Shown: positions 1 through 64,000 of the stretch, piece after piece | Numbering within the stretch: position 1 is the first letter of the stretch | How the letters are laid out: every line of letters begins with the position of its first letter | DNA from: an uncultured virus (IMG/VR IMGVR_UViG_3300044846_004358) | Taxonomy: Duplodnaviria > Heunggongvirae > Uroviricota > Caudoviricetes | IMG/VR virus record: IMGVR_UViG_3300044846_004358 | DNA: 64,000 nucleotides | Direction: 5' to 3' (one strand) | The notes under the pieces: generated by a model | The model's input: only the letters and a program-made list of their open reading frames with translations | What the model was told of the DNA's origin: nothing | Databases searched by the model: none | Position numbers and translations under genes: made by a program

Positions 1-10
1 CCCCTTTTTT

Positions 11-688
11 TTATTCTTTTTCCTCTTTTCCTGAGTATTTAACCCCCATTATTGTACCGATTATACTAAATGCGTTAGTTAATAATATACCTAACATATT
101 TGACCAAGTAGAACCAATCATTTGTGTATCTTTGTTTATTACTAAAGCCAAAATATACATAAATGTGGTTATAATACCGATAGATATAATAACACCTAAT
201 GCAATTCTCACGATGTTACCAATTAATTCGGTTTGTTTTTTCTTTTGTAGAACATCCAAATCATTAACCGCTGCAGTTTTGGCTTCTTCTGCTTGGATTC
301 TTGCTAATTCTGACTTGGCCATCTCTTGTTGAAGTTCCACACTCATTCTTTGGTTGTCTTGTTGCCAAGCAAGTAACTCTCTATTTTGAACTTCGAAAGT
401 CATTTTTGCCTCCTCAACCTCTTTCAAAGAAACTTGGAGTTCATCCATTATTCTTTGATTTTCAGTATTGAGTTCAATTAGTTCTTTGTTCTTTTCCTGA
501 ACTTGTTTTGTTATTTCTAACCTTTTTTTTCTTGTTTCTTTATCTTTATCCTTACAATTCTCAACATATTTAGCAAAATCAGGGTCATCTGAAGAGTCAA
601 TAATCTTCAAAATATTACCTTCTAAACCAATATTTTTCTTTTCGAGTAATTCTATTAACTCTTGTTTTGTTTCCTTATTAAATTTCAT
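11..688 (-). CDS. Coiled-coil protein with two C-terminal transmembrane helices, last gene of the kinase/regulator operon
   Basis: Long E/K/Q-rich heptad region, then two hydrophobic segments (IALGVIISIGIITTFMYILALVI; MLGILLTNAFSIIGTIMGV); start overlaps the stop of the response regulator. Confidence 0.75.
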   Translation of the reverse strand: MKFNKETKQELIELLEKKNIGLEGNILKIIDSSDDPDFAKYVENCKDKDKETRKKRLEITKQVQEKNKELIELNTENQRIMDELQVSLKEVEEAKMTFEVQNRELLAWQQDNQRMSVELQQEMAKSELARIQAEEAKTAAVNDLDVLQKKKQTELIGNIVRIALGVIISIGIITTFMYILALVINKDTQMIGSTWSNMLGILLTNAFSIIGTIMGVKYSGKEEKE

Positions 689-1122
689 TATTTATACACC
701 TTAAATGAGGCAGTTCTTTTTTTATAGCCTTCATAATCTTTTTTGAATTCTTCTAATCTAGGTTCGATATCATCAGATTTTATAATCCAAAATTGTGCGC
801 CAGCTTGAACAGCTTTAGCTTGTTCTTCAGGTTCATTAGATGAGGATATAATCCCTATAACCACATTATTACCATACTCAAAGTTAATCTTTCTAATCAA
901 TTCTATACCATCAAAGGAAGAACCAATTATATTTAAATCAACAAATACACACTCAGGTCTATCTGAATAATCACCACCCAACCATTTTTGAAAAAGTTTA
1001 GCGGCTTCATCAGAACTATTCAATGATTTTAGTGATAAACTAATATCTAATAAAGAACAAGCGTCTTCAAAAACTAAATGGAACAAGTCCTCATCATCTA
1101 CCAACATTAACGAATCAATCAT
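688..1122 (-). CDS. Single-domain (CheY-like) response regulator
   Basis: LVDD acidic pocket, FVDLN phospho-acceptor Asp, DGIELI, ISSS, IIK lysine; no output domain. Confidence 0.92.
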   Translation of the reverse strand: MIDSLMLVDDEDLFHLVFEDACSLLDISLSLKSLNSSDEAAKLFQKWLGGDYSDRPECVFVDLNIIGSSFDGIELIRKINFEYGNNVVIGIISSSNEPEEQAKAVQAGAQFWIIKSDDIEPRLEEFKKDYEGYKKRTASFKVYK

Positions 1123-1136
1123 TTTTTGTTTTTTTT

Positions 1137-3260
1137 TTATTTTATGTTTATTTTCATTTTAGTACCAATATCATTTTTTTCACATGTAATTTCAAATCCG
1201 TGTTCTTCTAAAATTGCAACACAAATATTTAACCCTAATCCTGTACCACTCTCTTTTTGTCCTTCTTTTCTTGTATATGGTTTTGATAAATGGTCGAAAT
1301 CTTGTTGAGTGATTCCTCTACCATTATCTTGTATTATTAACAAATCCCCCTCCATAAATATTTTAACAAATTTCGTATCAGAATCGTTATATTTCAAACC
1401 ATTTCTTATCAGATTATCAATTGATGTACAAAACAATGACTCATTCACATCTTTAGTTATTAATTCCTCGATATGAACCTGACTTTTGTATGAGGTTGTT
1501 GTTAAGTAACTTTCTAAAATACTTTTTAGATTACATTCTGTTTTATTTAATACAACATCTTTTTTTACTAAGTTTGTAAATTCATAAACACCTTTATAAA
1601 CTTTTTGAGCATGGCTCAACCCATCTTTAATCATTTTAAATGGTGCTGTTATTTTTAACTCCTCTATTTGTTCAATAGTTAATCTTCGTTCTAATGAACT
1701 AACTCCCCTAGGTATGTATGTGTTAATACCTGAGTGCATATCGTGTCTTAGAATCTTTGCTGCGTGTTCTAAATAAGTGTTCTTTTTCTCAATTTCTATT
1801 GATTGTGTAATTCTATCAGTTATATCTGTTGCAATTTTCATTACTCTTTGTACTTTACCATCTATATCAAATACAGGATTATATGAAGCTTGAATCCAAA
1901 CTTTGTTTTTATCTTTAGTAAACCTTAAAAACTCATCAGTAACATATTCTCCACTTTTTAACAATTTCCAAAACTCTTTATATTCAGGAGATTTTGAATA
2001 TTCCTTTGAAACAAAAATCTTATGATGTTTACCTTTTAATTCTTTTTCTTCATAACCCATTTTTTCACAGAATAAACTATTAGCAAACATAATTTTACCA
2101 TCCAAATCAAACTCAATAACCATATTCGATGTATTAATAGCATTCATCCTATTTTTTATATCAATTTCTTTTTTCTTGACTTCTGTTACATCATATCTGA
2201 TTGACATATACCCCAAAAACTTACCATTTTCATCAAAATCACCTTTTATATATGAATCAACCCAATATAAGTTACCATTTTTATCCCTATTTGTAACAAT
2301 CTCATTCCAAATCTTTTTCTCAACGACAACATCTTTGTACATATTAGCCCAAAACTCCTTGGGATGTTTACCCGAATTAACAATACTATGGTCTTTTCCT
2401 CTTACTTCATCTAAAGACCATCCAGATACTTCCTCAAACTTTTTATTTACATATGTTATTCTACCTTTATTGTCCGCTTTAGAAACCAAAACAGATGTAT
2501 CAACAAACTTTTCGAACTCTTGTAAATTACCTCTCAAAATATTACTTTCTTTAACCGAATAAGCAAAAGAATATAGTGATGATAACATTTGAGCAAAGTT
2601 AACTTCTAATCCAATCCATTCCCTTAATGTTTTACTCTCAATACACACAACACCAATTACATCGCCTCTGTACATAATTGGAACATCCAACATAGATTTA
2701 ATACCAAGGGGTTTCAAATACCCTTCAACAAAACAATATGTTGCGGTATGAGTTTCAGCATTGTTTGCAATAATAATCGGATTGATTTCTAAGTGTTCAA
2801 AATAGGCGATAAAATCTTTTTTATACATTTCCGCCCCACTATACCATTCATCTTCTTTTTTAATATAAAGTTGTTGACAGATAATTGAGGTTTTATCTGA
2901 ATTATATAACCAAATTGAACATCTATCAGCATCAATTGATTCTGTTACTTCCTTTGTTAAAGTTTTTGCCCCATCCTTTACATTTCCTTGATAAAATAAT
3001 GAATTGTGTGATTGTGATATAAGAACTTTGTTAAGTTTTTTGGAGTATTGTGTTAATTTTATATTATGTTTTAATTTATTAGTATATTCTTTTACCAAGA
3101 TTGAAAAGAATGGTAAAAAAACAATAAAACAAGATAATTCAATTATTTTGATTAATTGTAGTGCGTCATTTATAAAAAATAATGAAATCATCTTCATTAT
3201 AAAGAAAATTGACATAATTAAAACTGAAAAGTAAATAGAAATTTTAACCTTGATTGACAT
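1137..3260 (-). CDS. Membrane-anchored GAF-PAS-PAS sensor histidine kinase
   Basis: Two N-terminal TM segments; GAF (ADRCSIWL, LGIKSMLDVPI, VIGVVC); two PAS/PAC (ITYVNKKF...YWVDSYI; VWIQASYNPV...DIT); H-box RHDMHS, N-box NLIRNGLKY, G1 DNGRGI, G2 GTGLGL. Confidence 0.93.
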   Translation of the reverse strand: MSIKVKISIYFSVLIMSIFFIMKMISLFFINDALQLIKIIELSCFIVFLPFFSILVKEYTNKLKHNIKLTQYSKKLNKVLISQSHNSLFYQGNVKDGAKTLTKEVTESIDADRCSIWLYNSDKTSIICQQLYIKKEDEWYSGAEMYKKDFIAYFEHLEINPIIIANNAETHTATYCFVEGYLKPLGIKSMLDVPIMYRGDVIGVVCIESKTLREWIGLEVNFAQMLSSLYSFAYSVKESNILRGNLQEFEKFVDTSVLVSKADNKGRITYVNKKFEEVSGWSLDEVRGKDHSIVNSGKHPKEFWANMYKDVVVEKKIWNEIVTNRDKNGNLYWVDSYIKGDFDENGKFLGYMSIRYDVTEVKKKEIDIKNRMNAINTSNMVIEFDLDGKIMFANSLFCEKMGYEEKELKGKHHKIFVSKEYSKSPEYKEFWKLLKSGEYVTDEFLRFTKDKNKVWIQASYNPVFDIDGKVQRVMKIATDITDRITQSIEIEKKNTYLEHAAKILRHDMHSGINTYIPRGVSSLERRLTIEQIEELKITAPFKMIKDGLSHAQKVYKGVYEFTNLVKKDVVLNKTECNLKSILESYLTTTSYKSQVHIEELITKDVNESLFCTSIDNLIRNGLKYNDSDTKFVKIFMEGDLLIIQDNGRGITQQDFDHLSKPYTRKEGQKESGTGLGLNICVAILEEHGFEITCEKNDIGTKMKINIK

Positions 3261-3280
3261 AATTGATAACTTTTTTTTAT

Positions 3281-3316
3281 ATAAATACTAACTGAACCTA
3301 GTTAATTGGTATTTAT
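3281..3316. promoter_or_regulatory. Back-to-back TATTTAT motifs (putative phage late-type promoters) for the kinase operon (-) and endolysin (+)
   Basis: ATAAATA at 3281-3287 and TATTTAT at 3310-3316, each about 20 nt before an ATG; the same motif precedes about 28 gene or operon starts in the window. Confidence 0.6.
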
Positions 3317-3334
3317 AAAAAAAACTATAAAACT

Positions 3335-4138
3335 ATGTTAAAAATCGGTTCACAAGGAGAATTAGTTAAACAACTCCAAACAAAATTAGGCGTTACTGCC
3401 GATGGTGCATTCGGTCCTGGTACTGACAAAGCACTTAAAGAATGGCAAACTAAAAATGGTTTAGTTGCTGATGGTATTGCAGGTCCTGCAACACTTGAGA
3501 AAATGGGGGTATCTCTTCCAAAAGTCGAAAAAGAGACATTAAAATTGGACAAACTTAAAGGACAAATTCCTGATTCAGTAATCAATGAAATTAATGCCAA
3601 TGGTGAAAAGTTCGGTATTATCACGAATTTGAGATTGACACACTTTTTAGCACAATGTTCAACAGAATCAGGTAACTTCAAAGCTGTTAATGAGAATCTT
3701 AATTACTCAAAGGATGGTTTGATGAAAATTTTTCCAAAGTATTTTCCTGGTAACTTAGCTGAATCTTACGCTTATAAACCTGAGAAAATTGCATCTCGTG
3801 TTTATGGAAGTAGATTGGGTAATGGTGATGAAACAACTAAAGAAGGTTGGAAATATCGTGGAGCAGGTTTTATACAGTTGACAGGAAAAGACAACTTCAA
3901 AAAATTTGGTGAGTTTTTAGGTGAAGATTTAGTAACAAATCCAGACTTAGTTGCAACGAAATACCCTTTAACTTCCGCAGCATTCTTTTTCAATAGTAAC
4001 AATCTTTGGTCTGTTTGCGACCGTGGTACTGGTGAAGATGTTGTAACAGAAGTAAGTAGAAGAGTAAATGGTGGATTCAATGGTTTAGACCACAGAAAAC
4101 ACGAGTTCAAAAGATTCGAAAAATTACTTTTAGCTTAA
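3335..4138 (+). CDS. Endolysin: peptidoglycan-binding domain plus GH19 (chitinase-like) catalytic domain
   Basis: N-terminal LQ..LG..ADG.FG..T..A.K.WQ..NGLVADGIAGPAT; GH19 motifs HFLAQCSTESG, ENLNYS, YRGAGFIQLTG, RRVNGGFNGLDHR. Confidence 0.92.
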   Translation: MLKIGSQGELVKQLQTKLGVTADGAFGPGTDKALKEWQTKNGLVADGIAGPATLEKMGVSLPKVEKETLKLDKLKGQIPDSVINEINANGEKFGIITNLRLTHFLAQCSTESGNFKAVNENLNYSKDGLMKIFPKYFPGNLAESYAYKPEKIASRVYGSRLGNGDETTKEGWKYRGAGFIQLTGKDNFKKFGEFLGEDLVTNPDLVATKYPLTSAAFFFNSNNLWSVCDRGTGEDVVTEVSRRVNGGFNGLDHRKHEFKRFEKLLLA

Positions 4139-4145
4139 AAAAATT

Positions 4146-4173
4146 AAACCCCACTTTTTAGGTGGGGTTTTTT
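4146..4173. terminator. Bidirectional intrinsic terminator (CCCCAC family)
   Basis: AAACCCCAC-N7-GTGGGGTTT with T tract, between convergent genes. Confidence 0.85.
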
Positions 4174-4174
4174 A

Positions 4175-4855
4175 TTATAAGAACTCAATTTCGTTTGTCT
4201 CAGGATTCCATTCGATTGTAAGTGGTTTGTGATGGTAATTATAACTTTCATTTAATACTGCGGCATTAATGTAGTGAGTGTCACCATCAAATGTGTAACC
4301 ATATCCTGTGTGAATGTGTCCACACACATGAATCTTTGGTTTAATTTCTTTGATTCTATCAGTCAATAATTCACAACCAAGATTTTCAGGTCTACCAATT
4401 ACTTTATCAACATAACCATAAGCAGGTCCGTGAGTAATTAATATGTCTGTATTATTTGGAATGTTACCCCACTTTTCTTTTAACTCATAACCATTCCTTG
4501 GAAGATTGAATGCCCAATTATAAAACTCAGGTTGCCAAGGACTACCATAAACACTTACAAGTTTTTCACCCACCAATACTTCATTATCTTCTATATATGT
4601 TATGTCACTATAGAAGTCCAAGATTTCTTTTACTTTCTCAGTATTGATTTGGAATCCCCAATCGTGGTTACCCGCAATGAATACTTTGTGAGTGTAATTG
4701 TCCAAACTATTGTACCATTTACAGAACTCACGAATTTCGTGTTCATAACCCATAGAAGATATATCACCAGCATGGATTAACAAATCACCACCAGGTAAAT
4801 CATCAGTAACAAACTTGTGTTTGTTGTGTGTGTCAGATATAAATGTTATTTTCAT
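4175..4855 (-). CDS. Calcineurin-like metallophosphoesterase
   Basis: DTH, HAGD, GNHD, THGP, GHIH motifs. Confidence 0.92.
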   Translation of the reverse strand: MKITFISDTHNKHKFVTDDLPGGDLLIHAGDISSMGYEHEIREFCKWYNSLDNYTHKVFIAGNHDWGFQINTEKVKEILDFYSDITYIEDNEVLVGEKLVSVYGSPWQPEFYNWAFNLPRNGYELKEKWGNIPNNTDILITHGPAYGYVDKVIGRPENLGCELLTDRIKEIKPKIHVCGHIHTGYGYTFDGDTHYINAAVLNESYNYHHKPLTIEWNPETNEIEFL

Positions 4856-4882
4856 AATTGTTGTATTGTCTTTATTTTAATA

Positions 4883-4901
4883 CAAATATAAAGATATTTA
4901 T
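4883..4901. promoter_or_regulatory. Back-to-back host-type TAnnTTTG (-) and phage-type TATTTAT (+) promoter motifs
   Basis: CAAATATA at 4883-4890 (TATATTTG on -) and TATTTAT at 4895-4901. Confidence 0.6.
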
Positions 4902-4918
4902 GAATAAAAAATACAAAA

Positions 4919-5899
4919 ATGAAAACAATTATTAGATTAACAGAAAATGATTTATACAAAATTGTTAAGAGAGTAATCTCAGAACAAGTAAGTGATGAAA
5001 ACAAAGCAGGAAATTACCTTAAAAATAGTGTCCCATATTCTTTCAAAGGTCTATTTCCAATAAGACCAGATGTACAAAGTGCAACAATAACCTTCGATAG
5101 AACCCTTGGTAACATACCATCACCTCAAATTACCAAACAACCTATCAATGTTGCAGGTATTGAAAATGGTGTTCATTTTTTTATTAAAGATGAATCAGAA
5201 AGTCTGAAGTCTTATTTGAACTCCGTTTTGACTATGAACCTAAATAGTCTTGCAGGAAAACTAACAATAAATGGACAACCTTTAGACCAAGGGAGACCAG
5301 TTGACGAACCAAATGTAGGACCTACTTTTTACACAATTAGTAATGAGTTTAATAAATTGATTGGTGACCTTTCTTCAGGATTAGGTTTGTCAGGAAATCT
5401 GAACCCAAACAACGTTATGACATTTGTTAATTCAGTACCATCTATGACTAGAGATGAATTAAATAATATTATGAGAGCTGTAGAAAGTTTCAGAAAAGCA
5501 TTCGGAAACTTCAAGACTGAGTTTGAAAAAAAGGGTGTTCAAGGACTTGATTTAGGTAAATTTTCTAACGTTGAAAAATATGGTCAAGCTTACTTTGGTG
5601 ATAAAATGCAAGTGTATCTAACATTACAAGTTGATGATACAGGTGATGACCAATTGGATTCTAAATATGAAACATTCCGTGATATGATTGGACAACAATA
5701 TTTGGAATTTGTAAAAAATGGAATAAAACAGAATAACATTTTTATACCTTCTTTAGAATCATTGTTTAAGGCGAGTCCAAGAATTAAAAACGAAATTGAT
5801 AAAGGCGGTATTGGGGGAATGAACAAACTAAATCCTAAAATAAGTAAACTTGTTGTTGTGGTTTATTCACCAAATCCTGGAGGTGTAGAACTTGCTTAA
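4919..5899 (+). CDS. Hypothetical protein with class-A leader (MKTIIRLTENDLYKIVKRVISE)
   Basis: 326-aa ORF; leader shared with 8 other genes. Confidence 0.8.
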   Translation: MKTIIRLTENDLYKIVKRVISEQVSDENKAGNYLKNSVPYSFKGLFPIRPDVQSATITFDRTLGNIPSPQITKQPINVAGIENGVHFFIKDESESLKSYLNSVLTMNLNSLAGKLTINGQPLDQGRPVDEPNVGPTFYTISNEFNKLIGDLSSGLGLSGNLNPNNVMTFVNSVPSMTRDELNNIMRAVESFRKAFGNFKTEFEKKGVQGLDLGKFSNVEKYGQAYFGDKMQVYLTLQVDDTGDDQLDSKYETFRDMIGQQYLEFVKNGIKQNNIFIPSLESLFKASPRIKNEIDKGGIGGMNKLNPKISKLVVVVYSPNPGGVELA

Positions 5900-5904
5900 A
5901 ATAT

Positions 5905-5932
5905 AAAAACACTACTTACGTAGTGTTTTTTT
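5905..5932. terminator. Bidirectional intrinsic terminator
   Basis: AAAAACACTAC-TTAC-GTAGTGTTTTT between convergent genes. Confidence 0.85.
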
Positions 5933-6655
5933 TTACCATTCCTTGTCTTGGAAGTCTGTGTAGTAAACCTTATTAGTGTAGTTAAATGAAAACTTTTCAT
6001 TCTTGATTAGAGTTTTACAATAGTCTTTGTTTGGAAGTGATTTAGATAAGTAACTCATAAATGTTCTATCAATCCAAGCGGCTAATACATCATCCTTGTC
6101 ATTACTATTGATATTCATCTTTTCTTCTGAGGATAGTGAATTGAACCAAGTCATAGCTAATGTGTAACTTTTATCAGTTATTCTATCAAAGTGAACTTCA
6201 ACAGACTCAACTAATCTACCATTGTAAATCAACTCCACTCTAAAATCATACTTTGTTTTGTACTCAACAATACTATCAACGTAGAAAATAGAAAAAGGAA
6301 TGTAATTCAAAGAATAATTTACCTTTTGATTCAAGTCAATTTTTAATCTTGTGGTATTGAAAGAAATGAAACTAGGTTTTGAATGATTGTCAATTGAAAA
6401 AACAGAATTAACCTCAGTTACATATTTTTGGGCATCAACAAACATAATATCATCACCATCGAAGTAATGTTTGTTTTTATTAACATCATTACCTTCAGCA
6501 ATGTACAATTTGTTAGTTCTTATGATACCATTAGTAACATCAGAAATTGTGTCAATTGATTTAGATGGTAATGTTAAATCACCTACCATCATTGTAACTT
6601 GACAAAAAATAGATGTGGAAACCAAAAATGAAAGGAATAAAATACTTGTTCTCAT
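5933..6655 (-). CDS. Putative secreted hypothetical protein
   Basis: Signal-peptide-like N-terminus MRTSILFLSFLVSTSIFC-Q. Confidence 0.7.
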   Translation of the reverse strand: MRTSILFLSFLVSTSIFCQVTMMVGDLTLPSKSIDTISDVTNGIIRTNKLYIAEGNDVNKNKHYFDGDDIMFVDAQKYVTEVNSVFSIDNHSKPSFISFNTTRLKIDLNQKVNYSLNYIPFSIFYVDSIVEYKTKYDFRVELIYNGRLVESVEVHFDRITDKSYTLAMTWFNSLSSEEKMNINSNDKDDVLAAWIDRTFMSYLSKSLPNKDYCKTLIKNEKFSFNYTNKVYYTDFQDKEW

Positions 6656-6733
6656 AATCTCATCGTTTTTTTTTACAAGATAAACATATTTATTATAAAA
6701 TAATAGAAAATAAAAAAAATTAAAAAATAAATT

Positions 6734-7111
6734 ATGAGAAGAACTGTAAGATTAACTGAAAGTGATTTAGTTAAATTAGTAAAAAGAGTAATCAGTGAAC
6801 AAGCAACAAGTTGTATGGAACCATTACAATCTCATTTAGAGGGTATGATGAACTTAGGTCCTAATTTCAAAGAAGGCCAAAAGAAACCATATAGAGATTT
6901 GCTTATTCAAAATTGTAGTGCTCTTGAAAGTTACATAAAAAGTAACCCTAATGTACAATTTGGTACAGAAACATTAAAAGCAAATAAGACAGCATTTGCA
7001 TGTGTAACTTCTGTTAATTTTGGCAACAAAGAAGAGGATAAAGATATGGCTGTTGCTTTAGCTAAAGTTGGGGCTTTTGTAAATTGTGTAAAAGGTTCTG
7101 GTGGTAAATAA
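6734..7111 (+). CDS. Hypothetical protein with class-A leader (MRRTVRLTESDLVKLVKRVISE)
   Basis: ORF with leader; TATTTAT at 6687-6693. Confidence 0.8.
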   Translation: MRRTVRLTESDLVKLVKRVISEQATSCMEPLQSHLEGMMNLGPNFKEGQKKPYRDLLIQNCSALESYIKSNPNVQFGTETLKANKTAFACVTSVNFGNKEEDKDMAVALAKVGAFVNCVKGSGGK

Positions 7112-7131
7112 AAAAAAAGGATAATTATTAT

Positions 7132-7167
7132 AAAAAAAACGAACTTAAACTAAGTTCGTTTTTTTTT
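7132..7167. terminator. Bidirectional intrinsic terminator
   Basis: A-tract-CGAACTTA-loop-TAAGTTCG-T-tract between convergent genes. Confidence 0.85.
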
Positions 7168-7169
7168 AT

Positions 7170-7658
7170 TTAATCGAAGTGTGTTACTAAATAATCATTC
7201 TTTTGACTATAATATATAGACACAAAAAACATCTTTTTTTCTGATGAGTTCTTTGATTTATATTCTATTACGATTCTTTCACCTTTATCCGATAAAAAAT
7301 GTCTTGAGCTATGATAAGGAGTTCCCTCTTCATACAAAAAGGTTAAAAATAAAAATTTTTTTTCGATATCAGAATTACTATTAAGCACCAATAGATTTTC
7401 ATATTCATAAAAAGTAATTAAATTATTTTGTTCCTCAATTATTCTATCATCATCGAGTGTACGTATTTGTTTTATGTTAGAATCCAAAGTGTCTATTCTA
7501 CTATCAATTAAATCAGTTTTATTAAAATAAAAACCAATTTCTTTGAGTCCTTCTAATTCTAATGAATCCCATGTTGGTTCAGAATTAGGTATTCTTGATT
7601 GAGAATTAATATTTTGGGATGTAAAAACGAACAAGAAAAATAAAATTAAATTTTTCAT
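7170..7658 (-). CDS. Putative secreted hypothetical protein
   Basis: Signal-peptide-like MKNLILFFLFVFTSQNINS-Q. Confidence 0.7.
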   Translation of the reverse strand: MKNLILFFLFVFTSQNINSQSRIPNSEPTWDSLELEGLKEIGFYFNKTDLIDSRIDTLDSNIKQIRTLDDDRIIEEQNNLITFYEYENLLVLNSNSDIEKKFLFLTFLYEEGTPYHSSRHFLSDKGERIVIEYKSKNSSEKKMFFVSIYYSQKNDYLVTHFD

Positions 7659-7721
7659 ACTTACTAATATTATATGTTTATAAATAAATTATATATACTC
7701 AAAAAAAAAGTTTTAGAAAAT

Positions 7722-8279
7722 TTAATCCCACCAACCTCTCATACCAGAACCATCAAATTGGTCATCCCAATCTTTTTCCTTGTCGAACTTATCGTAGTCT
7801 TGTCCCTTCAATATTTCCCACAATTCATTCCATTCTTCATTTTCAAGCTCAGTAACCCTATTGAAATATTTGTTGTTGAATTCTTTTTCTTCATCAGAAT
7901 CATAGTCAACTAGTTCAAAATAATCAGGTTTATCCTCACAAGGAACAAATTCGATTTTACTGGTATTGTAACCTCTACCCAATTCTTTTTCAACGATGTC
8001 AAAGTATCTGTCCTCACGGATATTCTTTAGGATTTCAACAACTCTGTTCATTTTATCAACTTTCTTGAATCGTGGTTTTTCTACCTCATTTCCTTTCACC
8101 TTGAGGTTTTTAGCCATATGTTCAGTAGATATCTCAATGAACCTCAAAGTCCCATTATAATCCCACCAGTGATGATTCCATAGGGCTTTTCTAAATCTCC
8201 AAATGTTTTTTAAAAAGTTAGGTAAATCTTTGAATAGGAATATTCGCAATTCATCATACCAAGTATATCCGTAAGCCAT
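7722..8279 (-). CDS. Hypothetical phage protein (Trp-rich)
   Basis: 185-aa ORF ending GWWD. Confidence 0.75.
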   Translation of the reverse strand: MAYGYTWYDELRIFLFKDLPNFLKNIWRFRKALWNHHWWDYNGTLRFIEISTEHMAKNLKVKGNEVEKPRFKKVDKMNRVVEILKNIREDRYFDIVEKELGRGYNTSKIEFVPCEDKPDYFELVDYDSDEEKEFNNKYFNRVTELENEEWNELWEILKGQDYDKFDKEKDWDDQFDGSGMRGWWD

Positions 8280-8294
8280 AAATTTTTGTTTTGA

Positions 8295-8549
8295 TTAAAA
8301 TAAGAAAAATTGTGAAATGTTTGAAAGAAAGTTCCCTTTCTTTTTTCGTGTTTTAGAAAGTTTACCTTTTTTTTCTTTTTCGAAATTGGAACTAAGTTGC
8401 CCCATCTGTTTGTCAGTTAATTCTTTGTTCCATTTTTTGACATACAACTCGAACAATCTTTCAGTTGTTCTCACTTGTTCTTCGTTCTGACAAGAATCAA
8501 GAACTTTCATAACCCAAGTGTATTGATTTAGTAACTCGTGCTTTGTCAT
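8295..8549 (-). CDS. Hypothetical protein
   Basis: 84-aa ORF; TATCTTTG motif upstream (8588-8595). Confidence 0.7.
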   Translation of the reverse strand: MTKHELLNQYTWVMKVLDSCQNEEQVRTTERLFELYVKKWNKELTDKQMGQLSSNFEKEKKGKLSKTRKKKGNFLSNISQFFLF

Positions 8550-8606
8550 TTCGATTTATTTTATTGGGTGAACAAATATTTCTCAGACAAAGATAAGTTT
8601 TATAAT

Positions 8607-8909
8607 CTAATCCTCAAAATATTTTACATATTTTTTTATTGTTTGTCTTCTTTTTTTGTCGTCCACATCCGCAAATACATCAACAAGTAAATTATCAATT
8701 TTATCAATCAACTTTTTAAAGTTACCTCTTACAGGAACTGACTTGTCATCAACTAAAATCCTATATTTACCAAAGTATTCCTGAAATTCTGTTGGAACTT
8801 CATTGACTGGAAAATTTCTCCTCAAATAAACTAAAACTTTATCGTCAGCTTCTGTGTATTTGGCAAGTATATCCTCTTTTTCTTCTTCTGTAAGTACTAT
8901 TCTTTTCAT
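8607..8909 (-). CDS. Hypothetical protein with class-B leader (MKRIVLTEEEKEDILAKY)
   Basis: Start moved to ATG 8909, which follows the TATTTAT motif at 8916-8922. Confidence 0.75.
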   Translation of the reverse strand: MKRIVLTEEEKEDILAKYTEADDKVLVYLRRNFPVNEVPTEFQEYFGKYRILVDDKSVPVRGNFKKLIDKIDNLLVDVFADVDDKKRRQTIKKYVKYFED

Positions 8910-8957
8910 ATTTATATAAATATTGATGATTATAACAAATTTACTTATTTTAATCAA

Positions 8958-9233
8958 ATGAAGAAAGGATTATGGATTTTATTGAATAAAGTTTTCAAAA
9001 AGGATTTAGAGCTTCTTTATGGTATAGGTAGTGATGTAGAAATAACTAACATTATATTCAGTACAAATAATAAAATTCACGTGATTAGTTGTAAGTTAAA
9101 AATCGGAGATGTTAAGTTGTATGAAGACATAGGTGAAACAGGTTTAAATTATCTATTTGAAGAATCTTGGAAGTATTTGGGATTTTATGATAAAAATTTT
9201 ATGCTACAAATATCTTTTGATTTGACATTTTAA
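8958..9233 (+). CDS. Hypothetical protein
   Basis: 91-aa ORF. Confidence 0.65.
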   Translation: MKKGLWILLNKVFKKDLELLYGIGSDVEITNIIFSTNNKIHVISCKLKIGDVKLYEDIGETGLNYLFEESWKYLGFYDKNFMLQISFDLTF

Positions 9234-9277
9234 ATTAATGTGATTATTATTCATTCAATAAAACATTACAATTTAAA

Positions 9278-9703
9278 ATGAAAAAAATTCAAGTAGGTGA
9301 CACCGTTATAGTCAATTATACAGGAAGATTGGAAGATGGGACAATCTTTGATTCTTCACTTAATGAGGGACGTGAACCATTAACATCAACATTAGGTCAA
9401 GGTCAACTCATTTCAGGTTTTGAGGATGGTTTAATTGATATGGTAGTTGGTGAGACAAAAACAATCGAAATTGAACCTGAGAATGCCTATGGCAATTATC
9501 AATCAGAAATGATTACAATAGTATCCAAGAGTCAAGTACCTGAAACAATACAAGTTGGTGAAACCCTCCAAGGAAACACACCTAATGGACCGATTATTGT
9601 AAAAGTAATTGAAGTGACTGATGATTCAGTAACTTTGGATGCTAACCATCCTCTTGCAGGAAAAAAATTAATCTTTGATTTGGAAGTTATGGGTATTTCT
9701 TAG
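9278..9703 (+). CDS. slyD: FKBP-type peptidyl-prolyl isomerase (SlyD/SlpA-like, no His-rich tail)
   Basis: YTGRLEDGTIFDSS, LISGFEDGL, PENAYG, LDANHPLAGKKLIF. Confidence 0.9.
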   Translation: MKKIQVGDTVIVNYTGRLEDGTIFDSSLNEGREPLTSTLGQGQLISGFEDGLIDMVVGETKTIEIEPENAYGNYQSEMITIVSKSQVPETIQVGETLQGNTPNGPIIVKVIEVTDDSVTLDANHPLAGKKLIFDLEVMGIS

Positions 9704-9717
9704 GAAATACCTTTTTT

Positions 9718-10104
9718 TTATTCATACATATACTTTTCATCATTTGGGAACTCTTTCTCAAACAACTTTATTAATCTTGCTGAATATGCGTTAGCCTCAT
9801 CCTCATTAATTCCACCAATGTCAGGTCCTCTTTCTCTTCCCAAAATTGTCATTTGATATTCATGAATCCATTCATGAGCTAATGTTCTCAATATATCTCG
9901 ATTCATCCTACCTGATGTTAATACTTTCAAGGTATGATTGGTGTTCCTAGACCCAGTAGTCATTACACCTTCCCTTTCACCAAGTAATTCAATAGTCAAG
10001 TCGTATTTTAAAGGGTAATTCTTTTGAATGAATTTAATAAACTCCAAATACAACTTATGTGTGGTCTTTTTTTTATCGTCTTTAAATACAATTTTGACTT
10101 TCAT
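9718..10104 (-). CDS. Putative HExxH zinc metallopeptidase-like protein
   Basis: LRTLAHEWIHEYQ...EDEANA; start moved to 10104 after the TATTTAT motif. Confidence 0.65.
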   Translation of the reverse strand: MKVKIVFKDDKKKTTHKLYLEFIKFIQKNYPLKYDLTIELLGEREGVMTTGSRNTNHTLKVLTSGRMNRDILRTLAHEWIHEYQMTILGRERGPDIGGINEDEANAYSARLIKLFEKEFPNDEKYMYE

Positions 10105-10172
10105 ATCTATAAATATCATTTATTATAATTAAAATAAACAATGAATTATTGATATTTATTTAAAAAAGTGTT

Positions 10173-11468
10173 GTGAAAAAAATTGTCATTTCTGAAGAAG
10201 AAAAAAAACATATAAAAGGTCTATACAAAATTAATGAACAAGGAAAATCTCCTTTAGACATTATTTTTAGTACAGCATTAGATAAATTAGAAAAATTTAG
10301 AAGAGGTGAAATTGACCCTGAAGATATGACAACATCTGATTCAACATCCGATAGTAGTGAATATGATTCTTCATTAGTATCAAGTTTCGAACCTGGAGAA
10401 TTTTTTGTACATCCAAATGCTGAATCTTTTAAAATTACTTACGGACCATCAGCAATAAAATTAAATTCACCCTCTGAATTGTTACTTAAAAGTATTTTTG
10501 CTCAAGCAAATACATCAAATTTGAAAGTTACAAGTACTTTAAGAACGTATGAAGACCAAGCGAGAGTTAATAAACAAAATAGTAGGTCAAATATAGCATC
10601 TTGGTATGGACAAGATGTGGTAAATGTTTGGGATAAATATATGTCAGGTGAATTAACACAAAAACAATATGCTGATTTTTTAGAAGATAGAGATAAAAAA
10701 AGAGGTAAAGTTTTAAGTAACCATATACCTGGATTTGCTATCGATGTTGCACCATATAGTGAACAATTTGCAAGTGCCGCAGAAAAATTAATGAAAACCC
10801 CAAACTCTGGGATAAGAAAGGTTCTAAGAGAAAAGAATAATAACGCTGTTCACATAGAATTCAATTTTCCTGTGACAGATAAAGGTGGTATTGGCACGAT
10901 TCCAAAAATGCCATCAAAAAAAGAAGAAAAAAGATTTGATAAACAAATGTCTAAGGGGGGTATCATTGTTGATAAAAATAATAATACATCAAATTATGCA
11001 ATTGTTTTCGGTGGTTCACCAAGTAGTTCATATGGTGCTCAGTTTATGTTTGATAAAGGTTCAAAAATACTTTCAGACAAAAATGTAGTTTATAGTAATT
11101 TTGAAAATTCATTGGACAATGTTTTGAATCAGATTAAATTACAAGACCCTAAGGCTAAAATAACTTCAGTAAGTGGATTTTCAGCTGGTGGTAAAAATGC
11201 TTGGGAGGCAGCAACTAAAGGTTATAAGGTGGGTTTAATTGACCCAGTTGTACCTGATTTTGCAACTCAATTTGTTGGTTCTAATTTTAATGGTGAATTA
11301 CCCTCAAACATCAAAATGATATCAAGACAAGAAAATTGGTCGGGGCAATTTAGAAAACATGGTGAAAGATTAAAAAACTTAGAGTCGACTCAACCTGAGG
11401 TACGAAGAAATGTTAAACATGCCGATATGCCAAGTCAATTTTTTAGTGACTTTAAAAACTTTGTGTAA
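10173..11468 (+). CDS. Class-B leader protein with peptidase M15-like (LAS) domain and C-terminal alpha/beta-hydrolase-like domain
   Basis: TSTLRTYEDQ, SNHIPGFAIDV, AVHIEF; GFSAGG nucleophile-elbow motif. Confidence 0.65.
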   Translation: MKKIVISEEEKKHIKGLYKINEQGKSPLDIIFSTALDKLEKFRRGEIDPEDMTTSDSTSDSSEYDSSLVSSFEPGEFFVHPNAESFKITYGPSAIKLNSPSELLLKSIFAQANTSNLKVTSTLRTYEDQARVNKQNSRSNIASWYGQDVVNVWDKYMSGELTQKQYADFLEDRDKKRGKVLSNHIPGFAIDVAPYSEQFASAAEKLMKTPNSGIRKVLREKNNNAVHIEFNFPVTDKGGIGTIPKMPSKKEEKRFDKQMSKGGIIVDKNNNTSNYAIVFGGSPSSSYGAQFMFDKGSKILSDKNVVYSNFENSLDNVLNQIKLQDPKAKITSVSGFSAGGKNAWEAATKGYKVGLIDPVVPDFATQFVGSNFNGELPSNIKMISRQENWSGQFRKHGERLKNLESTQPEVRRNVKHADMPSQFFSDFKNFV

Positions 11469-11480
11469 AAATATTAAATT

Positions 11481-12317
11481 ATGTCAAGAAGAATGATAAT
11501 CTCAGAAAATGAGAAAAATAGAATCAAAAGTTTGTATAAAATAATTGAACAAGAAATAAATCCTTTAGATATTATTTTTAAAACCGCAATGAAAAAACTA
11601 GATGATTATAGAAGTGGTAAAATTTCACCTGATGCCGATAATAAAGATACCGAATCAGATACTGAAATCGATGATAAAACTACTCCGTATAAATCAAGTG
11701 GTAAAGGCGATTTTTATGACATAACAAAAAAGGTTATTGAAAATTTTGAAGGCGGTTATTGGAATCCTGAATGTGCTGGTTATCCAGGTTCAAAACATCC
11801 TCGTAAAACAGGAATGTATAGTAGGTCAGGTGAAACAATGTTCGGATTGGATAGAGAAGCAGGTAAGATTGAAGATATATCCTCAGATGGAAAAAAATTC
11901 TTTCAGTTGATTGATGACCAAAAAGAAAAGATGGGTATGGATAATTTTTGTAAAAAATGGACTTGGAATTATAGGGGTGGTGAAATTAAAAATCAATTAC
12001 TTGATTTAGCAGTAAAAACTATGAAAAGTTTGTTTGATAAAAATTCAAAAAATTATTTATCTGAAAAAGCAAGAAATATTGTAAATAATAGTAATCCATT
12101 ATTATTACACTTCTCATACGCCACGTGGAATGGTCCTGGTTTCTTCAAAGATTTTGCAAAAAGTATTAATAAAGGTGTTGATGAAGGCAAATCAGAGAAG
12201 GAATTAGTCAAAATCGCTAAAAACGATAGAGACAGAAGATTAGGTGGTGGTGCATGGGCTAAAGCAAACGAAAAGGTAAAAGCTCTCATTGATAAAGAAG
12301 CCTCAGGTATAGTATAA
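11481..12317 (+). CDS. Class-B leader protein with lysozyme-like (GH108-like) domain
   Basis: VIENFEGGYWNP...SGETMFGLDR; N-terminal ~50 aa similar to the upstream gene (PLDIIF.TA..KL). Confidence 0.55.
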   Translation: MSRRMIISENEKNRIKSLYKIIEQEINPLDIIFKTAMKKLDDYRSGKISPDADNKDTESDTEIDDKTTPYKSSGKGDFYDITKKVIENFEGGYWNPECAGYPGSKHPRKTGMYSRSGETMFGLDREAGKIEDISSDGKKFFQLIDDQKEKMGMDNFCKKWTWNYRGGEIKNQLLDLAVKTMKSLFDKNSKNYLSEKARNIVNNSNPLLLHFSYATWNGPGFFKDFAKSINKGVDEGKSEKELVKIAKNDRDRRLGGGAWAKANEKVKALIDKEASGIV

Positions 12318-12319
12318 AA

Positions 12320-12559
12320 TTATTCTTTTCGACAATAAGGTACTTTACCTGAAGGGTCTTGTAGTACAACTCCGAATTCTGTTTTAATTTCAGTAGGATT
12401 AGGTGGATTTTTAACACTCGAACATAACGATAAGTTCTCATATGTTTTTTTATCCAACTTTTTAGTGGTTGTTGTTGTTACAACACCTTGTTCCATTAAT
12501 CTATTTTTTTCAATTAAAACATTTCTTTCTTGTATGAGTTTTGTTTTTCTGTATGACAT
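12320..12559 (-). CDS. Small hypothetical protein with leader-like N-terminus ending LME
   Basis: 79-aa ORF; TATTTAT motif at 12573-12579. Confidence 0.65.
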   Translation of the reverse strand: MSYRKTKLIQERNVLIEKNRLMEQGVVTTTTTKKLDKKTYENLSLCSSVKNPPNPTEIKTEFGVVLQDPSGKVPYCRKE

Positions 12560-12584
12560 ATTGTTTTTAAATATAAATATATAT

Positions 12585-12770
12585 CTAACTCAATAATCTT
12601 TTAACCTGTTCCATAATTTGTACTTGTCTTCGTTCCAAATCATTAATTCTTTGTTTTTGTTGATTAGACAACTCCAAACTTTCACCTTTTATTCTATTTA
12701 TTTCATTAAATAATTTGGTATGTTCATTTAGTAAACTACCATAAATTTGAGCTTTTTGTTCTTCAGTCAT
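12585..12770 (-). CDS. Small coiled-coil hypothetical protein
   Basis: 61-aa heptad-rich ORF. Confidence 0.65.
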   Translation of the reverse strand: MTEEQKAQIYGSLLNEHTKLFNEINRIKGESLELSNQQKQRINDLERRQVQIMEQVKRLLS

Positions 12771-12781
12771 TTTTGTATTTT

Positions 12782-13273
12782 ATGTTTTTTATCAAAAAAT
12801 ATGAGTTTTATATAAAACTTAGTGTTATTATACTATCAATAATACAACCATTTATTCTTTTGTCAATATGTGGTGAATTATGGTCTTTATCAAGTTATTG
12901 GAGAACACCACTTCAACCAATGTTCATAATAATAAACGCAGCCACAAGTTACTTCTTCTTTAGTACAGACAAATGGTTGGTACCTTCGATTCTGTTATTA
13001 CTTCTGACTGCGTTTTCTTTAGACCTATACCCAACAACACATAATATTATTGCAGGTCTTTTCTTTCTCTCTTGTTCCTATCCTCTTATGACATTAAAAA
13101 GATTCCAATTTTTTGGTATTCTTTATTATATGTCAATATTTGTATTGTTGTATTCAGGTATGTTGTGGTTCGAGATTTATTGTGTTTTAATACTGGGGTC
13201 ATACCATCTTACAATACTTTTATATAAACATCATTTAGATAAATTAAGAGAAGAATCACATAACAAATCATAA
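12782..13273 (+). CDS. Polytopic membrane protein
   Basis: Five to six hydrophobic segments. Confidence 0.7.
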   Translation: MFFIKKYEFYIKLSVIILSIIQPFILLSICGELWSLSSYWRTPLQPMFIIINAATSYFFFSTDKWLVPSILLLLLTAFSLDLYPTTHNIIAGLFFLSCSYPLMTLKRFQFFGILYYMSIFVLLYSGMLWFEIYCVLILGSYHLTILLYKHHLDKLREESHNKS

Positions 13274-13863
13274 CTTTGATTAATTTGATGTTTAATAATC
13301 AATTCATCATAACGCCATAACTCGTATTTTTCTATAACCATACCAATGTGTTTCCAATATTCACCAAATCCATAACCTTTACAATGATTTGTCCAATATT
13401 TCCAATTTTTACCAACAGCGTGTTTGTAATATTTCTTAAGAAATAAAGCATGGTCTTCAAATGATTCAGAGAAACTTTCATACTTTCTCCATTTTGTTCC
13501 ACCCAAAGATACATAATAATCACCATCGTACAATTCTTTATAATACTTCATACCGAATAGATTATTTGCATTCTTTGCAATTGGTGAATACCCACCCCCA
13601 CTTTCAGCTATCGCTTGTGCTAATTGAACACTTGTAGGTATACCATGTTCTAAGTGATAGTACATTGCAATTTCGTGGTAATTATCACAAAATTTACTAT
13701 ACGGGTGTTTTCGATTTATTTTCACCTTGTTTGATAATTGTATTGCTACAACATCATTGTGAACTTTCTTTTCAACCTCCGAAGAAACTGAAATTTTTTG
13801 TGGACTATTAGAATCCAAGGAAACCAACAAGAACCACAAAATGATTGCAATTATCTTTTTCAT
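13231..13863 (-). CDS. GH73 glucosaminidase (FlgJ-like) with signal/anchor sequence
   Basis: GIPTSVQLAQAIAESG, NNLFGMK, WRKYES..ESFEDH. Confidence 0.85.
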   Translation of the reverse strand: MKKIIAIILWFLLVSLDSNSPQKISVSSEVEKKVHNDVVAIQLSNKVKINRKHPYSKFCDNYHEIAMYYHLEHGIPTSVQLAQAIAESGGGYSPIAKNANNLFGMKYYKELYDGDYYVSLGGTKWRKYESFSESFEDHALFLKKYYKHAVGKNWKYWTNHCKGYGFGEYWKHIGMVIEKYELWRYDELIIKHQINQSYDLLCDSSLNLSK

Positions 13864-13949
13864 TTTGTTTTTTGTTTTTGTAAAACCACAATTCGTTTTA
13901 CCCCATTACATTATAAATATAATAGTTAAGTAAGTAAAGCCACAAAGTG

Positions 13950-14408
13950 TTAAACTGGATAAACTGCGTTGATTTGGAGTTGGTAAGTTTTTTCAAACCA
14001 AGCTTTCAACATTTTTTCGAAAAGTTCTTTACCAAAAGCACCTGAAACATTCTTAAGTTCCCAAGCATGATATTCTAAATTGTAATCGTCTGAATTGTCT
14101 ACTGGTAATACTTTAAACACATATTCATCGTCTTCCCAATCTATTTCAGGGTCAACATAATAAACATATGCTTGGTATATATCATAAGTCTTAAAATCTT
14201 CATACTCCCTCTGAACTTCAATTAGATTTTCATACTTCTCCATCATAGAATCAAACAAGTTTTTTAATCTTTCTTCCTTGTTTTCATTAACAAACTTTAA
14301 CTTATTTGTAATTCTAAATTCATTTTTATTAAGTTGATGATGAAGTTCCCAGTTATGAATTGAGTTATTGTATTCTTCCAATAATATTTTTTTAATTATC
14401 TTTTTCAT
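13950..14408 (-). CDS. Hypothetical protein with class-C leader (MKKIIKKILLEE)
   Basis: 152-aa ORF. Confidence 0.75.
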   Translation of the reverse strand: MKKIIKKILLEEYNNSIHNWELHHQLNKNEFRITNKLKFVNENKEERLKNLFDSMMEKYENLIEVQREYEDFKTYDIYQAYVYYVDPEIDWEDDEYVFKVLPVDNSDDYNLEYHAWELKNVSGAFGKELFEKMLKAWFEKTYQLQINAVYPV

Positions 14409-14411
14409 CTA

Positions 14412-15098
14412 TTAGGATATAAATAAATTGTATTCTTGTTCTCTTCTATTTGCTAATCCCTCTGTTGTACCAATATAAAAAGTTTTCACAAGTTCAGCAG
14501 CTTTTTTTGTATTACCTTTTTTTAGTTCTTGTATAAATCTAGATTTTCTCATACTTGTACATCCAGCATTGAATGTCATTGAAACCATAGCATCAAATTG
14601 TCCTTGAGTTAATTTATAAGTTTTTAAATCATTTTTTTTCCATTCATCCATTATTCGTCTGATACAACCAATAGCATCGCCAGAATCTTGAACCAAAAAA
14701 TCTTCAGCTTGTTTTTTGGTTATTTTCATACCAACCCTAACACCATCGGTATGACCATATCCAATCGTTGGTATTCCCCTTGAGTCAAGATATCCTACCA
14801 ACTTAGGTTGTTTTACCCCACCAATTCTATTTGCTGCGTCACCCTCCCATTCTCTAACTATTTTTTTGTAATCATTTGTTATATTCATAACAGAACCATC
14901 CATCAATTGTTTCCCACTAATTTTCTGTGGTTCAGGATTGGCAATACCTTTTGGTTTTACCTTTTTTGTTGTTTCTATTTTTTTCTGAGAAGGTCTTTGA
15001 ATCCCCACCATTTTATATGGGTCAGTTATATTTCCAATCGTTTTATTTACTTGTTGTAAAATATTATCGTATTGTTGTTCAGTAATTATAATTTTCAT
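14412..15098 (-). CDS. GH24 phage lysozyme with class-D leader (MKIIITEQQ)
   Basis: WEG...YLDSRGIPTIGYGHT, QGQFDAMVSMTFNAG, GLANRREQE. Confidence 0.88.
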   Translation of the reverse strand: MKIIITEQQYDNILQQVNKTIGNITDPYKMVGIQRPSQKKIETTKKVKPKGIANPEPQKISGKQLMDGSVMNITNDYKKIVREWEGDAANRIGGVKQPKLVGYLDSRGIPTIGYGHTDGVRVGMKITKKQAEDFLVQDSGDAIGCIRRIMDEWKKNDLKTYKLTQGQFDAMVSMTFNAGCTSMRKSRFIQELKKGNTKKAAELVKTFYIGTTEGLANRREQEYNLFIS

Positions 15099-15183
15099 AA
15101 ATGAATTTTACAATAAATATCACAAATAAAAATCCCCACCTTATTGATGGGGATGTGTCTGATAAATAGTTTAAAATTTATAA

Positions 15184-16095
15184 TTATAAAAGTATTGATT
15201 TTCCGTTGAATCTTCTTGCTTCAAAAAGTATATCTAATGTTGTCTCACCTTCGAAACTGAAATACCTTTCAAACATTTCACTCATTAAACCACCCAAGAA
15301 TCCAGTAACATTACCTGCAGCCTTAGAAATACCACTACCAATATCACTTGCGGTTTTCGAAATTTGTGAACCAACATTTTGGGCTGTTTTTTTTGCTGTC
15401 TGATAAGCACCTGAAGCTAAAGATTTAGCTTGTTCCCAAGTTTTACCAACCTGTGCTTGAACTGTTGACCATTGTTGTTTAAGATAATCTCCGACCAAAT
15501 TAGCAATTGTACCTATTTTAGATGCTCCACTTAATACTGCAGCATAAATCTTGGAACCAAATTGTTTTGCTTGACCAATAATCCATTTACCTAAGGTTAC
15601 TGATGAATCTTTAAGGTTAGAAAGTTGTTGTCCTACATATTGAGCACCCTTATCAATTAATATACCACCAGCTTTTAAAGTATCTACTGATTTCTTACCT
15701 AATTCAGTTGCCCCCCCAATAACTAATTTACCTGTTGATGATAATAATTTTAATAAAGCATCGGATGTGGCTTTAGCTATTCTATAAACACCTTTACCAA
15801 TCAACCAAATAACTGCAGCACCATATATTACAATTGTAAAGGTAATGTTACCCAAAGTCACAATAGTTTGTTTACCAGCTTTCATTACTTGTTGTGCTCC
15901 ACTAGATATAGCTTGACCGGCTACCTGAGCACCTTGTTTTACCGCAGTTACCGCCTGACCTACAGCTTGTTTTGTTGCTTGAGCGGCCTTTTGACCTTGT
16001 TGTTGTCCTGCTTGATAAGATGTTGTTTGTTCGTCTATTATTTTTTTTATTAATCTTGTCAAATCAGATTCAGTTAGAGTTATAATCCTTTTCAT
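15184..16095 (-). CDS. Class-A leader protein, Ala/Gly/Gln/Lys-rich helical repeats with one hydrophobic segment
   Basis: MKRIITLTESDLTRLIKKIIDE; ~11-aa periodic helical repeats; ITFTIVIYGAAVIWLIG. Confidence 0.75.
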   Translation of the reverse strand: MKRIITLTESDLTRLIKKIIDEQTTSYQAGQQQGQKAAQATKQAVGQAVTAVKQGAQVAGQAISSGAQQVMKAGKQTIVTLGNITFTIVIYGAAVIWLIGKGVYRIAKATSDALLKLLSSTGKLVIGGATELGKKSVDTLKAGGILIDKGAQYVGQQLSNLKDSSVTLGKWIIGQAKQFGSKIYAAVLSGASKIGTIANLVGDYLKQQWSTVQAQVGKTWEQAKSLASGAYQTAKKTAQNVGSQISKTASDIGSGISKAAGNVTGFLGGLMSEMFERYFSFEGETTLDILFEARRFNGKSILL

Positions 16096-16159
16096 TTTTA
16101 TACTTTTTATAATTTTATTATTGTCTATAAATATATCATAAAAATAAAAAAATTACCCA

Positions 16160-16552
16160 TTATAAATTCAATATACCATCCTTGACTATTGTTTCATTTG
16201 GTAACCAAATCTTTATCTCAAAATTTTCAACCAGTTCCAATTCACCAATTTTTATTTTATCCTTTAGGTTTGGTAAAGTTATAATCAATGTTTGATTATT
16301 AATCTGACTTTCAAAATTATATCGACCATTTTTTGCCAAAACATCCAAAATTTCATACCTAAGATTTGTTTTAACCATCAATTCCACCCTAACATATGTC
16401 TTGTCCCAAGTTAAAACAGATTTTTTACACTCCAAAGGGAATACAACCTCATTCACATTTACATTAAAAGACCTAATTAATGTTTTCTCGGATTGTCCAA
16501 AAGAGATATAACTACCAAGTAAAAAAACTAACAACAGAATTAAATTTTTCAT
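16160..16552 (-). CDS. Putative secreted hypothetical protein
   Basis: Signal peptide MKNLILLLVFLLGSYISFG-Q; TTTG-N19-TATATTTG promoter upstream. Confidence 0.72.
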   Translation of the reverse strand: MKNLILLLVFLLGSYISFGQSEKTLIRSFNVNVNEVVFPLECKKSVLTWDKTYVRVELMVKTNLRYEILDVLAKNGRYNFESQINNQTLIITLPNLKDKIKIGELELVENFEIKIWLPNETIVKDGILNL

Positions 16553-16581
16553 AATAAGATTTTTTTTAATCGTTTATAGTT

Positions 16582-16612
16582 CAAATATAACTATAAATAT
16601 CAAAAAAACAAA
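16582..16612 (-). promoter_or_regulatory. Bacteroidota sigma-A-type promoter (TTTG-N19-TAnnTTTG)
   Basis: CAAATATA at 16582-16589 and CAAA at 16609-16612 on +. Confidence 0.65.
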
Positions 16613-16678
16613 TAAAATTCTGTGGATTACTTCAAAAATTGTAATTAAAAACCCACTCTTACTCAGGTGGGGTTTAAT

Positions 16679-17128
16679 TTACCTATAATAAAATTTATTT
16701 TGTATGAATTGTTCAATTATATCCCAATTATCTGAGTAATAATCTTCGTTGGAAATATACGATGGCTCAAACTCATAATCATAATCTCTACCATCGTGAA
16801 ATTCTTGCATACTTCCTGTCAATTCAAACATTTCACCATTATCTAATTCCTTTGTGAATGTGACATCATCACCATCAAATTCAACATTACCATAAAACTT
16901 TTGTTCAAAATGAACTTGGATTGGGAAACTCTTACTGAAAATATTTTTTAATTCATTATGTAATTGAACTTTGATAGCATTTTCTCTTTTGAAACTTTCC
17001 TCACCAGGAAGAATAATCTCAAGCATCTTGCCTGTGAAGTAAACATCAACAATTTCATTCTTAAATGATTTCTTGACATATCTTATTACAGCATCTTCAA
17101 ATTGACTTTCAGTTATTATAATTTTCAT
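16679..17128 (-). CDS. Hypothetical protein with class-D leader (MKIIITESQ)
   Basis: ATGA overlap with the upstream gene. Confidence 0.75.
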   Translation of the reverse strand: MKIIITESQFEDAVIRYVKKSFKNEIVDVYFTGKMLEIILPGEESFKRENAIKVQLHNELKNIFSKSFPIQVHFEQKFYGNVEFDGDDVTFTKELDNGEMFELTGSMQEFHDGRDYDYEFEPSYISNEDYYSDNWDIIEQFIQNKFYYR

Positions 17129-17568
17129 TCCCCACAATTTTTAATAAATGTATTTGTAATTAATTCACCATAATTTTTGATAAGATAATGTTCCATTTGA
17201 TAAAATATATTTTCAAACTCCATATCTTCTTCATCAATATTATAATGAGAAGTAAAATTAAAATTATTATAACAAAACTCATTAATTGCCTCAGTTACGA
17301 CAATAAGAAATTGACTTGGGGTTTCATAAAGGTCACACATACCAATTTTCTTATCGAAGTCATAAACTTTATGAAATTTATTTTCCATATAGAAATCAAT
17401 TAAATCAGTAATTCTTTTATCCTCCAACTCGAAACCAAATCTATCAATAAATTGATTTGTATCCATACCCATCATTCTGGCCGTATTATAGATACCATCT
17501 TCCATAACCTTTTTGGATATGGTTTGTTTTAATTTCTCCAACTTACTTTCCGAAATAATAATTCTCAT
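17125..17568 (-). CDS. Hypothetical protein with class-D leader (MRIIISESK)
   Basis: Also carries the GIYNTARMMG sub-module. Confidence 0.75.
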   Translation of the reverse strand: MRIIISESKLEKLKQTISKKVMEDGIYNTARMMGMDTNQFIDRFGFELEDKRITDLIDFYMENKFHKVYDFDKKIGMCDLYETPSQFLIVVTEAINEFCYNNFNFTSHYNIDEEDMEFENIFYQMEHYLIKNYGELITNTFIKNCGE

Positions 17569-17580
17569 ATACAATATATA

Positions 17581-17868
17581 TTAACAATTTCCAACATAAG
17601 AACCGATGTGAAAATTAATACCTGAAAATATTGTTTTCAATTCCTCTTTTATTTCTTTTTTTAATCTAACAACATCAATCCAAAAATCATCAGTATTATT
17701 TTCATCCCTCCAATCTTGAGATATTATAGCCATTATCCAAAACACATCATCCTCATCATAACCATCAACCTCAAAACGACATATCTTACCTGAATATCTA
17801 TTTAATAATTTATCCAAATACTTTTGTAATACTCTATCAAATTGATTCTCGTTAATTCTAATCTTCAT
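17581..17868 (-). CDS. Hypothetical protein with class-D leader (MKIRINENQ)
   Basis: 95-aa ORF. Confidence 0.72.
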   Translation of the reverse strand: MKIRINENQFDRVLQKYLDKLLNRYSGKICRFEVDGYDEDDVFWIMAIISQDWRDENNTDDFWIDVVRLKKEIKEELKTIFSGINFHIGSYVGNC

Positions 17869-18181
17869 ATATTATATCGTTGAAAAATAATTTTATATTT
17901 GGGAAATGTGTACCAATTAAATATTGAATTGTTGCTCTAATATTATCAAAATCCTCTCTATTACCACTAACATAAAAATTAAGATAAACATTTAATCCTG
18001 TATATGGCACAATTCTATCAATCTCAATTCTCTTAACAGATTCCAACTCCTCCAATTCATCCATCTCACCCAATCCCCAATCCTGAGATTCTTCTCTCAA
18101 ATTATCCAATTCACCATCAATCAAATTTTGAATGTGTTTTTTGAATTTCTCCAATTGTTTATCCGTGATTTCTACTTTCAT
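17858..18181 (-). CDS. Hypothetical protein with class-D-like leader (MKVEITDKQ)
   Basis: 107-aa ORF; TATTTAT motif at 18187-18193. Confidence 0.72.
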   Translation of the reverse strand: MKVEITDKQLEKFKKHIQNLIDGELDNLREESQDWGLGEMDELEELESVKRIEIDRIVPYTGLNVYLNFYVSGNREDFDNIRATIQYLIGTHFPNIKLFFNDIIYED

Positions 18182-18215
18182 AATATATAAATATCTTAAA
18201 TAAAAAACCCAACTT

Positions 18216-18338
18216 TTATTGTTGGGTTGTTAAACATTTTTTCAAAACCTCTTTATTCTCATTCATTCTTTTCAAGGTTTTCTTAAATGATTTTTTACTT
18301 TGTCTTTTGTTTCTTGGAACTCTTTTATTCTTTGCCAT
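18216..18338 (-). CDS. Small very basic 40-aa peptide (not in ORF track)
   Basis: Hand translation MAKNKRVPRNKRQSKKSFKKTLKRMNENKEVLKKCLTTQQ; TATTTAT motif at 18350-18356; terminator hairpin at its 3' end. Confidence 0.6.
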   Translation of the reverse strand: MAKNKRVPRNKRQSKKSFKKTLKRMNENKEVLKKCLTTQQ

Positions 18339-18373
18339 AATTTTTTAATATAAATATACTTCTATAAAAAAAA

Positions 18374-18407
18374 GGTTAGGGACTCAATACGAGTGAAACA
18401 AGGAAAT
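18374..18407. repeat. ~38-bp intergenic repeat, copy 1 (degenerate)
   Basis: GGTTAGGGACTCAATACGAGTGAAACAAGGAAAT. Confidence 0.6.
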
Positions 18408-18420
18408 CATCAGATAATAT

Positions 18421-19071
18421 TTAATTATTTTGGTGTTTAAAAGAAAAAGGTCTTTTTATTATTTGACAACACTTTTTACACAACCATTTTTTTTCTTTAT
18501 CTATTTGTTTGATAGTCCCTTTAGCATCATTCATCAAACATTCATTATCAAAATCACAATGTTCTAAACCTAAATTATGACCTATTTCATGTAAACATAC
18601 TTTTTCAACCCTTTCTTTTATAATTTCTTTAGATACATTTTTTTTCATTCTGAATGTTGATACAACACAAGTGTTTCCAGGTCTATATCCCAAACCAAGA
18701 ATACCCCATTCATCAATCATACCCTTTTTCATTGTAATATCAATTTCAGTAATAATTAATAGATTTTGATTTGAGTCAAATTTTTTTAATATTGTACTTG
18801 CACAATATCTTTTTTTACTTTTGGAAAGTAAATCATCAGTTAATTCAACACGTGGTTTTATTTCACACTTATAATTGTAAAAGGACTCAACTGAATTTTT
18901 GATGATGTTTAAATATTCTGGTGAAACATCACCTAAAGGTAGGATATTAATTTTTGGTTTAATATCTGTTTTTTTAATATTTTTAGATATCTTTTCATTT
19001 GTTGGTTTACACGATAATAGAAATATTGATGTCACCAAAATTGTTGTAAGTATTATAATTGTATTTTTCAT
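18421..19071 (-). CDS. Archaemetzincin-like zinc metalloprotease, probable lipoprotein
   Basis: Lipobox-like LLSC; HEIGHNLGLEHC, CLM Met-turn, WLCKKC; TTTG-N19-TATCTTTG promoter (19076-19106). Confidence 0.85.
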   Translation of the reverse strand: MKNTIIILTTILVTSIFLLSCKPTNEKISKNIKKTDIKPKINILPLGDVSPEYLNIIKNSVESFYNYKCEIKPRVELTDDLLSKSKKRYCASTILKKFDSNQNLLIITEIDITMKKGMIDEWGILGLGYRPGNTCVVSTFRMKKNVSKEIIKERVEKVCLHEIGHNLGLEHCDFDNECLMNDAKGTIKQIDKEKKWLCKKCCQIIKRPFSFKHQNN

Positions 19072-19123
19072 AATACAAAGATAATAAACAAAGACCTAAC
19101 TACAAAAGATTTTCTTATTGTAA

Positions 19124-20194
19124 TTACACAAAATTACTAGTACCTTGAGCCCCAAGTGATTGAGGAGATGGGCATACCTCACTATTTAACATTTTATCGA
19201 AATAATTTTTAGAATTATCAACCAAATAGTTCTCATTGGATTCTGATAATACAAAAACTTTAGCTTTATCCCAATATTTTTGTAAAATATTCAAAAATTC
19301 TGTTGTTAAATTTATGCAACCATATGATAAATCTAAATTTAAACCACCAGTGGATACCGCATTTATAAATTCCTTTTTTGCCTCAGGGTTTTTAACATCT
19401 CCCAAAAACTTTTTTGCCTTTTGTAATACTAATGTTCGTGGTTGTTCTAGGTAATAACCATGAATTGCTTGTGTGTATTGTTTGTTATTTTGAACCAAAT
19501 GTTTTATATTATTTATCTTTCCCGCATACGATGCGTCACTCGTAATCGTACCCATATCATAAACACCAGGAGAGGTAAACCTCTTGTTATTTCTATCTAT
19601 CCAATCATACACATAATCATGATTGTATTTTCTATTCTGACTTGTTTGGTCAACATATCCCTTACCATTAATCCATTTAAAACCCGCTTTGATAGCTGAC
19701 TCATCCCAAGATAACATAGCATTTGCTATATCCGTAGGGTTAGTGGGTTGTTTGTTTTTTCCTGAAATAATTACATCTTTCGCAATAAAATTACCATTCG
19801 GGTCAAACAGATATATCAATTGATTTAAAGTGTCAACTACAATCAAATTATAAGTTCTCATCAATGGTCTAATACAATTCAAAGCAATTTCACAAGAAAT
19901 TCTATCATTCTTTATTGTTTTATAATACATTTCAGCTCTTTTATTTATTAAATTATTAATATAATTCCAAATAGTTGTATCAACTGTAATCGATGGTAAA
20001 TTAAGTTGTTTTTTGTAAAAATCGTAAATATTTTCAATATCAACAATTTGTTTAGAGTCCTTATTAATATAAGGACAAAATTGTTTTTGTCTCTCTGATG
20101 ATTTTTTAATTTCAGGTTTTGATTCTTGTTCACTCAAAATACCATACAATAATTTGATTAAAACCTTTTCCTCCTCCGTAATTCTAACTTTCAT
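19124..20194 (-). CDS. Class-B leader protein with L,D-transpeptidase (YkuD)-like domain
   Basis: LIVVD...Q.IYLF, TSPGVY, AIHG, SYGCINL. Confidence 0.65.
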   Translation of the reverse strand: MKVRITEEEKVLIKLLYGILSEQESKPEIKKSSERQKQFCPYINKDSKQIVDIENIYDFYKKQLNLPSITVDTTIWNYINNLINKRAEMYYKTIKNDRISCEIALNCIRPLMRTYNLIVVDTLNQLIYLFDPNGNFIAKDVIISGKNKQPTNPTDIANAMLSWDESAIKAGFKWINGKGYVDQTSQNRKYNHDYVYDWIDRNNKRFTSPGVYDMGTITSDASYAGKINNIKHLVQNNKQYTQAIHGYYLEQPRTLVLQKAKKFLGDVKNPEAKKEFINAVSTGGLNLDLSYGCINLTTEFLNILQKYWDKAKVFVLSESNENYLVDNSKNYFDKMLNSEVCPSPQSLGAQGTSNFV

Positions 20195-20224
20195 AAATTT
20201 TTATTTATAAATATATCAGTCAAA

Positions 20225-20260
20225 TAATAATCCCCACCTATGTAAGAGTGGGGATTATTA
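20225..20260. terminator. Intrinsic terminator (CCCCAC family)
   Basis: 13-bp perfect stem TAATAATCCCCAC / GTGGGGATTATTA. Confidence 0.8.
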
Positions 20261-20264
20261 AATT

Positions 20265-20882
20265 TTAAACCAACCTTCTAATTATTTCTCGTATCTTGGC
20301 TTCAGATATATTTGTACCTCCACCATCCAACTTATCAGTAAAACCTTTCAACTTATCAAATGCTGGATGAGAAGATATTGGTTCTTTTTTTGCATCCTTC
20401 ATAACATCCCAAGTTGATGGCTTAATCTTCATATGGTTTTTAACCAAATATTTTATTTCATCAACATCAGTTCCTTCATAAGATTCAACCCAATCTCTAA
20501 ATTGTTCAACATATTTTTCTGATTTATCTTCATGTCCATATGCGGTAGGTTCTCCTGTCTTAGGATTAATTCCATAGGTATCCATTTTACCCAAATCATG
20601 AAATAATGCGGTCATTATCATATTGGGGTCATCAGGATAATGATGATACGCCCTCTTGATTACAACCAAAATATGTTTTAATGAATTACCCTCAGGATGC
20701 CATTTTGGATTCTGTTTTGCATCCCATTGTTTGAATAATAATTCTTTTAATTCTTGGGGTAAATCATCATATAATTCTCTATACGATTTTGGAAATTCTT
20801 TTTTGTTTTCTTCCATTTCATTTATTGTTTGTTTAACCAAACTTAATAAATCTCTTTCAGTTAGTCTAATTATTTTTTTCAT
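20265..20882 (-). CDS. HD-domain phosphohydrolase with class-A leader
   Basis: QNPKWHPEG..LKH, ALFHDLGK, GHE, NHM; resembles the HD domain of CCA-adding enzymes. Confidence 0.82.
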   Translation of the reverse strand: MKKIIRLTERDLLSLVKQTINEMEENKKEFPKSYRELYDDLPQELKELLFKQWDAKQNPKWHPEGNSLKHILVVIKRAYHHYPDDPNMIMTALFHDLGKMDTYGINPKTGEPTAYGHEDKSEKYVEQFRDWVESYEGTDVDEIKYLVKNHMKIKPSTWDVMKDAKKEPISSHPAFDKLKGFTDKLDGGGTNISEAKIREIIRRLV

Positions 20883-20885
20883 ATT

Positions 20886-21422
20886 TTAGTTTTTATTTAT
20901 AAAGTCATTATATACATTCTCATCAAAGAAAAATCTACCCCCCAATTCCACAGAATTAACACCATAGTCATATCTATAATCATTATCAAGATATGCCTTG
21001 ATTAAATCACCACCATCCACAGTTATGGTTACCAATGGAGAACCCTTTTTTTCATATGAAACATCATCATCCACCCTTTCCTCATTTCCCTCACCAATAT
21101 ATTCAAAGTCATCATTCATAAAACCCAATAACATATCAACCTCTTGCTTTAATCTTTCAGGATTTATATAATCACCATAGTTAGAAAAGAAATCATCAAT
21201 TTCATCCTTAAATTGTTCATAGGTAGGATATTCACTTGATTCATCATCATTTGTCATTTCAAATTCATCATCACCATCCATTTCCATTAATGGTTTTACA
21301 TTTCCCAAACTTGATTTCAATAATTTATTGAATTTTTGTGTTTCAACAATCAAGGAATTATTATATTGTTCCAAGATTCTATTTTTTTCTTCACCAGATA
21401 AATCGTTTAATAAATGTTTCAT
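20886..21422 (-). CDS. Acidic hypothetical protein with class-B-like leader (MKHLLNDLSGEEKNRILEQY)
   Basis: 178-aa ORF; TATTTAT motif at 21435-21441. Confidence 0.72.
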   Translation of the reverse strand: MKHLLNDLSGEEKNRILEQYNNSLIVETQKFNKLLKSSLGNVKPLMEMDGDDEFEMTNDDESSEYPTYEQFKDEIDDFFSNYGDYINPERLKQEVDMLLGFMNDDFEYIGEGNEERVDDDVSYEKKGSPLVTITVDGGDLIKAYLDNDYRYDYGVNSVELGGRFFFDENVYNDFINKN

Positions 21423-21458
21423 AATTTTTTATTTATAAATATATTTTATTTCAAAAAA

Positions 21459-21496
21459 GGGGTTGGGGATTGAATACGACCGAAGGGAGAAAAATT
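21459..21496. repeat. ~38-bp intergenic repeat, copy 2
   Basis: GGGGTTGGGGATTGAATACGACCGAAGGGAGAAAAATT. Confidence 0.75.
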
Positions 21497-21499
21497 ATA

Positions 21500-21934
21500 T
21501 TATAATAACCCCATTATCGATTTAATCTCCATCTTCAATTTATCAAAATCAGGCATCTTAAAATAACCCTGCCATACCAATGTCTTCCCATTCTCCATAT
21601 TCATTGTCGTACCCACTCCATTAATTAATTTCTTTGACAGTTCAACATTAGATGTGGGACTAGTAACAAACAAACGATATGTACTCTCATCATCAACAAT
21701 CTTAGGTCCAACCTTCAACTCTAATTCCCCACCATTCTTACCCTTATAATATAATTGATTGTTGACAAAAACCATCCCCAATTCCTTACCAATCTTTTCC
21801 ATATCAATCTTACCTTGAAAGGTGGGAACACCAGGAGGAGCTTGGTCAATATACAAATCAACATTCTGCTCAGAAATTATTCTATTTACCAATTTAATTA
21901 ATTCACCCTCTGTTAATCTTATAATTCTTTTCAT
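21500..21934 (-). CDS. Hypothetical protein with class-A leader
   Basis: MKRIIRLTEGELIKLVNRIISE; TATTTAT motif at 21949-21955. Confidence 0.8.
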   Translation of the reverse strand: MKRIIRLTEGELIKLVNRIISEQNVDLYIDQAPPGVPTFQGKIDMEKIGKELGMVFVNNQLYYKGKNGGELELKVGPKIVDDESTYRLFVTSPTSNVELSKKLINGVGTTMNMENGKTLVWQGYFKMPDFDKLKMEIKSIMGLL

Positions 21935-21969
21935 AAATCAATTTTAATATAAATATACAAAATTAAAAA

Positions 21970-22006
21970 GGGGCTGGGGATTTGAATACGAGTGAAACGA
22001 GAAAAT
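21970..22006. repeat. ~38-bp intergenic repeat, copy 3
   Basis: GGGGCTGGGGATTTGAATACGAGTGAAACGAGAAAAT. Confidence 0.8.
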
Positions 22007-22042
22007 ATAAAACCCCACTCTATAATGAATGGGGAAACTAAT

Positions 22043-22585
22043 TTACCTAATAATAAGATTAGGATTTATCTTTATGTTTTCAAATATAGTGTCAAAATTA
22101 TAAATGATGATATTTCTACTTTCATAATCAGTAATATCCTTTATGTAATAACCAGTAGTTGCCGACAAACTATTATGTTCCATCTTGGTTACTGTCACCG
22201 TAACATTGTACTTATATAAAAAATCAGTAAACTCCTCAATCGTCATATCAGGGTTTTGTTGAAGATATTCCAATAACAACACAACAATAACAACCCTATT
22301 AACAACATGCTCCTTAACTATCTTAAACTCATCCTTTTTAAGTTCACTAATCATCCCATTCTTTTTCATTTCCTTTATCACTTTCTCCAATTCAATTACA
22401 CCAACAGATTTTAATCCAGTATCAAAAAAAGAAACATCAAATATCTGACTCCTTAATGAACTAACCAAAGCATCGTATAATATAATATCATTATTCCTAG
22501 CTTCAATACAATCTTTTAAACATCCTTTGATAAGAATATAACAAGCTTTAATTCTTACTTGCTGACTTGGACTTAATTTTTTCAT
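22043..22585 (-). CDS. Hypothetical protein
   Basis: Start moved to MKKL after TATCTTTG (22616-22623); KEHVV and MEHN motifs weakly suggest a His-Me nuclease. Confidence 0.65.
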   Translation of the reverse strand: MKKLSPSQQVRIKACYILIKGCLKDCIEARNNDIILYDALVSSLRSQIFDVSFFDTGLKSVGVIELEKVIKEMKKNGMISELKKDEFKIVKEHVVNRVVIVVLLLEYLQQNPDMTIEEFTDFLYKYNVTVTVTKMEHNSLSATTGYYIKDITDYESRNIIIYNFDTIFENIKINPNLIIR

Positions 22586-22714
22586 TTTAGTATTTTTTTT
22601 TGTTAGTAATCTCAACAAAGATATTACTATTTCACAATTTCTAAAATTTTTCCAAAAATATTTTTTTTACAATTTCACTTATATTTGTACACATCAGATT
22701 TTTTCCCAAAAAAT

Positions 22715-22751
22715 GGGTTGGGGATTTGAATACGAGTGATAACGAGAAAAT
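22715..22751. repeat. ~38-bp intergenic repeat, copy 4
   Basis: GGGTTGGGGATTTGAATACGAGTGATAACGAGAAAAT. Confidence 0.8.
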
Positions 22752-23500
22752 TATAATTCCGCAATTTGTTGCTCAATTAATTCTTTATATAACGGATGTT
22801 CTTTATACTCTTTCAATAGGCTAAAATAAAAATTAATCTTTTCATCTATCCTTTGTCCCGCAGGTTGTGATGTATCCCATAACTCCAAATTCTCAATTCT
22901 ATTGTCAGTCCTTATCCCATTTATATGATGTATGTTTTGGTGGGGTAATAATTTGATTCCGTAGTGTTGTTCATATATAACCCTATGTTCTCGCATCCCT
23001 CTGAATTCACCATGTCTATATTCAAGATATCCCTTCCCATTAACTATTGGTTCACCCCCCTTCCAATTATAATGATTAGACCCCGACATTCTTTCACTAA
23101 CAATATCTTTAACCAAACATCCACAAGACCTTGTTGGATTTTGTTTTTTTGTCAAATCCTTTCTGAAAACATCCACCTCATTACCACAATCACATTGACA
23201 TTTCCATTTAACACCATAGTTCTTTACCGACTCAACAAATTCAGTAACAACTAATCTACCTACCCTCATACCTATTATATTGTCAATTCCTTTTTCCTTT
23301 TTTACATAGGTTTTTTTGTGACGTTCTTTTCGCTTGAGCAATATTGATTCTTTGTTTTTTTCATATTCATTTTTCTTTCTAATACTAGTACAAGGTTTAC
23401 AATAACTAGCCTTACCATATGTCCCCTTTTTGTCATTGAAAAAATCATCCAGTACCTTCCCAATTTTACAAGAACTACACACTTTTTTTACTCCACACAT
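22751..23500 (-). CDS. HNH homing endonuclease with zinc-binding motifs
   Basis: CSSC/CKPC, WKCQCDCG, SCGC, EHR..YE, HHINGIRTDNRIENLELW. Confidence 0.9.
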   Translation of the reverse strand: MCGVKKVCSSCKIGKVLDDFFNDKKGTYGKASYCKPCTSIRKKNEYEKNKESILLKRKERHKKTYVKKEKGIDNIIGMRVGRLVVTEFVESVKNYGVKWKCQCDCGNEVDVFRKDLTKKQNPTRSCGCLVKDIVSERMSGSNHYNWKGGEPIVNGKGYLEYRHGEFRGMREHRVIYEQHYGIKLLPHQNIHHINGIRTDNRIENLELWDTSQPAGQRIDEKINFYFSLLKEYKEHPLYKELIEQQIAEL

Positions 23501-23519
23501 ATTATTCGATTTTTTTAAA

Positions 23520-23930
23520 GATAGGAGTAATTTTCCAATTTCCCAAAATTTTTTTTTCAATATAGGGACATTTTTCCAATTTTCAGAATTTTTTCCATAA
23601 ATATTTTTTCACCCATATACTTTGTTTAGGGGATTGTCCCCCCTTTTTACGAAAAATACGACAAATATAGGGAGGGGGGATACGGAGGAGGGGGGTATAT
23701 ACCCATACCACCCCCCATATAGGCCACCAACCCCACCCATACCATTTCAAACAATCAAATAAAATAGATAGCCCCTCCTATGTCAAATGAAACCCTATGA
23801 CAATATGACATAGGTAATGCTCTCGTATATGATGGGGATATGAACATAGTTATCCACTGACAAGATGACAATGTGGATAACAATAATAAAATAAAGATGG
23901 GGGAATGTTTGGTAATGCCGGCACCATATA
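23520..23930. other. Non-coding G/C-run region with DnaA-box-like motifs; candidate origin or packaging/terminus region, left half
   Basis: G-runs switch to C-runs near 23700; TTATCCACT 23850-23858; TGTGGATAA 23872-23880; TGACA-N3-TGACA repeats. Confidence 0.5.
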
Positions 23931-23939
23931 TTACCTTTG
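23908..23939 (+). promoter_or_regulatory. Bacteroidota sigma-A-type promoter
   Basis: TTTG 23908-23911, N20, TACCTTTG 23932-23939. Confidence 0.7.
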
Positions 23940-23966
23940 TTGTTCACACTTAAATCAAGAACCAAT

Positions 23967-24341
23967 ATGAAGAAGACATTATTATTAATGTTGGTTGGGG
24001 GTTCATTGTATTCTCAGGGAATAGATTGTTCGAGTATGTTCAACCCCACCAATAAGACCATTCAATTAATTGACTCACTTAATATGAGTGAGATGACCTA
24101 TCGTGTACAGGTTGTATCATCATCCTATGTAGACAGGAATAAGTTTGGTAAGTATTTGAGGACGCATAGATGTGAGGTGGACTATTGTTTATTACCGAGT
24201 GGTAGGGAAGTATATAGATATACCATATCCCCAACCATTGTTAATAGTTATACTGAGGCATTGAAGTTGATGGAGGTATTGAATAGGACTTATGATAATC
24301 CGTTTGTGGTAATGTATCGCAAGGGGAAAAGAATTAATTAG
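23967..24341 (+). CDS. Secreted protein with SPOR-like domain
   Basis: Signal peptide MKKTLLLMLVGGSLYS-Q; YRVQV...YRYTI...SYTEA...FVVMYRKGKRI. Confidence 0.6.
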   Translation: MKKTLLLMLVGGSLYSQGIDCSSMFNPTNKTIQLIDSLNMSEMTYRVQVVSSSYVDRNKFGKYLRTHRCEVDYCLLPSGREVYRYTISPTIVNSYTEALKLMEVLNRTYDNPFVVMYRKGKRIN

Positions 24342-24347
24342 AAATGT

Positions 24348-24378
24348 TTTGTAGTGTGGGGATGGTTTATTATCTTTG
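24348..24378 (+). promoter_or_regulatory. Bacteroidota sigma-A-type promoter
   Basis: TTTG 24348-24351, N19, TATCTTTG 24371-24378. Confidence 0.7.
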
Positions 24379-24400
24379 TTGTATCACAAACACCACCACT

Positions 24401-24769
24401 ATGATTGAAAACATTGTAAAGAAACTTATGAAGGGAAAGACATTTACTTGTCAGGGATATGGATTGACCATTACTTACAAGGTGAATGTTAATGTGAAGA
24501 TTGATAGTAGACATTGGAAGGGAGAGTATAAGTATATTGATTTGAACATCAAGGTGATTGAATGTGTTAGAAGTGGTTATGGTCGTAATATTACCTTATT
24601 TAAGAATGGTAGGGGTAATAGGAGTGACTATAGAGATGTACAGGATATTGTTAGACAAGATATGAATAAGTGGGTGTCCCCAATCTTCTCTACACATTTT
24701 TATAGAAACTATTACACATTAATTACGCATCTTACTGAGATTAGAATAAACCGTTATACATATAGTTAA
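24401..24769 (+). CDS. Hypothetical protein
   Basis: Start moved to ATG 24401, downstream of the promoter. Confidence 0.7.
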   Translation: MIENIVKKLMKGKTFTCQGYGLTITYKVNVNVKIDSRHWKGEYKYIDLNIKVIECVRSGYGRNITLFKNGRGNRSDYRDVQDIVRQDMNKWVSPIFSTHFYRNYYTLITHLTEIRINRYTYS

Positions 24770-24770
24770 T

Positions 24771-24929
24771 ATGATTTACTTAATAGTAATACCGACCATC
24801 CTCGTTTTAATATGGTGGTTTATCTTTTATCTTGGGGAGAAAGTTTCCAAGAGATATCCCACCTCTTTGTTTGCCAAGTTTTGGAATAACTACATTTGTA
24901 TGGGTATTCCTGATAACGAGGATATGTAA
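24771..24929 (+). CDS. Small single-TM peptide (52 aa, not in ORF track)
   Basis: Hand translation MIYLIVIPTILVLIWWFIFYLGEKVSKRYP...; ATG immediately after the upstream stop. Confidence 0.5.
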   Translation: MIYLIVIPTILVLIWWFIFYLGEKVSKRYPTSLFAKFWNNYICMGIPDNEDM

Positions 24930-25213
24930 TCTTTTAGTTTGGCAAGAGAATCAGTTCTTATCTCCATTTGGAGCTTGGTTAAATCCCCCTCGTTGAGTGG
25001 GGATTTTTCATTTATATAATCTATGATTTCGAACATATATACTTGTGTCAGCAGATAGACAGGTTCAGTTTGGTATTTGGACCTTTGTTCCCATTCTTTA
25101 TAATTACATCCCCCTACTATTGTCATTGTATCTTCTTGTATTGTGTATATAACATGATACTCCTTGTCTACTTGTTCTATTATGGTGGGGATATTGGATA
25201 GATAATTGTTCAT
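24890..25213 (-). CDS. Hypothetical protein
   Basis: 107-aa ORF. Confidence 0.6.
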   Translation of the reverse strand: MNNYLSNIPTIIEQVDKEYHVIYTIQEDTMTIVGGCNYKEWEQRSKYQTEPVYLLTQVYMFEIIDYINEKSPLNEGDLTKLQMEIRTDSLAKLKDYISSLSGIPIQM

Positions 25214-26010
25214 AACTTTGTTTATAAAATGTACCTGACGCTATGTCAGTGGATAAGTTTATGTGTTAAAATTGTTAAAAAATTTGAAAATGTCATTATG
25301 TCAGGTGGAGGGGACAATCCCTTTGAAGGGTTTTATGGTAATTAATTCCCACCTTTTCCCACAACTTACCACTGATAAATACATTCCAGCGTATTAAAAA
25401 CCCACTTTTTTGTGTCTGGCGGTATCTGTAGAGGTATTTTTTTTACTATATACATTTCCCAGATAAAAATGTTAGTTATATATTTGAGTCGGGTGGGACA
25501 TGTAATGTCTTAGGAATAGTATTAATATATGTTATAAAATGAATACTTCAACCCCCATCTTTGATGGAATTAATCGTATCTTTAAGTATCAAATCGTATC
25601 ATATTTTGATGGATTACCATAACAATCCTTTCATAAACCCCTTATATAATTTACCAATATATTTCCTGGAATGATATGGAATATCTATTATGAAATACCA
25701 TAGTAAATTACTATCTTAGAGGACATTTCCCCACTTACCATATGTAGAGTCGAAGACATATAGAAAAGTGTTGTATGGGGGAATTGTGTGGGTTATATAA
25801 TGGATTACCATAATGGTGGGGATTATATGTAAATGAATATAGTATTGGTAAAATATGGTCTTTTAGATGGGGGATTATATGTGAATGAATATAATGTAGT
25901 ATTAATATATGAACGAGGGGAATGACATTCATAACGGAGTGGTTTGACCCCGACCGTAGGGATGGGGGAAAAATGAATGGAAATGGAGGTGAGTGAGTAT
26001 ATTAATATTA
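25214..26010. other. Largest non-coding stretch (~0.8 kb) with short repeats; candidate origin region, right half
   Basis: TGTCAGTGGATAA 25244-25256, GGGGACAATCCC 25310-25321, two copies of ATGGATTACCATAA, and a C-rich to G-rich switch near 25750. Confidence 0.5.
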
Positions 26011-26045
26011 CATTATGGTATTTATGTAGATAATATAATTTGAAT

Positions 26046-26498
26046 ATGAAACTAATAATAACTGAAGAACAATATAGATTACTGATTGAGAATGAAGATG
26101 GTAAGAATCTTATTGATTTAACATCATTTGAGAATTTGAAACCATCAGCTTTGGATGATATGTTTTTACATATTAATAAAAAGAAGGGTGGGAAGTATGA
26201 TGGATATTATATTGATGGGGATTTGGATTTATATGAAAGAGAGGCCGATGTTACCACTTTGGATTATTTGGTTAAGGTTGGTGGTAATCTTTATTTGGCA
26301 AATACAAAAATAGAATCTTTACCAAGATTGACTGAGGTTGGTGGTTTTTTGAATATAACAAAAACCAAAATAAAATCATTACCAAAGTTATCATCGGTTG
26401 GGGGTTATTTGGCTTTACTTTTTACTCCCCTCTCTAAGAAGATTAGTAAAGAAGAATTGGAGAAACAAATAAATGTTGGAAGAGAAATATATCTATGA
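26046..26498 (+). CDS. Class-D leader plus LRR-like repeat protein 1
   Basis: MKLIITEEQY; ~21-aa repeats LPRLTEVGGFLNITKTKIKS; TATTTAT at 26019-26025. Confidence 0.8.
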   Translation: MKLIITEEQYRLLIENEDGKNLIDLTSFENLKPSALDDMFLHINKKKGGKYDGYYIDGDLDLYEREADVTTLDYLVKVGGNLYLANTKIESLPRLTEVGGFLNITKTKIKSLPKLSSVGGYLALLFTPLSKKISKEELEKQINVGREIYL

Positions 26499-27088
26499 AA
26501 CTAATAATAACTGAAGAACAATATAGATTAATCATTGAGAATGAAAATGGTGGTAAGTTATTTACTATACCAACTGAATTAATAAAGGATGAAGAAGGTA
26601 TTGATAAACTATTCACATTATATCATAAAACTAAATCTAAAAAAGGTTGGGTTGGTATAAAGATTTTGGGTGACTTGAACTTGAGAATAATGAACTTTGA
26701 CGATACTTTTCACTTATTTAGTTTATTACCTGAAATTGTTTATGTTAAGGGAAATATTTTATTACCTGAATATGATTTTGATTTCGATTTTAATAAATTG
26801 GAATATGTTGGTGGTAGTTTTAGAGGTCATTTGACAGGTGAAGTGTTATTACCAAAATTAAAAAAGGTTATGGGGTTTTTATCGTTATCTGTTAGTAATC
26901 TTACATCATTACCCGAACTAGAATATGTTGGAGGTGGTTTGAATTTGAGGCAAACACAGATAAGTGAATTACCAAAATTAAAATATGTTGGTGAGGCAAT
27001 GAGCTTGATGGGGACACCCTTTGCTAAGAAAACAAATAGAGAGGAACTAAGAAATAAAATACAAGTAGGAGGAAATATATTATTATGA
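26495..27088 (+). CDS. Class-D leader plus LRR-like repeat protein 2
   Basis: LPELEYVGGGLNLRQTQISE-type repeats. Confidence 0.82.
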   Translation: MKLIITEEQYRLIIENENGGKLFTIPTELIKDEEGIDKLFTLYHKTKSKKGWVGIKILGDLNLRIMNFDDTFHLFSLLPEIVYVKGNILLPEYDFDFDFNKLEYVGGSFRGHLTGEVLLPKLKKVMGFLSLSVSNLTSLPELEYVGGGLNLRQTQISELPKLKYVGEAMSLMGTPFAKKTNREELRNKIQVGGNILL

Positions 27089-27735
27089 AACTAATAATAA
27101 CTGAAGAACAATTAAGATTGATTATTGAAAGTGAGGGTGATGGTAAATTATTTAATGTGCCTAATGCTTTTTTACAAACAATAGGTGGTGTAACTAAGAC
27201 CTTAAATCTTTATAACAAATTAAAAGATGTTAAAGGATTTGATGGAATTAAGGTTATTGGTAAATTGGATTATTATGAGATTGACGCTGATGATAATGAT
27301 GACTTGGATAATTTCACCAATGAGGTTGTTTATATTGATGGAACTTTAATTTTGGCTGAAGAAAATCCTGATAATAATTTCGGTAAATTGAAAGTTATTG
27401 ATGGTAATTTGAGAGGTTCTGAGGTTGATAATATTTCATTCCCCAATTTGGAATATGTAACTGGTGATGTTAGTTTGGAAGATAGTGGTATTAGTGAATT
27501 ACCGAAACTGAAAGAGGTTGATGGTTGTTTATATTTACAAAGAACAGGTATTCATTCATTACCAGAATTGAAATCTGTTGGATTACATTTGAATCTTTAT
27601 AACACAATTATTAAGGATTTACCTAAGTTAGAAATTGTTCAGGGTGTATTGACATTGAGACATACACCTTTAGCTGATAAAAAAAATGAAGAGAAACTAA
27701 GAAAAATACAAGTAGGAGGACATCTTAATTTATGA
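27085..27735 (+). CDS. Class-D leader plus LRR-like repeat protein 3
   Basis: LPKLKEVDGCLYLQRTGIHS-type repeats. Confidence 0.82.
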   Translation: MKLIITEEQLRLIIESEGDGKLFNVPNAFLQTIGGVTKTLNLYNKLKDVKGFDGIKVIGKLDYYEIDADDNDDLDNFTNEVVYIDGTLILAEENPDNNFGKLKVIDGNLRGSEVDNISFPNLEYVTGDVSLEDSGISELPKLKEVDGCLYLQRTGIHSLPELKSVGLHLNLYNTIIKDLPKLEIVQGVLTLRHTPLADKKNEEKLRKIQVGGHLNL

Positions 27736-28304
27736 AAATAATAATAACAGAAGAACAATATAGATTATTGATTGAGGGTGAGGGTAGATTACTTCCTGTA
27801 CCTGAAGATATGTGGAATCAAGATGGTGGTATTACAAAGATTTATAGTTTATTTGACAAGACCAAGGACACTAAGAATTGGGTTGGTATAAAGGTAATTG
27901 GTGATTTGAGTTTAACATATGAGGATGACGAACATCTTAAAGATTTCTGTGAATACTTAGTTGAGGTTACAGGTGATTTTGAAATGTCAAACAGAAAAAG
28001 ATTTGAATTTCCTTTATTAATTAAAGTTGATGGTGATGTTAATATTGCGAACTCGGATATTGATTTTCCAAAATTGAGATATGTTGGGGGTGATTTTAGA
28101 GGAAGAGGAAGTGATACTGAGGAACTACCTGAATTGGAATATGTTGGTGGGTCATTATCATTAAGAGAAACTTTTATTCAGGATTTGCCAAAATTGAAAT
28201 ATGTTGGTGATGTATTGAATATTATGGATTCATCCCTCTCTAAGAAAACTACTGAGAAAGAATTAAGAAGTAAAATAAATGTTGAAGGAAACATATGGTT
28301 ATGA
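27732..28304 (+). CDS. Class-D leader plus LRR-like repeat protein 4
   Basis: LPELEYVGGSLSLRETFIQD-type repeats. Confidence 0.82.
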   Translation: MKIIITEEQYRLLIEGEGRLLPVPEDMWNQDGGITKIYSLFDKTKDTKNWVGIKVIGDLSLTYEDDEHLKDFCEYLVEVTGDFEMSNRKRFEFPLLIKVDGDVNIANSDIDFPKLRYVGGDFRGRGSDTEELPELEYVGGSLSLRETFIQDLPKLKYVGDVLNIMDSSLSKKTTEKELRSKINVEGNIWL

Positions 28305-28699
28305 AGTTAATAATTACAGAATCTCAATATAAGGAACTTAATAAGATTGATGATATCTATGATGGTTTAGACCCATATTATCGTAGGAGGATTGATTATA
28401 TTGATATAAAGGACGATATTGATATGAGGATTGGATTTAGGCAAGTTTTTCCTTCTCAAAGGGAAGCTTTGCACGGGCGTATGAATGTTCTTAAGAAAAG
28501 TCCTCGTGGTATTGATGGACATATCGATGATATAATTCATAATGTTGTTTGGAGTACAATACCTGATGAGTGGGGTGGAAGTGAAGATGAAAGATTATTT
28601 GATTATGTTAATGAAATGACAGATAGAGTTAAAAAGAAATATCGTGGTTATATAATGGGTAAATTACTTAAAATGCTTGAAGATGAGGATAATAATTAA
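28301..28699 (+). CDS. Class-D leader hypothetical protein (paralog pair 1a)
   Basis: ESQYKELNKIDDIYDGLDPYYRRRI...NVVWSTIPDE, shared with the next gene. Confidence 0.78.
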   Translation: MKLIITESQYKELNKIDDIYDGLDPYYRRRIDYIDIKDDIDMRIGFRQVFPSQREALHGRMNVLKKSPRGIDGHIDDIIHNVVWSTIPDEWGGSEDERLFDYVNEMTDRVKKKYRGYIMGKLLKMLEDEDNN

Positions 28700-29027
28700 T
28701 GAATCTCAATATGACGAACTAAATAAGATTGATGATGTCTATGATGGATTGAAACCTTATTTTAGGAGGAGAATTAAATATATTAATATTCCTGAGGCAA
28801 TTGATAGGGTAATTAAAAATATTGACAGATTTTATGATAAGACCGCGACATTTCATTATTTAGTTACAAGGGTTATTAGTAATGTCGTATGGGAAACTAT
28901 ACCTGATGAAATGGGTGCAAATACTAATATGGAATTATTTGAATATCACGATACAATGGCCGCCAACATAATGGACAAGTATGGTGAATACATTAAAAGA
29001 TTGGTTAGAAAAAGAATGGATAAATGA
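28683..29027 (+). CDS. Class-D leader hypothetical protein (paralog pair 1b)
   Basis: ESQYDELNKIDDVYDGLKPYFRRRI...NVVWETIPDE. Confidence 0.78.
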   Translation: MRIIINESQYDELNKIDDVYDGLKPYFRRRIKYINIPEAIDRVIKNIDRFYDKTATFHYLVTRVISNVVWETIPDEMGANTNMELFEYHDTMAANIMDKYGEYIKRLVRKRMDK

Positions 29028-29599
29028 AGGTAATAATAACTGAAGAACAATTTGATAAGTTCACAACTAAGATTAGACAACTAATTGACAACCAAGGTTT
29101 TATTGAGGCGAGTGAAATGATGGGTATCAATAAATTGAAGCTTGCTGAAATGAGTAATCTTCCTATAAAAGGTGATATCAGAGATTCAAGATTTACTGAT
29201 GATAATGAAATTGTTGCAAGTGATTTGTTGTCTGATTTGGTAAAGAAAGATGACAAATATAAAACTTGTAATCTTGAATATTTTATTGATGGAGTATTAT
29301 TGTGGGAATGTAGATTTAAGGATGAGGAAAATTATTATTATGTTGGTGTTGATGCAACACCATATTGGGCGGGTTATGAGAAAACACAAGTATCTATAAC
29401 AAATATTCATATAGCACCAATTGATTCACCTGAGGACAAAGAAGAATATGTAATAAACATATATGATGAAGAGTTTGATTGTCCTAAATCATTTGAAAAT
29501 GTGAGTGAATTTGTTGATTGGTTTGAGAATGAATATAAACCAAAAACATATAATTACATTAAAACTTTACTTGATAGATTTAAAAAAGAACAATTATGA
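29024..29599 (+). CDS. Class-D leader hypothetical protein (paralog pair 2a)
   Basis: KLKLAE.S.LPIKGD, CRFKD.ENYY, ATPYW, FDCPKSFEN shared with 30369..30935. Confidence 0.8.
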   Translation: MKVIITEEQFDKFTTKIRQLIDNQGFIEASEMMGINKLKLAEMSNLPIKGDIRDSRFTDDNEIVASDLLSDLVKKDDKYKTCNLEYFIDGVLLWECRFKDEENYYYVGVDATPYWAGYEKTQVSITNIHIAPIDSPEDKEEYVINIYDEEFDCPKSFENVSEFVDWFENEYKPKTYNYIKTLLDRFKKEQL

Positions 29600-30369
29600 A
29601 AATAATAATAACTGAAGAACAACATAGATTGATTAAAGAATCAAAAGGAAAATTGGCCAAGATTAGTTTGAAATCTTTACCTGGTGATTCTAATGAAGAG
29701 AGATATCTTAACTTTATGAAACTATATAAGAAGGCCAAGGAAGCTAAAGGTTTCACTGGTATTCATATCATTGATGATTTGAACTTGAGCACGGCATTTA
29801 TTAAATCATTGGGTGAGATTAAGAAAATTGATGGTGATTTATATTTAAGATTTTCATTTGTTGAAGACCTTGGTGATTTGGAATATGTTGGTGGTAATGT
29901 GTATTTGAAAGGGTCTGACCATTTAAAATCTCTTGGTAATCTTAGAGAAGTTGGTGGTGAATTGTCTATTGAAGATTGTGTTGAATTGGAAGATTTGGGT
30001 CAATTGGAAACTGTTAAAACCATTAAAGGATTGGAGACCACAAAGGTTACAAGTTTGGGTAATCTTAAAGAAATTGGTTATCTTTGGGGAGGTAATGATG
30101 TAGATATTACCGAAAATATTAAATCATTGGGTGAGTTGAGAAAGGTTGAAAAGTATCTTGATTTAAGTAAAAGTAAAATTGAAACTTTGGGTAACTTGGA
30201 ATATGTTGGTGATTGGTTAGATTTAACCGATTCTCGAGTAGAAGATTTGGGTAATTTGAAGTTTGTTGGTTCTAGTATGAGTATATGGAGAACTCCATTA
30301 TCTAATAAATATGACCCCAATGAAATCGAAGAAATGGTTGATATTCAAGGGGTATTAAATTACGACTAA
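29596..30369 (+). CDS. Class-D leader plus LRR-like repeat protein 5
   Basis: LGNLEYVGDWLDLTDSRVED-type repeats (about 8). Confidence 0.82.
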   Translation: MKIIITEEQHRLIKESKGKLAKISLKSLPGDSNEERYLNFMKLYKKAKEAKGFTGIHIIDDLNLSTAFIKSLGEIKKIDGDLYLRFSFVEDLGDLEYVGGNVYLKGSDHLKSLGNLREVGGELSIEDCVELEDLGQLETVKTIKGLETTKVTSLGNLKEIGYLWGGNDVDITENIKSLGELRKVEKYLDLSKSKIETLGNLEYVGDWLDLTDSRVEDLGNLKFVGSSMSIWRTPLSNKYDPNEIEEMVDIQGVLNYD

Positions 30370-30935
30370 TGAAAATAGTAATTACAGAAAATCAAATGGA
30401 TAAGTTTGCCCAAAAATTAAGAATGGGTATTGAAAAACATGGGTTCACTGATACTGCCAGAATGACAGGTATGAATAAGTTGAAATTAGCTGAACTTAGT
30501 GGATTACCAATCAAAGGAGATACATTCCATAGTGAAAACGAAATTGTTGTTGGTGATTTACTTAGAGATTTGGTTAATCAAAATAGAGAATACAAAACTT
30601 GTGAATTACATTATTCTGGATTAGAGGGTATAGTTGAATGGAATTGTAGGTTTAAGGATGATGAAAACTATTATAGATTAACTATTGCTGCTACACCATA
30701 TTGGGATGGTAATAATACACCTATTGATATGTTTAATGTTGAAGTAACTCCAATTTACTCACCTGAGGATAAAAAAGAGTTTGAAACTATTAATGATTAT
30801 TTACACGAATTCGATTGTCCTAAATCATTTGAAAATGCTAATGAATTGATGGATTGGTTTAGGGAAATCTATATTCCAAAAACATATGATATTATTGTAA
30901 AAAGTTTAGAGGATTTTAAGGAGAGGGAATTGTAA
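30369..30935 (+). CDS. Class-D leader hypothetical protein (paralog pair 2b)
   Basis: Paralog of 29024..29599. Confidence 0.8.
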   Translation: MKIVITENQMDKFAQKLRMGIEKHGFTDTARMTGMNKLKLAELSGLPIKGDTFHSENEIVVGDLLRDLVNQNREYKTCELHYSGLEGIVEWNCRFKDDENYYRLTIAATPYWDGNNTPIDMFNVEVTPIYSPEDKKEFETINDYLHEFDCPKSFENANELMDWFREIYIPKTYDIIVKSLEDFKEREL

Positions 30936-31427
30936 CTATCTCAAATTATGATTTATATCTAAATCTATTTTCATTGGTGTAAATGGTACAACAATATCAT
31001 AAATAATATCATCTATTTCACTTTGTATTTCCCACCAAAAATCTTTTTCCCACAAATCAGAGTCCCATAAGTCATATGTTTCACCATCAATTAAAATTAG
31101 TGTAACTTCACCCTTTAATATTTTTACATATACAGCCCAAGTATCATTCATTCCCCAATCAATATCTGTAATCATAAAATTAAAATCATATCCACCAGTT
31201 TTAATTTCAAAATCTTTTATTGAGAACTCTTTATCAATGAAGAAATCTTTGGCCAAATCAATTGGTGTGGTGTCAAGTGTTTTGGCAACATTATTAACAC
31301 CAAATAATTTGATAGATTCGATTAATCCTTTTTTTTCAATTAGATTAATCATTTTATCTTTGGGTGATATTGATTCATTTACCCCCATCATTTCTTGTAT
31401 TCTATTTAATTGTTCTTGTAGGTTCAT
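30936..31427 (-). CDS. Hypothetical protein with class-F leader (MNLQEQLNRIQEMMG)
   Basis: Leader DNA near-identical to that of the upstream gene. Confidence 0.8.
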   Translation of the reverse strand: MNLQEQLNRIQEMMGVNESISPKDKMINLIEKKGLIESIKLFGVNNVAKTLDTTPIDLAKDFFIDKEFSIKDFEIKTGGYDFNFMITDIDWGMNDTWAVYVKILKGEVTLILIDGETYDLWDSDLWEKDFWWEIQSEIDDIIYDIVVPFTPMKIDLDINHNLR

Positions 31428-31801
31428 TTTACAATTGCAGGTATTTTATCAACATTTAACAAATTTAATAGGTTTGCTCTATGATTTCCATCTTTTAAAT
31501 GATAAGTATCATCAGGTAATTTAATTAATAATACTGGGTCAGATTTAACATATTTGTATATTGATTCAATAATTTCTGGCATTTCTCTTAATTTGAGTAT
31601 CAAATCTTTAAATGAATTAAAATTGGGTAAGTCAAAATTTTCTTCATTTGATATATGCTTTAATAAACTAACCATTGATTCAGGAGTAAATCCTTGTGTC
31701 CCTACTGAACCATTTGGTCTTCTGAGTTCATCAGTTGGAATTAATTTATAATCAATCCCCATCATTTCTTGTATTCTATTTAATTGTTCTTGTAAGTTCA
31801 T
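31424..31801 (-). CDS. Class-F leader plus ParB/Srx-like domain
   Basis: DPVLL...YHLKDGNHRA...IPA; start moved to 31801. Confidence 0.7.
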   Translation of the reverse strand: MNLQEQLNRIQEMMGIDYKLIPTDELRRPNGSVGTQGFTPESMVSLLKHISNEENFDLPNFNSFKDLILKLREMPEIIESIYKYVKSDPVLLIKLPDDTYHLKDGNHRANLLNLLNVDKIPAIVK

Positions 31802-31802
31802 A

Positions 31803-32750
31803 TTACCATTGTCTATTATGTATGTTGATTGAGTCAATAACATCTATTTTAACATTACCATATTTTTTCAATTCGTGTTTCAGCTCATATATAAATTGAT
31901 TTTCGTCAATATATCTAAGATATGAGTATTTTATTACAATTTGAATTGTGTTGTCACTCGTAATATCTACAACTTTTGCTTCTACTAATGCTTCTAAAAA
32001 ATCACAAGTATCTATGGATATGTTCCTATCATCTATACTATCTAATTCACAGTCCTTTTTCATACCATCTATAGATTTATCAATTAGTTTTTGGAATGCT
32101 AATAGTTTTCTGTTTGAATCTTCTTTTAATGATTTCACGCCTTCGCCATCATCTGACCACATTTCTTTCTTTCCAAGTATTTCTATTGATTTGAAATCTT
32201 TACAAGCAATATTAATCAATCCTTCTTCGTGTGTTACAAAACCATTAAAACCTTTTGACTCTATGAAATCTAAAAACTTATCTGTTTCCAAGATTGCCCA
32301 AGAATCATTGAACTTGGTTAAAAAATAATATAATAATCCCACCATATCATCTTCATCTCCACCAGCATCAATATAATATTCCATTACTTCATTTATGCTA
32401 TCCACACCAGTTTTTTCCCATTCATTTAGAAAGTAACTTAGGTTGTCTTCAAACAATTCTAATACTTCATCTTTATAATCTTCCAAGGTATATTTTATAC
32501 CATAATCATTAATATGTTTGAAGGTGTTGAATATTTTGTTGGGGTCAAATTGTAATTTAACTTTATATGTATATTTCCTGTCGATAAATGTGTTTGGTTC
32601 ATTACTGAAGAAAAGATAGTTAGTTCTCTTGTCTTTATTGATTTGGGTGTTAAATGAATTGATATCATAATCTGAGTTGTGATAAAAAATACCACCACCT
32701 GATTCAGTTTGTTCCCTCAATATTCTTCTTATTGTTTGTTTTAGGTTCAT
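31803..32750 (-). CDS. Class-C leader protein, possible ADP-ribosyltransferase-like N-terminal module
   Basis: MNLKQTIRRILRE; FYHNS...F...YLFFS and GFNGF...IA motifs recall ART-like domains of polyvalent proteins (weak). Confidence 0.5.
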   Translation of the reverse strand: MNLKQTIRRILREQTESGGGIFYHNSDYDINSFNTQINKDKRTNYLFFSNEPNTFIDRKYTYKVKLQFDPNKIFNTFKHINDYGIKYTLEDYKDEVLELFEDNLSYFLNEWEKTGVDSINEVMEYYIDAGGDEDDMVGLLYYFLTKFNDSWAILETDKFLDFIESKGFNGFVTHEEGLINIACKDFKSIEILGKKEMWSDDGEGVKSLKEDSNRKLLAFQKLIDKSIDGMKKDCELDSIDDRNISIDTCDFLEALVEAKVVDITSDNTIQIVIKYSYLRYIDENQFIYELKHELKKYGNVKIDVIDSINIHNRQW

Positions 32751-33130
32751 TTCTTTGTCTTTTTTGATTCATAATACCAAGAAGTATCGTTATAAGAATC
32801 TAAGGTAGAAACACCCATAGATATACCACCTTTGAAAAAATCTTGTACTAAATCTCTAATTGTTTTTTGTATTTCTCTTCTTTTATTATGGACTTCATCA
32901 GCTTCATTCTCAGTAAAAGGTCTTTTGAATAAAACTGAAATCCTACAAACTTTTCCATAATCAGTGTCATAAATATCAACAACAACACCATAATAATTGT
33001 CGTTTTTGATTGTTTCAGGTAAATCTGTTTCCACTTGTTTTGATATATACCTTTCCATTTTGGTTCTTTCACCAATATCAGTATATTCTTCCCTCAATAT
33101 TCTTTTTATGGTTTGTTGTATATTATTCAT
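32747..33130 (-). CDS. Hypothetical protein with class-C leader (MNNIQQTIKRILREE)
   Basis: 127-aa ORF; ATGA overlap with the downstream gene. Confidence 0.78.
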   Translation of the reverse strand: MNNIQQTIKRILREEYTDIGERTKMERYISKQVETDLPETIKNDNYYGVVVDIYDTDYGKVCRISVLFKRPFTENEADEVHNKRREIQKTIRDLVQDFFKGGISMGVSTLDSYNDTSWYYESKKTKK

Positions 33131-33440
33131 TACAGGTTCTTACATATTTTGATTTCATAACTATTGTTTGGTTGGTAAAATCGTAAACCAAATCCCAAGC
33201 TTCGTTCATTATTGAATCGTGTTTTTCTTTGGCATAAAACGATACTTTACCTCTATGAACGATGAATGTAAATGTTACTTCATAACTTTCTCCATCAACA
33301 GATTGTACAACCTCAACACCACATAAAATATCTTTATTATGTTTAACTAATAGTTTATTTAACAGATTTTCAAGGATTGGTGATAAATCCTTTTGAGTTT
33401 CTTCCCTCAATATTCTTCTTATGGTTTGTTCTAATTTCAT
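33123..33440 (-). CDS. Hypothetical protein with class-C leader (MKLEQTIRRILREE)
   Basis: 105-aa ORF. Confidence 0.78.
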   Translation of the reverse strand: MKLEQTIRRILREETQKDLSPILENLLNKLLVKHNKDILCGVEVVQSVDGESYEVTFTFIVHRGKVSFYAKEKHDSIMNEAWDLVYDFTNQTIVMKSKYVRTCNE

Positions 33441-34840
33441 TTCTTTGTCTTTTTAACGCAATTAGGATATCTTTTACCAAACATTGTTTTCATTCCTTTT
33501 TGAGTATAATCAGGCCAACATTTTTCTGTTAATTCACCCTCTCTGATTTCCCCTTGTTTTCCCATATGACTGAATACTTTTCTAATATTTTTAGGAAGTG
33601 AATTGATTGGTATTATCTTTGCTTTGATTGTTTCTAACCCTTTTCTTATTGCTTTTTGTGCTCTGTGGTGACCATCTATGATTGATATAAATGAACCATC
33701 GTCTTCAACAAATATTAGTATTGGATATTGTAAATCGGCCTTATCTATTTTTTTTATTTCATCTTCATCACCATCCCATGATAATAGTTTTGACTTTAAC
33801 TTTTCTACTGGTATCTTTTTAATTGGAATATCTTTAGTCGCGTCTAATAAATCAATAAGAGTAATTCTATCACCTTCATCATTTTCCCAAAATGTATCGT
33901 GTAAACCTTCTTTTTGTAATCTTATTGTCTTTTGTTTTGATTTTTCTTTTTGTGTTTCGATATAATCATAAGCTCTTTTCAATCTTTTCTTTGTCTCAGG
34001 GTCTTTGGCATTTTGATAAGCAGCTCTCACCCTTTGATGAATAAGATTAATGATTTGAGATTGTCTTTTGTGAGGTTTTGATTTGAAACTTTCTTTGTTC
34101 AAGGTATCAACAATATCCTCTTTGGTTCTAAACTTAACTGAAACTGTATCTTTTGGATTTTCGTCAGTATATAACCTTCTACTAGAACCTTCAGGTTTTT
34201 TACCAGTACCAACTTTGGGGTCAGCTTCATCAATTTCTTCTCTATTATAGGGTCTAAATCGATTGGGGTTAGCTTTGATTGCTGACTTTGGAAATCTTAG
34301 ACCTGCACCTTGTTGTCTTGCATTTTTCAAGGTTCTTGCATACTCAGACATTTCTTCATCCAATTTTTCTGTATTTGTTCTGTATTGTTTATACAAGTTT
34401 TTGAAGAAACTATTGTTTTTTAACAAATCTCCAAATTTCAAATACAATAATTTTGGTGTATCAGGTATTATCCATTCTGTTGTTTCAAAATTAACTAATT
34501 TGGAATGGAAATCATCAATTGTAACATCAATAATAAATTCAATAACATTATCCATTGGATTATTTTTCAATCTAGGATAAAATGTACCAGGTCTTTCTCT
34601 CATCCAAGACATTGTGTCAAATAACGAATTTTCGAATTCTTCATCAGTAAAAATTGTTTCGAAAGGATTATATTTTTCTAATAATTCTTTTTCTGTCATA
34701 TGTAACATATTAGACAATCTATTGATATCATTACCAAACATTTTTAATGTGGTAACTAATCCATACTTGTCCAAAGTTTTTTGAACTTTTTCTGCATGGG
34801 ATTCTTTGAGTATTCTTTTTATTATATTTCTTATCTCCAT
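33437..34840 (-). CDS. Multi-module class-C leader protein including a ParB/Srx-like domain
   Basis: MEIRNIIKRILKE; GTGKKPEGSSRRLYTDENPKD module; ADLQYPIL...IIDGHHRAQKA; terminal CW.DY...G.K...GK..PNCVK module. Confidence 0.75.
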   Translation of the reverse strand: MEIRNIIKRILKESHAEKVQKTLDKYGLVTTLKMFGNDINRLSNMLHMTEKELLEKYNPFETIFTDEEFENSLFDTMSWMRERPGTFYPRLKNNPMDNVIEFIIDVTIDDFHSKLVNFETTEWIIPDTPKLLYLKFGDLLKNNSFFKNLYKQYRTNTEKLDEEMSEYARTLKNARQQGAGLRFPKSAIKANPNRFRPYNREEIDEADPKVGTGKKPEGSSRRLYTDENPKDTVSVKFRTKEDIVDTLNKESFKSKPHKRQSQIINLIHQRVRAAYQNAKDPETKKRLKRAYDYIETQKEKSKQKTIRLQKEGLHDTFWENDEGDRITLIDLLDATKDIPIKKIPVEKLKSKLLSWDGDEDEIKKIDKADLQYPILIFVEDDGSFISIIDGHHRAQKAIRKGLETIKAKIIPINSLPKNIRKVFSHMGKQGEIREGELTEKCWPDYTQKGMKTMFGKRYPNCVKKTKK

Positions 34841-36744
34841 TTTGCTTGTGGTAATAATTTCTTTCCGTGTTTAATCAATTCTTTTTTCACATATTCTTTT
34901 TCCTCAATTGAACTGAATAATTCTTCTCTTTCATCCGCCCATTCATCGATAATATCATCCATTTTCATTTTCCTTGTTTTTGCCTGAGTATAAAAACCTT
35001 GTAAATAAGCATCCTTTTCTTTTGGTGTTAATACTTCTTCGGCAAATGTATCGGTGGGTATTTCTTCGACCTTTTTATATGGATTCTCAGATTGATATAA
35101 ATGTTCTATTTCGTGTCTTAATACATCTTTTAACTCAGCAAACAATTTATTGAGATTCTCCATCTTGAAATTCGTATCAATATAAATCTGTAAATTAACA
35201 ACATCTATGCTATCTTCATCGTCCCACTTTTGTTCAGCATGAATATCATATGGTGTGCGTATATCTTCAGTTATAGCTGTAAGCCTCACAGTAAAAGTAG
35301 TTGTTGAATACTGTTCTTCCTCCTCTTCGTCATCATATTCTTCATCATCCATAAAATCTTCATAGTCGAATTCTTCTTGGAAATATTCTTCCTCCCATTC
35401 AAGTTCTGTTGATTCTTCATCCCTGATGAAATCCATTAACTCTCTTTTTATATCTCTCCAAATCTGTAATATGGTTTGACTATATCTTCCTTCAGTCAAA
35501 ACATCCTTGGATATTCCCATCATTTCGTGTATTCTATTTATTTGTTCGTTCAAATTTGAATTCTTCAAATTTTTGGATGTCCTAACAAATTCATAAACAT
35601 CATCACAAATTTTAATATTTTTTAAATTTTTGATTGGATAGAGGTCTCTTTTATTTTCAAAGGTTGTGAAATATTCAATATAATTTTCAACATCATAATA
35701 TGAAATACAACCTAATTCCATTCTTTTCAATAACCAACTCAATTTTTCATAATTTGGATACAATTTTACCATTTTTTCAAACAATCCGTAATCCACTATT
35801 GAGGGAGCATAAATACTTTCTAATTCATCTATTTTTGCTTGTGTTATGTTTTCAGTCCAAGCCAATCTTTCCTCCTCTTCTTTTTTTCTTTCCTCCTCTT
35901 CTTTTTTTCTTTTTTCCAATTCTTTTTCCTCTTCTTTTTTCGATAACTTTTCAAGAAAATTATTTTGAGCTTTTGGTGCTAAATCTCTTGCTATTTTCAT
36001 TAGTTGTTCACAAGTATCTGAAAATTCATCGAATTTATTATTTTTGTTTTTACACTCTGAGTCATAAAAGGGGCTAATTTGTATGGGAGTTTCAGGATTA
36101 TTTTTTTGATGGAAAACAACAAGATAATCTTTATTTATGTAGTCTACAAATTTTCGTTTATTTGTTAATGTACAAAATCTAACATAATTATTCCTATTAC
36201 GATTTTCACAATCCCCCAATATATTCTTGTATGCTTTGTACATAGGTTCATACATGTATTCGTACTCAAGATTATAGTCAAGATGAGGAATTACAAAAAC
36301 TTGATATCCACTATGGACACCCATATATTCAATAAAATTTTCATTTAGTTTTTTGATATCAGAAAAATTTATAAAATGTTCATCTTCAAATGAAATTTTA
36401 TCAATTAATTCATTTGATATTGAAATAAAATTTTTGACATCTGAACAAGTTTTTATCTGACCTAAATCTTTTATTGGAAAATTTTTTTTATGTTTATCGA
36501 AAATTTTGAAATATTCCACAAAATCAGGTATTTTATTATACGAAATACAATTTGATTCTAATTTTTTCAAAATCCATATGAATTGTTGGTATTCCTTGAA
36601 TGTATTTTTCAATTCGTCAAATTTTTCTGACGTAACTATTTTTTTTTCATCGACATATTTGTACCGAACCTCATTAGGATTATATACTTCAGTAAGAAGT
36701 CCCATCATTTCGTGTATTCTATTTATTTGTTCTTGTAGTTTCAT
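34831..36744 (-). CDS. Multi-module protein with two class-F leaders, an internally duplicated domain and a C-terminal HExxH module
   Basis: EQINRIHEMMG at the N-terminus and internally; two W.LK..E..CISY...EYF..F...PIK.L..IK.C.DV repeats; LRHEIEHLYQ. Confidence 0.8.
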   Translation of the reverse strand: MKLQEQINRIHEMMGLLTEVYNPNEVRYKYVDEKKIVTSEKFDELKNTFKEYQQFIWILKKLESNCISYNKIPDFVEYFKIFDKHKKNFPIKDLGQIKTCSDVKNFISISNELIDKISFEDEHFINFSDIKKLNENFIEYMGVHSGYQVFVIPHLDYNLEYEYMYEPMYKAYKNILGDCENRNRNNYVRFCTLTNKRKFVDYINKDYLVVFHQKNNPETPIQISPFYDSECKNKNNKFDEFSDTCEQLMKIARDLAPKAQNNFLEKLSKKEEEKELEKRKKEEEERKKEEEERLAWTENITQAKIDELESIYAPSIVDYGLFEKMVKLYPNYEKLSWLLKRMELGCISYYDVENYIEYFTTFENKRDLYPIKNLKNIKICDDVYEFVRTSKNLKNSNLNEQINRIHEMMGISKDVLTEGRYSQTILQIWRDIKRELMDFIRDEESTELEWEEEYFQEEFDYEDFMDDEEYDDEEEEEQYSTTTFTVRLTAITEDIRTPYDIHAEQKWDDEDSIDVVNLQIYIDTNFKMENLNKLFAELKDVLRHEIEHLYQSENPYKKVEEIPTDTFAEEVLTPKEKDAYLQGFYTQAKTRKMKMDDIIDEWADEREELFSSIEEKEYVKKELIKHGKKLLPQAKWR

Positions 36745-36747
36745 ATA

Positions 36748-37740
36748 TTACTTTAATGTTGATTCCAAATATTTTAAGTCCTTAATTTGTTGTTCTTCAT
36801 CTCTGTTGAAAACTTCGAATGGGAAACTTTTAAGTCCTAAGTTGTATGCTGCTAATAATCTGTGTCTTCCATCACTTATACCAATTTTTGGTACATCATA
36901 ATATTGTTTTTGACTATTCTTATCATACTCAAAACTTTCAACATATAACATTGTTGGTTGGTATGCTTCGACATTTGGATTTTTCAGATATTCCATTGCC
37001 TTTTCTAATCTATCCCCAATTCTTACACCTTGATTTCTTATATCAAAACCTGAACCCATATCTTTACCAACTCTTTCCAATACTTTTTCTGGTGATAAGA
37101 ATATTATTGTTGAGTCACTATATCTTTTAACAATTTGTTTGGTACTCCAATCAATATTAAATCCTCCTTGTGTTTCAGTTGACTTGGTTGTTTGACCTGA
37201 ACTTATATTACCATAACTTTGTTTAAGATATTGGAATAATGCTTTTATTAACTCTAACATTGAGTTGTTATCTTTGATTGTTAAATTGTAATATCTTTCA
37301 ATTTTTGGTTTCAAAGTATTGATATCTGATGTTGGGGTTTCTTTGATTTCGTTTACAACTTTTTGAATATCATTGTACAAGTAGTACATATACTTAAAAT
37401 ACTCATTAAACTTTTCAAACCCCAAACTACTAGTTGATTCACTTTCTAATAATGGAGATACCTCTGAATTTGATGTTTTGTTAATTAGATTTAATATCTT
37501 TTCAGCATTTGTTCCTGTTAAAAATATTTGATTAAAAAAGGTATCTAATTTTTTTGAGAAAACTTGGATGAATGTTAGAACATTTTCTTTGTTATTTCTT
37601 GAATTGTTTTGGTGTATTTCTCTTAATTGTTTGTATATCTCGTCAACATAGATTTGATTCCCAAGTAGATATTCAACTTCTTTACTAATTGAAGTAGTTT
37701 CTTCCATCAAAATGTTTCTGATAATTTTTTGTAGTTTCAT
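36748..37740 (-). CDS. Class-C leader protein with C-terminal ParB/Srx-like motif
   Basis: MKLQKIIRNILMEE; ISDGRHRLLAA; TATTTAT motif at 37746-37752. Confidence 0.72.
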   Translation of the reverse strand: MKLQKIIRNILMEETTSISKEVEYLLGNQIYVDEIYKQLREIHQNNSRNNKENVLTFIQVFSKKLDTFFNQIFLTGTNAEKILNLINKTSNSEVSPLLESESTSSLGFEKFNEYFKYMYYLYNDIQKVVNEIKETPTSDINTLKPKIERYYNLTIKDNNSMLELIKALFQYLKQSYGNISSGQTTKSTETQGGFNIDWSTKQIVKRYSDSTIIFLSPEKVLERVGKDMGSGFDIRNQGVRIGDRLEKAMEYLKNPNVEAYQPTMLYVESFEYDKNSQKQYYDVPKIGISDGRHRLLAAYNLGLKSFPFEVFNRDEEQQIKDLKYLESTLK

Positions 37741-37756
37741 AACATATAAATATTAA

Positions 37757-37787
37757 AAAAGGTGATAAGTTTGACCTATCACCTTTT
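37757..37787. terminator. Intrinsic terminator
   Basis: AAAAGGTGATA / TATCACCTTTT stem. Confidence 0.75.
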
Positions 37788-37805
37788 AAAGTTTGTTTTT
37801 TGTTT

Positions 37806-38093
37806 TTACATTGGTAATGTTGGGTCAGAAGGAGTTTCTGTGGATTCTTTGTCTCCTCTTTTGGAAACAATCCATTTGTCAACAGATGCGATACCGAATG
37901 AAGCGATTGTTAGATACATAAATCCATCAAAGATAAATTGATTGATTAACAATTCTTTTCCTGTTACACCAGTAACGATATCAACACCCATAGCAATAAC
38001 CATCATCATAAAGGAAATGAAACCAACAACAGATTTTTCGTTGATGTCATTTTGGTCTTTGAACATTTCAATGAAGAAGTACTTTTTTTTCAT
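37806..38093 (-). CDS. Small two-TM membrane protein (holin candidate)
   Basis: Two hydrophobic helices and a charged C-terminal tail; own TATTTAT motif (38111-38117) and terminator. Confidence 0.55.
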   Translation of the reverse strand: MKKKYFFIEMFKDQNDINEKSVVGFISFMMMVIAMGVDIVTGVTGKELLINQFIFDGFMYLTIASFGIASVDKWIVSKRGDKESTETPSDPTLPM

Positions 38094-38150
38094 AGATGTG
38101 TATTTTAATAATAAATATCATTAACACATCGATTTTCTATTTACTTTTTT

Positions 38151-38354
38151 TTAATCTTCTTCAAGGTAAACTCTAATCTTGGTGAACTTACTATATTCAT
38201 CAAATACCCATTCAATGTCTTTGATTTTGAAATCCATTATACCTGATTTTACAAATGGGAATACAAATATTTCACCTTTACTTGGTGGGTGTGGTAAATA
38301 TACCTCGATATCATCGACATCACTTGTTAAAAATACTACTTGTGTTAATATCAT
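38151..38354 (-). CDS. Small hypothetical protein
   Basis: ATGA overlap with the upstream gene. Confidence 0.6.
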   Translation of the reverse strand: MILTQVVFLTSDVDDIEVYLPHPPSKGEIFVFPFVKSGIMDFKIKDIEWVFDEYSKFTKIRVYLEED

Positions 38355-38560
38355 ATCCAACTTAATAAATCTTCAATTGTTAAACCATCCATTACATAAT
38401 CATAGGTGTTATAAAATTCTTCACCATCGAACCAATATTGTGGTTCTTCATCACTTGAATCGAATACTCTGAATGAGTGTGATTCACCATTAATCTCTAA
38501 TAGATATTCATTAGTTTCTTGATAGTAAACTCTGTTACTGTCTAATACTTTAATCTCCAT
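38351..38560 (-). CDS. Small acidic hypothetical protein
   Basis: 69-aa ORF in a tightly packed operon. Confidence 0.65.
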   Translation of the reverse strand: MEIKVLDSNRVYYQETNEYLLEINGESHSFRVFDSSDEEPQYWFDGEEFYNTYDYVMDGLTIEDLLSWI

Positions 38561-38566
38561 TTTCTT

Positions 38567-38866
38567 TTAGTTTTTTAGGTGTTCATTGGGGTCAAAATTA
38601 TCTACAAAACCTGATTGTTCCCCTTCTTCAAGTTTTTGTCTTATGTAATCAATATAGGCAACATTATCTTTCATTGTCAAGTAACCTGAGCAAGTAATAT
38701 TCCAATTGTCTTTAGTTTCTTGACTATAGTCATTTGAAATATAAGTTCCTAAATTGATAACAATATCTGGGTGGAGGGTTTCTTGTCCATTATATAATAA
38801 CTTCCATCTATCACTATCACCAGTGTTGTTGGAGTTAAAACTAATTTGACATATCTGTTTGTTCAT
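38567..38866 (-). CDS. Hypothetical protein
   Basis: 99-aa ORF. Confidence 0.65.
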   Translation of the reverse strand: MNKQICQISFNSNNTGDSDRWKLLYNGQETLHPDIVINLGTYISNDYSQETKDNWNITCSGYLTMKDNVAYIDYIRQKLEEGEQSGFVDNFDPNEHLKN

Positions 38867-38984
38867 TTAATTCTTTTTCTTTTGCTTGTTCGATTAATTC
38901 ATCTAGTTCTGTCCATTCTATTTCACATTTGAATGGGTCACCATATGATTCCAATTGCTCTTTTAACCAATCTAGTACTGACAT
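38841..38984 (-). CDS. Small hypothetical protein (MSVLDWL...IEQAKEKE)
   Basis: Start moved to ATG 38984, just after the upstream stop. Confidence 0.55.
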   Translation of the reverse strand: MSVLDWLKEQLESYGDPFKCEIEWTELDELIEQAKEKELNEQTDMSN

Positions 38985-38985
38985 A

Positions 38986-39363
38986 TTATTTGTTTTTGAT
39001 TTTATCATATTCTTCATCACATAGAGTTCTCCACCAACCAATATCATTTCTCAATTTACCAGGTTTTCCTGTCGCTTCACAGATTGTTGAACTTTCTATT
39101 TCAGCTTTGGCAATTCTTCTATGTATGTCATCAGTTCCTTCTGTGATATAGAATCTTAGTGTACCATACTTTTCTTTAACTTGGACTACTTCTTTATTCC
39201 AACCCATTTTAATTAGGTCAGAGATGAGGTCTTTGATAAGTTGATTCCAACCTCCACCAACCTCAAAGAAGTCAGAGTTGAGTAATTTATTACCAGTATA
39301 TCCGTGGATTAAACCATCTATTGAAACGAGGTAATCATCCAATTCTTTATATGTTAAAACCAT
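38986..39363 (-). CDS. Conserved-looking phage hypothetical protein
   Basis: GW..LI, QVKEKYGTLRFY, ICEATGKPG, GWWRTLC motifs. Confidence 0.75.
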   Translation of the reverse strand: MVLTYKELDDYLVSIDGLIHGYTGNKLLNSDFFEVGGGWNQLIKDLISDLIKMGWNKEVVQVKEKYGTLRFYITEGTDDIHRRIAKAEIESSTICEATGKPGKLRNDIGWWRTLCDEEYDKIKNK

Positions 39364-39719
39364 CGTTTGTCTTTAAGATATTTTAAAAATACTTTTAAAT
39401 GTTTAATTCCTTCATTATCCATTGCTTCCCCAGCAAGTTTAATTGAATGGTTATCATTTTCAAGAACACCATTAATAAATCGCATATTGTCCCAATCTTC
39501 AGTTTTCCAAGGGGTTTTTGTTTTATCTGTAAACTCGATATCAAAACCATCGTAAAATGTTTCCCCATCATCTTTGAAGATTCTTGTTGCTTCCCAAGAA
39601 TAATCACTATTTTCGTAAATAATATTTAGGGTTTGCGTTAAATCATCAAGTATTATTTCCTCTTCAGGTTGTGTTTCTCTAACATACCAAACACCATTGA
39701 TTAATATTCTATCTTCCAT
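39354..39719 (-). CDS. Hypothetical protein
   Basis: 121-aa ORF. Confidence 0.7.
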   Translation of the reverse strand: MEDRILINGVWYVRETQPEEEIILDDLTQTLNIIYENSDYSWEATRIFKDDGETFYDGFDIEFTDKTKTPWKTEDWDNMRFINGVLENDNHSIKLAGEAMDNEGIKHLKVFLKYLKDKRWF

Positions 39720-39722
39720 AAT

Positions 39723-40097
39723 TTATTTATTTATTTTTATAAGTTGAACTAAACATTTCAATTGAACTAAACATTTCAGTTGGGCTTCTTCATATGTTCC
39801 AAAATATTCATCAATCACATTATCCTTGAATCCATCCCAAATAACATATGTGAATATGTTTTTACCATTATCATAACCACCTTCAACTAGTCCAATTAAG
39901 TTATAATTGTCTCTGAACCATTTGAACGCTTGTTCCCAAGTTGGTGACATAACATATTTTGTATTGGAGTTTTTCATCCAACCACCATAAGCTTCATTCA
40001 ATATATTTTCACCCCAGTAATGAGTCAAACATATCTCATCAAAACCAAGTTCTCTTAATTCCAAGGATTGTTCATAGGGGACAAATAAATCTTTCAT
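39723..40097 (-). CDS. Hypothetical phage protein
   Basis: FVPYEQSLELRELGFDE...PTWEQAFKWFR...TYEEA; short tandem duplication QLKCLV x2 at the C-terminus. Confidence 0.75.
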   Translation of the reverse strand: MKDLFVPYEQSLELRELGFDEICLTHYWGENILNEAYGGWMKNSNTKYVMSPTWEQAFKWFRDNYNLIGLVEGGYDNGKNIFTYVIWDGFKDNVIDEYFGTYEEAQLKCLVQLKCLVQLIKINK

Positions 40098-40107
40098 TTT
40101 ATTTTAA

Positions 40108-40320
40108 TTAAAAAATGTCAGAGAAATTAGTTTCTTCGGGTTCGACTTTATCGAGAGTCAAACAGAAAACTTCATTGATAGTACTTAAAGGATAACCATC
40201 AATCTCAAGAGCCAACATAAGTGCATCTCTGATAGCATATGGGTAATGACAAGTTTTGGTGTCAATCGTTACGATTGGGTATTGTCTTTCATCGTTGTTT
40301 CTTTCTACTATAATTTTCAT
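40108..40320 (-). CDS. Small hypothetical protein
   Basis: 70-aa ORF. Confidence 0.62.
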   Translation of the reverse strand: MKIIVERNNDERQYPIVTIDTKTCHYPYAIRDALMLALEIDGYPLSTINEVFCLTLDKVEPEETNFSDIF

Positions 40321-40363
40321 TTTATTTAGTTTTTACATTTCTATTAACAATAAGTCCTAATTT

Positions 40364-40618
40364 TTACCCCTTTTCTTGTATCAAGGTGTAATTCGAGTTT
40401 TTTGTTGAGAACTTCAATACACCATCTTCATTTGTAAATGATGTTATTTCAGTTGTTAACCAAGTATAAACAACATACTGGGGGTCTAATATTAATGACC
40501 TACCAATAGCTGGTTCATCATATGAGTTGGAAACTCTGCCCTCTTCATTCCACTCAATATATTTAATATCTTTACCAACCTTGGTTAAGTTGTCTCGTTC
40601 TCTGATTAGTTTATACAT
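40364..40618 (-). CDS. Small hypothetical protein
   Basis: 84-aa ORF. Confidence 0.68.
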   Translation of the reverse strand: MYKLIRERDNLTKVGKDIKYIEWNEEGRVSNSYDEPAIGRSLILDPQYVVYTWLTTEITSFTNEDGVLKFSTKNSNYTLIQEKG

Positions 40619-40796
40619 CTTCTTCTAATATTTTTTCAATTGATGTGATAATTGTGAAATTGATGGGGTAACAAGCAACAGTTTCGTCATTATACCAAAA
40701 TCTGTAGAAACCATTATCAGTTTCAAAATCTTCAGCAAAAACCTTGAAACTCTTAATATTATCACCTGTTATAACGAATATGTCATATCTGTTCAT
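40611..40796 (-). CDS. Small hypothetical protein, first gene of a host-promoter operon
   Basis: TACTTTTG motif at 40810-40817 upstream. Confidence 0.65.
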   Translation of the reverse strand: MNRYDIFVITGDNIKSFKVFAEDFETDNGFYRFWYNDETVACYPINFTIITSIEKILEEDV

Positions 40797-40883
40797 AGTT
40801 GTTTTTTTACAAAAGTAAGGAATAGTTTTTATTTTTTCTAATCTAAGTGATATTTATTTAAAAATAAAACTCAAAAAAAAACA

Positions 40884-41180
40884 ATGAAAAAGATAGTAAG
40901 ATTGACTGAAAGAGATTTAACTAGATTGGTTAAAAGAGTAATCAAAGAGGATGAAGAATCTATGAAGAGTTATAAAAAAATGTTAAGTAAAATTGAATCA
41001 GATTTGGATAAAGATGAATCAGATTTGGATGAAATTCAAAATAAACTTTATGATTTTGATAACTTAATTTGGGATGAAGATACCTTAGATGAGGATGAAA
41101 AAGAAAAATTATCATATTATATTGGTGAGTTACTTAAAAGATGTGTGAAACCTAAAAATAAAGGATTTGGTAAATTTTAA
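40884..41180 (+). CDS. Acidic hypothetical protein with class-A leader
   Basis: MKKIVRLTERDLTRLVKRVIKE; TATTTAT at 40851-40857. Confidence 0.8.
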   Translation: MKKIVRLTERDLTRLVKRVIKEDEESMKSYKKMLSKIESDLDKDESDLDEIQNKLYDFDNLIWDEDTLDEDEKEKLSYYIGELLKRCVKPKNKGFGKF

Positions 41181-41189
41181 TTATATCTC

Positions 41190-41215
41190 CCCCCACCCTA
41201 AGAGTGGGGGTTTTT
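41190..41215. terminator. Bidirectional terminator (CCCCAC family)
   Basis: CCCCCAC-N7-GTGGGGG-TTTTT between convergent genes. Confidence 0.8.
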
Positions 41216-41218
41216 ATT

Positions 41219-44047
41219 TTAGAACTTGTGACTTACACCAAATGTAAATGTCACACCAGGATTGACTGAATTGAATATTTGTTTTTCAGCTTTATATGAT
41301 TGATAAAAACTTTCCACTCTATCATTAAGAATATTTTGTACTCTAAAATCTATTGATGTATTCTTAATCTTTTGACTTACAGATAAGTTTAATGAGTGAA
41401 ATGGTTCATCATAGATATCAGGTGATAATCCTGTTCCAACGATGGATAATGTTTGTCCTTTAACATTATAAAACACACCCACATTTAATCCAATCTTTTC
41501 GACATTATAAGATAACCCAGTATTAATAACAAATGGTGATTGTCCGGCCATAACTCTGGTATTGTTTATGTTCTCACCATCTCTTTCATATTGTTTCCTT
41601 GCTTGGTATTCTGTCTCTGTCATTGTTATTTTGGATTGAGCAATGGTGACATTGGTATTGAAAGAAAAGTTCTTTAGAAACGATTTTCTTAACTCAAACT
41701 CAATTCCATATAAATCCCCATTTCCAACATTCCTTGGTTGATATTCCGTTGATGTTTGTTGTTCAGGTATTCTTACCAATTCAATTGGGTTATTAAAGTG
41801 TTTATAAAATCCTGATACAGAGTAAAAATCCTTATCTTTGGCCAACTCCCATCTCAAATCCAAGTTATCAATATTCGTTTCTCTTAGATTACCATTCCAA
41901 GTTCCGTTATAACTGAATAAACCTCCATTGAATATTCTATTTGTGATTGGGTCTAATATTTGAGCATAAGACATTTCCTTGAATGATGGTCTGGCAATTG
42001 TTCTGTTATATGATAATCTAAGATTTTGTTTTGGGGTTATTGAATAGATTAAGTTAGTAGATGGAAATAAATGAAATGTATTTAATACAATATCATTTTT
42101 AAGATTGTTTCCATTCATATCACCATTGGCATATCTTATATCTCTTCCTGTATGTCTTTGGATAAAATATTCAGCTCTTAATCCACCATTAATTTTGAAT
42201 CTATTTTTAATATTATATTCACCTGAAACATATACACCAGTGTTATTCACATTTGATGAATATTGATTTGGGTTTGGGTTAACATTACCAGATTGAATAT
42301 ATGTTCCATTAATCTCACTTGGATATAAGTTTTCCGTACTCATAACAAGATTTGGGTCTGGTGTTGTCCAAGATTGCGGTTTGGAAAACATCAATTCATA
42401 TAACTTGATACTATAATCTCTTAACTTATATGAATGTGATACACCAAAGTTTAATTTGAAGTTATTAAATTGTTTGGATACATCAACTTTAACATTATTG
42501 TTAAACTCACTTAAGTTTCTCCATATCCTTGATGGATTACCAGCTTCACCAGATGAGAATGTATATGTTCCATCATAACTGAATGGTGTCTTTCTAATAT
42601 CAGGGTCAACTGATGAAGAATAAGTTGGGGATAATTTCCAATCAACATTCCAATCATTGATGTTATGTTTTCCACTTAATAATAAATTGGTTAAACCTCT
42701 TTGGTTATATTCCAAGTTATATGATTTGGCTTCATAACCTGATTGTCCAACGGCATTTGAGTTGTTAGTTATATTGAATACACCTGCTCTACTTTCCCCA
42801 CTCTGTAAATGAATAAGATTTAGTTTGTATTTACTCTTACCTTTGGTATAGTTAAACCCAACTAATCCACCCAAGAAGTTATTAATCTCAGTAAGTTGTC
42901 CTGATTGTTTGGTTGCATATATCAATTCATTCTCATTATGATTTGATGACCTTTGATATTCACCATACTTTACATCAGTATAAAACTTGTAATCAGTTTT
43001 ATGATTGATTGATAAGATATATCCAAAGTTCTTATTTGTTTTACCATAAGATATACCACCACCGAAATCAATCATACTTAAATCAGTTGTAGCCCCTAAT
43101 ACAGGATTCAATCTGTTTAACAAATTGACTATGTTTTGTTGATGTTGTGTTGAACTGATATTTGATGGTTTGTTAAATGGGGTTGGGATATAACTTCTAT
43201 TCAATTCGTCAGGTAATCTTCTTAAACCACCATCAAATCCCAATATATCAGTCGCTGAACCTTTTTCACTTATGAAGTTGGGATTGAAGTGAACTTGGGG
43301 ATTATAACCTAATGATAATGAGAAAGAACCTTGACTTGTTTCAGGTATATCTTTTGTTTCCACATTAACCAATCCACCAGTAAAATCAGCAGGTAATTCA
43401 GGTGAAAAACTTTTTGATACGACAATATTATTCAGTAAATTGGTTGGGAAGATATCCATCTGTAATGAGTTTCTATCTGGGTCTAAACCTGGTATTTCAA
43501 TTCCATTTAATAATGTCTTGGAATATCTATCACCCAATCCTCTTACATAAACATATTTACCACTTTCGACTGAAACTCCTGTAACTCTTTTACTTGCATC
43601 AACCGCATTATTGTCACCAGTACTTTTCATTTTCTCAGAACTGATACCATCCAATAAGATATTGGATTCCATTTTCATATCAATTAATGCTGTTTCATTT
43701 TTTACAATCCTATCAGCTGTAATCACAACTTCACCTGTCTGTAAAATATCTTCTTTCATATAGATATCAGGCAAACTTGTCAGGTCACCAACTAGTGAGA
43801 TTTTTTCTATTGTAATCTTTTGATATGATATATAGGAAAACACCAAATCAATCGTGTCCAATTCTGTTGTAATTGAAAATGTTCCATCAAAATCGGTAAT
43901 CACACCTGTTGATGTCCCCTTTATAATAATTGTTACACCAACCAAAGGTTCTTCAGTTGTTGCATCAATTACTTTACCAAATAATACATTTTGTGAATAA
44001 GAGAGGAGGGGAAGTAAAACGAATAATAACGATAATAATGTTTTCAT
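41219..44047 (-). CDS. TonB-dependent outer-membrane receptor (Bacteroidota type, N-terminal carboxypeptidase-regulatory-like domain)
   Basis: Signal peptide; GKVID..T.EPL.GV.I...GT..G..TD.DG.F; plug RVTGVSV...YVRGLGDRY; beta-barrel; C-terminal Phe. Confidence 0.92.
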   Translation of the reverse strand: MKTLLSLLFVLLPLLSYSQNVLFGKVIDATTEEPLVGVTIIIKGTSTGVITDFDGTFSITTELDTIDLVFSYISYQKITIEKISLVGDLTSLPDIYMKEDILQTGEVVITADRIVKNETALIDMKMESNILLDGISSEKMKSTGDNNAVDASKRVTGVSVESGKYVYVRGLGDRYSKTLLNGIEIPGLDPDRNSLQMDIFPTNLLNNIVVSKSFSPELPADFTGGLVNVETKDIPETSQGSFSLSLGYNPQVHFNPNFISEKGSATDILGFDGGLRRLPDELNRSYIPTPFNKPSNISSTQHQQNIVNLLNRLNPVLGATTDLSMIDFGGGISYGKTNKNFGYILSINHKTDYKFYTDVKYGEYQRSSNHNENELIYATKQSGQLTEINNFLGGLVGFNYTKGKSKYKLNLIHLQSGESRAGVFNITNNSNAVGQSGYEAKSYNLEYNQRGLTNLLLSGKHNINDWNVDWKLSPTYSSSVDPDIRKTPFSYDGTYTFSSGEAGNPSRIWRNLSEFNNNVKVDVSKQFNNFKLNFGVSHSYKLRDYSIKLYELMFSKPQSWTTPDPNLVMSTENLYPSEINGTYIQSGNVNPNPNQYSSNVNNTGVYVSGEYNIKNRFKINGGLRAEYFIQRHTGRDIRYANGDMNGNNLKNDIVLNTFHLFPSTNLIYSITPKQNLRLSYNRTIARPSFKEMSYAQILDPITNRIFNGGLFSYNGTWNGNLRETNIDNLDLRWELAKDKDFYSVSGFYKHFNNPIELVRIPEQQTSTEYQPRNVGNGDLYGIEFELRKSFLKNFSFNTNVTIAQSKITMTETEYQARKQYERDGENINNTRVMAGQSPFVINTGLSYNVEKIGLNVGVFYNVKGQTLSIVGTGLSPDIYDEPFHSLNLSVSQKIKNTSIDFRVQNILNDRVESFYQSYKAEKQIFNSVNPGVTFTFGVSHKF

Positions 44048-44122
44048 ATAATGTTGTTGCGAATCATAAATAGGAATTATAATTCACATTGTCAATATAT
44101 CTACATTAAGTTTTGGTTAATT

Positions 44123-44773
44123 TTATCCGTATTTTTCTTCGTGGTAATCTAATATGGTTTGGATTACTTTTTCTTCATCTTTTTGATTCATATTATGAAT
44201 CTCACGATTGTCTTTGAACCACTTTCTAACAACATCTTCAAATGGAGTTTGTTGTAGTTTTGACACTCTTCTAAATCCTTGTATTTGTGCCCCCAATTCT
44301 TCAGGTGACATATAATATTTCTTACCTTTTTTTTCTTTCTTTTTTCTAGTTAAATTGAATTCCCCGTGATACTCTTGTAATCCGTGTTCCAATTCGTGAG
44401 CAATAAGATTGTTTAATTCTTCTATAATCTCATATAATTGTCCTTCCAATTTATTTGGATTAACTATTATTTTTACTTCAACAACATCATCTTCCAAACT
44501 ATAACTTCCATTTGTCATAAACCTCAAAGTATTAGGATTGAATACTAAATGTAATTCAACACTAAATTGAACTGGGTAGTTATTAAATGAATAAAAATCT
44601 TCATCGGGGTTCTCAGGTAATATAAAAGAACCTTCTTCACCTCTTTTTAATATCTTTATTATATCTCTTACAACTTCTCTTACAGCTTGTCTACTCATAC
44701 GAGCTTCAGTTATTGTTTCTAAACCCATATTTTTCAACATTTGGTTTACACTTTCATTTAAGTTCGTTCTCAT
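44123..44773 (-). CDS. Class-F-like leader protein with HExxH module
   Basis: MRTNLNESVNQMLKNMGLETITE; IAHELEHGLQ...EE..A.IQGF; paralogous to the C-terminal module of 34831..36744. Confidence 0.72.
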   Translation of the reverse strand: MRTNLNESVNQMLKNMGLETITEARMSRQAVREVVRDIIKILKRGEEGSFILPENPDEDFYSFNNYPVQFSVELHLVFNPNTLRFMTNGSYSLEDDVVEVKIIVNPNKLEGQLYEIIEELNNLIAHELEHGLQEYHGEFNLTRKKKEKKGKKYYMSPEELGAQIQGFRRVSKLQQTPFEDVVRKWFKDNREIHNMNQKDEEKVIQTILDYHEEKYG

Positions 44774-44808
44774 ATTACCAATTCGTATTTTTTTTAATTT
44801 TAGTAAAA

Positions 44809-46431
44809 TTATATATCGTATAATCTGTCACTTAAATATTGATTGAAGTCATCTTCATCAATACTTGGATACCATCTGTCATCGAAACTTGGTTTTGGTA
44901 AATCAATATTATCTTCACTCACCAATTCTCTAAAAACACAAGCTGGGTCATCATAACAATTTTCATAGTATTCGTCCAATTCATCTTCAGGAAAGCCAAA
45001 ATCATTCAAATCAACTTGTATTTTGATATTATCATTAGTAAACTCAAATACATTACCAAGTTCATTTAAGGCATCTTTGATGGTATCTCTTAAGTATTTG
45101 ACATATTCATTACTTTCAACTTCATTAATACTACTACTAATAGCATTTCTTATATCATAGTTTTCATCATATTCTTCAATCTTATCAACCAAACTCATAT
45201 CTTCATCAACTTCACCACCTTGTTTTTCTATCATACTATTGATGATTTCCTCAATTTTCTTTTCGTTCTCTGAATCTACATTATATTCTAAAGCGGATTT
45301 CCAATCTGCATCATAGTTATCCCACATTTCCCAAGCGTCATCAGACATTATTGTTTCATAGAAATACACTCTTTTTACTTTTTGGTCTTTTGCACTACCA
45401 TAAGTTTTATAAACATAGTCACCTGATAAATAATCACCAACATCTTTTGGGTCTATTTCTAATGTAAATGTTGTTTGTAGTGGTTGAACTTCAACAATAC
45501 CCATCTCACTTAATTTTCTTTGTAAACTTCTTGTATTGAATAATTCAGGTCTATTACTATAAAGTTCTCTTATTGTTTGGTTTGGTAAATCTGTAAGTTT
45601 GAAATCTTGTTGTGCGGCATATTCAGTTCCAAAACCTTGGATTAAATAATCATCCTCTTCACCTCCACCACCTAAAAGATAGAATAATGGTTGTATATAT
45701 TTGTGAAACTCTTCTTTTGGTTTTTCATTTCTAGGCCCTTTCATTTGATATAATATTCCATCAGTTCCAATTGAAGCTGTAACATGACTTTTATTTATCT
45801 TAAACTTTCCTCCTGGTAACTTTTTATCACTCCTTAATGAATATAGATATCCATATGAACTTCTTCCACAATGACCCATTCTTTCACATTCTTCAGGGGA
45901 GTTTTTAACATTCAAATCAGCCCAATAAAAACCTTCACCATCTTCATTCCTAAAATCAATTAAAATTGGAGCATTTTCAATATAGTTGATTTTTCCCTCA
46001 CCTACACCTAAACTATCATGCCATTGTTTTTGTTTTTCAAAAATCTCTGACCATTTATCATCTTCAAGTGATGACTTGTTTCCATTTAATCCAACACGGA
46101 TATAATCCATCATTGGAATAATAATTCTAGTTAATGTTGGTGTATGTATTTTATTAATTTCACTAATAGTAAACTCTTTTATTTCTTGTGGAGTCATATT
46201 ACCTTCCACATTATAACTCTTAGTTCTTTGAACATAATGTTTGTATAATTTGTTGGCCATCCATATAGCTAAAGGGCCACATAATTCATCGAATATTTTT
46301 GCGATTGGTTCACTGAAACCAACTTTATCAGTTAATATTTTGAGTTTAGATGCTTCTAACAATACACCATACTTGTTGTTGTATTCTTTCAGTATCTCAA
46401 TTATCTTCTTTTCTTGTAGTATTCTTTTCAT
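44809..46431 (-). CDS. Large acidic hypothetical protein, possible PcfJ-like module
   Basis: Start moved to MKRILQE after the TATTTAT motif; WHDSL, ECERMGHCG, YSLR, QMKG..N..P motifs. Confidence 0.65.
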   Translation of the reverse strand: MKRILQEKKIIEILKEYNNKYGVLLEASKLKILTDKVGFSEPIAKIFDELCGPLAIWMANKLYKHYVQRTKSYNVEGNMTPQEIKEFTISEINKIHTPTLTRIIIPMMDYIRVGLNGNKSSLEDDKWSEIFEKQKQWHDSLGVGEGKINYIENAPILIDFRNEDGEGFYWADLNVKNSPEECERMGHCGRSSYGYLYSLRSDKKLPGGKFKINKSHVTASIGTDGILYQMKGPRNEKPKEEFHKYIQPLFYLLGGGGEEDDYLIQGFGTEYAAQQDFKLTDLPNQTIRELYSNRPELFNTRSLQRKLSEMGIVEVQPLQTTFTLEIDPKDVGDYLSGDYVYKTYGSAKDQKVKRVYFYETIMSDDAWEMWDNYDADWKSALEYNVDSENEKKIEEIINSMIEKQGGEVDEDMSLVDKIEEYDENYDIRNAISSSINEVESNEYVKYLRDTIKDALNELGNVFEFTNDNIKIQVDLNDFGFPEDELDEYYENCYDDPACVFRELVSEDNIDLPKPSFDDRWYPSIDEDDFNQYLSDRLYDI

Positions 46432-46502
46432 AAATAAGTTTCTGTCTATCTGTATAAATATTAAGTTAATCCACTTATATTTATGGTTAAAGAAAAAATT
46501 AA

Positions 46503-47174
46503 ATGACACCGAAAATAGATTCACCAATCAAGTTATACTTCTATAAGTTTTTAAGAGGTGGTAAGAAAACATTACAAGTGGGTGATATTACATTATTACC
46601 AGAATATGACGAATATAGCGATAAAGTATATTGGACTATGGATAATCCAAACGATAGTTCATATTCAAGTTATACATTAAGAGGTTATGTTGAGGAGGCG
46701 GCTCACGATTTTAGTAAAATGACAAGTAATGATTATTTCAAAGAAGTTGATAAAAAACAAAAGTTAGAAACACCTCAAGCAATCTATATTAAACCTGAAC
46801 AAGAAAATAAGTTTTTACAATACGCAAAGAAATCAACCACATTTAACTATAAAGAATTACTTATGGATATTCAGGCTTTTGATGTCTATCCTACGATGGA
46901 TAGTGAGGGACTGTATTTTACTATTAGTGTAATCTGTAAAAATCCATTTGATAAGGAAACCAACAAATATATAAGTTATGATTGGTTAAAGGATAGGTTA
47001 GATTATTATAAAGAATGGGATAGTTATTTCGATTATATTAGTTTTACTTTATTCACCAGTTTAATGGATTATACTTGGTCGAAAATACCAACTCTATTCG
47101 ACAACACTTATATGCACACTATTTGTGAGATTAGATATTTCACCCCCGATAAAAAAGAAATAAGATTATGGTAA
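46503..47174 (+). CDS. Hypothetical protein
   Basis: 223-aa ORF; TATTTAT at 46478-46484. Confidence 0.75.
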   Translation: MTPKIDSPIKLYFYKFLRGGKKTLQVGDITLLPEYDEYSDKVYWTMDNPNDSSYSSYTLRGYVEEAAHDFSKMTSNDYFKEVDKKQKLETPQAIYIKPEQENKFLQYAKKSTTFNYKELLMDIQAFDVYPTMDSEGLYFTISVICKNPFDKETNKYISYDWLKDRLDYYKEWDSYFDYISFTLFTSLMDYTWSKIPTLFDNTYMHTICEIRYFTPDKKEIRLW

Positions 47175-47178
47175 AAAT

Positions 47179-47206
47179 AAACCCCACTTTTAATGGTGGG
47201 GTTTTT
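47179..47206. terminator. Bidirectional terminator (CCCCAC family)
   Basis: AAACCCCAC-N8-GTGGGGTTT between convergent genes. Confidence 0.85.
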
Positions 47207-47209
47207 AAT

Positions 47210-48910
47210 TTACTTCTTTATCATTGTTTGGATTGTCTCGTGTAAGGATGATAGGTGTTTTATCCTTATGGTATATTTTCCTGATGGAATATTGGAGGTA
47301 TTAATCGAAACATAATTTCCACAAGTTTGACAACTTACATTATATTGAAATACTTTCTGTCCTAATATATTAATGACTTGTATCTCCAATTCTTCATTTT
47401 GTTCACTTTCGTAAGTATAAATTAATGAATCTTCAAATGGGTTGGGATAAACTTTGGATTCTATTTGGTTTTTTGTTTCTAAATAAATGATTGAGGAATA
47501 TGAAAAGGTTTCATCTAAATCTACCATTTTTAATCTATAATAATTTGAACCACTATAAGGTGAGTTATCTATAAAGTTGTAACTTTTGGATGGGTCAGTT
47601 TCCACAATACCTATTTTAATAAAATCATATCCATTGTTACTTCTCTCTATTTCAAAGTGTGAACTATTAATTTCTTGTTCTGTTAACCAGTACAAATGAT
47701 TTTCTCTACCTTCATTGTGACCATCAAAGGTTGCTAAGTAAATTGGTAATATACAATTGGGGTCAACAAAAACATTTACCATTGCTCTTGAACTAATACA
47801 ACCATTCAGTTCCGCCTCAGCATAAAATGGTGTATTATTAAGTAAGGGCGATGTTGTATAACTATATCCAGTACCTAACAATGTTCCACTTGTTGAAGCA
47901 TCGTACCATTGTAATGTTCCAATATTTGATGAACCATATAACACAGCAAAATCACTTGGACATATTGTAGTATCAGGATTTAATGTTGGTATATTTGGTA
48001 TTGGTTTAACCACAACATTAGTTGAAGAGGTTGAACTACAAGTATTTCTCGTACCCAAACCATTAATCATACCATTGTATGTACCAGTTACAGAATATGA
48101 TGTTGTTGAGGTGGGTGTAAATGAAACACCATTAGATATACCACCATCCCAAACATAAGTATTAGCGCCTGATGCCGTTAATGTGGTTGGTGTACCATCA
48201 CATACACTATTAACACCATTTATTGTAATTGTTGGTGTTGGTATTATTTCGATAAGTTCAACATTATCAATCCAAAACTCTTCACCAGCTGAATTGGCAC
48301 GACAATATAAATCCACAGCAACCTGAGTGATGTTTGGTTGTAGATTCAAAGTAATTGTGGAAGGGCCAGTTGTTGTTGCTCCCGCTGGTGCCTGATAAAC
48401 ATCACCAGTTGGTGCTGCTGAGTTTGTGAATGTTCCGTTTGCTGTATGTGTAATTGTACCTGTTGAAGTATATGGCCAAGTAGCATTTGAGTTACCAGTT
48501 ATTCTTAATTCTGTCACATAAGAAACACCCCCATTTGTTGAAACTTGAACACTCAAATAATCTGCAACATCTAATCCTCTAGTTGTTGCAGTAGAATTAG
48601 AAAAGGTATAAGAAGCTAATCTAAACTTTAGTTGATATGAATATGCGGGATTTAATCCGGTAATATTAGGTAGAGAATACCAATCTTGTTCAATTGCTGA
48701 AGTACCATTACCTGAACCATAAATTACAGCACTAATATTTGCCGATACTGAAGCATTCGTAAAAAAACCAGTAGTTAAAGCTGGTGTCCACCAATCACCG
48801 AACCAAGTAAAGGTTTCCATATTGTCATAATAAACGGTGGATGTACAAGATTGTGTATAAACATTAACACTGAATAACACAGAGAGAATAAACAATAATA
48901 TTTTTTTCAT
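47210..48910 (-). CDS. Secreted Thr-rich Ig-like protein with T9SS type-A C-terminal sorting domain
   Basis: Signal peptide; Ig-like repeats (C.G...TLTASGA.TY.W); LPI.L..F...W.T.QE.N...F.IERS; KVYPNPF...INILGQ...PSGKYTIRI...IKK. Confidence 0.88.
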   Translation of the reverse strand: MKKILLFILSVLFSVNVYTQSCTSTVYYDNMETFTWFGDWWTPALTTGFFTNASVSANISAVIYGSGNGTSAIEQDWYSLPNITGLNPAYSYQLKFRLASYTFSNSTATTRGLDVADYLSVQVSTNGGVSYVTELRITGNSNATWPYTSTGTITHTANGTFTNSAAPTGDVYQAPAGATTTGPSTITLNLQPNITQVAVDLYCRANSAGEEFWIDNVELIEIIPTPTITINGVNSVCDGTPTTLTASGANTYVWDGGISNGVSFTPTSTTSYSVTGTYNGMINGLGTRNTCSSTSSTNVVVKPIPNIPTLNPDTTICPSDFAVLYGSSNIGTLQWYDASTSGTLLGTGYSYTTSPLLNNTPFYAEAELNGCISSRAMVNVFVDPNCILPIYLATFDGHNEGRENHLYWLTEQEINSSHFEIERSNNGYDFIKIGIVETDPSKSYNFIDNSPYSGSNYYRLKMVDLDETFSYSSIIYLETKNQIESKVYPNPFEDSLIYTYESEQNEELEIQVINILGQKVFQYNVSCQTCGNYVSINTSNIPSGKYTIRIKHLSSLHETIQTMIKK

Positions 48911-48962
48911 ATAAATTAAAATTAGTTAGTCACAATATAGGATAAAAAAGTTGTATAGACAA

Positions 48963-49988
48963 CTACAAATACTTTTTTAATATTTCATTTATATTTTCAC
49001 TTACCCTAGTCGAACTAGGATAATCTGAGATTCTAAATGATAATGGTTCAAAGGCATTACAACCAATACCTTCTCTAATCAAATACGAATAATCACCCAA
49101 ACCATCTATATCATAACATCGAGCATTATTTACATATTGTTTGATTAATCTTGGTAAAACATCAGTTACTTTGAGTTTTGTATAATAACTATCTCTAAAC
49201 TTGAACTCAATTGGTTCAGCATCAATATCAATGAACTCACCTCTCAATTCATTCCAAACTTTATCATAATATTCATCTCTATAAGCATCGTTATAACTAT
49301 TAGTGTAAATATTAGTTAAATAATCACCTGTTTCACTTAAATCATATTGGAATAGATAATTCATTATATCATCATCACTGAACAAATCCAAAACATTGTC
49401 TTGAGTGATGGTTATTTCGTAATCACCCTCGTAATCACTACTCTCACTTTCAGTTCCAATTCTTTCAATCATATCATTTACTCTTCTACTTGGAATTATA
49501 AATGGAACATTAGCATATCTATCAACAATATAATCTCTAACATATTTCTTATTTTCTTCTGTCAAGTCATCATAAACTTCGGTCATAAGATTGATATCAC
49601 CTTTATAAAAATAAAATGGTTCCCAATAATCTTCCTTGAATACACCTTCAGCTATATCACGAGGTGAGAAATCTCGACCTCTAGTACTGAACCATTCACC
49701 CATATCATCCAAATATCTCAATTCATAATAATAATCTTTACCATCGTAACTTAAACTACCCATACCTCTAATGATTTCGTCCATTGCTTTCTTTTCATAA
49801 CCATTATTAATCAGATACAAATAATAATCATTTGTCAAATCAGTATCACCCAATTTAAATTCTTCAATAGCACCACCCCACTTCAAATAATCCAATAGTT
49901 TTTCAAAGTTATCGTTGAAGAATGGTAAAACTGACTCAATTCCCTCGTTGTTGATTTTATTTAATACTTTCTCTACTTTAGGGTTCAT
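48963..49988 (-). CDS. Acidic hypothetical protein
   Basis: Start moved to MNPK after the TATTTAT motif (50007-50013). Confidence 0.72.
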   Translation of the reverse strand: MNPKVEKVLNKINNEGIESVLPFFNDNFEKLLDYLKWGGAIEEFKLGDTDLTNDYYLYLINNGYEKKAMDEIIRGMGSLSYDGKDYYYELRYLDDMGEWFSTRGRDFSPRDIAEGVFKEDYWEPFYFYKGDINLMTEVYDDLTEENKKYVRDYIVDRYANVPFIIPSRRVNDMIERIGTESESSDYEGDYEITITQDNVLDLFSDDDIMNYLFQYDLSETGDYLTNIYTNSYNDAYRDEYYDKVWNELRGEFIDIDAEPIEFKFRDSYYTKLKVTDVLPRLIKQYVNNARCYDIDGLGDYSYLIREGIGCNAFEPLSFRISDYPSSTRVSENINEILKKYL

Positions 49989-50029
49989 AATTAATTTAAT
50001 ATCATTATAAATATTTATATAAGAACAAT

Positions 50030-50380
50030 ATGCACCCAGTATTACATGCAAAATCTTCGGTAAAGAAATTCGGTGGGAAATGGGAAGATTATATCCATAT
50101 CCATAATTGGTTCGATGAAACCAAAGCATGGGTTGGACACTCAGACCACAGAGTTTTTAGACATCATAGTGAAGGAATATTTGAATGTGAAAAGATATTC
50201 GGCCCCACATTTATAAACTCCGATAACAAGATTGTTTATACAAGATATGTTGGAGAACAGCATGTGAAAGAAGATTGTTATAATTATATACCAAGTGCAA
50301 GAGAGTTCCTAAAAGCATTAACTGAAAAAGATAAACCAATCTGGATACTAAGAGTACTAGATATAGAAATAGACGATTAA
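50030..50380 (+). CDS. Conserved hypothetical protein (DUF6915-like, from memory)
   Basis: HP..HA.SS.KKFGG..EDY..IH.WFDETK...HR..RHHSEGIF. Confidence 0.6.
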   Translation: MHPVLHAKSSVKKFGGKWEDYIHIHNWFDETKAWVGHSDHRVFRHHSEGIFECEKIFGPTFINSDNKIVYTRYVGEQHVKEDCYNYIPSAREFLKALTEKDKPIWILRVLDIEIDD

Positions 50381-50381
50381 A

Positions 50382-51074
50382 ATGGAATTAACAAAAGAAC
50401 AAAAAAAGGTTTTAGAAGTATTCTCAATGTATGCAAGAGGATATGGTAAAAAGAAAGTTTCAGCATGGGGTTCAATCGAAGGATGTGAATTATATTTTGA
50501 TGTAAAAACTTTTAATGATGAAGAAGGTGGTTCAGATTTAGATAGTTACCCAAAGATTTCAACATTATTAAAAGGAATCGCAAATGAATTAAGTCAAGAA
50601 GCTTTAGATTCTATGGATGATTGTGATGGTTATGGTGAAATTAAGTTTTTAATTGATTGTGTTGAAAAAGATTTAACAATACAAGTTTATGAAAATGTCC
50701 GTTCTTCAACTGAGGATGGTAGTAGTGATGAAATACCAAGTGATGTTCATTTTAGAGGTCTGATTGAATATATGAAAAAGAATGGATACTCAATTGGTCA
50801 TGTATATTTCAATGGTGGTGGTGATAGTGGTTATATTGAAAACAACATTGATTTTAGTGGTGGTGGAAGTGGAAGAGCTCCATTAGATAGATTTGGTAAA
50901 GTTGAAGATTTTCTTTATGATATGTTACATAATTTACTACCAGGGTGGGAAATTGATTCAGGTTCTTCAGGTTCATTTGAAATAAATCTTAATGATAATA
51001 TGATTTATCTTTCAATAAATGTTTATGACTATGAAATGCAACTAGTCGCCACTTTATTAAGAACTGAGTTCTAA
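50382..51074 (+). CDS. Conserved hypothetical protein (DUF6878-like, from memory)
   Basis: F.GGGDSG.IE and GWEID.GS.G motifs. Confidence 0.55.
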   Translation: MELTKEQKKVLEVFSMYARGYGKKKVSAWGSIEGCELYFDVKTFNDEEGGSDLDSYPKISTLLKGIANELSQEALDSMDDCDGYGEIKFLIDCVEKDLTIQVYENVRSSTEDGSSDEIPSDVHFRGLIEYMKKNGYSIGHVYFNGGGDSGYIENNIDFSGGGSGRAPLDRFGKVEDFLYDMLHNLLPGWEIDSGSSGSFEINLNDNMIYLSINVYDYEMQLVATLLRTEF

Positions 51075-51087
51075 AAATACAAAACCC

Positions 51088-51618
51088 TCACACCTGAGGG
51101 TTTTTTTTATCATACTGATATAACTTGTACTTTTTAATAATCGATGTCAATGTATTTGTATATGTATTCGATGTTGCATATCCACACCTTTTAAGATTTC
51201 TAACCCAACATTTCCAATCATCCCCACACTCTCTACATCTCTTATATCTCTTTCCCATCAGGAACTGAGAATGGTCACGGAAACTATACCAATTACTTTC
51301 ATAAACCTTAAACCTGTCAGTTGGTTTATCATCAGCAAACCTTTTGGAGTTTTTATAATTACATCCACTAAAACACTTAATACCAAAATGATTGTTGGTT
51401 TTCTTGGTTAGGTCAGATTGACCACTCCTCGATTCCAATATACCCTGAGCCAGAGTAACAGATGCGGGAATACCAAACTTCTTGTGTTCGTAAACTGCAA
51501 CCTTTTTGAACCTATCAATGTATTGTTCAGTTGGTGTTAACTTCTTTTCAACAACTTTTTTAGGTTTTAGATATGGAATAAATAAAAGGAGGGGAATAAA
51601 ATAAATAATTCTTTTCAT
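51088..51618 (-). CDS. GH73 glucosaminidase (second copy)
   Basis: GIPASVTLAQGILES..G, NNHFGIKC, SFRDHS, GYAT; TATATTTG motif at 51642-51649. Confidence 0.9.
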   Translation of the reverse strand: MKRIIYFIPLLLFIPYLKPKKVVEKKLTPTEQYIDRFKKVAVYEHKKFGIPASVTLAQGILESRSGQSDLTKKTNNHFGIKCFSGCNYKNSKRFADDKPTDRFKVYESNWYSFRDHSQFLMGKRYKRCRECGDDWKCWVRNLKRCGYATSNTYTNTLTSIIKKYKLYQYDKKNPQV

Positions 51619-51673
51619 ATCGTGTAAGTTTGGTTCTTTCACAAATATAAAAAGAATTAGTTAAATTGGAAAT

Positions 51674-52117
51674 TTATTTTAGGAACTTTAACTTGTAAAG
51701 CGTAGAATTAATCAAAGTGCAAACATTATCAATTTCATTCTGTAACCAACTATCTTTACAACAATCTCTTAACTGAGTTACTTTATCACAAAGTTTCTCG
51801 AAATAACCTATTGTATTTTCATTACCTTTGTATTCATTGAACGGGAAGTTTTTATATCCTTTTATAATCCCATATTTTCCTTGGTAAGCTTCAACAATTG
51901 TATCAACTAAACCATCAATTCCTTCGTAATATTTTTGTAATGCTTTGTGTTCAGCATATGATTCTGTTTGTAGATGATAGGTGTGTGCTTGTGTTTGTGA
52001 GTGCATCAAAATTGATATCATTTCCACAAAATCAGTGTTAGTTTTTTCTTCTTGCTCAACCATTAAACCTCTTTTCTTAGCCTCTTCGAATACTGTTTTT
52101 TTTATTTTGTCTTCCAT
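51674..52117 (-). CDS. Ferritin/Dps-like four-helix protein
   Basis: H..H...H....SYAEHKAL..YY......D...EAYQG; QNEID...LI..T.YKL. Confidence 0.7.
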   Translation of the reverse strand: MEDKIKKTVFEEAKKRGLMVEQEEKTNTDFVEMISILMHSQTQAHTYHLQTESYAEHKALQKYYEGIDGLVDTIVEAYQGKYGIIKGYKNFPFNEYKGNENTIGYFEKLCDKVTQLRDCCKDSWLQNEIDNVCTLINSTLYKLKFLK

Positions 52118-52155
52118 TATTTTTTTTTTATTTATAAATATACCACTAAAATAAA

Positions 52156-52179
52156 AAAGGAGATATCTCTATCTCCTTT
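52156..52179. terminator. Intrinsic terminator
   Basis: AAAGGAGATA-TCTC-TATCTCCTTT. Confidence 0.7.
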
Positions 52180-52225
52180 AGGACCGATTAAGGACTCCAC
52201 CACCTTATTTTTCTAAACAAGGAAA

Positions 52226-52354
52226 CTACTTGTGGCTACAACTATCTGTTTCTACTTTGTGACAAGTTTTCTCAGTTTTTTGACAACAAGTTTTTTTCGC
52301 AGGACAACAAGCAACCATAAAAGTCAAACATAGTCCGAATAACAATAATCTCAT
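52226..52354 (-). CDS. Small Cys-rich putative lipoprotein (42 aa, not in ORF track)
   Basis: Hand translation MRLLLFGLCLTFMVACCPAKKTCCQKTEKTCHKVETDSCSHK. Confidence 0.6.
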   Translation of the reverse strand: MRLLLFGLCLTFMVACCPAKKTCCQKTEKTCHKVETDSCSHK

Positions 52355-52375
52355 TTTTGATTTGGTTTAAACATT

Positions 52376-52651
52376 TTATTTTGTGACGAGAGCTTCAATC
52401 TTTGATTTAACAATCTCACTCATTCCATAAGTATCAAGTTTTGTTGTTACAATTGAATCAACAAGTTTAGTATAGGGAATGTGAATCATAAAGTCAACTC
52501 CGTTGAAGAATGTCAAATTAGTTTTCAGTTCTAATGCACCATTAATCATTTTCAAGAATAACTTGAATTGTATTCCATCAACAAAGTTCTCGTTCAATAA
52601 TACACCAAACTTTTCGTTTTCAATTCTTACATTATAATTTATTGTATTCAT
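52376..52651 (-). CDS. Hypothetical protein
   Basis: 91-aa ORF. Confidence 0.7.
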   Translation of the reverse strand: MNTINYNVRIENEKFGVLLNENFVDGIQFKLFLKMINGALELKTNLTFFNGVDFMIHIPYTKLVDSIVTTKLDTYGMSEIVKSKIEALVTK

Positions 52652-52911
52652 AATTGTGCTTTTAATTTTTCATAATCAAACTTACTAACAAAATCCATCG
52701 CATCATCCAACTCATCCCATCTTTTCTTTATCCACAATGAGTTCCAATATGCGTCATCCTTTGTTCGGTGAGCTAAGATATACCAAGATAAACCTGAACG
52801 AATGATTTCAATGTTGAAGTGGTTTTTTCTGCAACACCAACTCAATCCTCTATTACATCTATCTCCGTATTTTTGTGTGAATGTCGTTTTGTTAAATACC
52901 TTTTTTACCAT
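52648..52911 (-). CDS. Hypothetical protein
   Basis: 87-aa ORF. Confidence 0.65.
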   Translation of the reverse strand: MVKKVFNKTTFTQKYGDRCNRGLSWCCRKNHFNIEIIRSGLSWYILAHRTKDDAYWNSLWIKKRWDELDDAMDFVSKFDYEKLKAQL

Positions 52912-53321
52912 TTTGATTTTGATTGAAGTTCCCTTTCAATATCTCTATTCTTAATAGATTCACGCTTATCGTAAAGTTTTTTTCCTTGTGCTAACACAAT
53001 TTCAACTTTGACAAAACCTCTATCATTAATATAGATTTTGGTTGGGACTATTGTTAAACCATTAATTAACTTTGACTTTAACCTTTTGAGTTCTACTTTC
53101 TTTAACAAGAGTTTTCGTTCCCTTTTGCTATCATCATTACCCAAAGATATAAAAATATTTTTAACCCACAAATCATTATCCTTAAAAAAACAATAAGTGT
53201 CGGTTAAATTAACATTTCCCTGACGAATACCTTTAACTTCCATTCCTGTCAATACAATGCCGGCCTCGTAAGTTTCAAGGAAGTTATATTCAAATCTGGT
53301 TTTCTTGTTTTCAATCTTCAT
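52905..53321 (-). CDS. smpB: SsrA-binding protein SmpB
   Basis: NKK.RFEY..LETYEAGIVLTG.EVK.IR, R.RKLLL.K, GLTIVP, GKKLYDKRE.IK.RD; exact start ambiguous. Confidence 0.92.
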   Translation of the reverse strand: MKIENKKTRFEYNFLETYEAGIVLTGMEVKGIRQGNVNLTDTYCFFKDNDLWVKNIFISLGNDDSKRERKLLLKKVELKRLKSKLINGLTIVPTKIYINDRGFVKVEIVLAQGKKLYDKRESIKNRDIERELQSKSKW

Positions 53322-53541
53322 CTTCATCATCATATTCTACTTCCCAATTGGCTTCGTAGTATTTGTTTTTAATATACTTTTCCAATAGTTCAGCGGTTTC
53401 CAAATATTGATTTCTCAACTTGTGGAACTCTTCATCCTCTATTTCTTCAAAACTAGAGAAATGTTTGAAACAATAATGAAATTCTTCATCTCTCATTTTG
53501 GCGTGAAGATATGTCCAATTTTCAGCTTCGTGTGCTTTCAT
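53311..53541 (-). CDS. Hypothetical protein
   Basis: 76-aa ORF. Confidence 0.65.
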   Translation of the reverse strand: MKAHEAENWTYLHAKMRDEEFHYCFKHFSSFEEIEDEEFHKLRNQYLETAELLEKYIKNKYYEANWEVEYDDEDED

Positions 53542-53545
53542 ATTT

Positions 53546-53791
53546 TTATTGATTTACTAGTTCGTAATTTTCTGTGCTCAACAATTTTAATACCTTTTTT
53601 TCACTGGTTGTATTGATAGCGGGTCTTGTAGCAATGTCATATATATTTTTGGAGAATATTACATTGAACTTCAAAGTGTTCTTATAATAATATCTTGTTA
53701 CATTAATATACTCACCATTTGGATTAACAAAGATACCATTGTTTTTCCCTTTTAAAATTTGTCCCAATGTTTGATTGATTGTGTTGTTCAT
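53546..53791 (-). CDS. Hypothetical protein
   Basis: 81-aa ORF. Confidence 0.62.
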   Translation of the reverse strand: MNNTINQTLGQILKGKNNGIFVNPNGEYINVTRYYYKNTLKFNVIFSKNIYDIATRPAINTTSEKKVLKLLSTENYELVNQ

Positions 53792-53845
53792 ATCTCCTTG
53801 TTTTTTTGTTGAAACGAAGATAAGAAAAGAAATTGGAATAAAAAA

Positions 53846-54664
53846 TTATTTCAATGAAGAAAATATATGAGAAATTACATCCACAGTCCAACCATTACCA
53901 ATCATCTTATACCTTTCAGTATTATTAACCACAGAGGTATATCCTTCAGGTATTGTTTGCAATCTCTCAAACTCATCAGCGGTCAATAATCTACATAAAC
54001 TTTTATCCTCATTGAACAAATACTGATTGGTATGACAATTTTTGGTGGTTAAACAATTTGATTTGTCATTACATACCCAATTCACTCCCTTCTCAATTCT
54101 AGGTTTGTTTCCCCACTTATTATAAAAACATTTTGGTATTTCTCTGAACTCTGAATTACCCAACACATCATTCAATTTGATATTTCTATTTTCTGGTTGA
54201 GTTACATTAGGAATATTTGTCCAATATAATCTTTCTCTGTTTTGAGCTGATACCAAATTACTATTAATTGAAATTGGTTCAACTCCCATCTCTTTTGTTA
54301 TGATGTCTTCCCATTCCTTTTTCATCTTAACATTTTCTAATAGAAAATATTTGGGTTTAACTTCATTCAATATTCTTACATATTCCCAAAATAATCCACT
54401 CTTTCCATCAAATCCTGTTCTATTACCAGCAGATGAAAAACTTTGACAAGGACTACCACCAAATAATAAATCAATACTAGGTAAATCACTACCTTTGATT
54501 TTGGTAATGTCACCAAGTTGAATTGTATTTGGATAGTTGTGTTGGGTTACTTTAATTGCGTGCTGGTCAATCTCTGAAGCATAATAGTTGTCATATTTTA
54601 TTCCAACTTTGTTTAATGCTATTTGACCACAGGACATTCCATCGAAAAGGCTCAGTATATTCAT
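53846..54664 (-). CDS. C5-cytosine DNA methyltransferase
   Basis: LSLFDG, EID, GGSPCQ, LENV, Q.RER.YW, ERLQT, GNGW. Confidence 0.92.
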   Translation of the reverse strand: MNILSLFDGMSCGQIALNKVGIKYDNYYASEIDQHAIKVTQHNYPNTIQLGDITKIKGSDLPSIDLLFGGSPCQSFSSAGNRTGFDGKSGLFWEYVRILNEVKPKYFLLENVKMKKEWEDIITKEMGVEPISINSNLVSAQNRERLYWTNIPNVTQPENRNIKLNDVLGNSEFREIPKCFYNKWGNKPRIEKGVNWVCNDKSNCLTTKNCHTNQYLFNEDKSLCRLLTADEFERLQTIPEGYTSVVNNTERYKMIGNGWTVDVISHIFSSLK

Positions 54665-54701
54665 AATGGAAAATATAAGAAATAATCTTCATAAAAAAAA
54701 G

Positions 54702-54730
54702 AAACCCCACCTTTTTTTGAGATGGGGATT
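54702..54730. terminator. Intrinsic terminator (CCCCAC family)
   Basis: AAACCCCAC...ATGGGGATT. Confidence 0.65.
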
Positions 54731-54741
54731 TTTTCTTAAAC

Positions 54742-55191
54742 TTAAAAAGTCATAGTACCTAAAAAATTTTTATCGTTATCATACAAATTAACACTTTGTA
54801 GATTACCTGCACTCCATGCTCCTTTTACCCCTCCCCATTTCCAAACACCATTATAATATGGAACATTTTTTTTAGATACCCAATTTGCTAAATATTGTAA
54901 CTCAACCACAGGTCCGTTGTATTTGTCATCATTAGGCATTATAGTTGTTTCCATAACAACTTCATTCTTATCAGAAAAAAACCTAATGTTCCCATTTCTA
55001 GTATCATATTTCCAAGTTCCTTGGGGGCAATATCTATCCCAAGGGTCCGTTGGTTCTGGACATTCATTTTGTTTATTCATTGCCCATTTTTTAAAATCTT
55101 CTAAAGTTTTTCCACTTATTGATTGTTCGTTAATTACTCTTTTAATCAATCTAACTAAATCACTTTCAGTTAATCTTACTATCTTTTTCAT
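54742..55191 (-). CDS. Hypothetical protein with class-A leader
   Basis: Start moved to MKKIVRLTESDLVRLIKRVINE. Confidence 0.8.
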   Translation of the reverse strand: MKKIVRLTESDLVRLIKRVINEQSISGKTLEDFKKWAMNKQNECPEPTDPWDRYCPQGTWKYDTRNGNIRFFSDKNEVVMETTIMPNDDKYNGPVVELQYLANWVSKKNVPYYNGVWKWGGVKGAWSAGNLQSVNLYDNDKNFLGTMTF

Positions 55192-55586
55192 CGTTTTTTT
55201 TTCAATTTTATTAATATTAATCCGTTTTTCAAATATTTTTCCATCCACATTTTTTGGATTCTATTTTCGTTGAAGAATGGCCAAGAAATATTATTGCTGT
55301 CATCTATGAACGTATGTACTTTTCTAATTAATGTCATGTCCCTATCGTCTTCATTAAGTTTTATTATATCAACATTTTCATTATTAAAGAATTTAAAGGC
55401 ATCTTCAATTTCAGGATAATCTGACAATTTTACTTTTTCATCATTTTCATTAAACATTGTATTCGGACCATACCAATCTGGAATATAATAAAAATACTCG
55501 TATTCATTCATATTTCTTTTTTCATTAATAACTCTTTTAACCAATCTAACTAAATCACTTTCAGTTAATCTTACTATCTTTTTCAT
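55188..55586 (-). CDS. Hypothetical protein with class-A leader
   Basis: MKKIVRLTESDLVRLVKRVINE. Confidence 0.8.
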   Translation of the reverse strand: MKKIVRLTESDLVRLVKRVINEKRNMNEYEYFYYIPDWYGPNTMFNENDEKVKLSDYPEIEDAFKFFNNENVDIIKLNEDDRDMTLIRKVHTFIDDSNNISWPFFNENRIQKMWMEKYLKNGLILIKLKKKR

Positions 55587-56025
55587 CTTTTTTTATTTGT
55601 TTTTCTATTTCAGAATATATCAGTTTAATCATTTTAAAATAAAATTCATCTGTTTTATTTTGGTCTGTCATATTGTTAATTATGTTATATAATATATTTG
55701 CATAATAATCTTTTTCAATAAATTCATACGTTATATCATCAATGGCTGAATCAATCCGCCTATATTTTTTTTCTTTCATTACAGAATGTACTTTTTTTAC
55801 CCACCACTTGAAGTCACCTTCTTTAACTATTTTATCTAAAATTAAGTCCAAAACTTTGTCTTCCAAATCTAATGTTTCACCTAATTGTAATGCCGTTTCA
55901 AATTGTTCATTGTCAATTAATATCTTGAATTTTTCAAGATATTCTTCGTTTTCATCTTGTTCTTTAATTATCCTTTTAACCAAATTAGTTAAATCACTTT
56001 CTGTTAATCTTACTATCTTTTTCAT
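55561..56025 (-). CDS. Hypothetical protein with class-A leader
   Basis: MKKIVRLTESDLTNLVKRIIKE; TATTTAT motif at 56054-56060. Confidence 0.8.
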   Translation of the reverse strand: MKKIVRLTESDLTNLVKRIIKEQDENEEYLEKFKILIDNEQFETALQLGETLDLEDKVLDLILDKIVKEGDFKWWVKKVHSVMKEKKYRRIDSAIDDITYEFIEKDYYANILYNIINNMTDQNKTDEFYFKMIKLIYSEIEKQIKKDEKDSKIN

Positions 56026-56182
56026 CGTTTTTTTTTCAATTTTATTTTATAAAAATAAATATCTCATATAAATAAAAAAACCCCAACAAATTTCTACATT
56101 TATCGGGGTTAAGATATATCGACCAACATAAGAAAGGGAAGTTGGGTTGTGAATATAAATATATCAATATTTACAAAAAGTA

Positions 56183-56569
56183 TCAAAAAATTTTATTAAT
56201 TATAAAAAAAAGTTGTTTTTCAACATTATCAGGCAAGTTTTTTTTATTAAACCACCCACATTCATCGTGTTCGTGACCATCCATAGCCTCATCCAAATCA
56301 ATCTCGACCTTTCTTGAAATCTCATACATAAACAAATAATACTTCATTCTACCCCCACCAGTCAATGTTGCCAAATATTTCAAATCACCCAATATCACCA
56401 ATCCTGTCTCCTCACTAAACTCTCTAATAGCACCATTTTCAACACTCTCACCTTTCTCCAAATGACCACCAGGTACAGACCATACACCAGGTAAACTACT
56501 CTTCTGACTTCGTTTACATAATAAACATTGATTTTTATATTTTAATAAGATACCAGCACAATTTCCCAT
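56183..56569 (-). CDS. NUDIX hydrolase
   Basis: WSVPGGHLEKGESVENGAIREFSEETG Nudix box. Confidence 0.92.
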   Translation of the reverse strand: MGNCAGILLKYKNQCLLCKRSQKSSLPGVWSVPGGHLEKGESVENGAIREFSEETGLVILGDLKYLATLTGGGRMKYYLFMYEISRKVEIDLDEAMDGHEHDECGWFNKKNLPDNVEKQLFFIINKIF

Positions 56570-56595
56570 AACGAATTATTATTATATTTATAAGT

Positions 56596-56943
56596 ATGAA
56601 GTTAAGTATAAACGGAAACATTTTCAAGGTAAAAATCCAAACATCTCCCGAAGAAACTCAAGAAGGAATGATGTTCAAAAAATTTGATAAAACATTCAAC
56701 GGAATGTTATTCGTAATGAAAAACCAAGAACATTGTTTTTGGATGAAAAATTGTATTATACCACTAGATATCATATTCATCGACAATGATGTTATCACCA
56801 AAATACATCATAATTGTCAACCAATGATTAATGAATCACATAAGAATTATTGTGGTGAAGGAAACTTTATTCTTGAAGTAAAAGGAGGAACTTGTAAAGG
56901 AATGGGAATTAAAAAGGGGGATGTTGTTACATTCCCCCTTTAA
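56596..56943 (+). CDS. DUF192-family protein
   Basis: G.MF...GMLFV...FWMKN..IPLDIIFI...LEV.GG. Confidence 0.85.
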   Translation: MKLSINGNIFKVKIQTSPEETQEGMMFKKFDKTFNGMLFVMKNQEHCFWMKNCIIPLDIIFIDNDVITKIHHNCQPMINESHKNYCGEGNFILEVKGGTCKGMGIKKGDVVTFPL

Positions 56944-56945
56944 TC

Positions 56946-58619
56946 TTAACCTTTCATTATTTTCTTTATTATATTCCTAAAGTAGTTTTCATCGATATTC
57001 TGTTTTTTCTCTTTCTGAATTTCATTTTTCAACTTTTCAACAAACTCATCTTTAATCATTCCAATGAACTCAGTTGTTTTGTATGGACCGAATCCACCAC
57101 CCAAAGCAGAAGCTTGGAAATTTGTAATACACTTGTGTCCACCACTATTGTTTTTTATAACATCATAAGCATTAATATAAACTTCTTTTAGAATACTTTG
57201 TTCAAAATCCGTTAAACCAACAAAAGGTTTCATCATAGTTTTTCTAATTAGATTTTGCCAAAACTTAAGTGGGGTCATTTTTTTTTGTCCTTTTTTCTTA
57301 TTTTCCTCCTCACTTTTCTTATTTTCCTCTTCACTTTTTTTGTTTGTAAAATTTTTAAATTTTTCAGGTACATCAAAATAGCCTTTTATATTTATGATTT
57401 TACCATCTTTATCTTTGATAACTTTACCATTCTCATCTTTTTCGCTATACAATGCAATAAAATCTTGAAAGGTAAAACCAACACTTTCATAAGGTACAAA
57501 TTTTTTACTACTTTCAGCAACTTCTTTTAAACGTAAAAGTGTAGTCTTAATACCTTCTAATTCAGATTTATGGTTATTGAGAATTTCTGTATTCATTTTA
57601 CCTAAATCAACCCCTTTGAGTCCTCTAGATTCTTTATATGGATTACAAGAAACTTGTAATAATCCAACTGAACCCCAAGTTACAACCTGGAAATCAGCGT
57701 CAGGAATCAATTCAAAAGCCACATATCTATCATAACTTCCAACATTAGCCATACTAGCACCAGCAGACCCATCTTTGATGATAATACCATCCTCGTATTT
57801 GAGTTGTTTACCTATGTTACCTCTAACTTTCTCCAAATAGGTTTCACCATGTTTTTGAAGTTGTTGTTGAATTCTTCTGATTTTATCACCTTTTGGTTCT
57901 TCATTACCCAACTCTGTGTTCAAAAATCCCTTCACTTTATCCATTAAACCAGAATCCATAATCATTCTTATCAAATTATTATAGATATTTTTAAGTGATG
58001 GAGTACAAATAAGAACAAGTCTCTCTAATATATTTTTACCTTCAAATTCTTTATTTTTAAACGCTAACAATATTTTGTTTGTAACCAATCCCATTATTAT
58101 ATTACTTCTTTCAGGAGATTCTTTTTCAACCTTGAAAATGTAATTCATAACCTCCCTAACAGTAATATTCATTGCTCTAAAATTAGCAGAATCAATTGTT
58201 GATATTATTTTAATGTCAGATGGAGGAAATAAGTCATATGTTGAAATTACACCTGATATTGTTTCAACATTTGACCTTGCATGTCTGAAACTTGTTGATG
58301 TTCCTGATTCAACCCCTGCTTGTCTATCGTGATGGTCTGTATGAATCTTAAACATTGGTTTTCCGTGAGCAAAATCTACCAAAACAGGCATAACATTTCC
58401 ACTGGCATCTGGTTTTTTGATAGCAAACTCATCTGTACCATATTGTATTGTTTCAGCATCAACAACCTCTATACCATAACTTTCCAAATATACTTTCATT
58501 GCAATTGCTGATGTAACACCATCCAAATCAATATGAAAATATATTTTGGCCTTGTTGTATCTTTTTGCGATATCATTAATATCACGAATACCTGATTCCT
58601 TAATTAATTGTTTTTTCAT
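56946..58619 (-). CDS. DHH-family phosphoesterase-like protein
   Basis: FHIDLDG, VLVDF, HTDHH, SGGH; TATTTAT motif at 58637-58643. Confidence 0.7.
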   Translation of the reverse strand: MKKQLIKESGIRDINDIAKRYNKAKIYFHIDLDGVTSAIAMKVYLESYGIEVVDAETIQYGTDEFAIKKPDASGNVMPVLVDFAHGKPMFKIHTDHHDRQAGVESGTSTSFRHARSNVETISGVISTYDLFPPSDIKIISTIDSANFRAMNITVREVMNYIFKVEKESPERSNIIMGLVTNKILLAFKNKEFEGKNILERLVLICTPSLKNIYNNLIRMIMDSGLMDKVKGFLNTELGNEEPKGDKIRRIQQQLQKHGETYLEKVRGNIGKQLKYEDGIIIKDGSAGASMANVGSYDRYVAFELIPDADFQVVTWGSVGLLQVSCNPYKESRGLKGVDLGKMNTEILNNHKSELEGIKTTLLRLKEVAESSKKFVPYESVGFTFQDFIALYSEKDENGKVIKDKDGKIINIKGYFDVPEKFKNFTNKKSEEENKKSEEENKKKGQKKMTPLKFWQNLIRKTMMKPFVGLTDFEQSILKEVYINAYDVIKNNSGGHKCITNFQASALGGGFGPYKTTEFIGMIKDEFVEKLKNEIQKEKKQNIDENYFRNIIKKIMKG

Positions 58620-58667
58620 TAAAAAATGTTTTCTTCATAAATATCCCCCTTAAACAAAAAAAGGAAC

Positions 58668-59534
58668 TTATTCAGCTCCTTCTTCAAATTCTATTTTCAT
58701 TTGTTTCTTGTTATCCACAAAGGCTTGAACCCTATCAGTTCCAATCTTTGTATAATTTGGACTTAATTCTATCCCAACCCATCTTCTATCTAATATCTCA
58801 GCGGCAACCATTGTTGTTGCACTACCACAGAATGGGTCTAAGACAATATCGTTTTTATATGTCAAAATCTTTATCGCTTTTGTTGGAATATCCATGCTGA
58901 ACGTGGCTTTCGTTAATGTCTTGGTATCTGCAAAGTAACTCCATTGACCATAAACCAATTCCATAAACTCTTTCTTATCTTCATCAAGATAAGTCATTTT
59001 GGTTTTACCATCTTCTTGGACAACTGGTGTTCCTGTCCATTGTGGTTGTCCTTTGGTTTGTTTCTTATGAAATTTCTTATATGCCAATATTACACATTCT
59101 TTTGGATTGTAGATATAAGGACTAGAACTACTCATCCAAGAACCCCATGCTGTAGTTTTACTTCTATGTGGGGATTGTTCTTCCAAGTCAACAACACCAA
59201 AGAATTGGAATCCAACTTTCTTCATTAACATCCAAAACTCAGCAACCATAAAAACTCTTCCACCTCTATCTTGTGTATTGATTTCATAAGGAATGTTCAA
59301 AGATAATCTTCCATCCTCTTTCAATACTCTGAATGCTTGGGTCAACCACTTTTCAGTCCATTCCCAATATTGTTCCATAGTTAAACCATCATTGTATGTG
59401 TCATAAGAGATATTAACATTATATGGAGGTGATGTGATAACTTGGTCAATACTATTTTCGGGGAAGGTAGACATAACCTCAATACAATCCCCATTTATTA
59501 TTTTATTTACAAATTGTTCTATATTATTTTCCAT
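58668..59534 (-). CDS. N4-cytosine/N6-adenine DNA methyltransferase (beta class)
   Basis: GDC, TSPPYN, VLDPFCGS.TT, GIELS. Confidence 0.92.
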   Translation of the reverse strand: MENNIEQFVNKIINGDCIEVMSTFPENSIDQVITSPPYNVNISYDTYNDGLTMEQYWEWTEKWLTQAFRVLKEDGRLSLNIPYEINTQDRGGRVFMVAEFWMLMKKVGFQFFGVVDLEEQSPHRSKTTAWGSWMSSSSPYIYNPKECVILAYKKFHKKQTKGQPQWTGTPVVQEDGKTKMTYLDEDKKEFMELVYGQWSYFADTKTLTKATFSMDIPTKAIKILTYKNDIVLDPFCGSATTMVAAEILDRRWVGIELSPNYTKIGTDRVQAFVDNKKQMKIEFEEGAE

Positions 59535-59572
59535 TATTTGATTTTCTATAATTGTAGGTATTTTTTTGGAGA

Positions 59573-59824
59573 TTATAAAGGGGGTTGTCCATCTATTATT
59601 CTAACTTCACTTTCCGTAATAATAACCACTCTTGCACCACAAGATAATAGTGGTTTTGCCTCACATCCTTCACCACCATATATAACTTTACTTGGACCTA
59701 ATATCTCAACTTCATTACAATAGGTGTTCTTCTTACCTTGTTTTACGGTTATGACAGGTAGATTTGTTCCTTTTGTTTTATTGGAACGGATGTGATGTTG
59801 ATTGACGTGGATATAGGTTTTCAT
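59573..59824 (-). CDS. Conserved-looking phage hypothetical protein
   Basis: IHVNQH.IR.N...PVITVK...PLLSCGARV. Confidence 0.75.
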   Translation of the reverse strand: MKTYIHVNQHHIRSNKTKGTNLPVITVKQGKKNTYCNEVEILGPSKVIYGGEGCEAKPLLSCGARVVIITESEVRIIDGQPPL

Positions 59825-59827
59825 TTA

Positions 59828-60037
59828 TCAAAGATTTGGTATATTCCCTGTTACATCACTGATTATTTTTTCAAAGGTATTTTTACAATCTTGAGCACCT
59901 TGGTTATAATACTCTTGATTAATTTTATTTTCCATTTCTAAGGCTTGTTTATATACCTCATATCCTTCTTCTATTGTTGCTTCAGGATTATCATTGAAAA
60001 ATCTGTATAAAAAATATACTGCTCCGGTCTTTATCAT
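59828..60037 (-). CDS. Small hypothetical protein
   Basis: 69-aa ORF. Confidence 0.62.
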   Translation of the reverse strand: MIKTGAVYFLYRFFNDNPEATIEEGYEVYKQALEMENKINQEYYNQGAQDCKNTFEKIISDVTGNIPNL

Positions 60038-60038
60038 T

Positions 60039-60545
60039 TTATTTAAGTTTAATTAATCTATCTAATACATCTTTTGAGGTATGCCCATCAAAAGGATATT
60101 TGGCCTTTTCATATACTGGTATATCAAATAAATCCCAATCGTGAGCTTGATAATGATTACTGATTTGTCCTGATGGTAAGTTTGCCACTACTATAAACCA
60201 TCCACCACCAAAACATAATTCACCATCATTATGTCTCCAACTTTTATGAACATCATACTTTGGTAAATTAAGTATTTGCCAATCTTCACTTTCCCATTTT
60301 AGATATTCTTGCATTTGTTTTCCCCATTCATTGAATAGTGTTGCATTATATACTTTTCTAAACTCATAGAGTTCCTTGAAGGTATGGTATCCATCAGAGG
60401 TGTCTTCTGTAATGGTGGATTGTTCCTTTTCCATTTCTTTGGCTTTTTCAAATACTCTAATGTTATATATAACATCTTCATTTGATAAAGGATTATCTAA
60501 TAAATTTTTATATAGATATTCAACTGCTGTTTGTTTCTTTTCCAT
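60039..60545 (-). CDS. Conserved-looking phage hypothetical protein
   Basis: SDGYHTF.ELY..R, KSWRH.DG, GWFIV, GQIS.HY, FDGHT motifs. Confidence 0.75.
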   Translation of the reverse strand: MEKKQTAVEYLYKNLLDNPLSNEDVIYNIRVFEKAKEMEKEQSTITEDTSDGYHTFKELYEFRKVYNATLFNEWGKQMQEYLKWESEDWQILNLPKYDVHKSWRHNDGELCFGGGWFIVVANLPSGQISNHYQAHDWDLFDIPVYEKAKYPFDGHTSKDVLDRLIKLK

Positions 60546-60546
60546 A

Positions 60547-60792
60547 TTATATTTTTTTTACTTCTAATTTAACTTCTTCCCAATATTTGTAATGTAATTC
60601 TCTATCTGAGAATATTAGTTGCATTTTGGATAATTCATCCAAGTGAAGGTTAATTGATAACAACACACACTGCTTGATTAATTCTTTTCTAATATGACGA
60701 TTAATTACAGAGGATATCTGGTGTAGTCCTTCCTTATTAAAGGTGTGGAAGAGCTCTTGTGCCATATCTTGGGGTGGGATGTTGTTTTCCAT
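60547..60792 (-). CDS. Hypothetical protein
   Basis: 81-aa ORF ending YWEEVK.E. Confidence 0.7.
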   Translation of the reverse strand: MENNIPPQDMAQELFHTFNKEGLHQISSVINRHIRKELIKQCVLLSINLHLDELSKMQLIFSDRELHYKYWEEVKLEVKKI

Positions 60793-60844
60793 TTTATATA
60801 GTTGTATTTGTTGATATTGTTCTTGGATATATTACTGGGTTGTG

Positions 60845-60991
60845 CTATACAATCAGACACCCCAATATTATCATAACACTTACTATCATAGTTAACATCA
60901 TTAATATAATAACATCCCCATTTGTTACATAAGGTTCATAAAATTGTCCTCCTTCACCTTTGTCAAGCCACTTTTTAATTTTGTTACACAT
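60845..60991 (-). CDS. Small single-TM peptide (48 aa, not in ORF track)
   Basis: Hand translation MCNKIKKWLDKGEGGQFYEPYVTNGDVIILMMLTMIVSVMIILGCLIV. Confidence 0.45.
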   Translation of the reverse strand: MCNKIKKWLDKGEGGQFYEPYVTNGDVIILMMLTMIVSVMIILGCLIV

Positions 60992-61071
60992 TATTTGATA
61001 ATTGTTCTAATTTTTTTTATAAAATTCATTAATAATACCATAAATTTCTGAACTATTGGGTATCAAAACTA

Positions 61072-61251
61072 TTAGGGTTTACAAATATCCAACAATTGTT
61101 CTATATATTGAATATTTGTTTTAAATTTAATTTCACATTCAACTTCTTCAACTTCAGTTTTATTTTCATCTTTATAAATTGGTATAATATTAACCTCATC
61201 AATTCTACTGTTTAATAAACTTTCCAGTTTTTTTCTTTCTAAATTTTTCAT
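61072..61251 (-). pseudogene. Frameshifted small ORF (or sequencing error)
   Basis: MKNLERKKLESLL then TAG; removing one A from TTAAAACAG joins it to NSRIDEVNIIPIYKDENKTEVEEVECEIKF... Confidence 0.4.
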
Positions 61252-61361
61252 AATGTATTGTTTTTAATTAATATTAACTATTTGTCTTCTCCAATTAAGT
61301 TTTTGTTCAGCACAATCTTTCTTGAAACTCTTTAAAACTTTCTCTTTTTATGATTTTATTT

Positions 61362-61562
61362 TTAATATGTAAAAAAATTTGTACGTCTATCACCACATTT
61401 AACGCAAATCTTATATTCAATATCTTGATATGTTGAACTTATAACGGTTTTACCAGCTATTAATTGAATAACTAGATTGCGAAAAGTTACAGTTTCATAT
61501 CTGATTTTATCAGAATCACAAACACTACAATTATTAGTAAGTTTTTTTAAATTTTCTTCCAT
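61362..61562 (-). CDS. Small CxxC...CxxC zinc-ribbon-like protein
   Basis: CSVC and CVKC. Confidence 0.6.
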   Translation of the reverse strand: MEENLKKLTNNCSVCDSDKIRYETVTFRNLVIQLIAGKTVISSTYQDIEYKICVKCGDRRTNFFTY

Positions 61563-61565
61563 AAT

Positions 61566-61664
61566 TTAATTGTTTTCTGTGGTTATTAAATCGTGAAGCC
61601 CTTCCTTATTGAAACGATGGAAGAGCTCTTGTGCCATATCTTGGGGTGGTATGTTGTTTTCCAT
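61566..61664 (-). pseudogene. Truncated duplicate of 60547..60792
   Basis: MENNIPPQDMAQELFHRFNKEGLHDLITTENN*; 48 bp with one mismatch to 60746-60793. Confidence 0.65.
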
Positions 61665-61891
61665 TATTTGATAATTGTTCTAATTTTTTTTCTTTTGAAC
61701 CAATCAACATATGATGTAGCCTCTTCAAGAGTTATAAATTGATAATTAGTGTTTATCCACGGCATAAAGAAAAATATTTTCTTTTCTATTTCATATCTTG
61801 TTACAAAGTATACTTCAGGTATAAAATCTATTTTAGCCTCATAATTCTTCGTTATTTGAGGTGTTTCAACTTTTACAATTCTGTATTCCAT
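61664..61891 (-). CDS. Small hypothetical protein
   Basis: 75-aa ORF. Confidence 0.65.
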   Translation of the reverse strand: MEYRIVKVETPQITKNYEAKIDFIPEVYFVTRYEIEKKIFFFMPWINTNYQFITLEEATSYVDWFKRKKIRTIIK

Positions 61892-61892
61892 A

Positions 61893-62288
61893 TTATATTG
61901 TTGTTTTAGTTGAAGTTAAACAATAGGTATAGTTGTCTTCTGATGTACAATTACAGATACCAAAACCGCAACTTAAAGCATCAGAATATGTTGTTGTATT
62001 TGATTTAATTGTCCCTTCATATTTTTTTTGCATTAGTTCCATAACACTCCCAATCGTACAACCACAAATACCATTACCACCATTTTCTGGATTACATCCA
62101 CATATTGTATGATATGGAACTTTTTCAGGTATCTTGTGGTCGTATCTGTCTTTGATGAAAGTTGATTCAGTTTTATCGGTCATCTCGTATAATCGTATTA
62201 ACGAAAATATGGAACTTTCAATTTCTTTGATGTCTGTTGAATTATCAAAAACATCTTTAATTAACAATCTTAAATTGTCTAGTGTCAT
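61893..62288 (-). CDS. Cys-rich hypothetical protein
   Basis: ICGCNP..GGNGICGC, CGFGICNC. Confidence 0.65.
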   Translation of the reverse strand: MTLDNLRLLIKDVFDNSTDIKEIESSIFSLIRLYEMTDKTESTFIKDRYDHKIPEKVPYHTICGCNPENGGNGICGCTIGSVMELMQKKYEGTIKSNTTTYSDALSCGFGICNCTSEDNYTYCLTSTKTTI

Positions 62289-62289
62289 A

Positions 62290-63414
62290 TTAATTAGATA
62301 ATGGTAATTTTATGATTGGGTGTGATTGGTAATTTTCTAACTTGAATGTTATACTTGGGTCTAATGTATTCAATACTTCATCCAATTCCAATAGATGCCA
62401 ATTTTCATTACCTGAATTAATCTTCAATGTTGGTAATTGATATGGTTCTCTTGTTAGTTGTTCCTTAACTCCATCAATTTGATTTGAATAAATATGACAA
62501 TCTCCCATATTAGCAATTAACTCATCAGGAATCATATTAACCATTTTACCCAATATCACCAACAACAATGCGTATGAAGATATATTGAATGGAGTTCCGA
62601 GTGGTACATCTTGGCTTCTGGCATTATACATTAAAGAGATTGCTCTGGTTGGGATATTTTCCCAATCAATTTTAGTATCACTTCCTTTTAGTGCTTGATG
62701 TAAGTTATTCTTCAAGTATTGCATATCTCTAATTTCATTTCTTTCATCTTCACTCAATTCTCTTGTATAAACTTGAAATCCATAATGACAAGGTGGAAGT
62801 ACCATTTGGTCTAATTCACCCACATTCCAAGCTGAAACCATTAGTCGTCTTGAGTCTGGATTTGTTTTGAGTTCGTTAATGAGGATTACTATTTGGTCAA
62901 TAACTGTTTGGTCTGCATCATCATAAATGTTTTCGTATGAACCATCAGTTGATAGATACATTTTCTTTTTAGTCCATCTTCGCCATTGTCTTCCATATAT
63001 TTTTCCCAATTCACCCCACTTCTTAGCAAACTCATTATCTGTTTTGATTTTGTTAATGAATTCTTCTTTTGTTAAATTTCTACCATTAAATTTTTCACCA
63101 TCAGAAACAACTTCAGATAATTTTTTTGGTAACATAATATACCGCTTATAAGCATCACCATCCCAAATATGACAATCATTATCAACAAGGTATTTGATGT
63201 TTGTATCACCCCTTAAAAACCAAATCAATTCAGTCACAATTCCCTTGAAATACATTTTCTTGGTTGTTAGTACTGGAAATCCATCTGACATTTTATGTCT
63301 TATCTGGCGACCGAATACTGATATTGTTCCTGTACCAGTTCTATCATTTTTTGTTACCCCATTTGTCATTATATCCAATAGGAGTTCTTGATAATCTTTA
63401 TCTAATTTATTCAT
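62290..63414 (-). CDS. thyA: Thymidylate synthase
   Basis: DRTGTGT, TTKK, ELIWFLRG, IYGRQWR, SRR..VSAWN, LPPCH, RSQD.PLG.PFN, GDCHIY. Confidence 0.96.
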   Translation of the reverse strand: MNKLDKDYQELLLDIMTNGVTKNDRTGTGTISVFGRQIRHKMSDGFPVLTTKKMYFKGIVTELIWFLRGDTNIKYLVDNDCHIWDGDAYKRYIMLPKKLSEVVSDGEKFNGRNLTKEEFINKIKTDNEFAKKWGELGKIYGRQWRRWTKKKMYLSTDGSYENIYDDADQTVIDQIVILINELKTNPDSRRLMVSAWNVGELDQMVLPPCHYGFQVYTRELSEDERNEIRDMQYLKNNLHQALKGSDTKIDWENIPTRAISLMYNARSQDVPLGTPFNISSYALLLVILGKMVNMIPDELIANMGDCHIYSNQIDGVKEQLTREPYQLPTLKINSGNENWHLLELDEVLNTLDPSITFKLENYQSHPIIKLPLSN

Positions 63415-63419
63415 ATATA

Positions 63420-63851
63420 TTATTTTTCTTCAGGGTTTAATAGTCCTTTACCATATTGTTCCATTCTGTTGTAGTATCTTGTTTTAACTCGTTCAGAGAT
63501 TGGGATGGCTCTACCTTCTTCATCAATTCTTACAAATTTGATATTGGTTGATACCACCACATCTTGATGACCAGTATAAACATTATGTTTTCTAACTTCC
63601 ATATATAAAGTTACGGAACTTGTACCAAACTCTTTAACTGTGGCATAGAACTTAATAATATTACCAACCTTAACGGAGTTCTTGAAAATCAATTCATCAA
63701 TTTTGATTGTCACCATTCTTGGTGTATCACATATCTGTGCAGCATAAGCACCAGCACTTTGGTCGATTAACCCCAATATTGTTCCACCGAATATATTATC
63801 GTGAACACCATTATCTGAGGTCTTACAAATATAAGTCGTTACTAATTCCAT
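63420..63851 (-). CDS. Hotdog-fold acyl-CoA thioesterase (YciA-like)
   Basis: N....IFGG.IL..ID..A, VT..ID...F...V.VG, GTSS...V, FV.ID..G. Confidence 0.85.
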   Translation of the reverse strand: MELVTTYICKTSDNGVHDNIFGGTILGLIDQSAGAYAAQICDTPRMVTIKIDELIFKNSVKVGNIIKFYATVKEFGTSSVTLYMEVRKHNVYTGHQDVVVSTNIKFVRIDEEGRAIPISERVKTRYYNRMEQYGKGLLNPEEK

Positions 63852-64000
63852 TTTATCAATCTAACTAATTTATGTTAATATATCAATTTGTTTTACCACA
63901 CAATCCAAAATATATTTTCCAACATCAGGGTCAACACAATTTCTAATTATCTGGTCTTTTCTGTGGGATAACTTAAACTCCCTCAAATCAAAATAACCTT

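Follow-up and report, generated by a model that had tools for sequence, protein, structure and literature searches.

A phage-borne sensor kinase, receiver and membrane protein beside a GH19 endolysin: a candidate phosphorelay for lysis timing

What might a phage do with a sensor histidine kinase, a response regulator and a coiled-coil membrane protein whose genes run divergently from that of its endolysin? The locus lies at the beginning of the window, the whole stretch of 64,000 nucleotides analyzed here, which belongs to a 98,377-bp viral record in IMG/VR (CheckV completeness, 33%). This record is a piece of a jumbo phage of approximately 300 kb, the host of which is probably a member of the Bacteroidota. 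Five near-complete relatives, 290-322 kb in size and 91-100% complete, of which one has terminal repeats, each encode a large terminase and a single copy of the regulator, and by appearance the jumbo phages bearing the three genes look like virulent phages, a candidate lifestyle. The kinase (HK), the regulator (RR) and the 225-residue membrane protein (P225), hereafter the trio, are kept across many phage contigs. Among 185,579 cellular species, an alignment scan with P225 returned eight matches, all on MAG contigs from eight different phyla that look mis-binned. Thus, the system is phage-borne, as the original prediction had it, and is essentially absent from cellular genomes.

The trio constitutes a translationally coupled operon that is divergent from the GH19 endolysin gene (Table 1). 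The HK stop and the RR start are separated by 14 nt, and the P225 start overlaps the RR stop by one base (TAATG). The tight packing of a GAF-PAS-PAS kinase, a receiver-only regulator and a two-TM coiled-coil protein, which had been proposed from the sequence, is confirmed by the ORFs, Pfam, hydropathy and AlphaFold. The terminator-like hairpin beyond the endolysin gene has a near-copy elsewhere in the record.

Table 1. Features of the locus and of one distant gene in the window (positions in the window).
Feature	Position	Strand	Description
P225	11..688	-	ORF, 225 aa
RR	688..1122	-	ORF, 144 aa
HK	1137..3260	-	ORF, 707 aa
Divergent intergenic region HK/GH19	3261..3334		74 bp, one TATTTAT box per direction
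GH19 endolysin	3335..4138	+	ORF, 267 aa
Bidirectional terminator-like hairpin	4146..4170		Between endolysin and convergent phosphoesterase gene
Small membrane protein, TM82/93 family	37806..38093	-	95 aa; tblastn 5.9e-21 and 1.6e-20

The occurrence of TATTTAT in both directions within the shared intergenic region, described earlier from the sequence, is likewise verified, the boxes residing at 3281-3287 (-) and 3310-3316 (+), each about 25 nt before a start codon. Among relatives, both boxes are conserved islands within intergenic sequence that has diverged. Of 11 distinct variants, 10 have the GH19 box 22-28 nt ahead of the start, and L047, in which the ORF call is doubtful, has it at 8 nt; the box before HK is kept in 9 of the 11. 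Although the heptamer is not enriched across the window (65 copies versus 58 +/- 7.5 expected, a count reached by 18 of 100 shuffles), it is positioned relative to ORF starts: within 80 nt upstream, 98 ORF starts are preceded by 30 sense versus 19 antisense copies, and of the sense copies 22 are placed 11-29 nt from the start. Because this promoter-like box precedes many unrelated kinds of genes, it offers no timing evidence for late expression of the operon.

HK displays a GAF domain (residues 98-231), two PAS domains (PAS1, about 251-361, with its Pfam match at about 257-360; PAS2, 377-483) and the ATP-binding catalytic domain of a HisKA/HATPase_c kinase (HATPase_c, 614-705; 52 bits against a Pfam cut-off of 26.4). 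Two hydrophobic segments within residues 1-58, revealed by hydropathy and absent from the earlier description, indicate that HK is membrane-anchored and that its sensors are cytoplasmic. Across 86 family kinases, the H-box is near-invariant, and so are the N, G1 and G2 boxes with DNLIRNGLKYN, DNGRG and GTGLGL. No HisKA match was obtained for the DHp region at E <= 0.01 with Pfam; its stretch LEHAAKILRH(506)DMHSGINTY, at least 97% conserved, contains the predicted phospho-acceptor H506, and we take it to resemble the H-E/D-x-x-x-P H-box. Sequence matches in the PDB are to MmoS (3ewk, 1.2e-24), Aer (8dik, 2.2e-16), NifL (2gj3, 7.5e-11) and HK853 (3dge, 3e-10).

The first three of these structures, which align to PAS1, bear on what HK might sense. 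The flavin-pocket residues of Aer given in PMC9668731, T18, H53, N85 and R115, correspond to S256, H291, N324 and R355 of HK, a mapping checked by residue spacing in the alignment, and PAS1 therefore has pocket residues of the Aer/MmoS/NifL type (8DIK, 3EWK, 2GJ3). H291, N324 and R355 are invariant in 61 of 61 PAS1-bearing kinases, and position 256 is Ser in 40 and Ala in 21 of them. PAS2, as read from its sequence, has no equivalents of the pocket Asn and Arg. PAS1 is probably an FAD-binding, redox-sensing domain akin to those of Aer and MmoS, and the notion that PAS domains of HK bind flavin is supported for PAS1 only, at the level of sequence. Unlike Aer, MmoS and NifL, HK has GAF and PAS2 in addition, and its flavin binding is a prediction.

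RR comprises a receiver followed by a conserved C-terminal extension of ~28 residues, with no other family match. Its Response_reg score (PF00072, 31.9 bits) is just over the Pfam cut-off of 30.2, and the nearest solved sequence is that of the response regulator 3ilh (2.3e-6). The signature residues, namely the acidic pair D9/D10, the phospho-acceptor D62, S93/S94 and K115, are invariant in 23 diverse orthologues, over which mean column identity reaches 89% versus 65% for P225; overall, RR is conserved far above either P225 or HK. With its receiver fold and its lack of an output domain, RR has the features of a stand-alone CheY-like regulator. Single-domain regulators of this kind act by docking, as CheY does with FliM and DivK with the kinases DivL and PleC. 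RR shares with them a receiver-only architecture and all phospho-signature residues, and its gene is followed by that of a putative partner.

This partner, P225, has no match in Pfam, PHROG, NCBIfam or PADLOC, which places it in none of the holin sequence families described there, and no solved fold was matched. Its family spans 5,591 clusters, none with a Pfam domain, and its atlas neighbours are all unnamed viral clusters. The protein begins with an input module (about 1-110) bearing invariant E23-G24-N25 and R53/R56/L57/T60/Q64/N67, continues with a variable coiled-coil stalk, and ends with two hydrophobic segments (153-186 and 198-216), which form a predicted TM hairpin of about 153-186 and 195-218, and a charged tail. 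The second TM helix is nearly invariant (W-x-N-x2-GILLTN-x-FSI-x-GTI-x-G-x-KY). In the AlphaFold model (pLDDT 83.9), a single continuous helix extends from 36 to 184 and is followed by a helix at 189-223. The best reading is that the N-module represents a new family and P225 a new modular membrane effector; compared with CheY and DivK, the partner module would thus be novel and the output would be a TM hairpin in a lysis context. An i-spanin identity was considered and rejected, since the layout is reversed, with an N-terminal soluble coiled coil that lacks a signal and a C-terminal two-TM hairpin.

P225 resides directly after RR in 89 of 89 distinct IMG/VR variants, 85 of which have HK upstream (the remaining 4 have no upstream flank), and RR directly precedes P225 in all 62 judgeable variants among the 76 of an independent metagenome sample. 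Complex prediction for P225 1-120 with RR gave a median of 0.41 (runs 0.48, 0.41 and 0.37), with 0.02 for the best of three controls; contact agreement between runs is at least 100% (of the smaller set), and partner pLDDT is at least 86. In calibration, 116 of 157 solved complexes reached the mark, as did 2 of 215 mismatched pairs. Both of these mismatches, however, and only 18 of the 157 solved complexes, passed with scores of 0.60 or below, so that a pass at this level is wrong more often than right for pairings that were not already likely. The complex prediction is a weak pass and lends weak support, and the proposal that P225 is the likely output of RR draws its main support from comparative genomics, through the pairing in every judgeable case and through the fusions described below.

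Residues 119-219 of P225 match the C-termini of fusion proteins of 245-372 aa (57% identity, E 7e-37), in which PAS-PAS, single PAS, FAD-type PAS or GAF modules occupy the N-terminus and which mostly use the PAS2 type of HK. These sensor-P225C fusions are without a kinase and lie inside compact holin-endolysin cassettes of small phages, often with codons overlapping those of the neighbouring small TM/holin genes and the endolysin. In 52 of 62 variants, the fusion gene has a neighbour that encodes GH19, a small TM protein or a holin of the Phage_holin_4_1 family, and 8 of 8 single-PAS fusions have a small TM gene on one side and an endolysin on the other. A gene of the TM82/93 family, which has no Pfam or PHROG match, abuts the fusion gene in 40 of the 62. 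The family member encoded by the window phage, preceded by a ATATTTAT box and located ~34 kb from the trio, is a candidate holin. Conversely, the N-terminal ~110 residues of P225 occur on histidine-kinase cores in five representatives, and the sole such contig with context reads HK, RR, N-module-kinase, which recalls the DivK-type allosteric control of kinases.

The conservation of RR could mean that it has another, possibly host, partner too. Were this its main purpose, the system would hijack host signalling, RR docking on host proteins (kinases, for instance, or the machinery by which Bacteroidota glide or secrete) while P225 acts as a membrane tether or phosphate sink. Such a role, which we judge distinctly improbable, would accommodate the almost frozen RR with its invariant C-terminal tail beside phage partners that vary much more, the several partners of single-domain receivers such as CheY and DivK, and the second, periplasm-facing kinase that is added in some relatives. 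It sits poorly, however, with the finding that RR was always followed by a P225-type N-module gene in the variants examined. Moreover, RR is absent from all 62 fusion variants, which retain the membrane module and the lysis context, and this argues that the conserved effector part is the membrane module.

The answer that we favour, as reasonably probable from these sequence comparisons, is that a phage-encoded phosphorelay gates host lysis via P225. Anchored in the membrane, HK would read the cytoplasm of the infected cell via GAF, the FAD-type PAS1 and PAS2, autophosphorylate on H506 and hand the phosphoryl group to D62 of RR. Phosphorylated RR would then dock on the N-terminal module of P225, and the signal could run along the continuous helix into the C-terminal TM hairpin. 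Within the membrane, the hairpin may engage the lysis machinery, either braking it as an antiholin would or triggering it like a holin, and would thereby set the time at which the GH19 endolysin reaches the cell wall. Within this scheme, sequence and comparative genomics show the intact catalytic and phospho-acceptor motifs, the strict RR-P225 pairing, the endolysin linkage and the sensor fusions, and we infer the phosphotransfer, the RR-P225 binding, the sensed signal and whether lysis is advanced or delayed. If true, it suggests that these phages read the internal state of the host to time its bursting. No published description of the system was found.

Comparisons can be made with known systems. 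In T4 lysis inhibition, the antiholin RI/RIII acts on the holin T in response to a periplasmic signal (superinfection), and other antiholins include lambda S107, P1 LydB and that of phage 21. As proposed for P225, these are phage membrane proteins that tune holin timing and are encoded with or near lysis genes; they are not known to involve kinase, receiver, PAS or GAF modules, whereas the sensors described here are cytoplasmic and would feed the membrane module through a phosphorelay or a direct fusion, and P225 has no sequence or fold similarity to them. LytSR, which controls the holin/antiholin-like cid/lrg genes of Staphylococcus and Bacillus, similarly couples a two-component system to holin-like membrane proteins and cell lysis. 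LytR, however, is a chromosomal, DNA-binding transcriptional regulator, while RR is phage-encoded, has no output domain and would act by protein-protein coupling. Arbitrium AimR and VP882 VqmA are phage signal receptors that set the lysis-lysogeny decision as transcription factors; the trio, too, is proposed to let a phage read a signal and decide about lysis, as a membrane-level module rather than through control of lysogeny.

The endolysin itself combines a cell-wall-binding and a catalytic domain (PG_binding_1, 47.9 bits; Glyco_hydro_19, 34.2 bits with a cut-off of 25.5) and matches phrog_181 'endolysin' (8.7e-63), as expected of a phage-encoded GH19 endolysin. Hydropathy reveals no hydrophobic, signal or anchor segment, so its access to the cell wall presumably depends on a holin. 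In three near-complete relatives, it is the only GH19 copy and adjoins the trio. Of the 64 variants flanked on each side by 1 kb or more, 39 have GH19 no farther than 300 nt from the trio, whereas other window neighbours are adjacent in only 0-7 of the 64; because much of this synteny is shared by descent in one phage clade, the counts do not represent independent events. Across all 85 variants, GH19 is divergent-upstream in 24, co-directional-downstream in 21 and co-directional-upstream in 3, and it is replaced by GH108 in one variant (L031) and by an M15 peptidase in two (L028 and L029). GH19 is missing from the fetched flank in 27 of 89 IMG/VR variants, of which 10 have no upstream flank, 4 have another endolysin type and ~13 have none recognised, and one complete 321 kb relative contains no GH19 at all. 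In the metagenome sample, where many contigs are short, the query covered GH19, GH108 and M15 and matched at 14 of 76 loci.

These exceptions are relevant to an unlikely alternative, in which the phosphorelay and P225 serve a membrane purpose other than lysis timing, such as superinfection exclusion, control of membrane potential or transport during takeover, or the anchoring of a late assembly step. Adjacency to the endolysin would then mean no more than that both are co-regulated in a cluster of late or membrane genes. The ~13 variants with adequate flanks and no recognised endolysin nearby would fit this purpose, as would the position of P225 outside all known holin and antiholin families, the distance to the candidate small holin in the window phage and the use of one promoter-like box before so many unrelated genes. 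Nevertheless, no other neighbour is retained nearly as often as the endolysin, which keeps its place across three classes of rearrangement and two replacements of the enzyme, and the fusions are wedged between small TM/holin genes and the endolysin in small phages. Comparative genomics thus supports the predicted tie of the module to lysis genes. Since the trio is not found mainly in bacterial chromosomes and is endolysin-linked in most lineages, the synteny comparison leaves the original prediction standing, with ~13 of 89 variants and the 321 kb relative as unlinked cases.

The gating of lysis through P225 includes the sub-case, rather than true alternative, that P225 is itself the holin, a large class-II-like protein with a cytoplasmic regulatory stalk in which RR triggers hole formation. 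This identity seems doubtful. Its two-TM hairpin, the polar, glycine-rich second helix, the charged tail and the lysis context would fit a holin, Phage_holin_4_1 genes were not found in any of the five near-complete trio-bearing relatives, and the endolysin of the window phage has no signal or anchor segment of its own. At 225 aa with a 150-aa cytoplasmic stalk, however, P225 is larger than most holins. Furthermore, phages of the fusion type have a small TM protein and/or a separate Pfam holin beside the fusion gene (28.3 and 45.2 bits, cut-off 22.2), which points to an accessory role and favours P225 as a regulator over P225 as the sole holin.

Four open reading frames at the left end of the window, at exactly the positions assigned to them in the original prediction, make up the locus considered here (see table). 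A sensor histidine kinase (HK), a receiver-only response regulator (RR) and a 225-aa coiled-coil protein with two transmembrane (TM) segments (P225) form a tightly packed operon, in which 14 nt separate the HK stop from the RR start and the RR stop overlaps the P225 start in the sequence TAATG. P225 is the last gene of this operon and is followed, beyond the window, by a convergent class-II aminoacyl-tRNA-synthetase-like gene and then by a DnaK homologue. The GH19 endolysin gene, which diverges from the trio across a 74-bp spacer, encodes a protein with no hydrophobic segments in its sequence. The first 58 residues of HK contain two such segments, which make it a membrane-anchored kinase with cytoplasmic sensors.

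Coordinates and family assignments of the principal features in the window and of features outside it
Feature	Position	Strand	Remarks
HK	1137-3260	-	707 aa; Pfam GAF, two PAS, HATPase_c
RR	688-1122	-	144 aa; receiver domain alone; Pfam 31.9 bits vs cut-off 30.2
P225	11-688	-	No family matched in Pfam, PHROGs, NCBIfam or PADLOC
Endolysin	3335-4138	+	PG_binding_1 + GH19; phrog_181, 8.7e-63
Class-II aminoacyl-tRNA-synthetase-like or AsnA-like, 277 aa	Locus L295 191-1024 (just outside window start)	-	phrog_29758, 3.5e-91; weak AsnRS/EpmA matches
DnaK homologue, 643 aa	L295 1265-3196	+	phrog_22485, 3.7e-257; just outside window start
N-module-kinase class, ~320-350 aa	Locus L374 609-1058		Rare; proteins P0319, P0326, P0333, P0334, P0317
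SusC-like TonB-dependent receptor, 942 aa	41219-44047	-	CarboxypepD_reg + Plug + beta-barrel
Ig-like domain + type-IX-secretion C-terminal sorting domain protein, 566 aa	47210-48910	-	
Promoter-like box (G)ATATTTAT	11-29 nt before start codons window-wide, e.g. of 19124-20194, 20886-21422, 21500-21934, 37806-38093, 51674-52117, 56946-58619		
ORFs with shared N-terminal peptide	4919-5899; 6734-7111	+; +	Others beyond window; relatives L051, L076 (related phage loci)

The AlphaFold2 model of P225, built on a 22-sequence alignment (mean pLDDT 83.9), consists of three parts: a small helical cap at the N-terminus, an unbroken helix (residues 36-184) that serves as a cytoplasmic stalk and continues into the first hydrophobic segment, and, after a tight turn, a second helix (189-223). 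This topology rules out a spanin, and likewise a membrane-tethered transcription factor, for which a DNA-binding domain is also lacking. Comparison of the model with the PDB by Foldseek returned nothing below E 5, a search that is uninformative for one long helix, and matches in the ESM Atlas were to unnamed viral clusters only. A coiled-coil match to JetC (12.6 bits) was disregarded.

Comparative evidence identifies P225 as the predicted partner of RR, with domain shuffling counted as the decisive part of that evidence. Grouping the IMG/VR loci on the nucleotide sequences of RR and P225 leaves 89 distinct variants; P225 lies directly 3′ of RR in all of them and the kinase lies upstream in 85, the remaining four running off the contig. 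A separate metagenome sample comprises 76 distinct variants, whose P225 proteins are 40-64% identical to that of the window, and here RR is directly 5′ of P225 in each of the 62 variants that can be judged. Mean column identity is 89% for RR, in which D9, D10, D62, S93/S94 and K115 are invariant, and 65% for P225; the kinase relatives are 62-71% identical to HK.

Residues 119-219 of P225, spanning the C-terminal end of the stalk and the TM hairpin (P225C), recur as the C-terminus of 245-372-aa proteins (57% identity, E 7e-37). The N-termini of these fusions are PAS-PAS, a single PAS2-type domain (PAS1 and PAS2 being the two PAS domains of HK), a single FAD-type PAS or GAF, which are the sensor types present in HK, and RR adjoins the fusion gene in none of 62 variants. 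Shuffling also occurs in the other direction: the N-terminal portion of P225 (the N-module, residues ~1-110) stands ahead of a histidine-kinase core in five representatives that are distant from one another, with the motifs E-G-N and R-x2-R-L-x2-T-x3-Q-x2-N invariant. P225 thus reads as an input module, a coiled-coil transmitter and a membrane output, the input module accompanying RR and being replaced by PAS or GAF where RR is absent. One contig that provides the context of the N-module kinases carries, in order, a kinase, RR and the N-module kinase, with overlapping codons, and this class implies a kinase-regulator-kinase cascade in some elements. It has no relatives in IMG/VR, and a metagenome scan for it recovered mainly P225 genes of the ordinary type, with a single 1-kb contig that truly belongs to the class. 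Short stand-alone membrane modules of ~100 aa (78 matches) were not accepted as a separate class, being mostly on contigs of at most 2 kb and starting at internal Met codons. Two profile-search proteins, P0247 and P0275, appear by eye to be chimeric or mis-assembled fusions with glycosyltransferase-like and permease-like parts and were excluded from the argument.

That the regulator acts on the membrane protein had been part of the original prediction, and complex modeling of RR with P225 residues 1-120 bears on it directly. The three runs scored 0.48, 0.41 and 0.37 (median 0.41), against 0.02 for the best of three controls, with contact agreement of at least 100% and partner pLDDT of at least 86. 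In calibration the mark was reached by 116 of 157 solved complexes and by 2 of 215 mismatches, but at scores of 0.60 or below by only 18 of the 157 together with both passing mismatches. The modeled contact consequently gives weak support, a small addition to an already likely guess.

Association of the trio with endolysin genes, also anticipated earlier, is frequent without being universal. A GH19 gene is found no more than 300 nt from the trio in 39 of the 64 IMG/VR variants whose flanks reach at least 1 kb on both sides. About 13 well-flanked variants carry no recognized endolysin. Across all 85 variants, GH19 is divergent and upstream as in the window in 24, co-directional and directly after P225 in 21, and co-directional upstream in 3. 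The other window neighbors adjoin the trio in 7 (synthetase-like), 5 (DnaK), 3 (phosphoesterase) and 0 (326-aa ORF) of the 64. In three near-complete relatives the sole GH19 gene of the genome adjoins the trio; one complete relative has no GH19 anywhere. At several loci a different enzyme occupies the place of GH19: a GH108 gene divergent from the kinase (L031), an M15 peptidase directly after P225 (L028, L029) or a member of a PHROG “endolysin” family (L166). This synteny is largely inherited, so the adjacency counts do not represent independent events. In the metagenome sample, where many loci are short and BLAST was run with three enzyme families only, 14 of 76 loci gave endolysin matches.

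The fusion forms are more telling than the trio with regard to a lysis link. The fetched flanks of 62 distinct PAS-PAS fusion variants contain a GH19 homologue in 39, a small membrane protein of a single family in 40 and a Phage_holin_4_1-type gene in 16 (confirmed by Pfam, 28.3 and 45.2 bits vs a cut-off of 22.2), and at least one of the three is present in 52. At all eight single-PAS fusion loci, a small TM gene, the fusion and an endolysin (GH19 in six, M15 in two) follow one another with genes that abut or overlap.

The prospect that the trio belongs mainly to bacterial chromosomes, which would have set it apart from lysis, is at odds with its distribution. When one genome per species was scanned with the P225 alignment across 185,579 prokaryotic species, 8 loci emerged, every one on a MAG contig of 3-89 kb; these contigs bear eight different phylum labels and have phage-like gene content, as is typical when phage contigs have been binned into MAGs. 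In deposited phage genomes (INPHARED), P225 was unmatched and HK was matched at the PAS level only. Only 269 proteins reached E ≤ 0.001 when 1.84 billion representatives were searched exhaustively with a profile. The effector family is large, with 5,591 clusters at 90% identity in a word-indexed search, on contigs of up to about 330 kb; none of these clusters has a Pfam domain or an informative name from any source.

PAS1 of HK (residues about 251-361) finds its best matches in MmoS PAS-A (3ewk, 1.2e-24), Aer (8dik, 2.2e-16) and NifL (2gj3, 7.5e-11). According to PMC9668731, these domains bind FAD in a pocket in which T18, H53, N85 and R115 of Aer correspond to T103, H132, N164 and R195 of MmoS. 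The equivalents by alignment in PAS1 are S256, H291, N324 and R355, of which the last three are invariant in 61 of 61 family kinases that have PAS1. Given these matches and the invariant pocket residues, PAS1 can reasonably be read as a flavin-based sensor of redox or energy state. Read by eye, PAS2 lacks the Asn and Arg equivalents, as do the PAS domains in most fusions. Sensor content differs among relatives, in which the TM anchor, GAF or PAS1 may be present or absent. At four related loci (L118, L185, L075, L206), two extra genes are inserted between the first kinase and RR, one for a ~210-aa protein and the other for a second histidine kinase of 407-439 aa with HATPase_c, each product having a signal-peptide-like N-terminus. 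This arrangement suggests that several inputs, including extracytoplasmic ones, converge on one RR. Conservation over 86 distinct family kinases is no less than 85-97% for the H-box LEHAAKILRH(506)DMHSGINTY and for the N, G1 and G2 boxes; the Pfam HisKA model does not match the DHp region of HK, and the DHp assignment is likely, not certain.

In the proposed mechanism, host state would set kinase activity, with redox sensed through the FAD-type PAS1 and other ligands through GAF and PAS2. The phosphoryl group would pass from H506 to D62 of RR, the N-module would be the docking site for phosphorylated RR, and the stalk would carry a conformational signal into the TM hairpin, which would modulate hole formation. 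We lean towards P225 as an accessory, antiholin-like timing regulator rather than the sole holin, because fusion-type phages retain a separate Pfam holin and the small TM protein. In the jumbo phages P225 may nevertheless be a holin, since Phage_holin_4_1 occurs in none of five near-complete jumbo relatives and the small TM family in only two of them; the window's own record, which is 33% complete, likewise has no Phage_holin_4_1.

Tentatively, and with slightly less than even confidence, we propose that Bacteroidota phages have a hitherto unrecognized modular class of lysis regulator (sensor, coiled-coil transmitter, TM hairpin) that ties the moment of lysis to host redox or energy/metabolic state. 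The sensor (PAS, FAD-PAS or GAF) would be fused to the membrane module in small phages and split off in jumbo phages as a complete phosphorelay, with one or two kinases, a receiver of its own and an effector module on which that receiver docks. If so, the split phosphorelay would combine signals from the cytoplasm with, in some lineages, signals from the periplasm, amounting to a programmable lysis clock under the control of a viral two-component system. For a virulent phage, when to lyse the host is the main life-history decision, and what is understood of it comes, to our knowledge, almost entirely from holin clocks and from the superinfection signal of T4. The two-component system, the PAS and GAF domains and the endolysin are familiar parts; what appears to be new, on a case founded entirely on sequence and context, is the output family together with the logic of the system as a whole. 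A full-text literature search found no account that connects a histidine-kinase pathway of a phage with lysis; judged by that search, this would be the first proposal of a functional setting for a complete pathway of this kind in jumbo phages. A viral two-component system with a membrane output in the lysis cassette would constitute a new post-translational route from host physiology to phage action. The natural PAS-P225C fusions, together with the endolysin, offer simple and testable single-protein versions, and the input-stalk-hairpin modularity could serve as a signal-gated lysis switch.

The element carrying the trio is a jumbo phage. The IMG/VR record that contains the window is 98,377 bp long (CheckV completeness 33%), and its cargo includes homing and HNH endonucleases, DNA methyltransferases, a thymidylate synthase and several PHROG-only families; capsid and terminase genes are absent from this sampled third of the genome. 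Five trio-bearing relatives are 290-322 kb long and 91-100% complete, one with direct terminal repeats; in all five a large terminase passes the Pfam cut-off and RR is present in exactly one copy. The SusC-like receptor and the type-IX-sorted protein are unusual phage cargo. The Por_Secre_tail domain is characteristic of Bacteroidota, and on that basis these two proteins indicate that the host is probably a member of the Bacteroidota. Elsewhere in the window, genes for a glucosaminidase and a phage lysozyme (13231-13863 and 14412-15098, both on the minus strand) adjoin a gene with tape-measure similarity and probably encode virion-associated lysins rather than an endolysin.

The heptamer TATTTAT, noted earlier in both directions of the HK/GH19 spacer, is not enriched across the whole window. 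It occurs on the coding strand 11-29 nt upstream of a start codon in 22 cases, and both spacer copies are kept in relatives in which the remaining spacer has diverged; these boxes are probably promoter elements. The promoter-like box (G)ATATTTAT often lies just 3′ of a G+C-rich terminator-like hairpin, and the very short leaders are in keeping with expression signals of the Bacteroidota type. The genes behind the box are of mixed kinds, including the TonB-dependent receptor and lysins, so it gives no support for late expression, and its reading as a late promoter was set aside. A terminator-like hairpin follows the endolysin gene (4146-4170), and a second copy (37-38 nt, 89% identity) lies at G000:C1:35274-35311 in the record. 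Finally, many unrelated ORFs, none with a family match, share the N-terminal peptide M-K/R-x-x-I/V-R-L-T-E-S/N-D-L-x-x-I-V-K-R-V-I-x-E-Q or looser forms of it, which could be a targeting, packaging or processing signal.

What the first reader, a model, noticed from the sequence alone, without database searches (positions are those of the whole stretch)
4919..56025. About 40 unrelated proteins share interchangeable N-terminal leaders ending in [ILV]-x-E: a putative capsid-targeting cargo-tag system
Seen: five leader families, listed by start coordinate. A, MKKIVRLTESDLxxLVKRVIxE: 4919, 6734, 16095, 20882, 21934, 40884, 55191, 55586, 56025. B, MKxIxI[ST]EEEKxxIxxLY: 8909, 10173, 11481, 20194, variant 21422. 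C, MxLxxxI[KR]RIL[RK]EE: 14408, 32750, 33130, 33440, 34840, 37740. D, MKIIITExQ: 15098, 17128, 17568, 17868, 18181 and nine genes at 26046-30935. F, MNLQEQLNRIxEMMG: 31427, 31801, 36744, variant 44773. The sequences after the leader are unrelated: GH24 lysozyme, M15-like peptidase, L,D-transpeptidase-like, HD hydrolase, ParB/Srx-like, HExxH, LRR-like and orphans. Similarity often stops at a hydrophobic-x-Glu (VISE, VINE, IIKE, ILRE, LLTE, KINE). Established: T4 internal proteins carry a short N-terminal capsid-targeting sequence removed by prohead protease gp21, which cuts after Glu in [L/I]-x-E. Inference: these leaders tag a large, diverse protein library for loading into the head, protease maturation and injection into the next host. 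That would be an unusually large cargo system and a possible protein-delivery tool.
Basis: partly seen in the sequence, partly recalled or inferred. Interest (0 to 1): 0.92.

Follow-up and report, generated by a model that had tools for sequence, protein, structure and literature searches.

The report
Capsid-address leader tags, jumbo phage
A piece of an uncultured giant T4-type phage starts 38 mostly unrelated genes with a few swappable short peptides ending in the cutting motif of the T4-type head protease, so they are probably tags that load many different proteins into the virus head, though no experiment has tested this.

Summary
All 38 listed gene starts carry the leaders. Leader profiles give 37 hits in the 98-kb record and 0 on reversed sequence; 36 of the 37 sit at an ORF N-terminus. 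The bodies fall into 30 unrelated groups.

The window is part of a about 300-kb T4-type jumbo phage, probably of Bacteroidota. The fragment has no head genes. Of nine relatives at least 90% complete that carry leader A, eight encode a T4 gp21-type prohead protease.

Leader A is virus-specific and very common: 7,614 protein clusters carry it. Conservation stops sharply after an invariant I-x-E.

One conserved HD-domain enzyme carries leader A, C, F, another leader or none in different relatives. Its leaderless forms start exactly at the residue after that Glu.

Fused forms of leader-body-leader-body exist, one of them in the window.

Leader genes sit behind the same TATTTAT promoter-like motif as head and tail genes of a relative.

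The capsid protein of relatives has I-N-E|A at the site aligned with the RB69 gp23 propeptide end.

All of this fits an enlarged T4 capsid-targeting-sequence system. Packaging, cutting and injection are untested. Verdict: new variant of a known kind; confidence about 0.55.

The parts
4919..5899 (+). leader A gene, 326 aa, orphan body
   Evidence: i-E 6.9e-15; TATTTAT at 4895-4901
6734..7111 (+). leader A gene, 125 aa
15184..16095 (-). leader A gene, 303 aa
   Evidence: TATTTAT 16127-16133
20265..20882 (-). leader A gene, 205 aa, HD-domain body; orthologues elsewhere carry leader A, C, F, another leader or none
   Evidence: Pfam HD
21500..21934 (-). leader A gene, 144 aa
   Evidence: TATTTAT 21949-21955
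40884..41180 (+). leader A gene, 98 aa
   Evidence: TATTTAT 40851-40857
54742..55191 (-). leader A gene, 149 aa from the ATG at 55191
55188..55586 (-). leader A gene, 132 aa
55561..56025 (-). leader A gene, 154 aa
   Evidence: TATTTAT 56055-56061
8607..8909 (-). leader B gene, 100 aa
10173..11468 (+). leader B gene, 431 aa, GTG start; weak VanY/M15-like hint
11481..12317 (+). leader B gene, 278 aa; N-terminal body segment related to 10173
19124..20194 (-). leader B gene, 356 aa
20886..21422 (-). weak B variant, 178 aa
   Evidence: i-E 0.25 only
13950..14408 (-). weak C-like leader gene, 152 aa
   Evidence: i-E 0.013
31803..32750 (-). leader C gene, 315 aa
32747..33130 (-). leader C gene, 127 aa
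33123..33440 (-). leader C gene, 105 aa
33437..34840 (-). leader C gene, 467 aa
36748..37740 (-). leader C gene, 330 aa; first gene of the C/F array, TATTTAT at 37746-37752
14412..15098 (-). leader D gene, 228 aa, GH24 lysozyme body behind a linker of about 90 aa
   Evidence: Pfam Phage_lysozyme 5.4e-26
16679..17128 (-). leader D gene, 149 aa
17125..17568 (-). leader D gene, 147 aa
17581..17868 (-). leader D gene, 95 aa
17858..18181 (-). leader D gene, 107 aa; TATTTAT 18187-18193
26046..30935 (+). array of nine leader D genes (starts 26046, 26495, 27085, 27732, 28301, 28683, 29024, 29596, 30369); 3 paralogue groups, some LRR-like; one TATTTAT at 26019-26025 heads the array
   Evidence: Recep_L_domain
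30936..31427 (-). leader F gene, 163 aa
31424..31801 (-). leader F gene, 125 aa
34831..36744 (-). leader F gene, 637 aa: a leader-body-leader-body fusion
35515..35559 (-). internal, Met-less F-leader copy at about residue 397 of the 637-aa protein
   Evidence: i-E 3.6e-8. From this copy to the C-terminus the protein aligns with the whole free-standing 216-aa protein at 44123-44773, E 6e-12
44123..44773 (-). F-variant leader gene, 216 aa, HExxH body

Best explanation
The leaders are capsid-targeting propeptides of the T4 kind, expanded into several families.

Shown:
- The window belongs to a about 300-kb T4-type jumbo phage.
- Its relatives encode a gp21-type prohead protease, a gp23-type capsid protein and an acidic scaffold candidate.
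- 38 genes here start with one of a few swappable leaders that end in [ILV]-x-E.

Inferred:
- Late in infection the leader-bearing proteins are made together with the head proteins.
- The N-terminal strand-plus-helix leader docks them to the scaffolding core of the prohead.
- The prohead protease then cuts after the Glu, at I-T-E, L-T-E or I-S-E near residues 7-9 and/or I-x-E near residue 22.
- The mature bodies stay in the head with the DNA and probably enter the next host cell.
- Fused leader-body-leader-body proteins would be cut into separate cargo units.
For: (1) Phage type. G000 is a 98-kb virus record, 33% complete. A 556-aa protein of G000 is 55-60% identical to proteins in G001, G002, G004 and G005, which also carry 7-12 leader-A genes each. 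PF03420 (T4 gp21 protease family) was found in 8 of 9 leader-A records that are at least 90% complete, and in 10 of 14 large records overall. G005 has TerL, portal, protease and a gp23-type capsid protein in T4 order.

(2) Cut-site logic. gp21 cuts after Glu in L/I-X-E, and the T4 CTS is a short N-terminal propeptide on diverse internal proteins (PMC9026906, passages; PMC3012670, passages). In leader A the invariant residues are M1, L7, T8, E9, L12, I20 and E22. E22 is present in 71 of 71 and in 146 of 146, never Asp, while acidic position 11 varies (D131, E10, N5, Q2, K1). The capsid proteins of G001, G003 and G005 and of a Flavobacterium phage align an invariant E-A with the E66-A67 of RB69 gp23, which its record annotates as cleaved by gp21. 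In G001, G003 and G005 the site reads L-I-N-E|A; G002 and G004 show the same string. This matches the V-I-N-E end of leader A.

(3) Natural swap experiment. Of the 120 listed homologues of the HD body (66-95% identical), at least 9 carry leader A. Of the 94 that could be classified, 34 carry F, 25 carry C and about 14 carry none. The last [ILVM]-x-E lies exactly 13 residues before a body anchor in 31 of 34 F forms and 15 of 25 C forms, with 7 more C forms at 15. Leaderless forms begin with Met at the residue after that Glu.

(4) Selection acts on the peptide, not the DNA. Invariant residues use 2-3 synonymous codons, 35% of codon pairs encoding the same residue differ, and the upstream DNA is only 42% identical.

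(5) Timing. TATTTAT peaks at -30 to -11 before start codons. In G005 it precedes the protease, scaffold candidate, tail sheath, tube, fibre and adaptor genes. 12 of 14 structural genes lie in motif-headed units, against 7 of 18 DNA-metabolism genes (p=0.012). In G000, 33 of 35 leader genes lie in such units against 35 of 122 other genes (p=1e-12). In G005, 16 of 21 leader genes have their own motif against 59 of 324 others (p=5e-8).

(6) Virus-specific and portable. There are 7,614 clusters at E<=1e-3. 79 bodies from IMG/VR loci fall into 57 groups.

(7) Polyprotein forms. The 150 best clusters hold 43 internal copies, and only 8 of those have a Met. One such fusion is in the window. In G001 a D-like leader gene sits between the protease and the scaffold gene.
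Against: - No head, protease or scaffold gene lies on the window's own record. The link runs through relatives.
- One 93%-complete leader-A record (G012) gave no PF03420 match.
- The leaders are about twice as long as the 10-residue T4 CTS, and there are at least five families. One docking site would not need that.
- Internal Met-less copies show that a free N-terminus is not required.
- The promoter motif also precedes a DnaB-like and another helicase gene in G005. Its late timing is inferred, and its own-motif enrichment on structural genes is not significant (5 of 14 against 2 of 18).
- The similarity of leader A to the scaffold N-terminus is weak (hhalign P=0.066).
- [ILV]-x-E is a short motif, frequent in an AT-rich proteome.
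- No cultured relative carries the leader, so no virion proteome exists.
Confidence: 0.55

Rival explanations
1. The leaders are retained assembly or anchoring modules. A short strand-helix element fixes many different proteins to some virion part (capsid inner or outer surface, portal, tail) or to each other, without being cut off, and the proteins need not be injected cargo.
For: The whole 22-residue leader A is conserved, far more than a protease site needs. Internal and repeated copies work without a free N-terminus. Expression from the promoter-like motif shared with structural genes fits any virion component.
Against: Leaderless orthologues of the HD enzyme start exactly after the Glu, and three or more leader families are interchangeable on one body. 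This is easier to explain by a removable tag than by a structural anchor. The strict Glu, never Asp, at the boundary fits a P1 specificity.
Confidence: 0.12
2. The leaders act inside the infected cell. They could be a recognition tag for a phage-encoded chaperone or ATP-dependent protease, or a localisation or export signal, for example for the cell-wall enzymes.
For: The record encodes DnaK and DnaJ homologues, and G005 encodes a Lon-like ATP-dependent protease. Leader A is a basic, hydrophobic amphipathic stretch. One body is a lysozyme, which must reach the wall.
Against: No leader has a hydrophobic signal-peptide core, whereas other proteins of the same window have classical signal peptides. 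Most bodies are not wall enzymes. This reading does not explain the invariant [ILV]-x-E boundary, the match to the capsid protein's maturation site or the link with T4-type head genes.
Confidence: 0.15
3. The leaders have no function of their own as peptides. They are shared gene-start cassettes (promoter, ribosome site and first codons) spread by recombination, or a translation-initiation optimum of an AT-rich genome.
For: Many leader genes are stand-alone units with a terminator-like hairpin, the TATTTAT motif and then the leader. M-K-K-I starts are A-rich.
Against: Upstream DNA is only 42% identical while the peptide is 65% identical, with synonymous changes at invariant residues. Genes inside operons have the leader without the promoter. 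In-frame internal copies without a start codon are conserved.
Confidence: 0.06

Closest known systems
Capsid targeting sequence (CTS) of phage T4 internal proteins IPI, IPII, IPIII and the Alt propeptides, removed by prohead protease gp21
   Same: A short N-terminal tag on otherwise unrelated proteins. The tag ends in L/I-x-Glu. Relatives have a protease of the same family (PF03420) and a gp23-type capsid protein with the same kind of maturation site. The tag is portable.
   Different: - The leaders are 7 to about 23 residues long, in at least five families, against one 10-residue CTS.
- There are 38 tagged genes in 64 kb, against four in T4.
- Tagged bodies include enzymes of up to 637 aa and fused multi-unit proteins.
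- Internal copies exist.
- Similarity to the T4 CTS itself was not tested here.
- There is no experimental evidence.
Propeptides of head, inner-body and ejection proteins of phiKZ-like giant phages (phiKZ gp175, SPN3US gp245 proteases)
   Same: Giant phages in which dozens of head proteins are cut after Glu by a gp21-related protease, with a large protein mass packed with the DNA (PMC9026906 passages; PMC7411985 and PMC10052503 abstracts).
   Different: The motif there is S/A-x-E, not [ILV]-x-E. No shared, swappable leader families have been described there. The head genes here are T4-type.
Phage P1 Dar proteins loaded into the head through DarA/Hdf
   Same: Diverse anti-defence proteins are loaded into a myophage head and injected (PMC9024508 and PMC12810830, abstracts only).
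   Different: P1 is a different phage lineage, with no T4-type head module as in the relatives here. A common cleavable leader family is not known to me there (recalled, not checked).
Encapsulin cargo-loading peptides
   Same: A short portable peptide addresses unrelated cargo to the interior of an HK97-fold shell.
   Different: Those peptides are usually C-terminal, are not cleaved and serve a cellular compartment. This comparison is recalled and was not tested here.

Membership tests
T4-type CTS / internal-protein system | The phage encodes a gp21-family (Peptidase_S77) prohead protease | tested here: inconclusive
   Absent from the 98-kb, 33%-complete record of the window and from 5 near-identical fragments. 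Present in 8 of 9 leader-A records at least 90% complete.
T4-type CTS / internal-protein system | The tag sits at the N-terminus of the precursor | tested here: met
   36 of 37 profile hits in G000 and all 25 in G005 lie at ORF starts. However, there are 43 internal copies among the 150 best clusters.
T4-type CTS / internal-protein system | The tag ends in the protease motif L/I-x-Glu | tested here: met
   I20 and E22 are invariant in the window's 9 leader-A copies; E22 is present in 71 of 71 and 146 of 146. The boundary Glu lies at a fixed distance from the body in HD orthologues. The capsid protein site I-N-E|A aligns with the E-A of RB69 gp23.
T4-type CTS / internal-protein system | The same tag occurs on unrelated mature proteins | tested here: met
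   30 body groups among the window's 38 proteins. 57 groups among 79 IMG/VR leader-A proteins.
T4-type CTS / internal-protein system | Late expression together with head proteins | tested here: inconclusive
   Leader genes share a TATTTAT promoter-like motif with head and tail genes of G005. The timing itself was not measured.
T4-type CTS / internal-protein system | The tag is removed by the protease, and the protein is packaged and ejected | not testable with these tools
   No cultured relative and no proteome exist. The single structure-based binding job gave no verdict (see Tried and rejected).
T4-type CTS / internal-protein system | Sequence similarity to the T4 CTS | not tested
   The T4 ip genes were not fetched.
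phiKZ-type propeptides | Cleavage motif S/A-x-Glu | tested here: not met
   The residue two places before the Glu is I, L or V in the leaders. The phiKZ motif is taken from PMC9026906.
Known Pfam domain (for example ribbon-helix-helix, which the strand-helix leader resembles by eye) | Pfam profile match covering the leader | tested here: not met
   No family at E<=0.5 names a ribbon-helix-helix or other leader-specific domain in 35 leader proteins; the few weak matches (E 0.015-0.43, all under their cut-offs) that overlap leader residues go to unrelated families.
Sec or lipoprotein signal peptide | Hydrophobic core after a basic N-terminus | tested here: not met
   By inspection of the translations only: the leaders are charged throughout. 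No signal-peptide predictor was available.

The most novel reading that the evidence does not exclude
These leaders form a multi-address cargo code of a large, uncultured clade of T4-type jumbo phages. Several leader families would direct on the order of a hundred different proteins per phage into the head, including enzymes and protease-cut polyproteins. Address, copy number or place in the head would be set by the leader family. On this reading the injected effector set of thousands of unknown phages can be read from sequence: leader A alone marks 7,614 protein clusters.
Probability: 0.3. Interest if true: 0.85.

Novelty: new variant of a known kind. Interest (0 to 1): 0.64.

Why it matters
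If the reading is right, a simple sequence rule (leader family plus a boundary Glu) would identify the proteins that a large group of environmental giant phages deliver into their hosts ahead of gene expression. Such proteins are likely to include anti-defence and take-over functions.

It would also extend the T4 capsid-targeting idea from four proteins in one model phage to thousands of cargo families. The orthologues of one enzyme with different leaders or none offer ready-made controls. The leaders themselves are candidate parts for protein-packaging tools.

Three full-text searches of the held library found no paper describing these leaders: 'LTESDL' in 0 papers; all 21 papers holding 'capsid targeting sequence', 18 listed, judged by title and abstract; and a five-term search.

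Tried and rejected
- Complex prediction, scaffold candidate alignment against leader-A alignment of G005: after two full-queue refusals the job ran and returned 'no answer'. It gives no information either way.
- hhalign of leader A against the scaffold N-terminus picked the segment that looks similar by eye, but at P=0.066 it is not significant.
- tblastn of a leader-A protein, a 30-aa leader and the HD protein against 50,697 GenBank phage records found no match.
- The cultured Flavobacterium phage with the nearest annotated capsid protein has no leader A. So no published virion proteome could be brought in.
- megablast of 12 kb of the window against phages found no match.
- Relaxed Pfam on 35 leader proteins added only weak hints.
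- The tRNA scan and the Rfam scan of the window found nothing.
- Earlier-findings look-ups by place and by sequence found nothing.
- The search for related loci with the leader alignment on genome contigs failed for lack of a conserved enough stretch. A DNA pattern was used instead.
- Two T4 reviews were searched for the exact gp23 cut position and it was not found. The position in T4 is therefore recalled, not cited.
- Considered and rejected: a cellular origin of the window. Despite the two-component, TonB-receptor and T9SS-tail genes, the record is a virus contig related to complete T4-type phage genomes.

Full report
WHAT THE WINDOW IS

The window is bases 18484-82483 (reverse strand) of a 98,377-bp IMG/VR virus record, G000. 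It is linear and 33% complete by CheckV, which implies a genome of about 300 kb. GC is about 30%.

Pfam on 97 window proteins and 49 flank proteins found no head or tail gene. It did find many host-like genes:
- a PAS/GAF histidine kinase and a response regulator;
- a TonB-dependent receptor with a CarboxypepD_reg domain;
- a protein with a type IX secretion sorting tail;
- SmpB, FKBP, DnaK, DnaJ, thioredoxin and thymidylate synthase;
- three DNA methylases;
- several cell-wall hydrolases.

A Bacteroidota host is likely but not shown. The pointers are the TonB and T9SS genes, the single cellular match of the leader in a 3.3-kb contig of a Bacteroidetes MAG, and a capsid protein whose nearest cultured relatives include a Flavobacterium phage.

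THE OBSERVATION

All 38 listed starts are ORF starts with the stated peptides.

Profile HMMs built from the leaders were run over all six frames of G000. They gave 37 hits at i-E<=0.01 (A 9, B 5, C 5, D 14, F 4) and none on the reversed sequences. The training sequences match by construction. The relative G005, which contributed nothing to the profiles, gave 25 hits and 0 reversed.

36 of the 37 hits lie at an ORF N-terminus. Three listed 'variants' are weak: 14408, 21422 and 44773. More leader-like starts lie outside the window, at G000 11607, 86104-86631, 86977, 88953-89609 and 89958.

The 38 bodies form 30 BLASTP groups. The nine-gene D array consists of three paralogue groups.

Only GH24 lysozyme, HD and an LRR-like domain are confirmed by Pfam. 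M15/VanY and an HExxH peptidase are weak hints. L,D-transpeptidase and ParB/Srx were not seen.

The families are not fully separate. A, B and D share an M-K-x-I-[IV]..[ST]-E start, and C and F grade into each other.

THE LEADER IS SELECTED AS A PEPTIDE AND IS A DISCRETE MODULE

In the nine leader-A copies the invariant residues L7, T8, I20 and E22 use two or three synonymous codons. 35% of codon pairs that encode the same residue differ. The 69 bases upstream are only 42% identical, against 74% for the leader DNA and 65% for the peptide.

In the 79 loci kept there are 71 unique N-termini. Positions 10-23, which the search pattern did not fix, stay above about 2-4 bits. From position 24 on, information is below 1 bit. 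E22 is present in 71 of 71. Their 79 bodies fall into 57 groups.

A profile search of 1.84 billion representative proteins found 7,614 clusters at E<=1e-3 and 400 at E<=1e-10. In 149 unique leader strings from the best 150 clusters, position 22 is Glu in 146 of 146 and position 9 is Glu in 148 of 148. The acidic position 11 varies (D131, E10, N5, Q2, K1). This top list is biased towards the consensus.

The same DNA pattern matched 1 stretch in 596 Gb of prokaryote genomes and at least 130 stretches in IMG/VR. No GenBank phage record matched.

THE LINK TO A T4-TYPE HEAD

G000 itself has no PF03420 match, and neither do five near-identical fragments.

A 556-aa protein of G000 is 55-60% identical to proteins of four nearly complete 281-322-kb records: G001, G002, G004 and G005. 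Each of these carries 7-12 leader-A genes.

PF03420, the T4 gp21 protease family, is present in 10 of 14 large leader-A records and in 8 of the 9 that are at least 90% complete. The exception is G012, at 93%.

G005 was read whole. It has large terminase, portal, protease (phrog_207), a 495-aa acidic scaffold candidate (assigned by position and composition only) and a gp23-type capsid protein, in T4 order.

The capsid proteins of G001, G003 and G005 and of a Flavobacterium phage align an invariant Glu-Ala with E66-A67 of RB69 gp23. The RB69 record annotates gp23 as cleaved by gp21. In G001, G003 and G005 the site reads L-I-N-E|A; G002 and G004 show the same string at residue 60. That is the same I-N-E that ends several leader-A copies of the window. 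That T4 gp23 is cut at this position is recalled; I could not find it in the two reviews searched.

gp21 cuts after Glu in L/I-X-E. The first 10 residues of IPIII suffice for packaging, and an Asp at the cut position blocks processing (PMC9026906, passages read).

A NATURAL SWAP EXPERIMENT

The HD-domain body of the gene at 20265-20882 has 260 homologues at E<=1e-5. The 120 listed are 60-95% identical.

By N-terminus, at least 9 of the 120 carry leader A. A body anchor could be placed by my pattern in 96 of the 120; 24 could not be anchored. Two of the 96 had long N-terminal extensions and were set aside. Of the remaining 94, 34 carry an F-type leader, 25 a C-type, 12 other leaders, and 17 are short, of which about 14 have no leader at all. 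My automatic labels misfiled a few rows.

The last [ILVM]-x-E lies exactly 13 residues before the anchor in 31 of 34 F forms and 15 of 25 C forms. Seven more C forms have it at 15, because of a two-residue insertion in the body.

The leaderless forms begin with Met at the very residue that follows that Glu. The module boundary is therefore the bond after the Glu, whichever leader is attached. A cut there would produce just what the leaderless relatives encode.

FUSED FORMS

Among the 150 best leader-A clusters, 38 proteins have two or three copies. Of the 43 internal copies only 8 have a Met at the first position. The internal copies keep the core that ends in I-x-E and lose the M-K-K-I start.

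In the window, the 637-aa protein at 34831-36744 has a second, Met-less F leader at about residue 397. From that point to its C-terminus it aligns with the whole free-standing 216-aa protein at 44123-44773, leader included (E 6e-12).

A protease that cuts after the leader's Glu would split such proteins into units. Equally, these copies show that a free N-terminus is not needed for whatever the element does.

TIMING

TATTTAT is enriched at -30 to -11 before start codons in G000 and G005. It often follows a terminator-like hairpin.

In G005 it precedes the protease, scaffold candidate, tail sheath, tail tube, a tail fibre and an adaptor gene. It also precedes a DnaB-like and another helicase gene.

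Of the PHROG-annotated genes, 12 of 14 structural genes lie in motif-headed units against 7 of 18 DNA-metabolism genes (p=0.012). Counting only a gene's own motif, the figures are 5 of 14 against 2 of 18, which is not significant. Fourteen G005 genes that span locus joins, and genes under 100 aa, were not annotated.

Leader genes are strongly linked to the motif:
- G000: 33 of 35 in motif-headed units against 35 of 122 other genes (p=1e-12).
- G005: 16 of 21 with their own motif against 59 of 324 (p=5e-8).
- In the window, 15 of 38 have their own motif, and the D array and C/F array each hang behind one.

That this is a late promoter is an inference from the company it keeps.

VERDICT

The simplest account is an enlarged T4-type capsid-targeting system. 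Leader-tagged proteins are made with the head proteins, dock to the prohead core, lose the leader to the gp21-type protease after [ILV]-x-Glu, and stay in the head as cargo. I put this at about 0.55.

The steps shown are the anatomy, the portability, the exact boundary, the virus specificity and the T4-type head genes in relatives. Docking, cutting, packaging and injection are inferred.

Three points are left open by this account: why there are several leader families, why leader A is so much longer than a cut site needs, and what the internal copies do.

The rivals are a retained anchoring module, an intracellular recognition or export tag, and a recombination cassette. They are given in their own section with their evidence.

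The one structure-based binding job gave no verdict and counts for nothing.

PRIOR WORK AND NOVELTY

Earlier notes of this scan describe the same kind of leaders and polyproteins in other uncultured T4-type giant phages. They are unchecked AI notes, and one was later marked as partly fallen. I treat them as leads that agree with this report, not as support.

In the held paper library, 'LTESDL' occurs in no paper. None of the 18 listed papers (of 21) that hold 'capsid targeting sequence' describes such leader families, judging by their titles and abstracts. [quoted passage not shown]

The finding is therefore a new, much larger variant of a known kind.

Noticed in passing
window 688-3260, 41219-44047, 47210-48910, 52905-53333, 9278-9703: The phage record carries host-like genes that are unusual for a virus: a PAS/GAF histidine kinase with a response regulator, a TonB-dependent receptor, a protein with a type IX secretion sorting tail, SmpB and an FKBP isomerase.
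   Followed up: no
L001:1577-1756, L001:3357-4259, L002:1349-3277, L002:278-1108: Outside the window the same record encodes an Hc1 histone-like protein, DnaJ, a full-length DnaK (Hsp70) and a class II aminoacyl-tRNA-synthetase-like protein.
   Followed up: no
window, e.g. 4895-4901, 10153-10159, 15113-15119, 26019-26025, 37746-37752: The promoter-like motif TATTTAT lies 11-30 bases before many starts, often just after a GC-rich hairpin with a T run. In relative G005 it also precedes head and tail genes. G005 encodes a sigma-70-family factor (phrog_351, G005 201764-202579) that might read it.
   Followed up: partly
window 56946-58619: A 557-aa conserved protein with no Pfam match starts M-K-K-Q-L-I-K-E. 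Its G005 orthologue (224433-225851) has a full D-type leader in front of the same Q-L-I-K-E, so the window's copy looks like a leader shortened by eight residues.
   Followed up: partly
G000 88953-89609 (L002:6557-7210, minus strand): A 207-aa protein begins with a tandemly duplicated D-type leader, with the I-I-I-T-E core twice within 17 residues.
   Followed up: no
G005 64957-67734 and 74070-75845 (L090): The portal gene of relative G005 is 925 aa long and holds an HNH-endonuclease-like insert. A homing endonuclease gene follows the capsid gene.
   Followed up: no
L240:1605-2558 (G001): In relative G001 a 318-aa gene with a D-like leader sits inside the head module, between the protease region and the scaffold candidate.
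   Followed up: no
window 23560-26040: A stretch with only short, poorly supported ORFs between the two divergent gene blocks. No tRNA and no Rfam family were found there or anywhere else in the window.
   Followed up: partly
window 3335-4138, 13231-13863, 51088-51642: Three further cell-wall hydrolases lack leaders: a PG-binding plus GH19-like protein, and two glucosaminidases with signal-peptide-like starts. The leader-tagged GH24 lysozyme at 14412-15098 is therefore not the only candidate lysin.
   Followed up: no

Follow-up and report, generated by a model that had tools for sequence, protein, structure and literature searches.

A leader repeated within a protein: in-frame fusion of two leader-bearing genes in an uncultured T4-like giant phage

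Introduction

One predicted protein of an uncultured T4-like giant phage from lake water, whose host is probably a member of the Bacteroidota, carries the same short leader twice, once at its N-terminus and once well inside the chain. How did a leader come to lie within a protein, and what might it do there? The gene was found in a window of 64,000 nucleotides, by which we mean the whole stretch of DNA analysed, taken from a 98-kb contig. A first-pass annotation proposed that two leader-tagged cargo cassettes had been fused in frame into a polyprotein that the head protease could split. The fusion is strongly supported by comparison with related phages. The reading that we favor, with a probability of about 0.55, is a recent in-frame fusion of adjacent leader-tagged cargo genes whose leaders are T4-like capsid-targeting propeptides cut by a protease.

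The closest known model is phage T4. A passage of PMC9026906 gives the specificity of the T4 protease gp21 as L/I-x-E, with cutting after the Glu, and the length of the capsid targeting sequence (CTS) as 10 residues. As the same source describes in part, IPIII fusions take foreign proteins into the T4 head, where they are processed, in an expression-packaging-processing system developed by Hong and Black (1993) and Mullaney and Black (1996). The diverse and fast-changing internal proteins of T4-type phages have only the CTS in common, according to a passage of PMC3012670. In the giant phages phiKZ and SPN3US, propeptides with redundant S/A-x-E sites are cut after the Glu by gp175 and gp245, again as outlined in PMC9026906.

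Results

Organization of the fused gene

The features of the open reading frame (ORF) are listed in Table 1. The first-pass annotation had recognized one class-F leader at the N-terminus and again internally, and this is borne out by the two copies at residues 1–19 and 397–418. It had also described 32 identical bp shared by the two copies; the exact repeat is confirmed and its length corrected to 33 bp, as each copy extends one base further at its lower coordinate. The internal repeat is not a chance match, because it is one member of a family of 42 distinct class-F copies among the sequences examined. All but one of these (41 of 42) begin an ATG-started ORF, and the exception is the internal copy.

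Table 1. Coordinates of the fused ORF, its parts and its stand-alone paralogue in the window
Feature	Coordinates	Strand	Remarks
Fused ORF, 637 aa, ATG start, 77.4 kDa, pI 4.9	34831..36744	-	Leader, N-module, leader, C-module
N-terminal class-F leader, aa 1–19	36688..36744	-	[I/L]-x-E sites at E5, E12, E19; pLDDT 57–73
33-bp exact direct repeat, N-terminal copy	36700..36732	.	
N-module, aa 20–396, first residues VYNPNEVR	35557..36687	-	AF2 mean pLDDT 89.6; no Pfam/PDB match
Helical sub-domain copy 1, aa 36–113	36406..36639	-	36% identical to copy 2
Long K/E-rich single helix, aa 243–312, linking core to copy 2	35809..36018	-	AF2 secondary structure
Helical sub-domain copy 2, aa 316–393	35566..35799	-	Elsewhere only in P0002 among relatives found
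Internal class-F leader, aa 397–418	35491..35556	-	TCA where ATG expected; sites E400, E407, E418
33-bp exact direct repeat, internal copy	35515..35547	.	
C-module, aa 419–637, 26.8 kDa, pI 4.4, first residues GRYSQTIL	34834..35490	-	30 stand-alone orthologues; AF2 mean pLDDT 79.7
HEIEH, aa 544–548	35101..35115	-	Both His and first Glu invariant in 32 sequences
Stand-alone C-module paralogue, 216 aa	44123..44773	-	Own leader ending ITE↓ARMS

The ORF contains 12 [I/L]-x-E sites, six of which fall within its 41 leader residues; the background rate of this motif, which is short and made of residues that abound in these proteins (I, L and E), is 0.015 per position. Both E19 and E418 are preceded by L-T, giving the sites LLTE↓V and VLTE↓G. 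Leader residues are modelled with low confidence in the AF2 predictions of both the N half and the C half, with pLDDT below 50 at residues 1–7 and 14–22 of the C-half model for the internal leader, and this low model confidence suggests that the leader stretch may be exposed.

Both halves are separate genes in relatives

Several comparisons bear on the proposed fusion of two cassettes, and together they strongly support it, both halves being separate genes in relatives with the boundary at the junction. First, the suggested search for unfused homologs recovered each half on its own. The N half corresponds to a stand-alone gene of 403 aa (P0002) that is 44% identical, aligns to residues 1–396 and ends exactly where the internal leader begins, and the C half corresponds to 30 stand-alone genes of 215–256 aa that each carry a leader and are 44–77% identical. 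The leaders of these 30 orthologues differ: seven are class F, 19 are of the MKIIISEQQL type, three of the MKLKQTIKRILNEE type and one is MKKLIRKILLEY. All 30 nevertheless join leader to body at [I/L]-x-E↓G-R-Y, and in an alignment of 32 rows the junction E and R are invariant and the G nearly so. A protein-level signal at the leader–body junction is indicated, because these residues are conserved whichever leader class precedes them. Second, a lake-strain contig (X19) is ~97% identical over 34811–35547 and then runs through the 33-bp core into ATG AAA CTA CAA; its upstream flank, of which 30 of 81 letters are seen, is unlike the N-module. Third, the fused ORF is identical in four assemblies (L001, L002, L003 and L028), and in L029 the fused frame is open with eight base differences, none of them at the junction. 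The five other fused assemblies are independent, come from different samples and comprise contigs of 13 to 148 kb. The phage itself is present in 18 sequencing runs.

The fusion is seen in one ~99.9%-identical population only, and could be a recent and neutral event. A search for sequences of near-equal length gave no further protein that combines the two halves: among 7998 scored candidates two passed, the protein's own cluster and P0002. The N-module is absent within 6 kb of the C-module in four relatives (L007–L010), and in a 2.3-kb relative carrying P0002-like sequence (L030) the next gene, among the matches listed, is a different leader-F gene instead of the C-module; an adjacent but unfused pair was accordingly not found in these five relatives.

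Two routes to the fusion fit the sequences. Removal of 2 nt where stop and start overlap by 4 nt, ahead of an MNLN-type leader, would suffice, and an MNLN-starting leader variant is seen in L041 and P0039. Alternatively, an X19-like junction may have lost 17 nt between two copies of GAACAA. Overlaps of 4 nt are typical of neighbours in the gene array, so that fusing them takes no more than a small deletion.

Contigs from X19 and from the metatranscriptome X20 do not show transcription. X19 is labelled RNA-Seq and may be DNA, and X20 contributed one 206-nt contig with 11 differences, which derives from a relative and may also be DNA.

The N-module

The N half had been described as containing a duplicated domain of ~55 aa. 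The duplication is real and the size was too small, as the copies at residues 36–113 and 316–393 share 28 of 78 residues (E 7e-19). The core of the N-module (about aa 15–240) is a domain common among phages: it has 108 representative relatives at E<=1e-3, of which P0002 alone covers residues 1–395. The module belongs to no known family in Pfam or PDB, lax Pfam scans of the alignment members giving scattered weak matches only, and a Foldseek search of the N-half model against PDB is empty at E<=1e-3. A wide VIA-align search with the same half gives a best Z of 6.0 for a partial match, in a range that the tool calls uninformative. PcfJ, a protein-atlas lead for a cargo body (33% of one cluster), is unconfirmed by Pfam scans.

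The C-module

The resemblance of the C half to the protein at 44123–44773, pointed out in the first-pass annotation, holds in an alignment of residues 396–607 beginning at residue 3 of the paralogue (25% identity over 217 columns, E 3e-11), in which the motif pairs HEIEH/HELEH and AYLQGF/AQIQGF are aligned. The module has an acidic stretch, and its AF2 model shows a four-stranded sheet and a helix bearing HEIEH. H544, E545 and H548 are invariant across 32 sequences, as is E576, which lies 28 residues past H548 and was considered as a possible third metal ligand.

No Pfam family matches the C-module at E<=0.01, the ORF has no PHROG, a sequence profile search of PDB gives no match at E<=1, and Foldseek with the C-half model against PDB is empty at E<=1e-3. 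The best VIA-align hit (Z 5.5, rmsd 4.9, 69 residues) involves the C-terminal helices only and again lies in the range called uninformative. The C-module was considered as a possible zincin (HExxH) metallopeptidase, SprT-like ones included. Its conserved HExxH residues agree with this, whereas it matches no curated family model: SprT-like is hit by three of 32 members with a best E of 0.12, and the corresponding protein-atlas lead (21% of one cluster) is unconfirmed by Pfam scans. One source labels two C-module relatives 'predicted SprT family'.

A family of exchangeable leaders

Leaders occur in at least four classes of 16–23 residues, each with two or three [I/L]-x-E sites. Of 93 copies, 92 are strictly N-terminal and a single one is placed at least 60 aa into its ORF. 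By five motif patterns, a leader is present on 35 of the 146 ORFs (~24%) that reach 60 aa in the 98-kb contig. This proportion of about a quarter is far above T4's handful of processed head proteins, an observation that goes against a targeting role. Class-F leaders end in [I/L]-x-E in 30 of 42 cases, mostly at residue 18–19, and this count, made on copies related by descent, is the sole independent one, as the search patterns for classes A–C already include the motif and are circular in this respect.

The same leader is shared by proteins with unrelated bodies, one body carries different leaders across orthologues, and the relatives of the N-module also bear differing leaders. The leader is thus a separate, swappable module. 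Its codons are unusual as well. Leu3 is encoded by CTA in 34 of 42 class-F leaders versus 7% of Leu codons genome-wide, and ATA and GGG are over-used relative to genome usage. Conservation of the leader DNA exceeds what the protein needs, which could reflect a role in recombination or at the mRNA level instead of targeting.

Protease and head genes

A 148-kb contig of the same phage (G001), which carries an identical fused ORF, encodes a protease of the T4 gp21 family (PF03420, E 7.5e-24, above the cut-off) next to a portal gene, a gene for an acidic scaffold and one for a gp23-type capsid protein (PF07068, E 1e-64). The gp21 homologue has 240 aa and is encoded on the minus strand at 6720–7442 of L053. 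The protease and capsid genes are seen on G001, and both are absent from the window's own 98-kb contig. When the capsid protein is searched by tblastn, residues ~379–609 alone are aligned in nearly all of the matches listed, the best (H5) spanning 19–613, and the capsid maturation site was not located by alignment to T4.

Discussion

A proposed course of events

The events that we propose begin with two genes in an array, each of which would have had an N-terminal leader of ~19–22 residues and an unrelated body. Loss of the second gene's start codon and the first gene's stop codon would then have yielded a translation product in the order leader, N-module, leader, C-module. The leaders would bring the protein to the prohead core, as in the internal proteins of T4, with the N-terminal leader loading the entire polyprotein. 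There the gp21-type protease would cut after E19 and E418 (VLTE↓GRYS), and possibly after E5, E12, E400 and E407 too, such that a ~46–48-kDa N-module and a 26.8-kDa HExxH module would be freed inside the head and ejected with the DNA. Cleavage of the fused protein by the head protease is plausible, given the gp21-family protease of the same phage, the conserved junction and the probably exposed leader stretch. The CTS of T4 was tested at the N-terminus, and cleavage of the internal copy here is putative.

Several features parallel the T4 CTS of IPI, IPII, IPIII and Alt. In both systems unrelated proteins have a short N-terminal peptide in common, a small residue comes after the [I/L]-x-E site (FIAE↓A and TITE↓A in T4; LLTE↓V, VLTE↓G and TITE↓A here), and the same phage encodes a gp21-family protease together with a head module of gp23 type. 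The cargo genes are likewise diverse and fast-changing, as a passage of PMC3012670 reports for T4-type phages. The N-termini of T4 IPIII and IPII read MKTYQEFIAE↓A, and IPI has STITE↓AT at residues 15–21; compared by eye with these three proteins, the leaders share an MK start, Q-E near positions 4–6 and an I/L-x-E↓A/G end, a likeness between peptides too short for statistics to demonstrate homology. The systems also differ. T4 has one leader class whereas there are at least four here, and orthologues swap class; the leaders here are 16–23 residues long with two or three sites, and tag about a quarter of the ORFs on the 98-kb contig; and the host is probably a member of the Bacteroidota. What is new here is the internal leader and the swapping of leaders among orthologues.

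The engineered IPIII fusions of T4 resemble this ORF in placing a second protein behind a leader-tagged one, with a full leader copy here serving as the linker. Unlike them, this is a natural gene in which both partners would be phage cargo and internal processing is putative. The phiKZ and SPN3US propeptides are comparable in that giant phages cut many head proteins after Glu at redundant sites, of which each leader of the ORF has three. In contrast, the motif there is S/A-x-E, the propeptides are not a portable shared tag, and the head module here is of T4 type instead of phiKZ type. The ORF also resembles Rosetta-stone fusions, in that its halves are separate genes in relatives and a stop and a start were lost between neighbours. 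It departs from them in keeping a whole putative targeting and cleavage signal between the halves, such that the two parts may come apart again once translated.

Alternative explanations

The alternative that survives best, although we consider it doubtful, accepts the fusion and denies that the leaders are capsid or protease signals. What is conserved would instead be a helix at the N-terminus, or the 5' coding DNA as such, with the internal copy a relic linker, and the leaders could serve as recombination joints for shuffling cassettes, as a favourable translation-start region in a host without Shine-Dalgarno pairing, or as a docking helix for another complex. The nearly fixed codons that depart from genome usage fit such roles, and ~24% of ORFs tagged is many for head proteins. 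Use of the leaders as crossover points would agree with the different leaders of orthologues and with an array gene order that differs between relatives, and Logan contigs break at the leader because it is shared by many genes. Against this stand the junction E, G and R, kept under any leader class, the three peptide classes that all end in [I/L]-x-E, and the matching protease family encoded by the phage. A recombination joint, moreover, would not need the N-terminal placement seen in 92 of 93 copies, which suits a protein tag or a start region, and recombination and targeting are not mutually exclusive.

It is less probable, and in our judgment unlikely, that the C half is made separately by internal initiation at the TTG of codon 398 or the ATG ATG of codons 408–409, with the fused frame a minor read-through species. 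These candidate start codons do lie in or beside the internal leader, and genes of the array are tightly coupled through 4-nt overlaps. However, no stop lies upstream, so ribosomes arriving from the N half have no point at which to stop and reinitiate, and initiation at codon 408 would yield a truncated leader. An assembly artefact, in which the assemblers were led astray by the 33-bp repeat and joined halves that are not contiguous, is highly improbable: Logan contigs (k=31) from runs X1 and X18 break exactly at both repeat copies, but the repeat is shorter than one read, the five further assemblies have the same join, the three Logan pieces in X1 have similar depth (16.3, 15.3 and 12.5), and the fused path is the only one that uses every piece once.

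Implications

Within the targeting reading that we prefer, a broader scheme can be put forward tentatively, as possible more than probable. The ORF might be a working natural polyprotein whose internal tag is a built-in cut site, such that one gene yields two injected proteins. Giant phages of Bacteroidota might then run a modular tag system of at least four interchangeable classes, in which leaders double as DNA crossover points and any gene can be plugged into the injected repertoire. Each class could determine by which route, or in what amount, its cargo is loaded.

In the orthologue set a single body occurs behind three leader classes with its junction unchanged; nature has in effect done the swap experiment, and it sets the boundary between tag and cargo. 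Portable tags of this kind could also serve to package foreign proteins in the capsids of non-model phages, following the precedent of T4. If the leaders do act as tags for loading the capsid, phages of this group would deliver proteins along with their DNA in great number and in fast-changing combinations, and the leader-tagged genes would become candidates for early host takeover or anti-defence functions in abundant lake phages of Bacteroidota.

Structure and origin of the fused gene

The 637-residue ORF is a real fusion of two genes, with a probability of about 0.95, and its fused state is derived, with four lines of evidence counted in support. Both the N half (residues 1–396) and the C half (residues 397–637) begin with a class-F leader, and the two leaders share an exact repeat, as the first-pass annotation had noticed, although its length is 33 bp and not 32. 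The duplication it described within the N half is also present but larger than the ~55 residues proposed: residues 36–113 and 316–393 are 36% identical over 78 positions (E 7e-19). The claimed resemblance of the C half to the stand-alone protein 44123–44773 holds (25% identity, E 3e-11); the alignment spans all of that protein from its residue 3, with HEIEH of the fused ORF opposite HELEH and AYLQGF opposite AQIQGF.

Features of the fused ORF, of the head module in G001 (a 148-kb contig of the same phage) and of long proteins in other phages
Feature	Location	Strand	Details
Fused ORF	34831–36744	-	637 aa, ATG start
N-terminal leader	residues 1–19 of fused ORF		MKLQEQINRIHEMMGLLTE
Internal leader	residues 397–418 of fused ORF		NLNEQINRIHEMMGISKDVLTE
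Exact 33-bp repeat common to both leader copies	35515–35547 and 36700–36732
Leader [I/L]-x-E sites	fused ORF		E5, E12, E19, E400, E407, E418
Portal	G001 head module		595 aa
gp21-family protease	G001 head module		240 aa; PF03420, E 7.5e-24, above cut-off
Scaffold-like protein, very acidic	G001 head module		516 aa
gp23-type major capsid protein	G001 head module		622 aa; PF07068, E 1e-64
Long proteins with C-terminal HExxH module	L011 4864–7464; L013 3257–5887; L016 4666–7116; L054 679–3402

Both halves have separate-gene homologues, in keeping with the two cassettes first proposed. The N half corresponds to P0002, a 403-aa protein with 44% identity that aligns to residues 1–396 and ends there, its ...KEILNT opposite ...KNLKNS immediately before the internal leader. 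Searching residues 397–637 against shorter proteins gives 35 matches, of which 31 were examined, leaving out four fragments (P0004, P0034, P0036 and P0037). Thirty of the 31 are complete stand-alone orthologues of 215–256 aa with 44–77% identity, each consisting of Met and a leader followed by GRY...; the other, P0035, represents the fused form, as a fragment with a frameshift. Among proteins of 350–1115 aa, only the 53-sequence cluster of the ORF itself and P0002 are found. The fused frame is identical in three IMG/VR contigs (L001, L002 and L003) and in L028, and is open in L029, where eight base differences, all in the C half, change three residues. An assembly artefact is unlikely: Logan contigs (k=31) of the sequencing runs X1 and X18 end at both repeat copies, but such breaks are as expected at this k, the depths of the broken pieces are alike and the same join is present in five longer assemblies.

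Among the contigs of four runs, one from X19 belongs to a close relative in which, by its sequence, the C half is an ordinary separate gene. The relative's contig spans 34811–35547 with 19 differences (~97% identity; 8 synonymous and 6 not among the 14 listed) and passes through the 33-bp core into, in gene orientation, ATG AAA CTA CAA. This gives the C half its own ATG; the sequence upstream is unlike the end of the N-module, and its reading frame ends in a stop that overlaps the ATG by 4 nt.

A 4-nt overlap is the usual arrangement between adjacent genes in leader arrays (as at 26495/26498, 27085/27088 and 33437/33440). The join reads ...AAT TCA AAT TTG AAC GAA CAA..., and either of two small deletions would yield it. 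First, 2 nt could have been lost from a 4-nt overlap preceding a leader that starts MNLN, a start that occurs in the locus L041 and the protein P0039. Second, 17 nt could have been lost between two GAACAA copies, from a junction like that of the X19 relative. No relative with neighbouring but unfused N and C genes was found: the gene after the N-module in L030, a 2.3-kb metagenome contig with 95% identity to P0002, is a different leader-F gene, and no N-module was found within 6 kb of the C-module in L007–L010. The P0002-like gene in L030 (3–949) lies in two frames, split near position 698, perhaps through a frameshift or through an error in sequencing.

The next gene in the window, 33437–34840 (-), encodes 467 aa and seems to be modular as well. 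In the X19 relative, 15 letters stand in place of window positions 34349–34810, and L030 encodes a 184-aa stand-alone class-F protein whose C-terminal end is common with the 33437–34840 protein (...YTQKGMKTMFGK.YPNCVKKTK). A second fusion is one possible origin of this gene, an insertion another.

Leaders as portable modules

Of the 146 ORFs of 60 aa or longer in the 98,377-bp contig, 35 carry leaders by our own motif patterns; these are of five types and lie mostly in tandem arrays. In one array, 26040–30935 (+), nine genes in a row begin MK[LIV]IITE..., most with a 4-nt overlap to the next; L007 and L008 contain similar arrays in another gene order. The 30 C-half orthologues carry leaders of class F (7), the MKIIISEQQLKxIITE type (19), the MKLKQTIKRILNEE type (3) and MKKLIRKILLEY (1), and every one of them has the junction [I/L]-x-E|G-R-Y between leader and body. 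Across a 32-row alignment, the Glu and Arg of this junction never vary and the Gly hardly does. For the N-module core (~residues 15–240), 108 representative relatives reach E<=1e-3, and of these only P0002 spans residues 1–395; twelve that were examined start with various leaders. The sequences examined contain 93 distinct leader copies, and only the internal one of the fused ORF lies 60 or more residues into an open frame. Of the 42 class-F copies, 41 begin with ATG; the internal copy has TCA.

Leader-bearing proteins include 14412–15098 (-), which starts MKIIITEQQY... and has a lysozyme/endolysin-type domain (phrog_7, E 1.3e-34); the endolysin-like genes 13231–13863 and 51088–51642 have hydrophobic signal-like N-termini, not leaders. 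Three leader-bearing proteins, 36748–37740, 33437–34840 and 31424–31843 (all -), end with a DG[RHN]HR motif (ISDGRHRLLAA, IIDGHHRAQKA and LKDGNHRANLL), which resembles ParB/sulfiredoxin-type domains; two of them, scanned against Pfam, gave no match at E<=0.01.

Leaders and the head protease

The leaders are slightly more likely than not to be capsid-targeting propeptides removed by the head protease; actual cleavage at the internal copy is somewhat less likely. The T4 capsid targeting sequence (CTS) is covered by reviews (PMC9026906, PMC3012670). According to these, the T4 prohead protease gp21 cleaves after the Glu of L/I-x-E, residues 1–10 of the internal protein IPIII suffice for targeting to the head, and packaging and processing also extend to proteins fused behind IPIII or its CTS (PMC9026906); T-even internal proteins are diverse, with the CTS their only common part (PMC3012670). 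In our comparison, T4 IPIII and IPII start with MKTYQEFIAE, then A. T4 IPI, which is cut after residue 19, reads STITE then AT at residues 15–21.

The fused ORF contains 12 [I/L]-x-E sites, six of them within its 41 leader residues, and the background rate is 0.015 per position. The [I/L]-x-E motif closes 30 of the 42 class-F leaders (36 with Val allowed), mostly at residue 18–19; for classes A to C such counts are circular, since the motif is built into the search pattern. The leaders are the least confident segments of the AF2 models, with pLDDT below 50 at residues 1–7 and 14–22 of the C-half model and of 57–73 in the N-half model, which fits a predicted exposed segment.

Leader DNA is conserved beyond what the peptide requires, which also fits a less likely reading without a targeting role, in which leaders spread as DNA by recombination or are constrained at the mRNA level. 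Class-F Leu3 is CTA in 34 of 42 copies, compared with 7% of Leu codons genome-wide, and ATA and GGG are over-used too. Examples with nearly fixed, genome-atypical codons lie at 36700–36744 and 31383–31427. The stop codon of many genes upstream of a leader lies 1–4 nt before the leader ATG.

Cargo modules

An HExxH motif and a Glu lying 28 residues after it are both invariant in the C-module, whose predicted layout is helix, four-strand sheet, HExxH helix and helical bundle. Curated models, PDB sequences and fold matches give no supported named family, and the module is not classed as a peptidase. In other phages it forms the C-terminal end of 816–907-aa proteins with a nucleotidyltransferase-like N-terminus (table); that of Flavobacterium phage immuto is annotated as an NMN adenylyltransferase. 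The N-module model is of high confidence (mean pLDDT 89.6), with an alpha/beta core between a helical sub-domain and a single helix 70 residues long, after which the sub-domain recurs; Pfam/sequence and fold searches found no family match.

Phage, host and occurrence

The window belongs to a 98,377-bp virus contig of 30% G+C. G001 (147,874 bp, IMG/VR), which matches it at 99.99% identity over a compared 11.5 kb, contains the T4-type head module (table). Its completeness is estimated at ~50%, so the phage genome may be near 300 kb. Its capsid protein matches 1630 phage records, including T4-like phages of cyanobacteria, Pelagibacter and enterobacteria. Non-structural phage genes in the window encode thymidylate synthase, DNA methyltransferases and endolysin-like proteins. 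The genes 41219–44047 (-) and 47210–48910 (-) encode, one each, a full-length TonB-dependent receptor (CarboxypepD_reg, Plug and beta-barrel domains; E 2e-28) and an Ig-domain protein with a type-9-secretion C-terminal sorting domain, host-envelope genes that are unusual for a phage. Because of these two genes, and because among cultured phages only one, of Flavobacterium, matches the fused ORF at all, the host is probably a member of the Bacteroidota. At least 97% of the fused ORF's sampled words are present in 18 lake-water metagenome runs from 2018–2025. The 142-aa protein 52905–53333 (-) matches phrog_6791 (E 8.8e-39), a family without assigned function; its N-terminus, by eye, has what we take to be a resemblance to SmpB, the tmRNA partner.

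Leader family and the literature

Six leader motif strings have no match in full-text literature, and the phrase 'capsid targeting sequence' is absent from the papers listed for jumbo phages, metagenomes and Bacteroidetes; on these searches, no description of the leader family was found in print. Three features are added here: a leader inside a protein, the sole case among the copies surveyed; a close relative with the unfused form; and an orthologue family whose members differ in leader class but keep one fixed junction.
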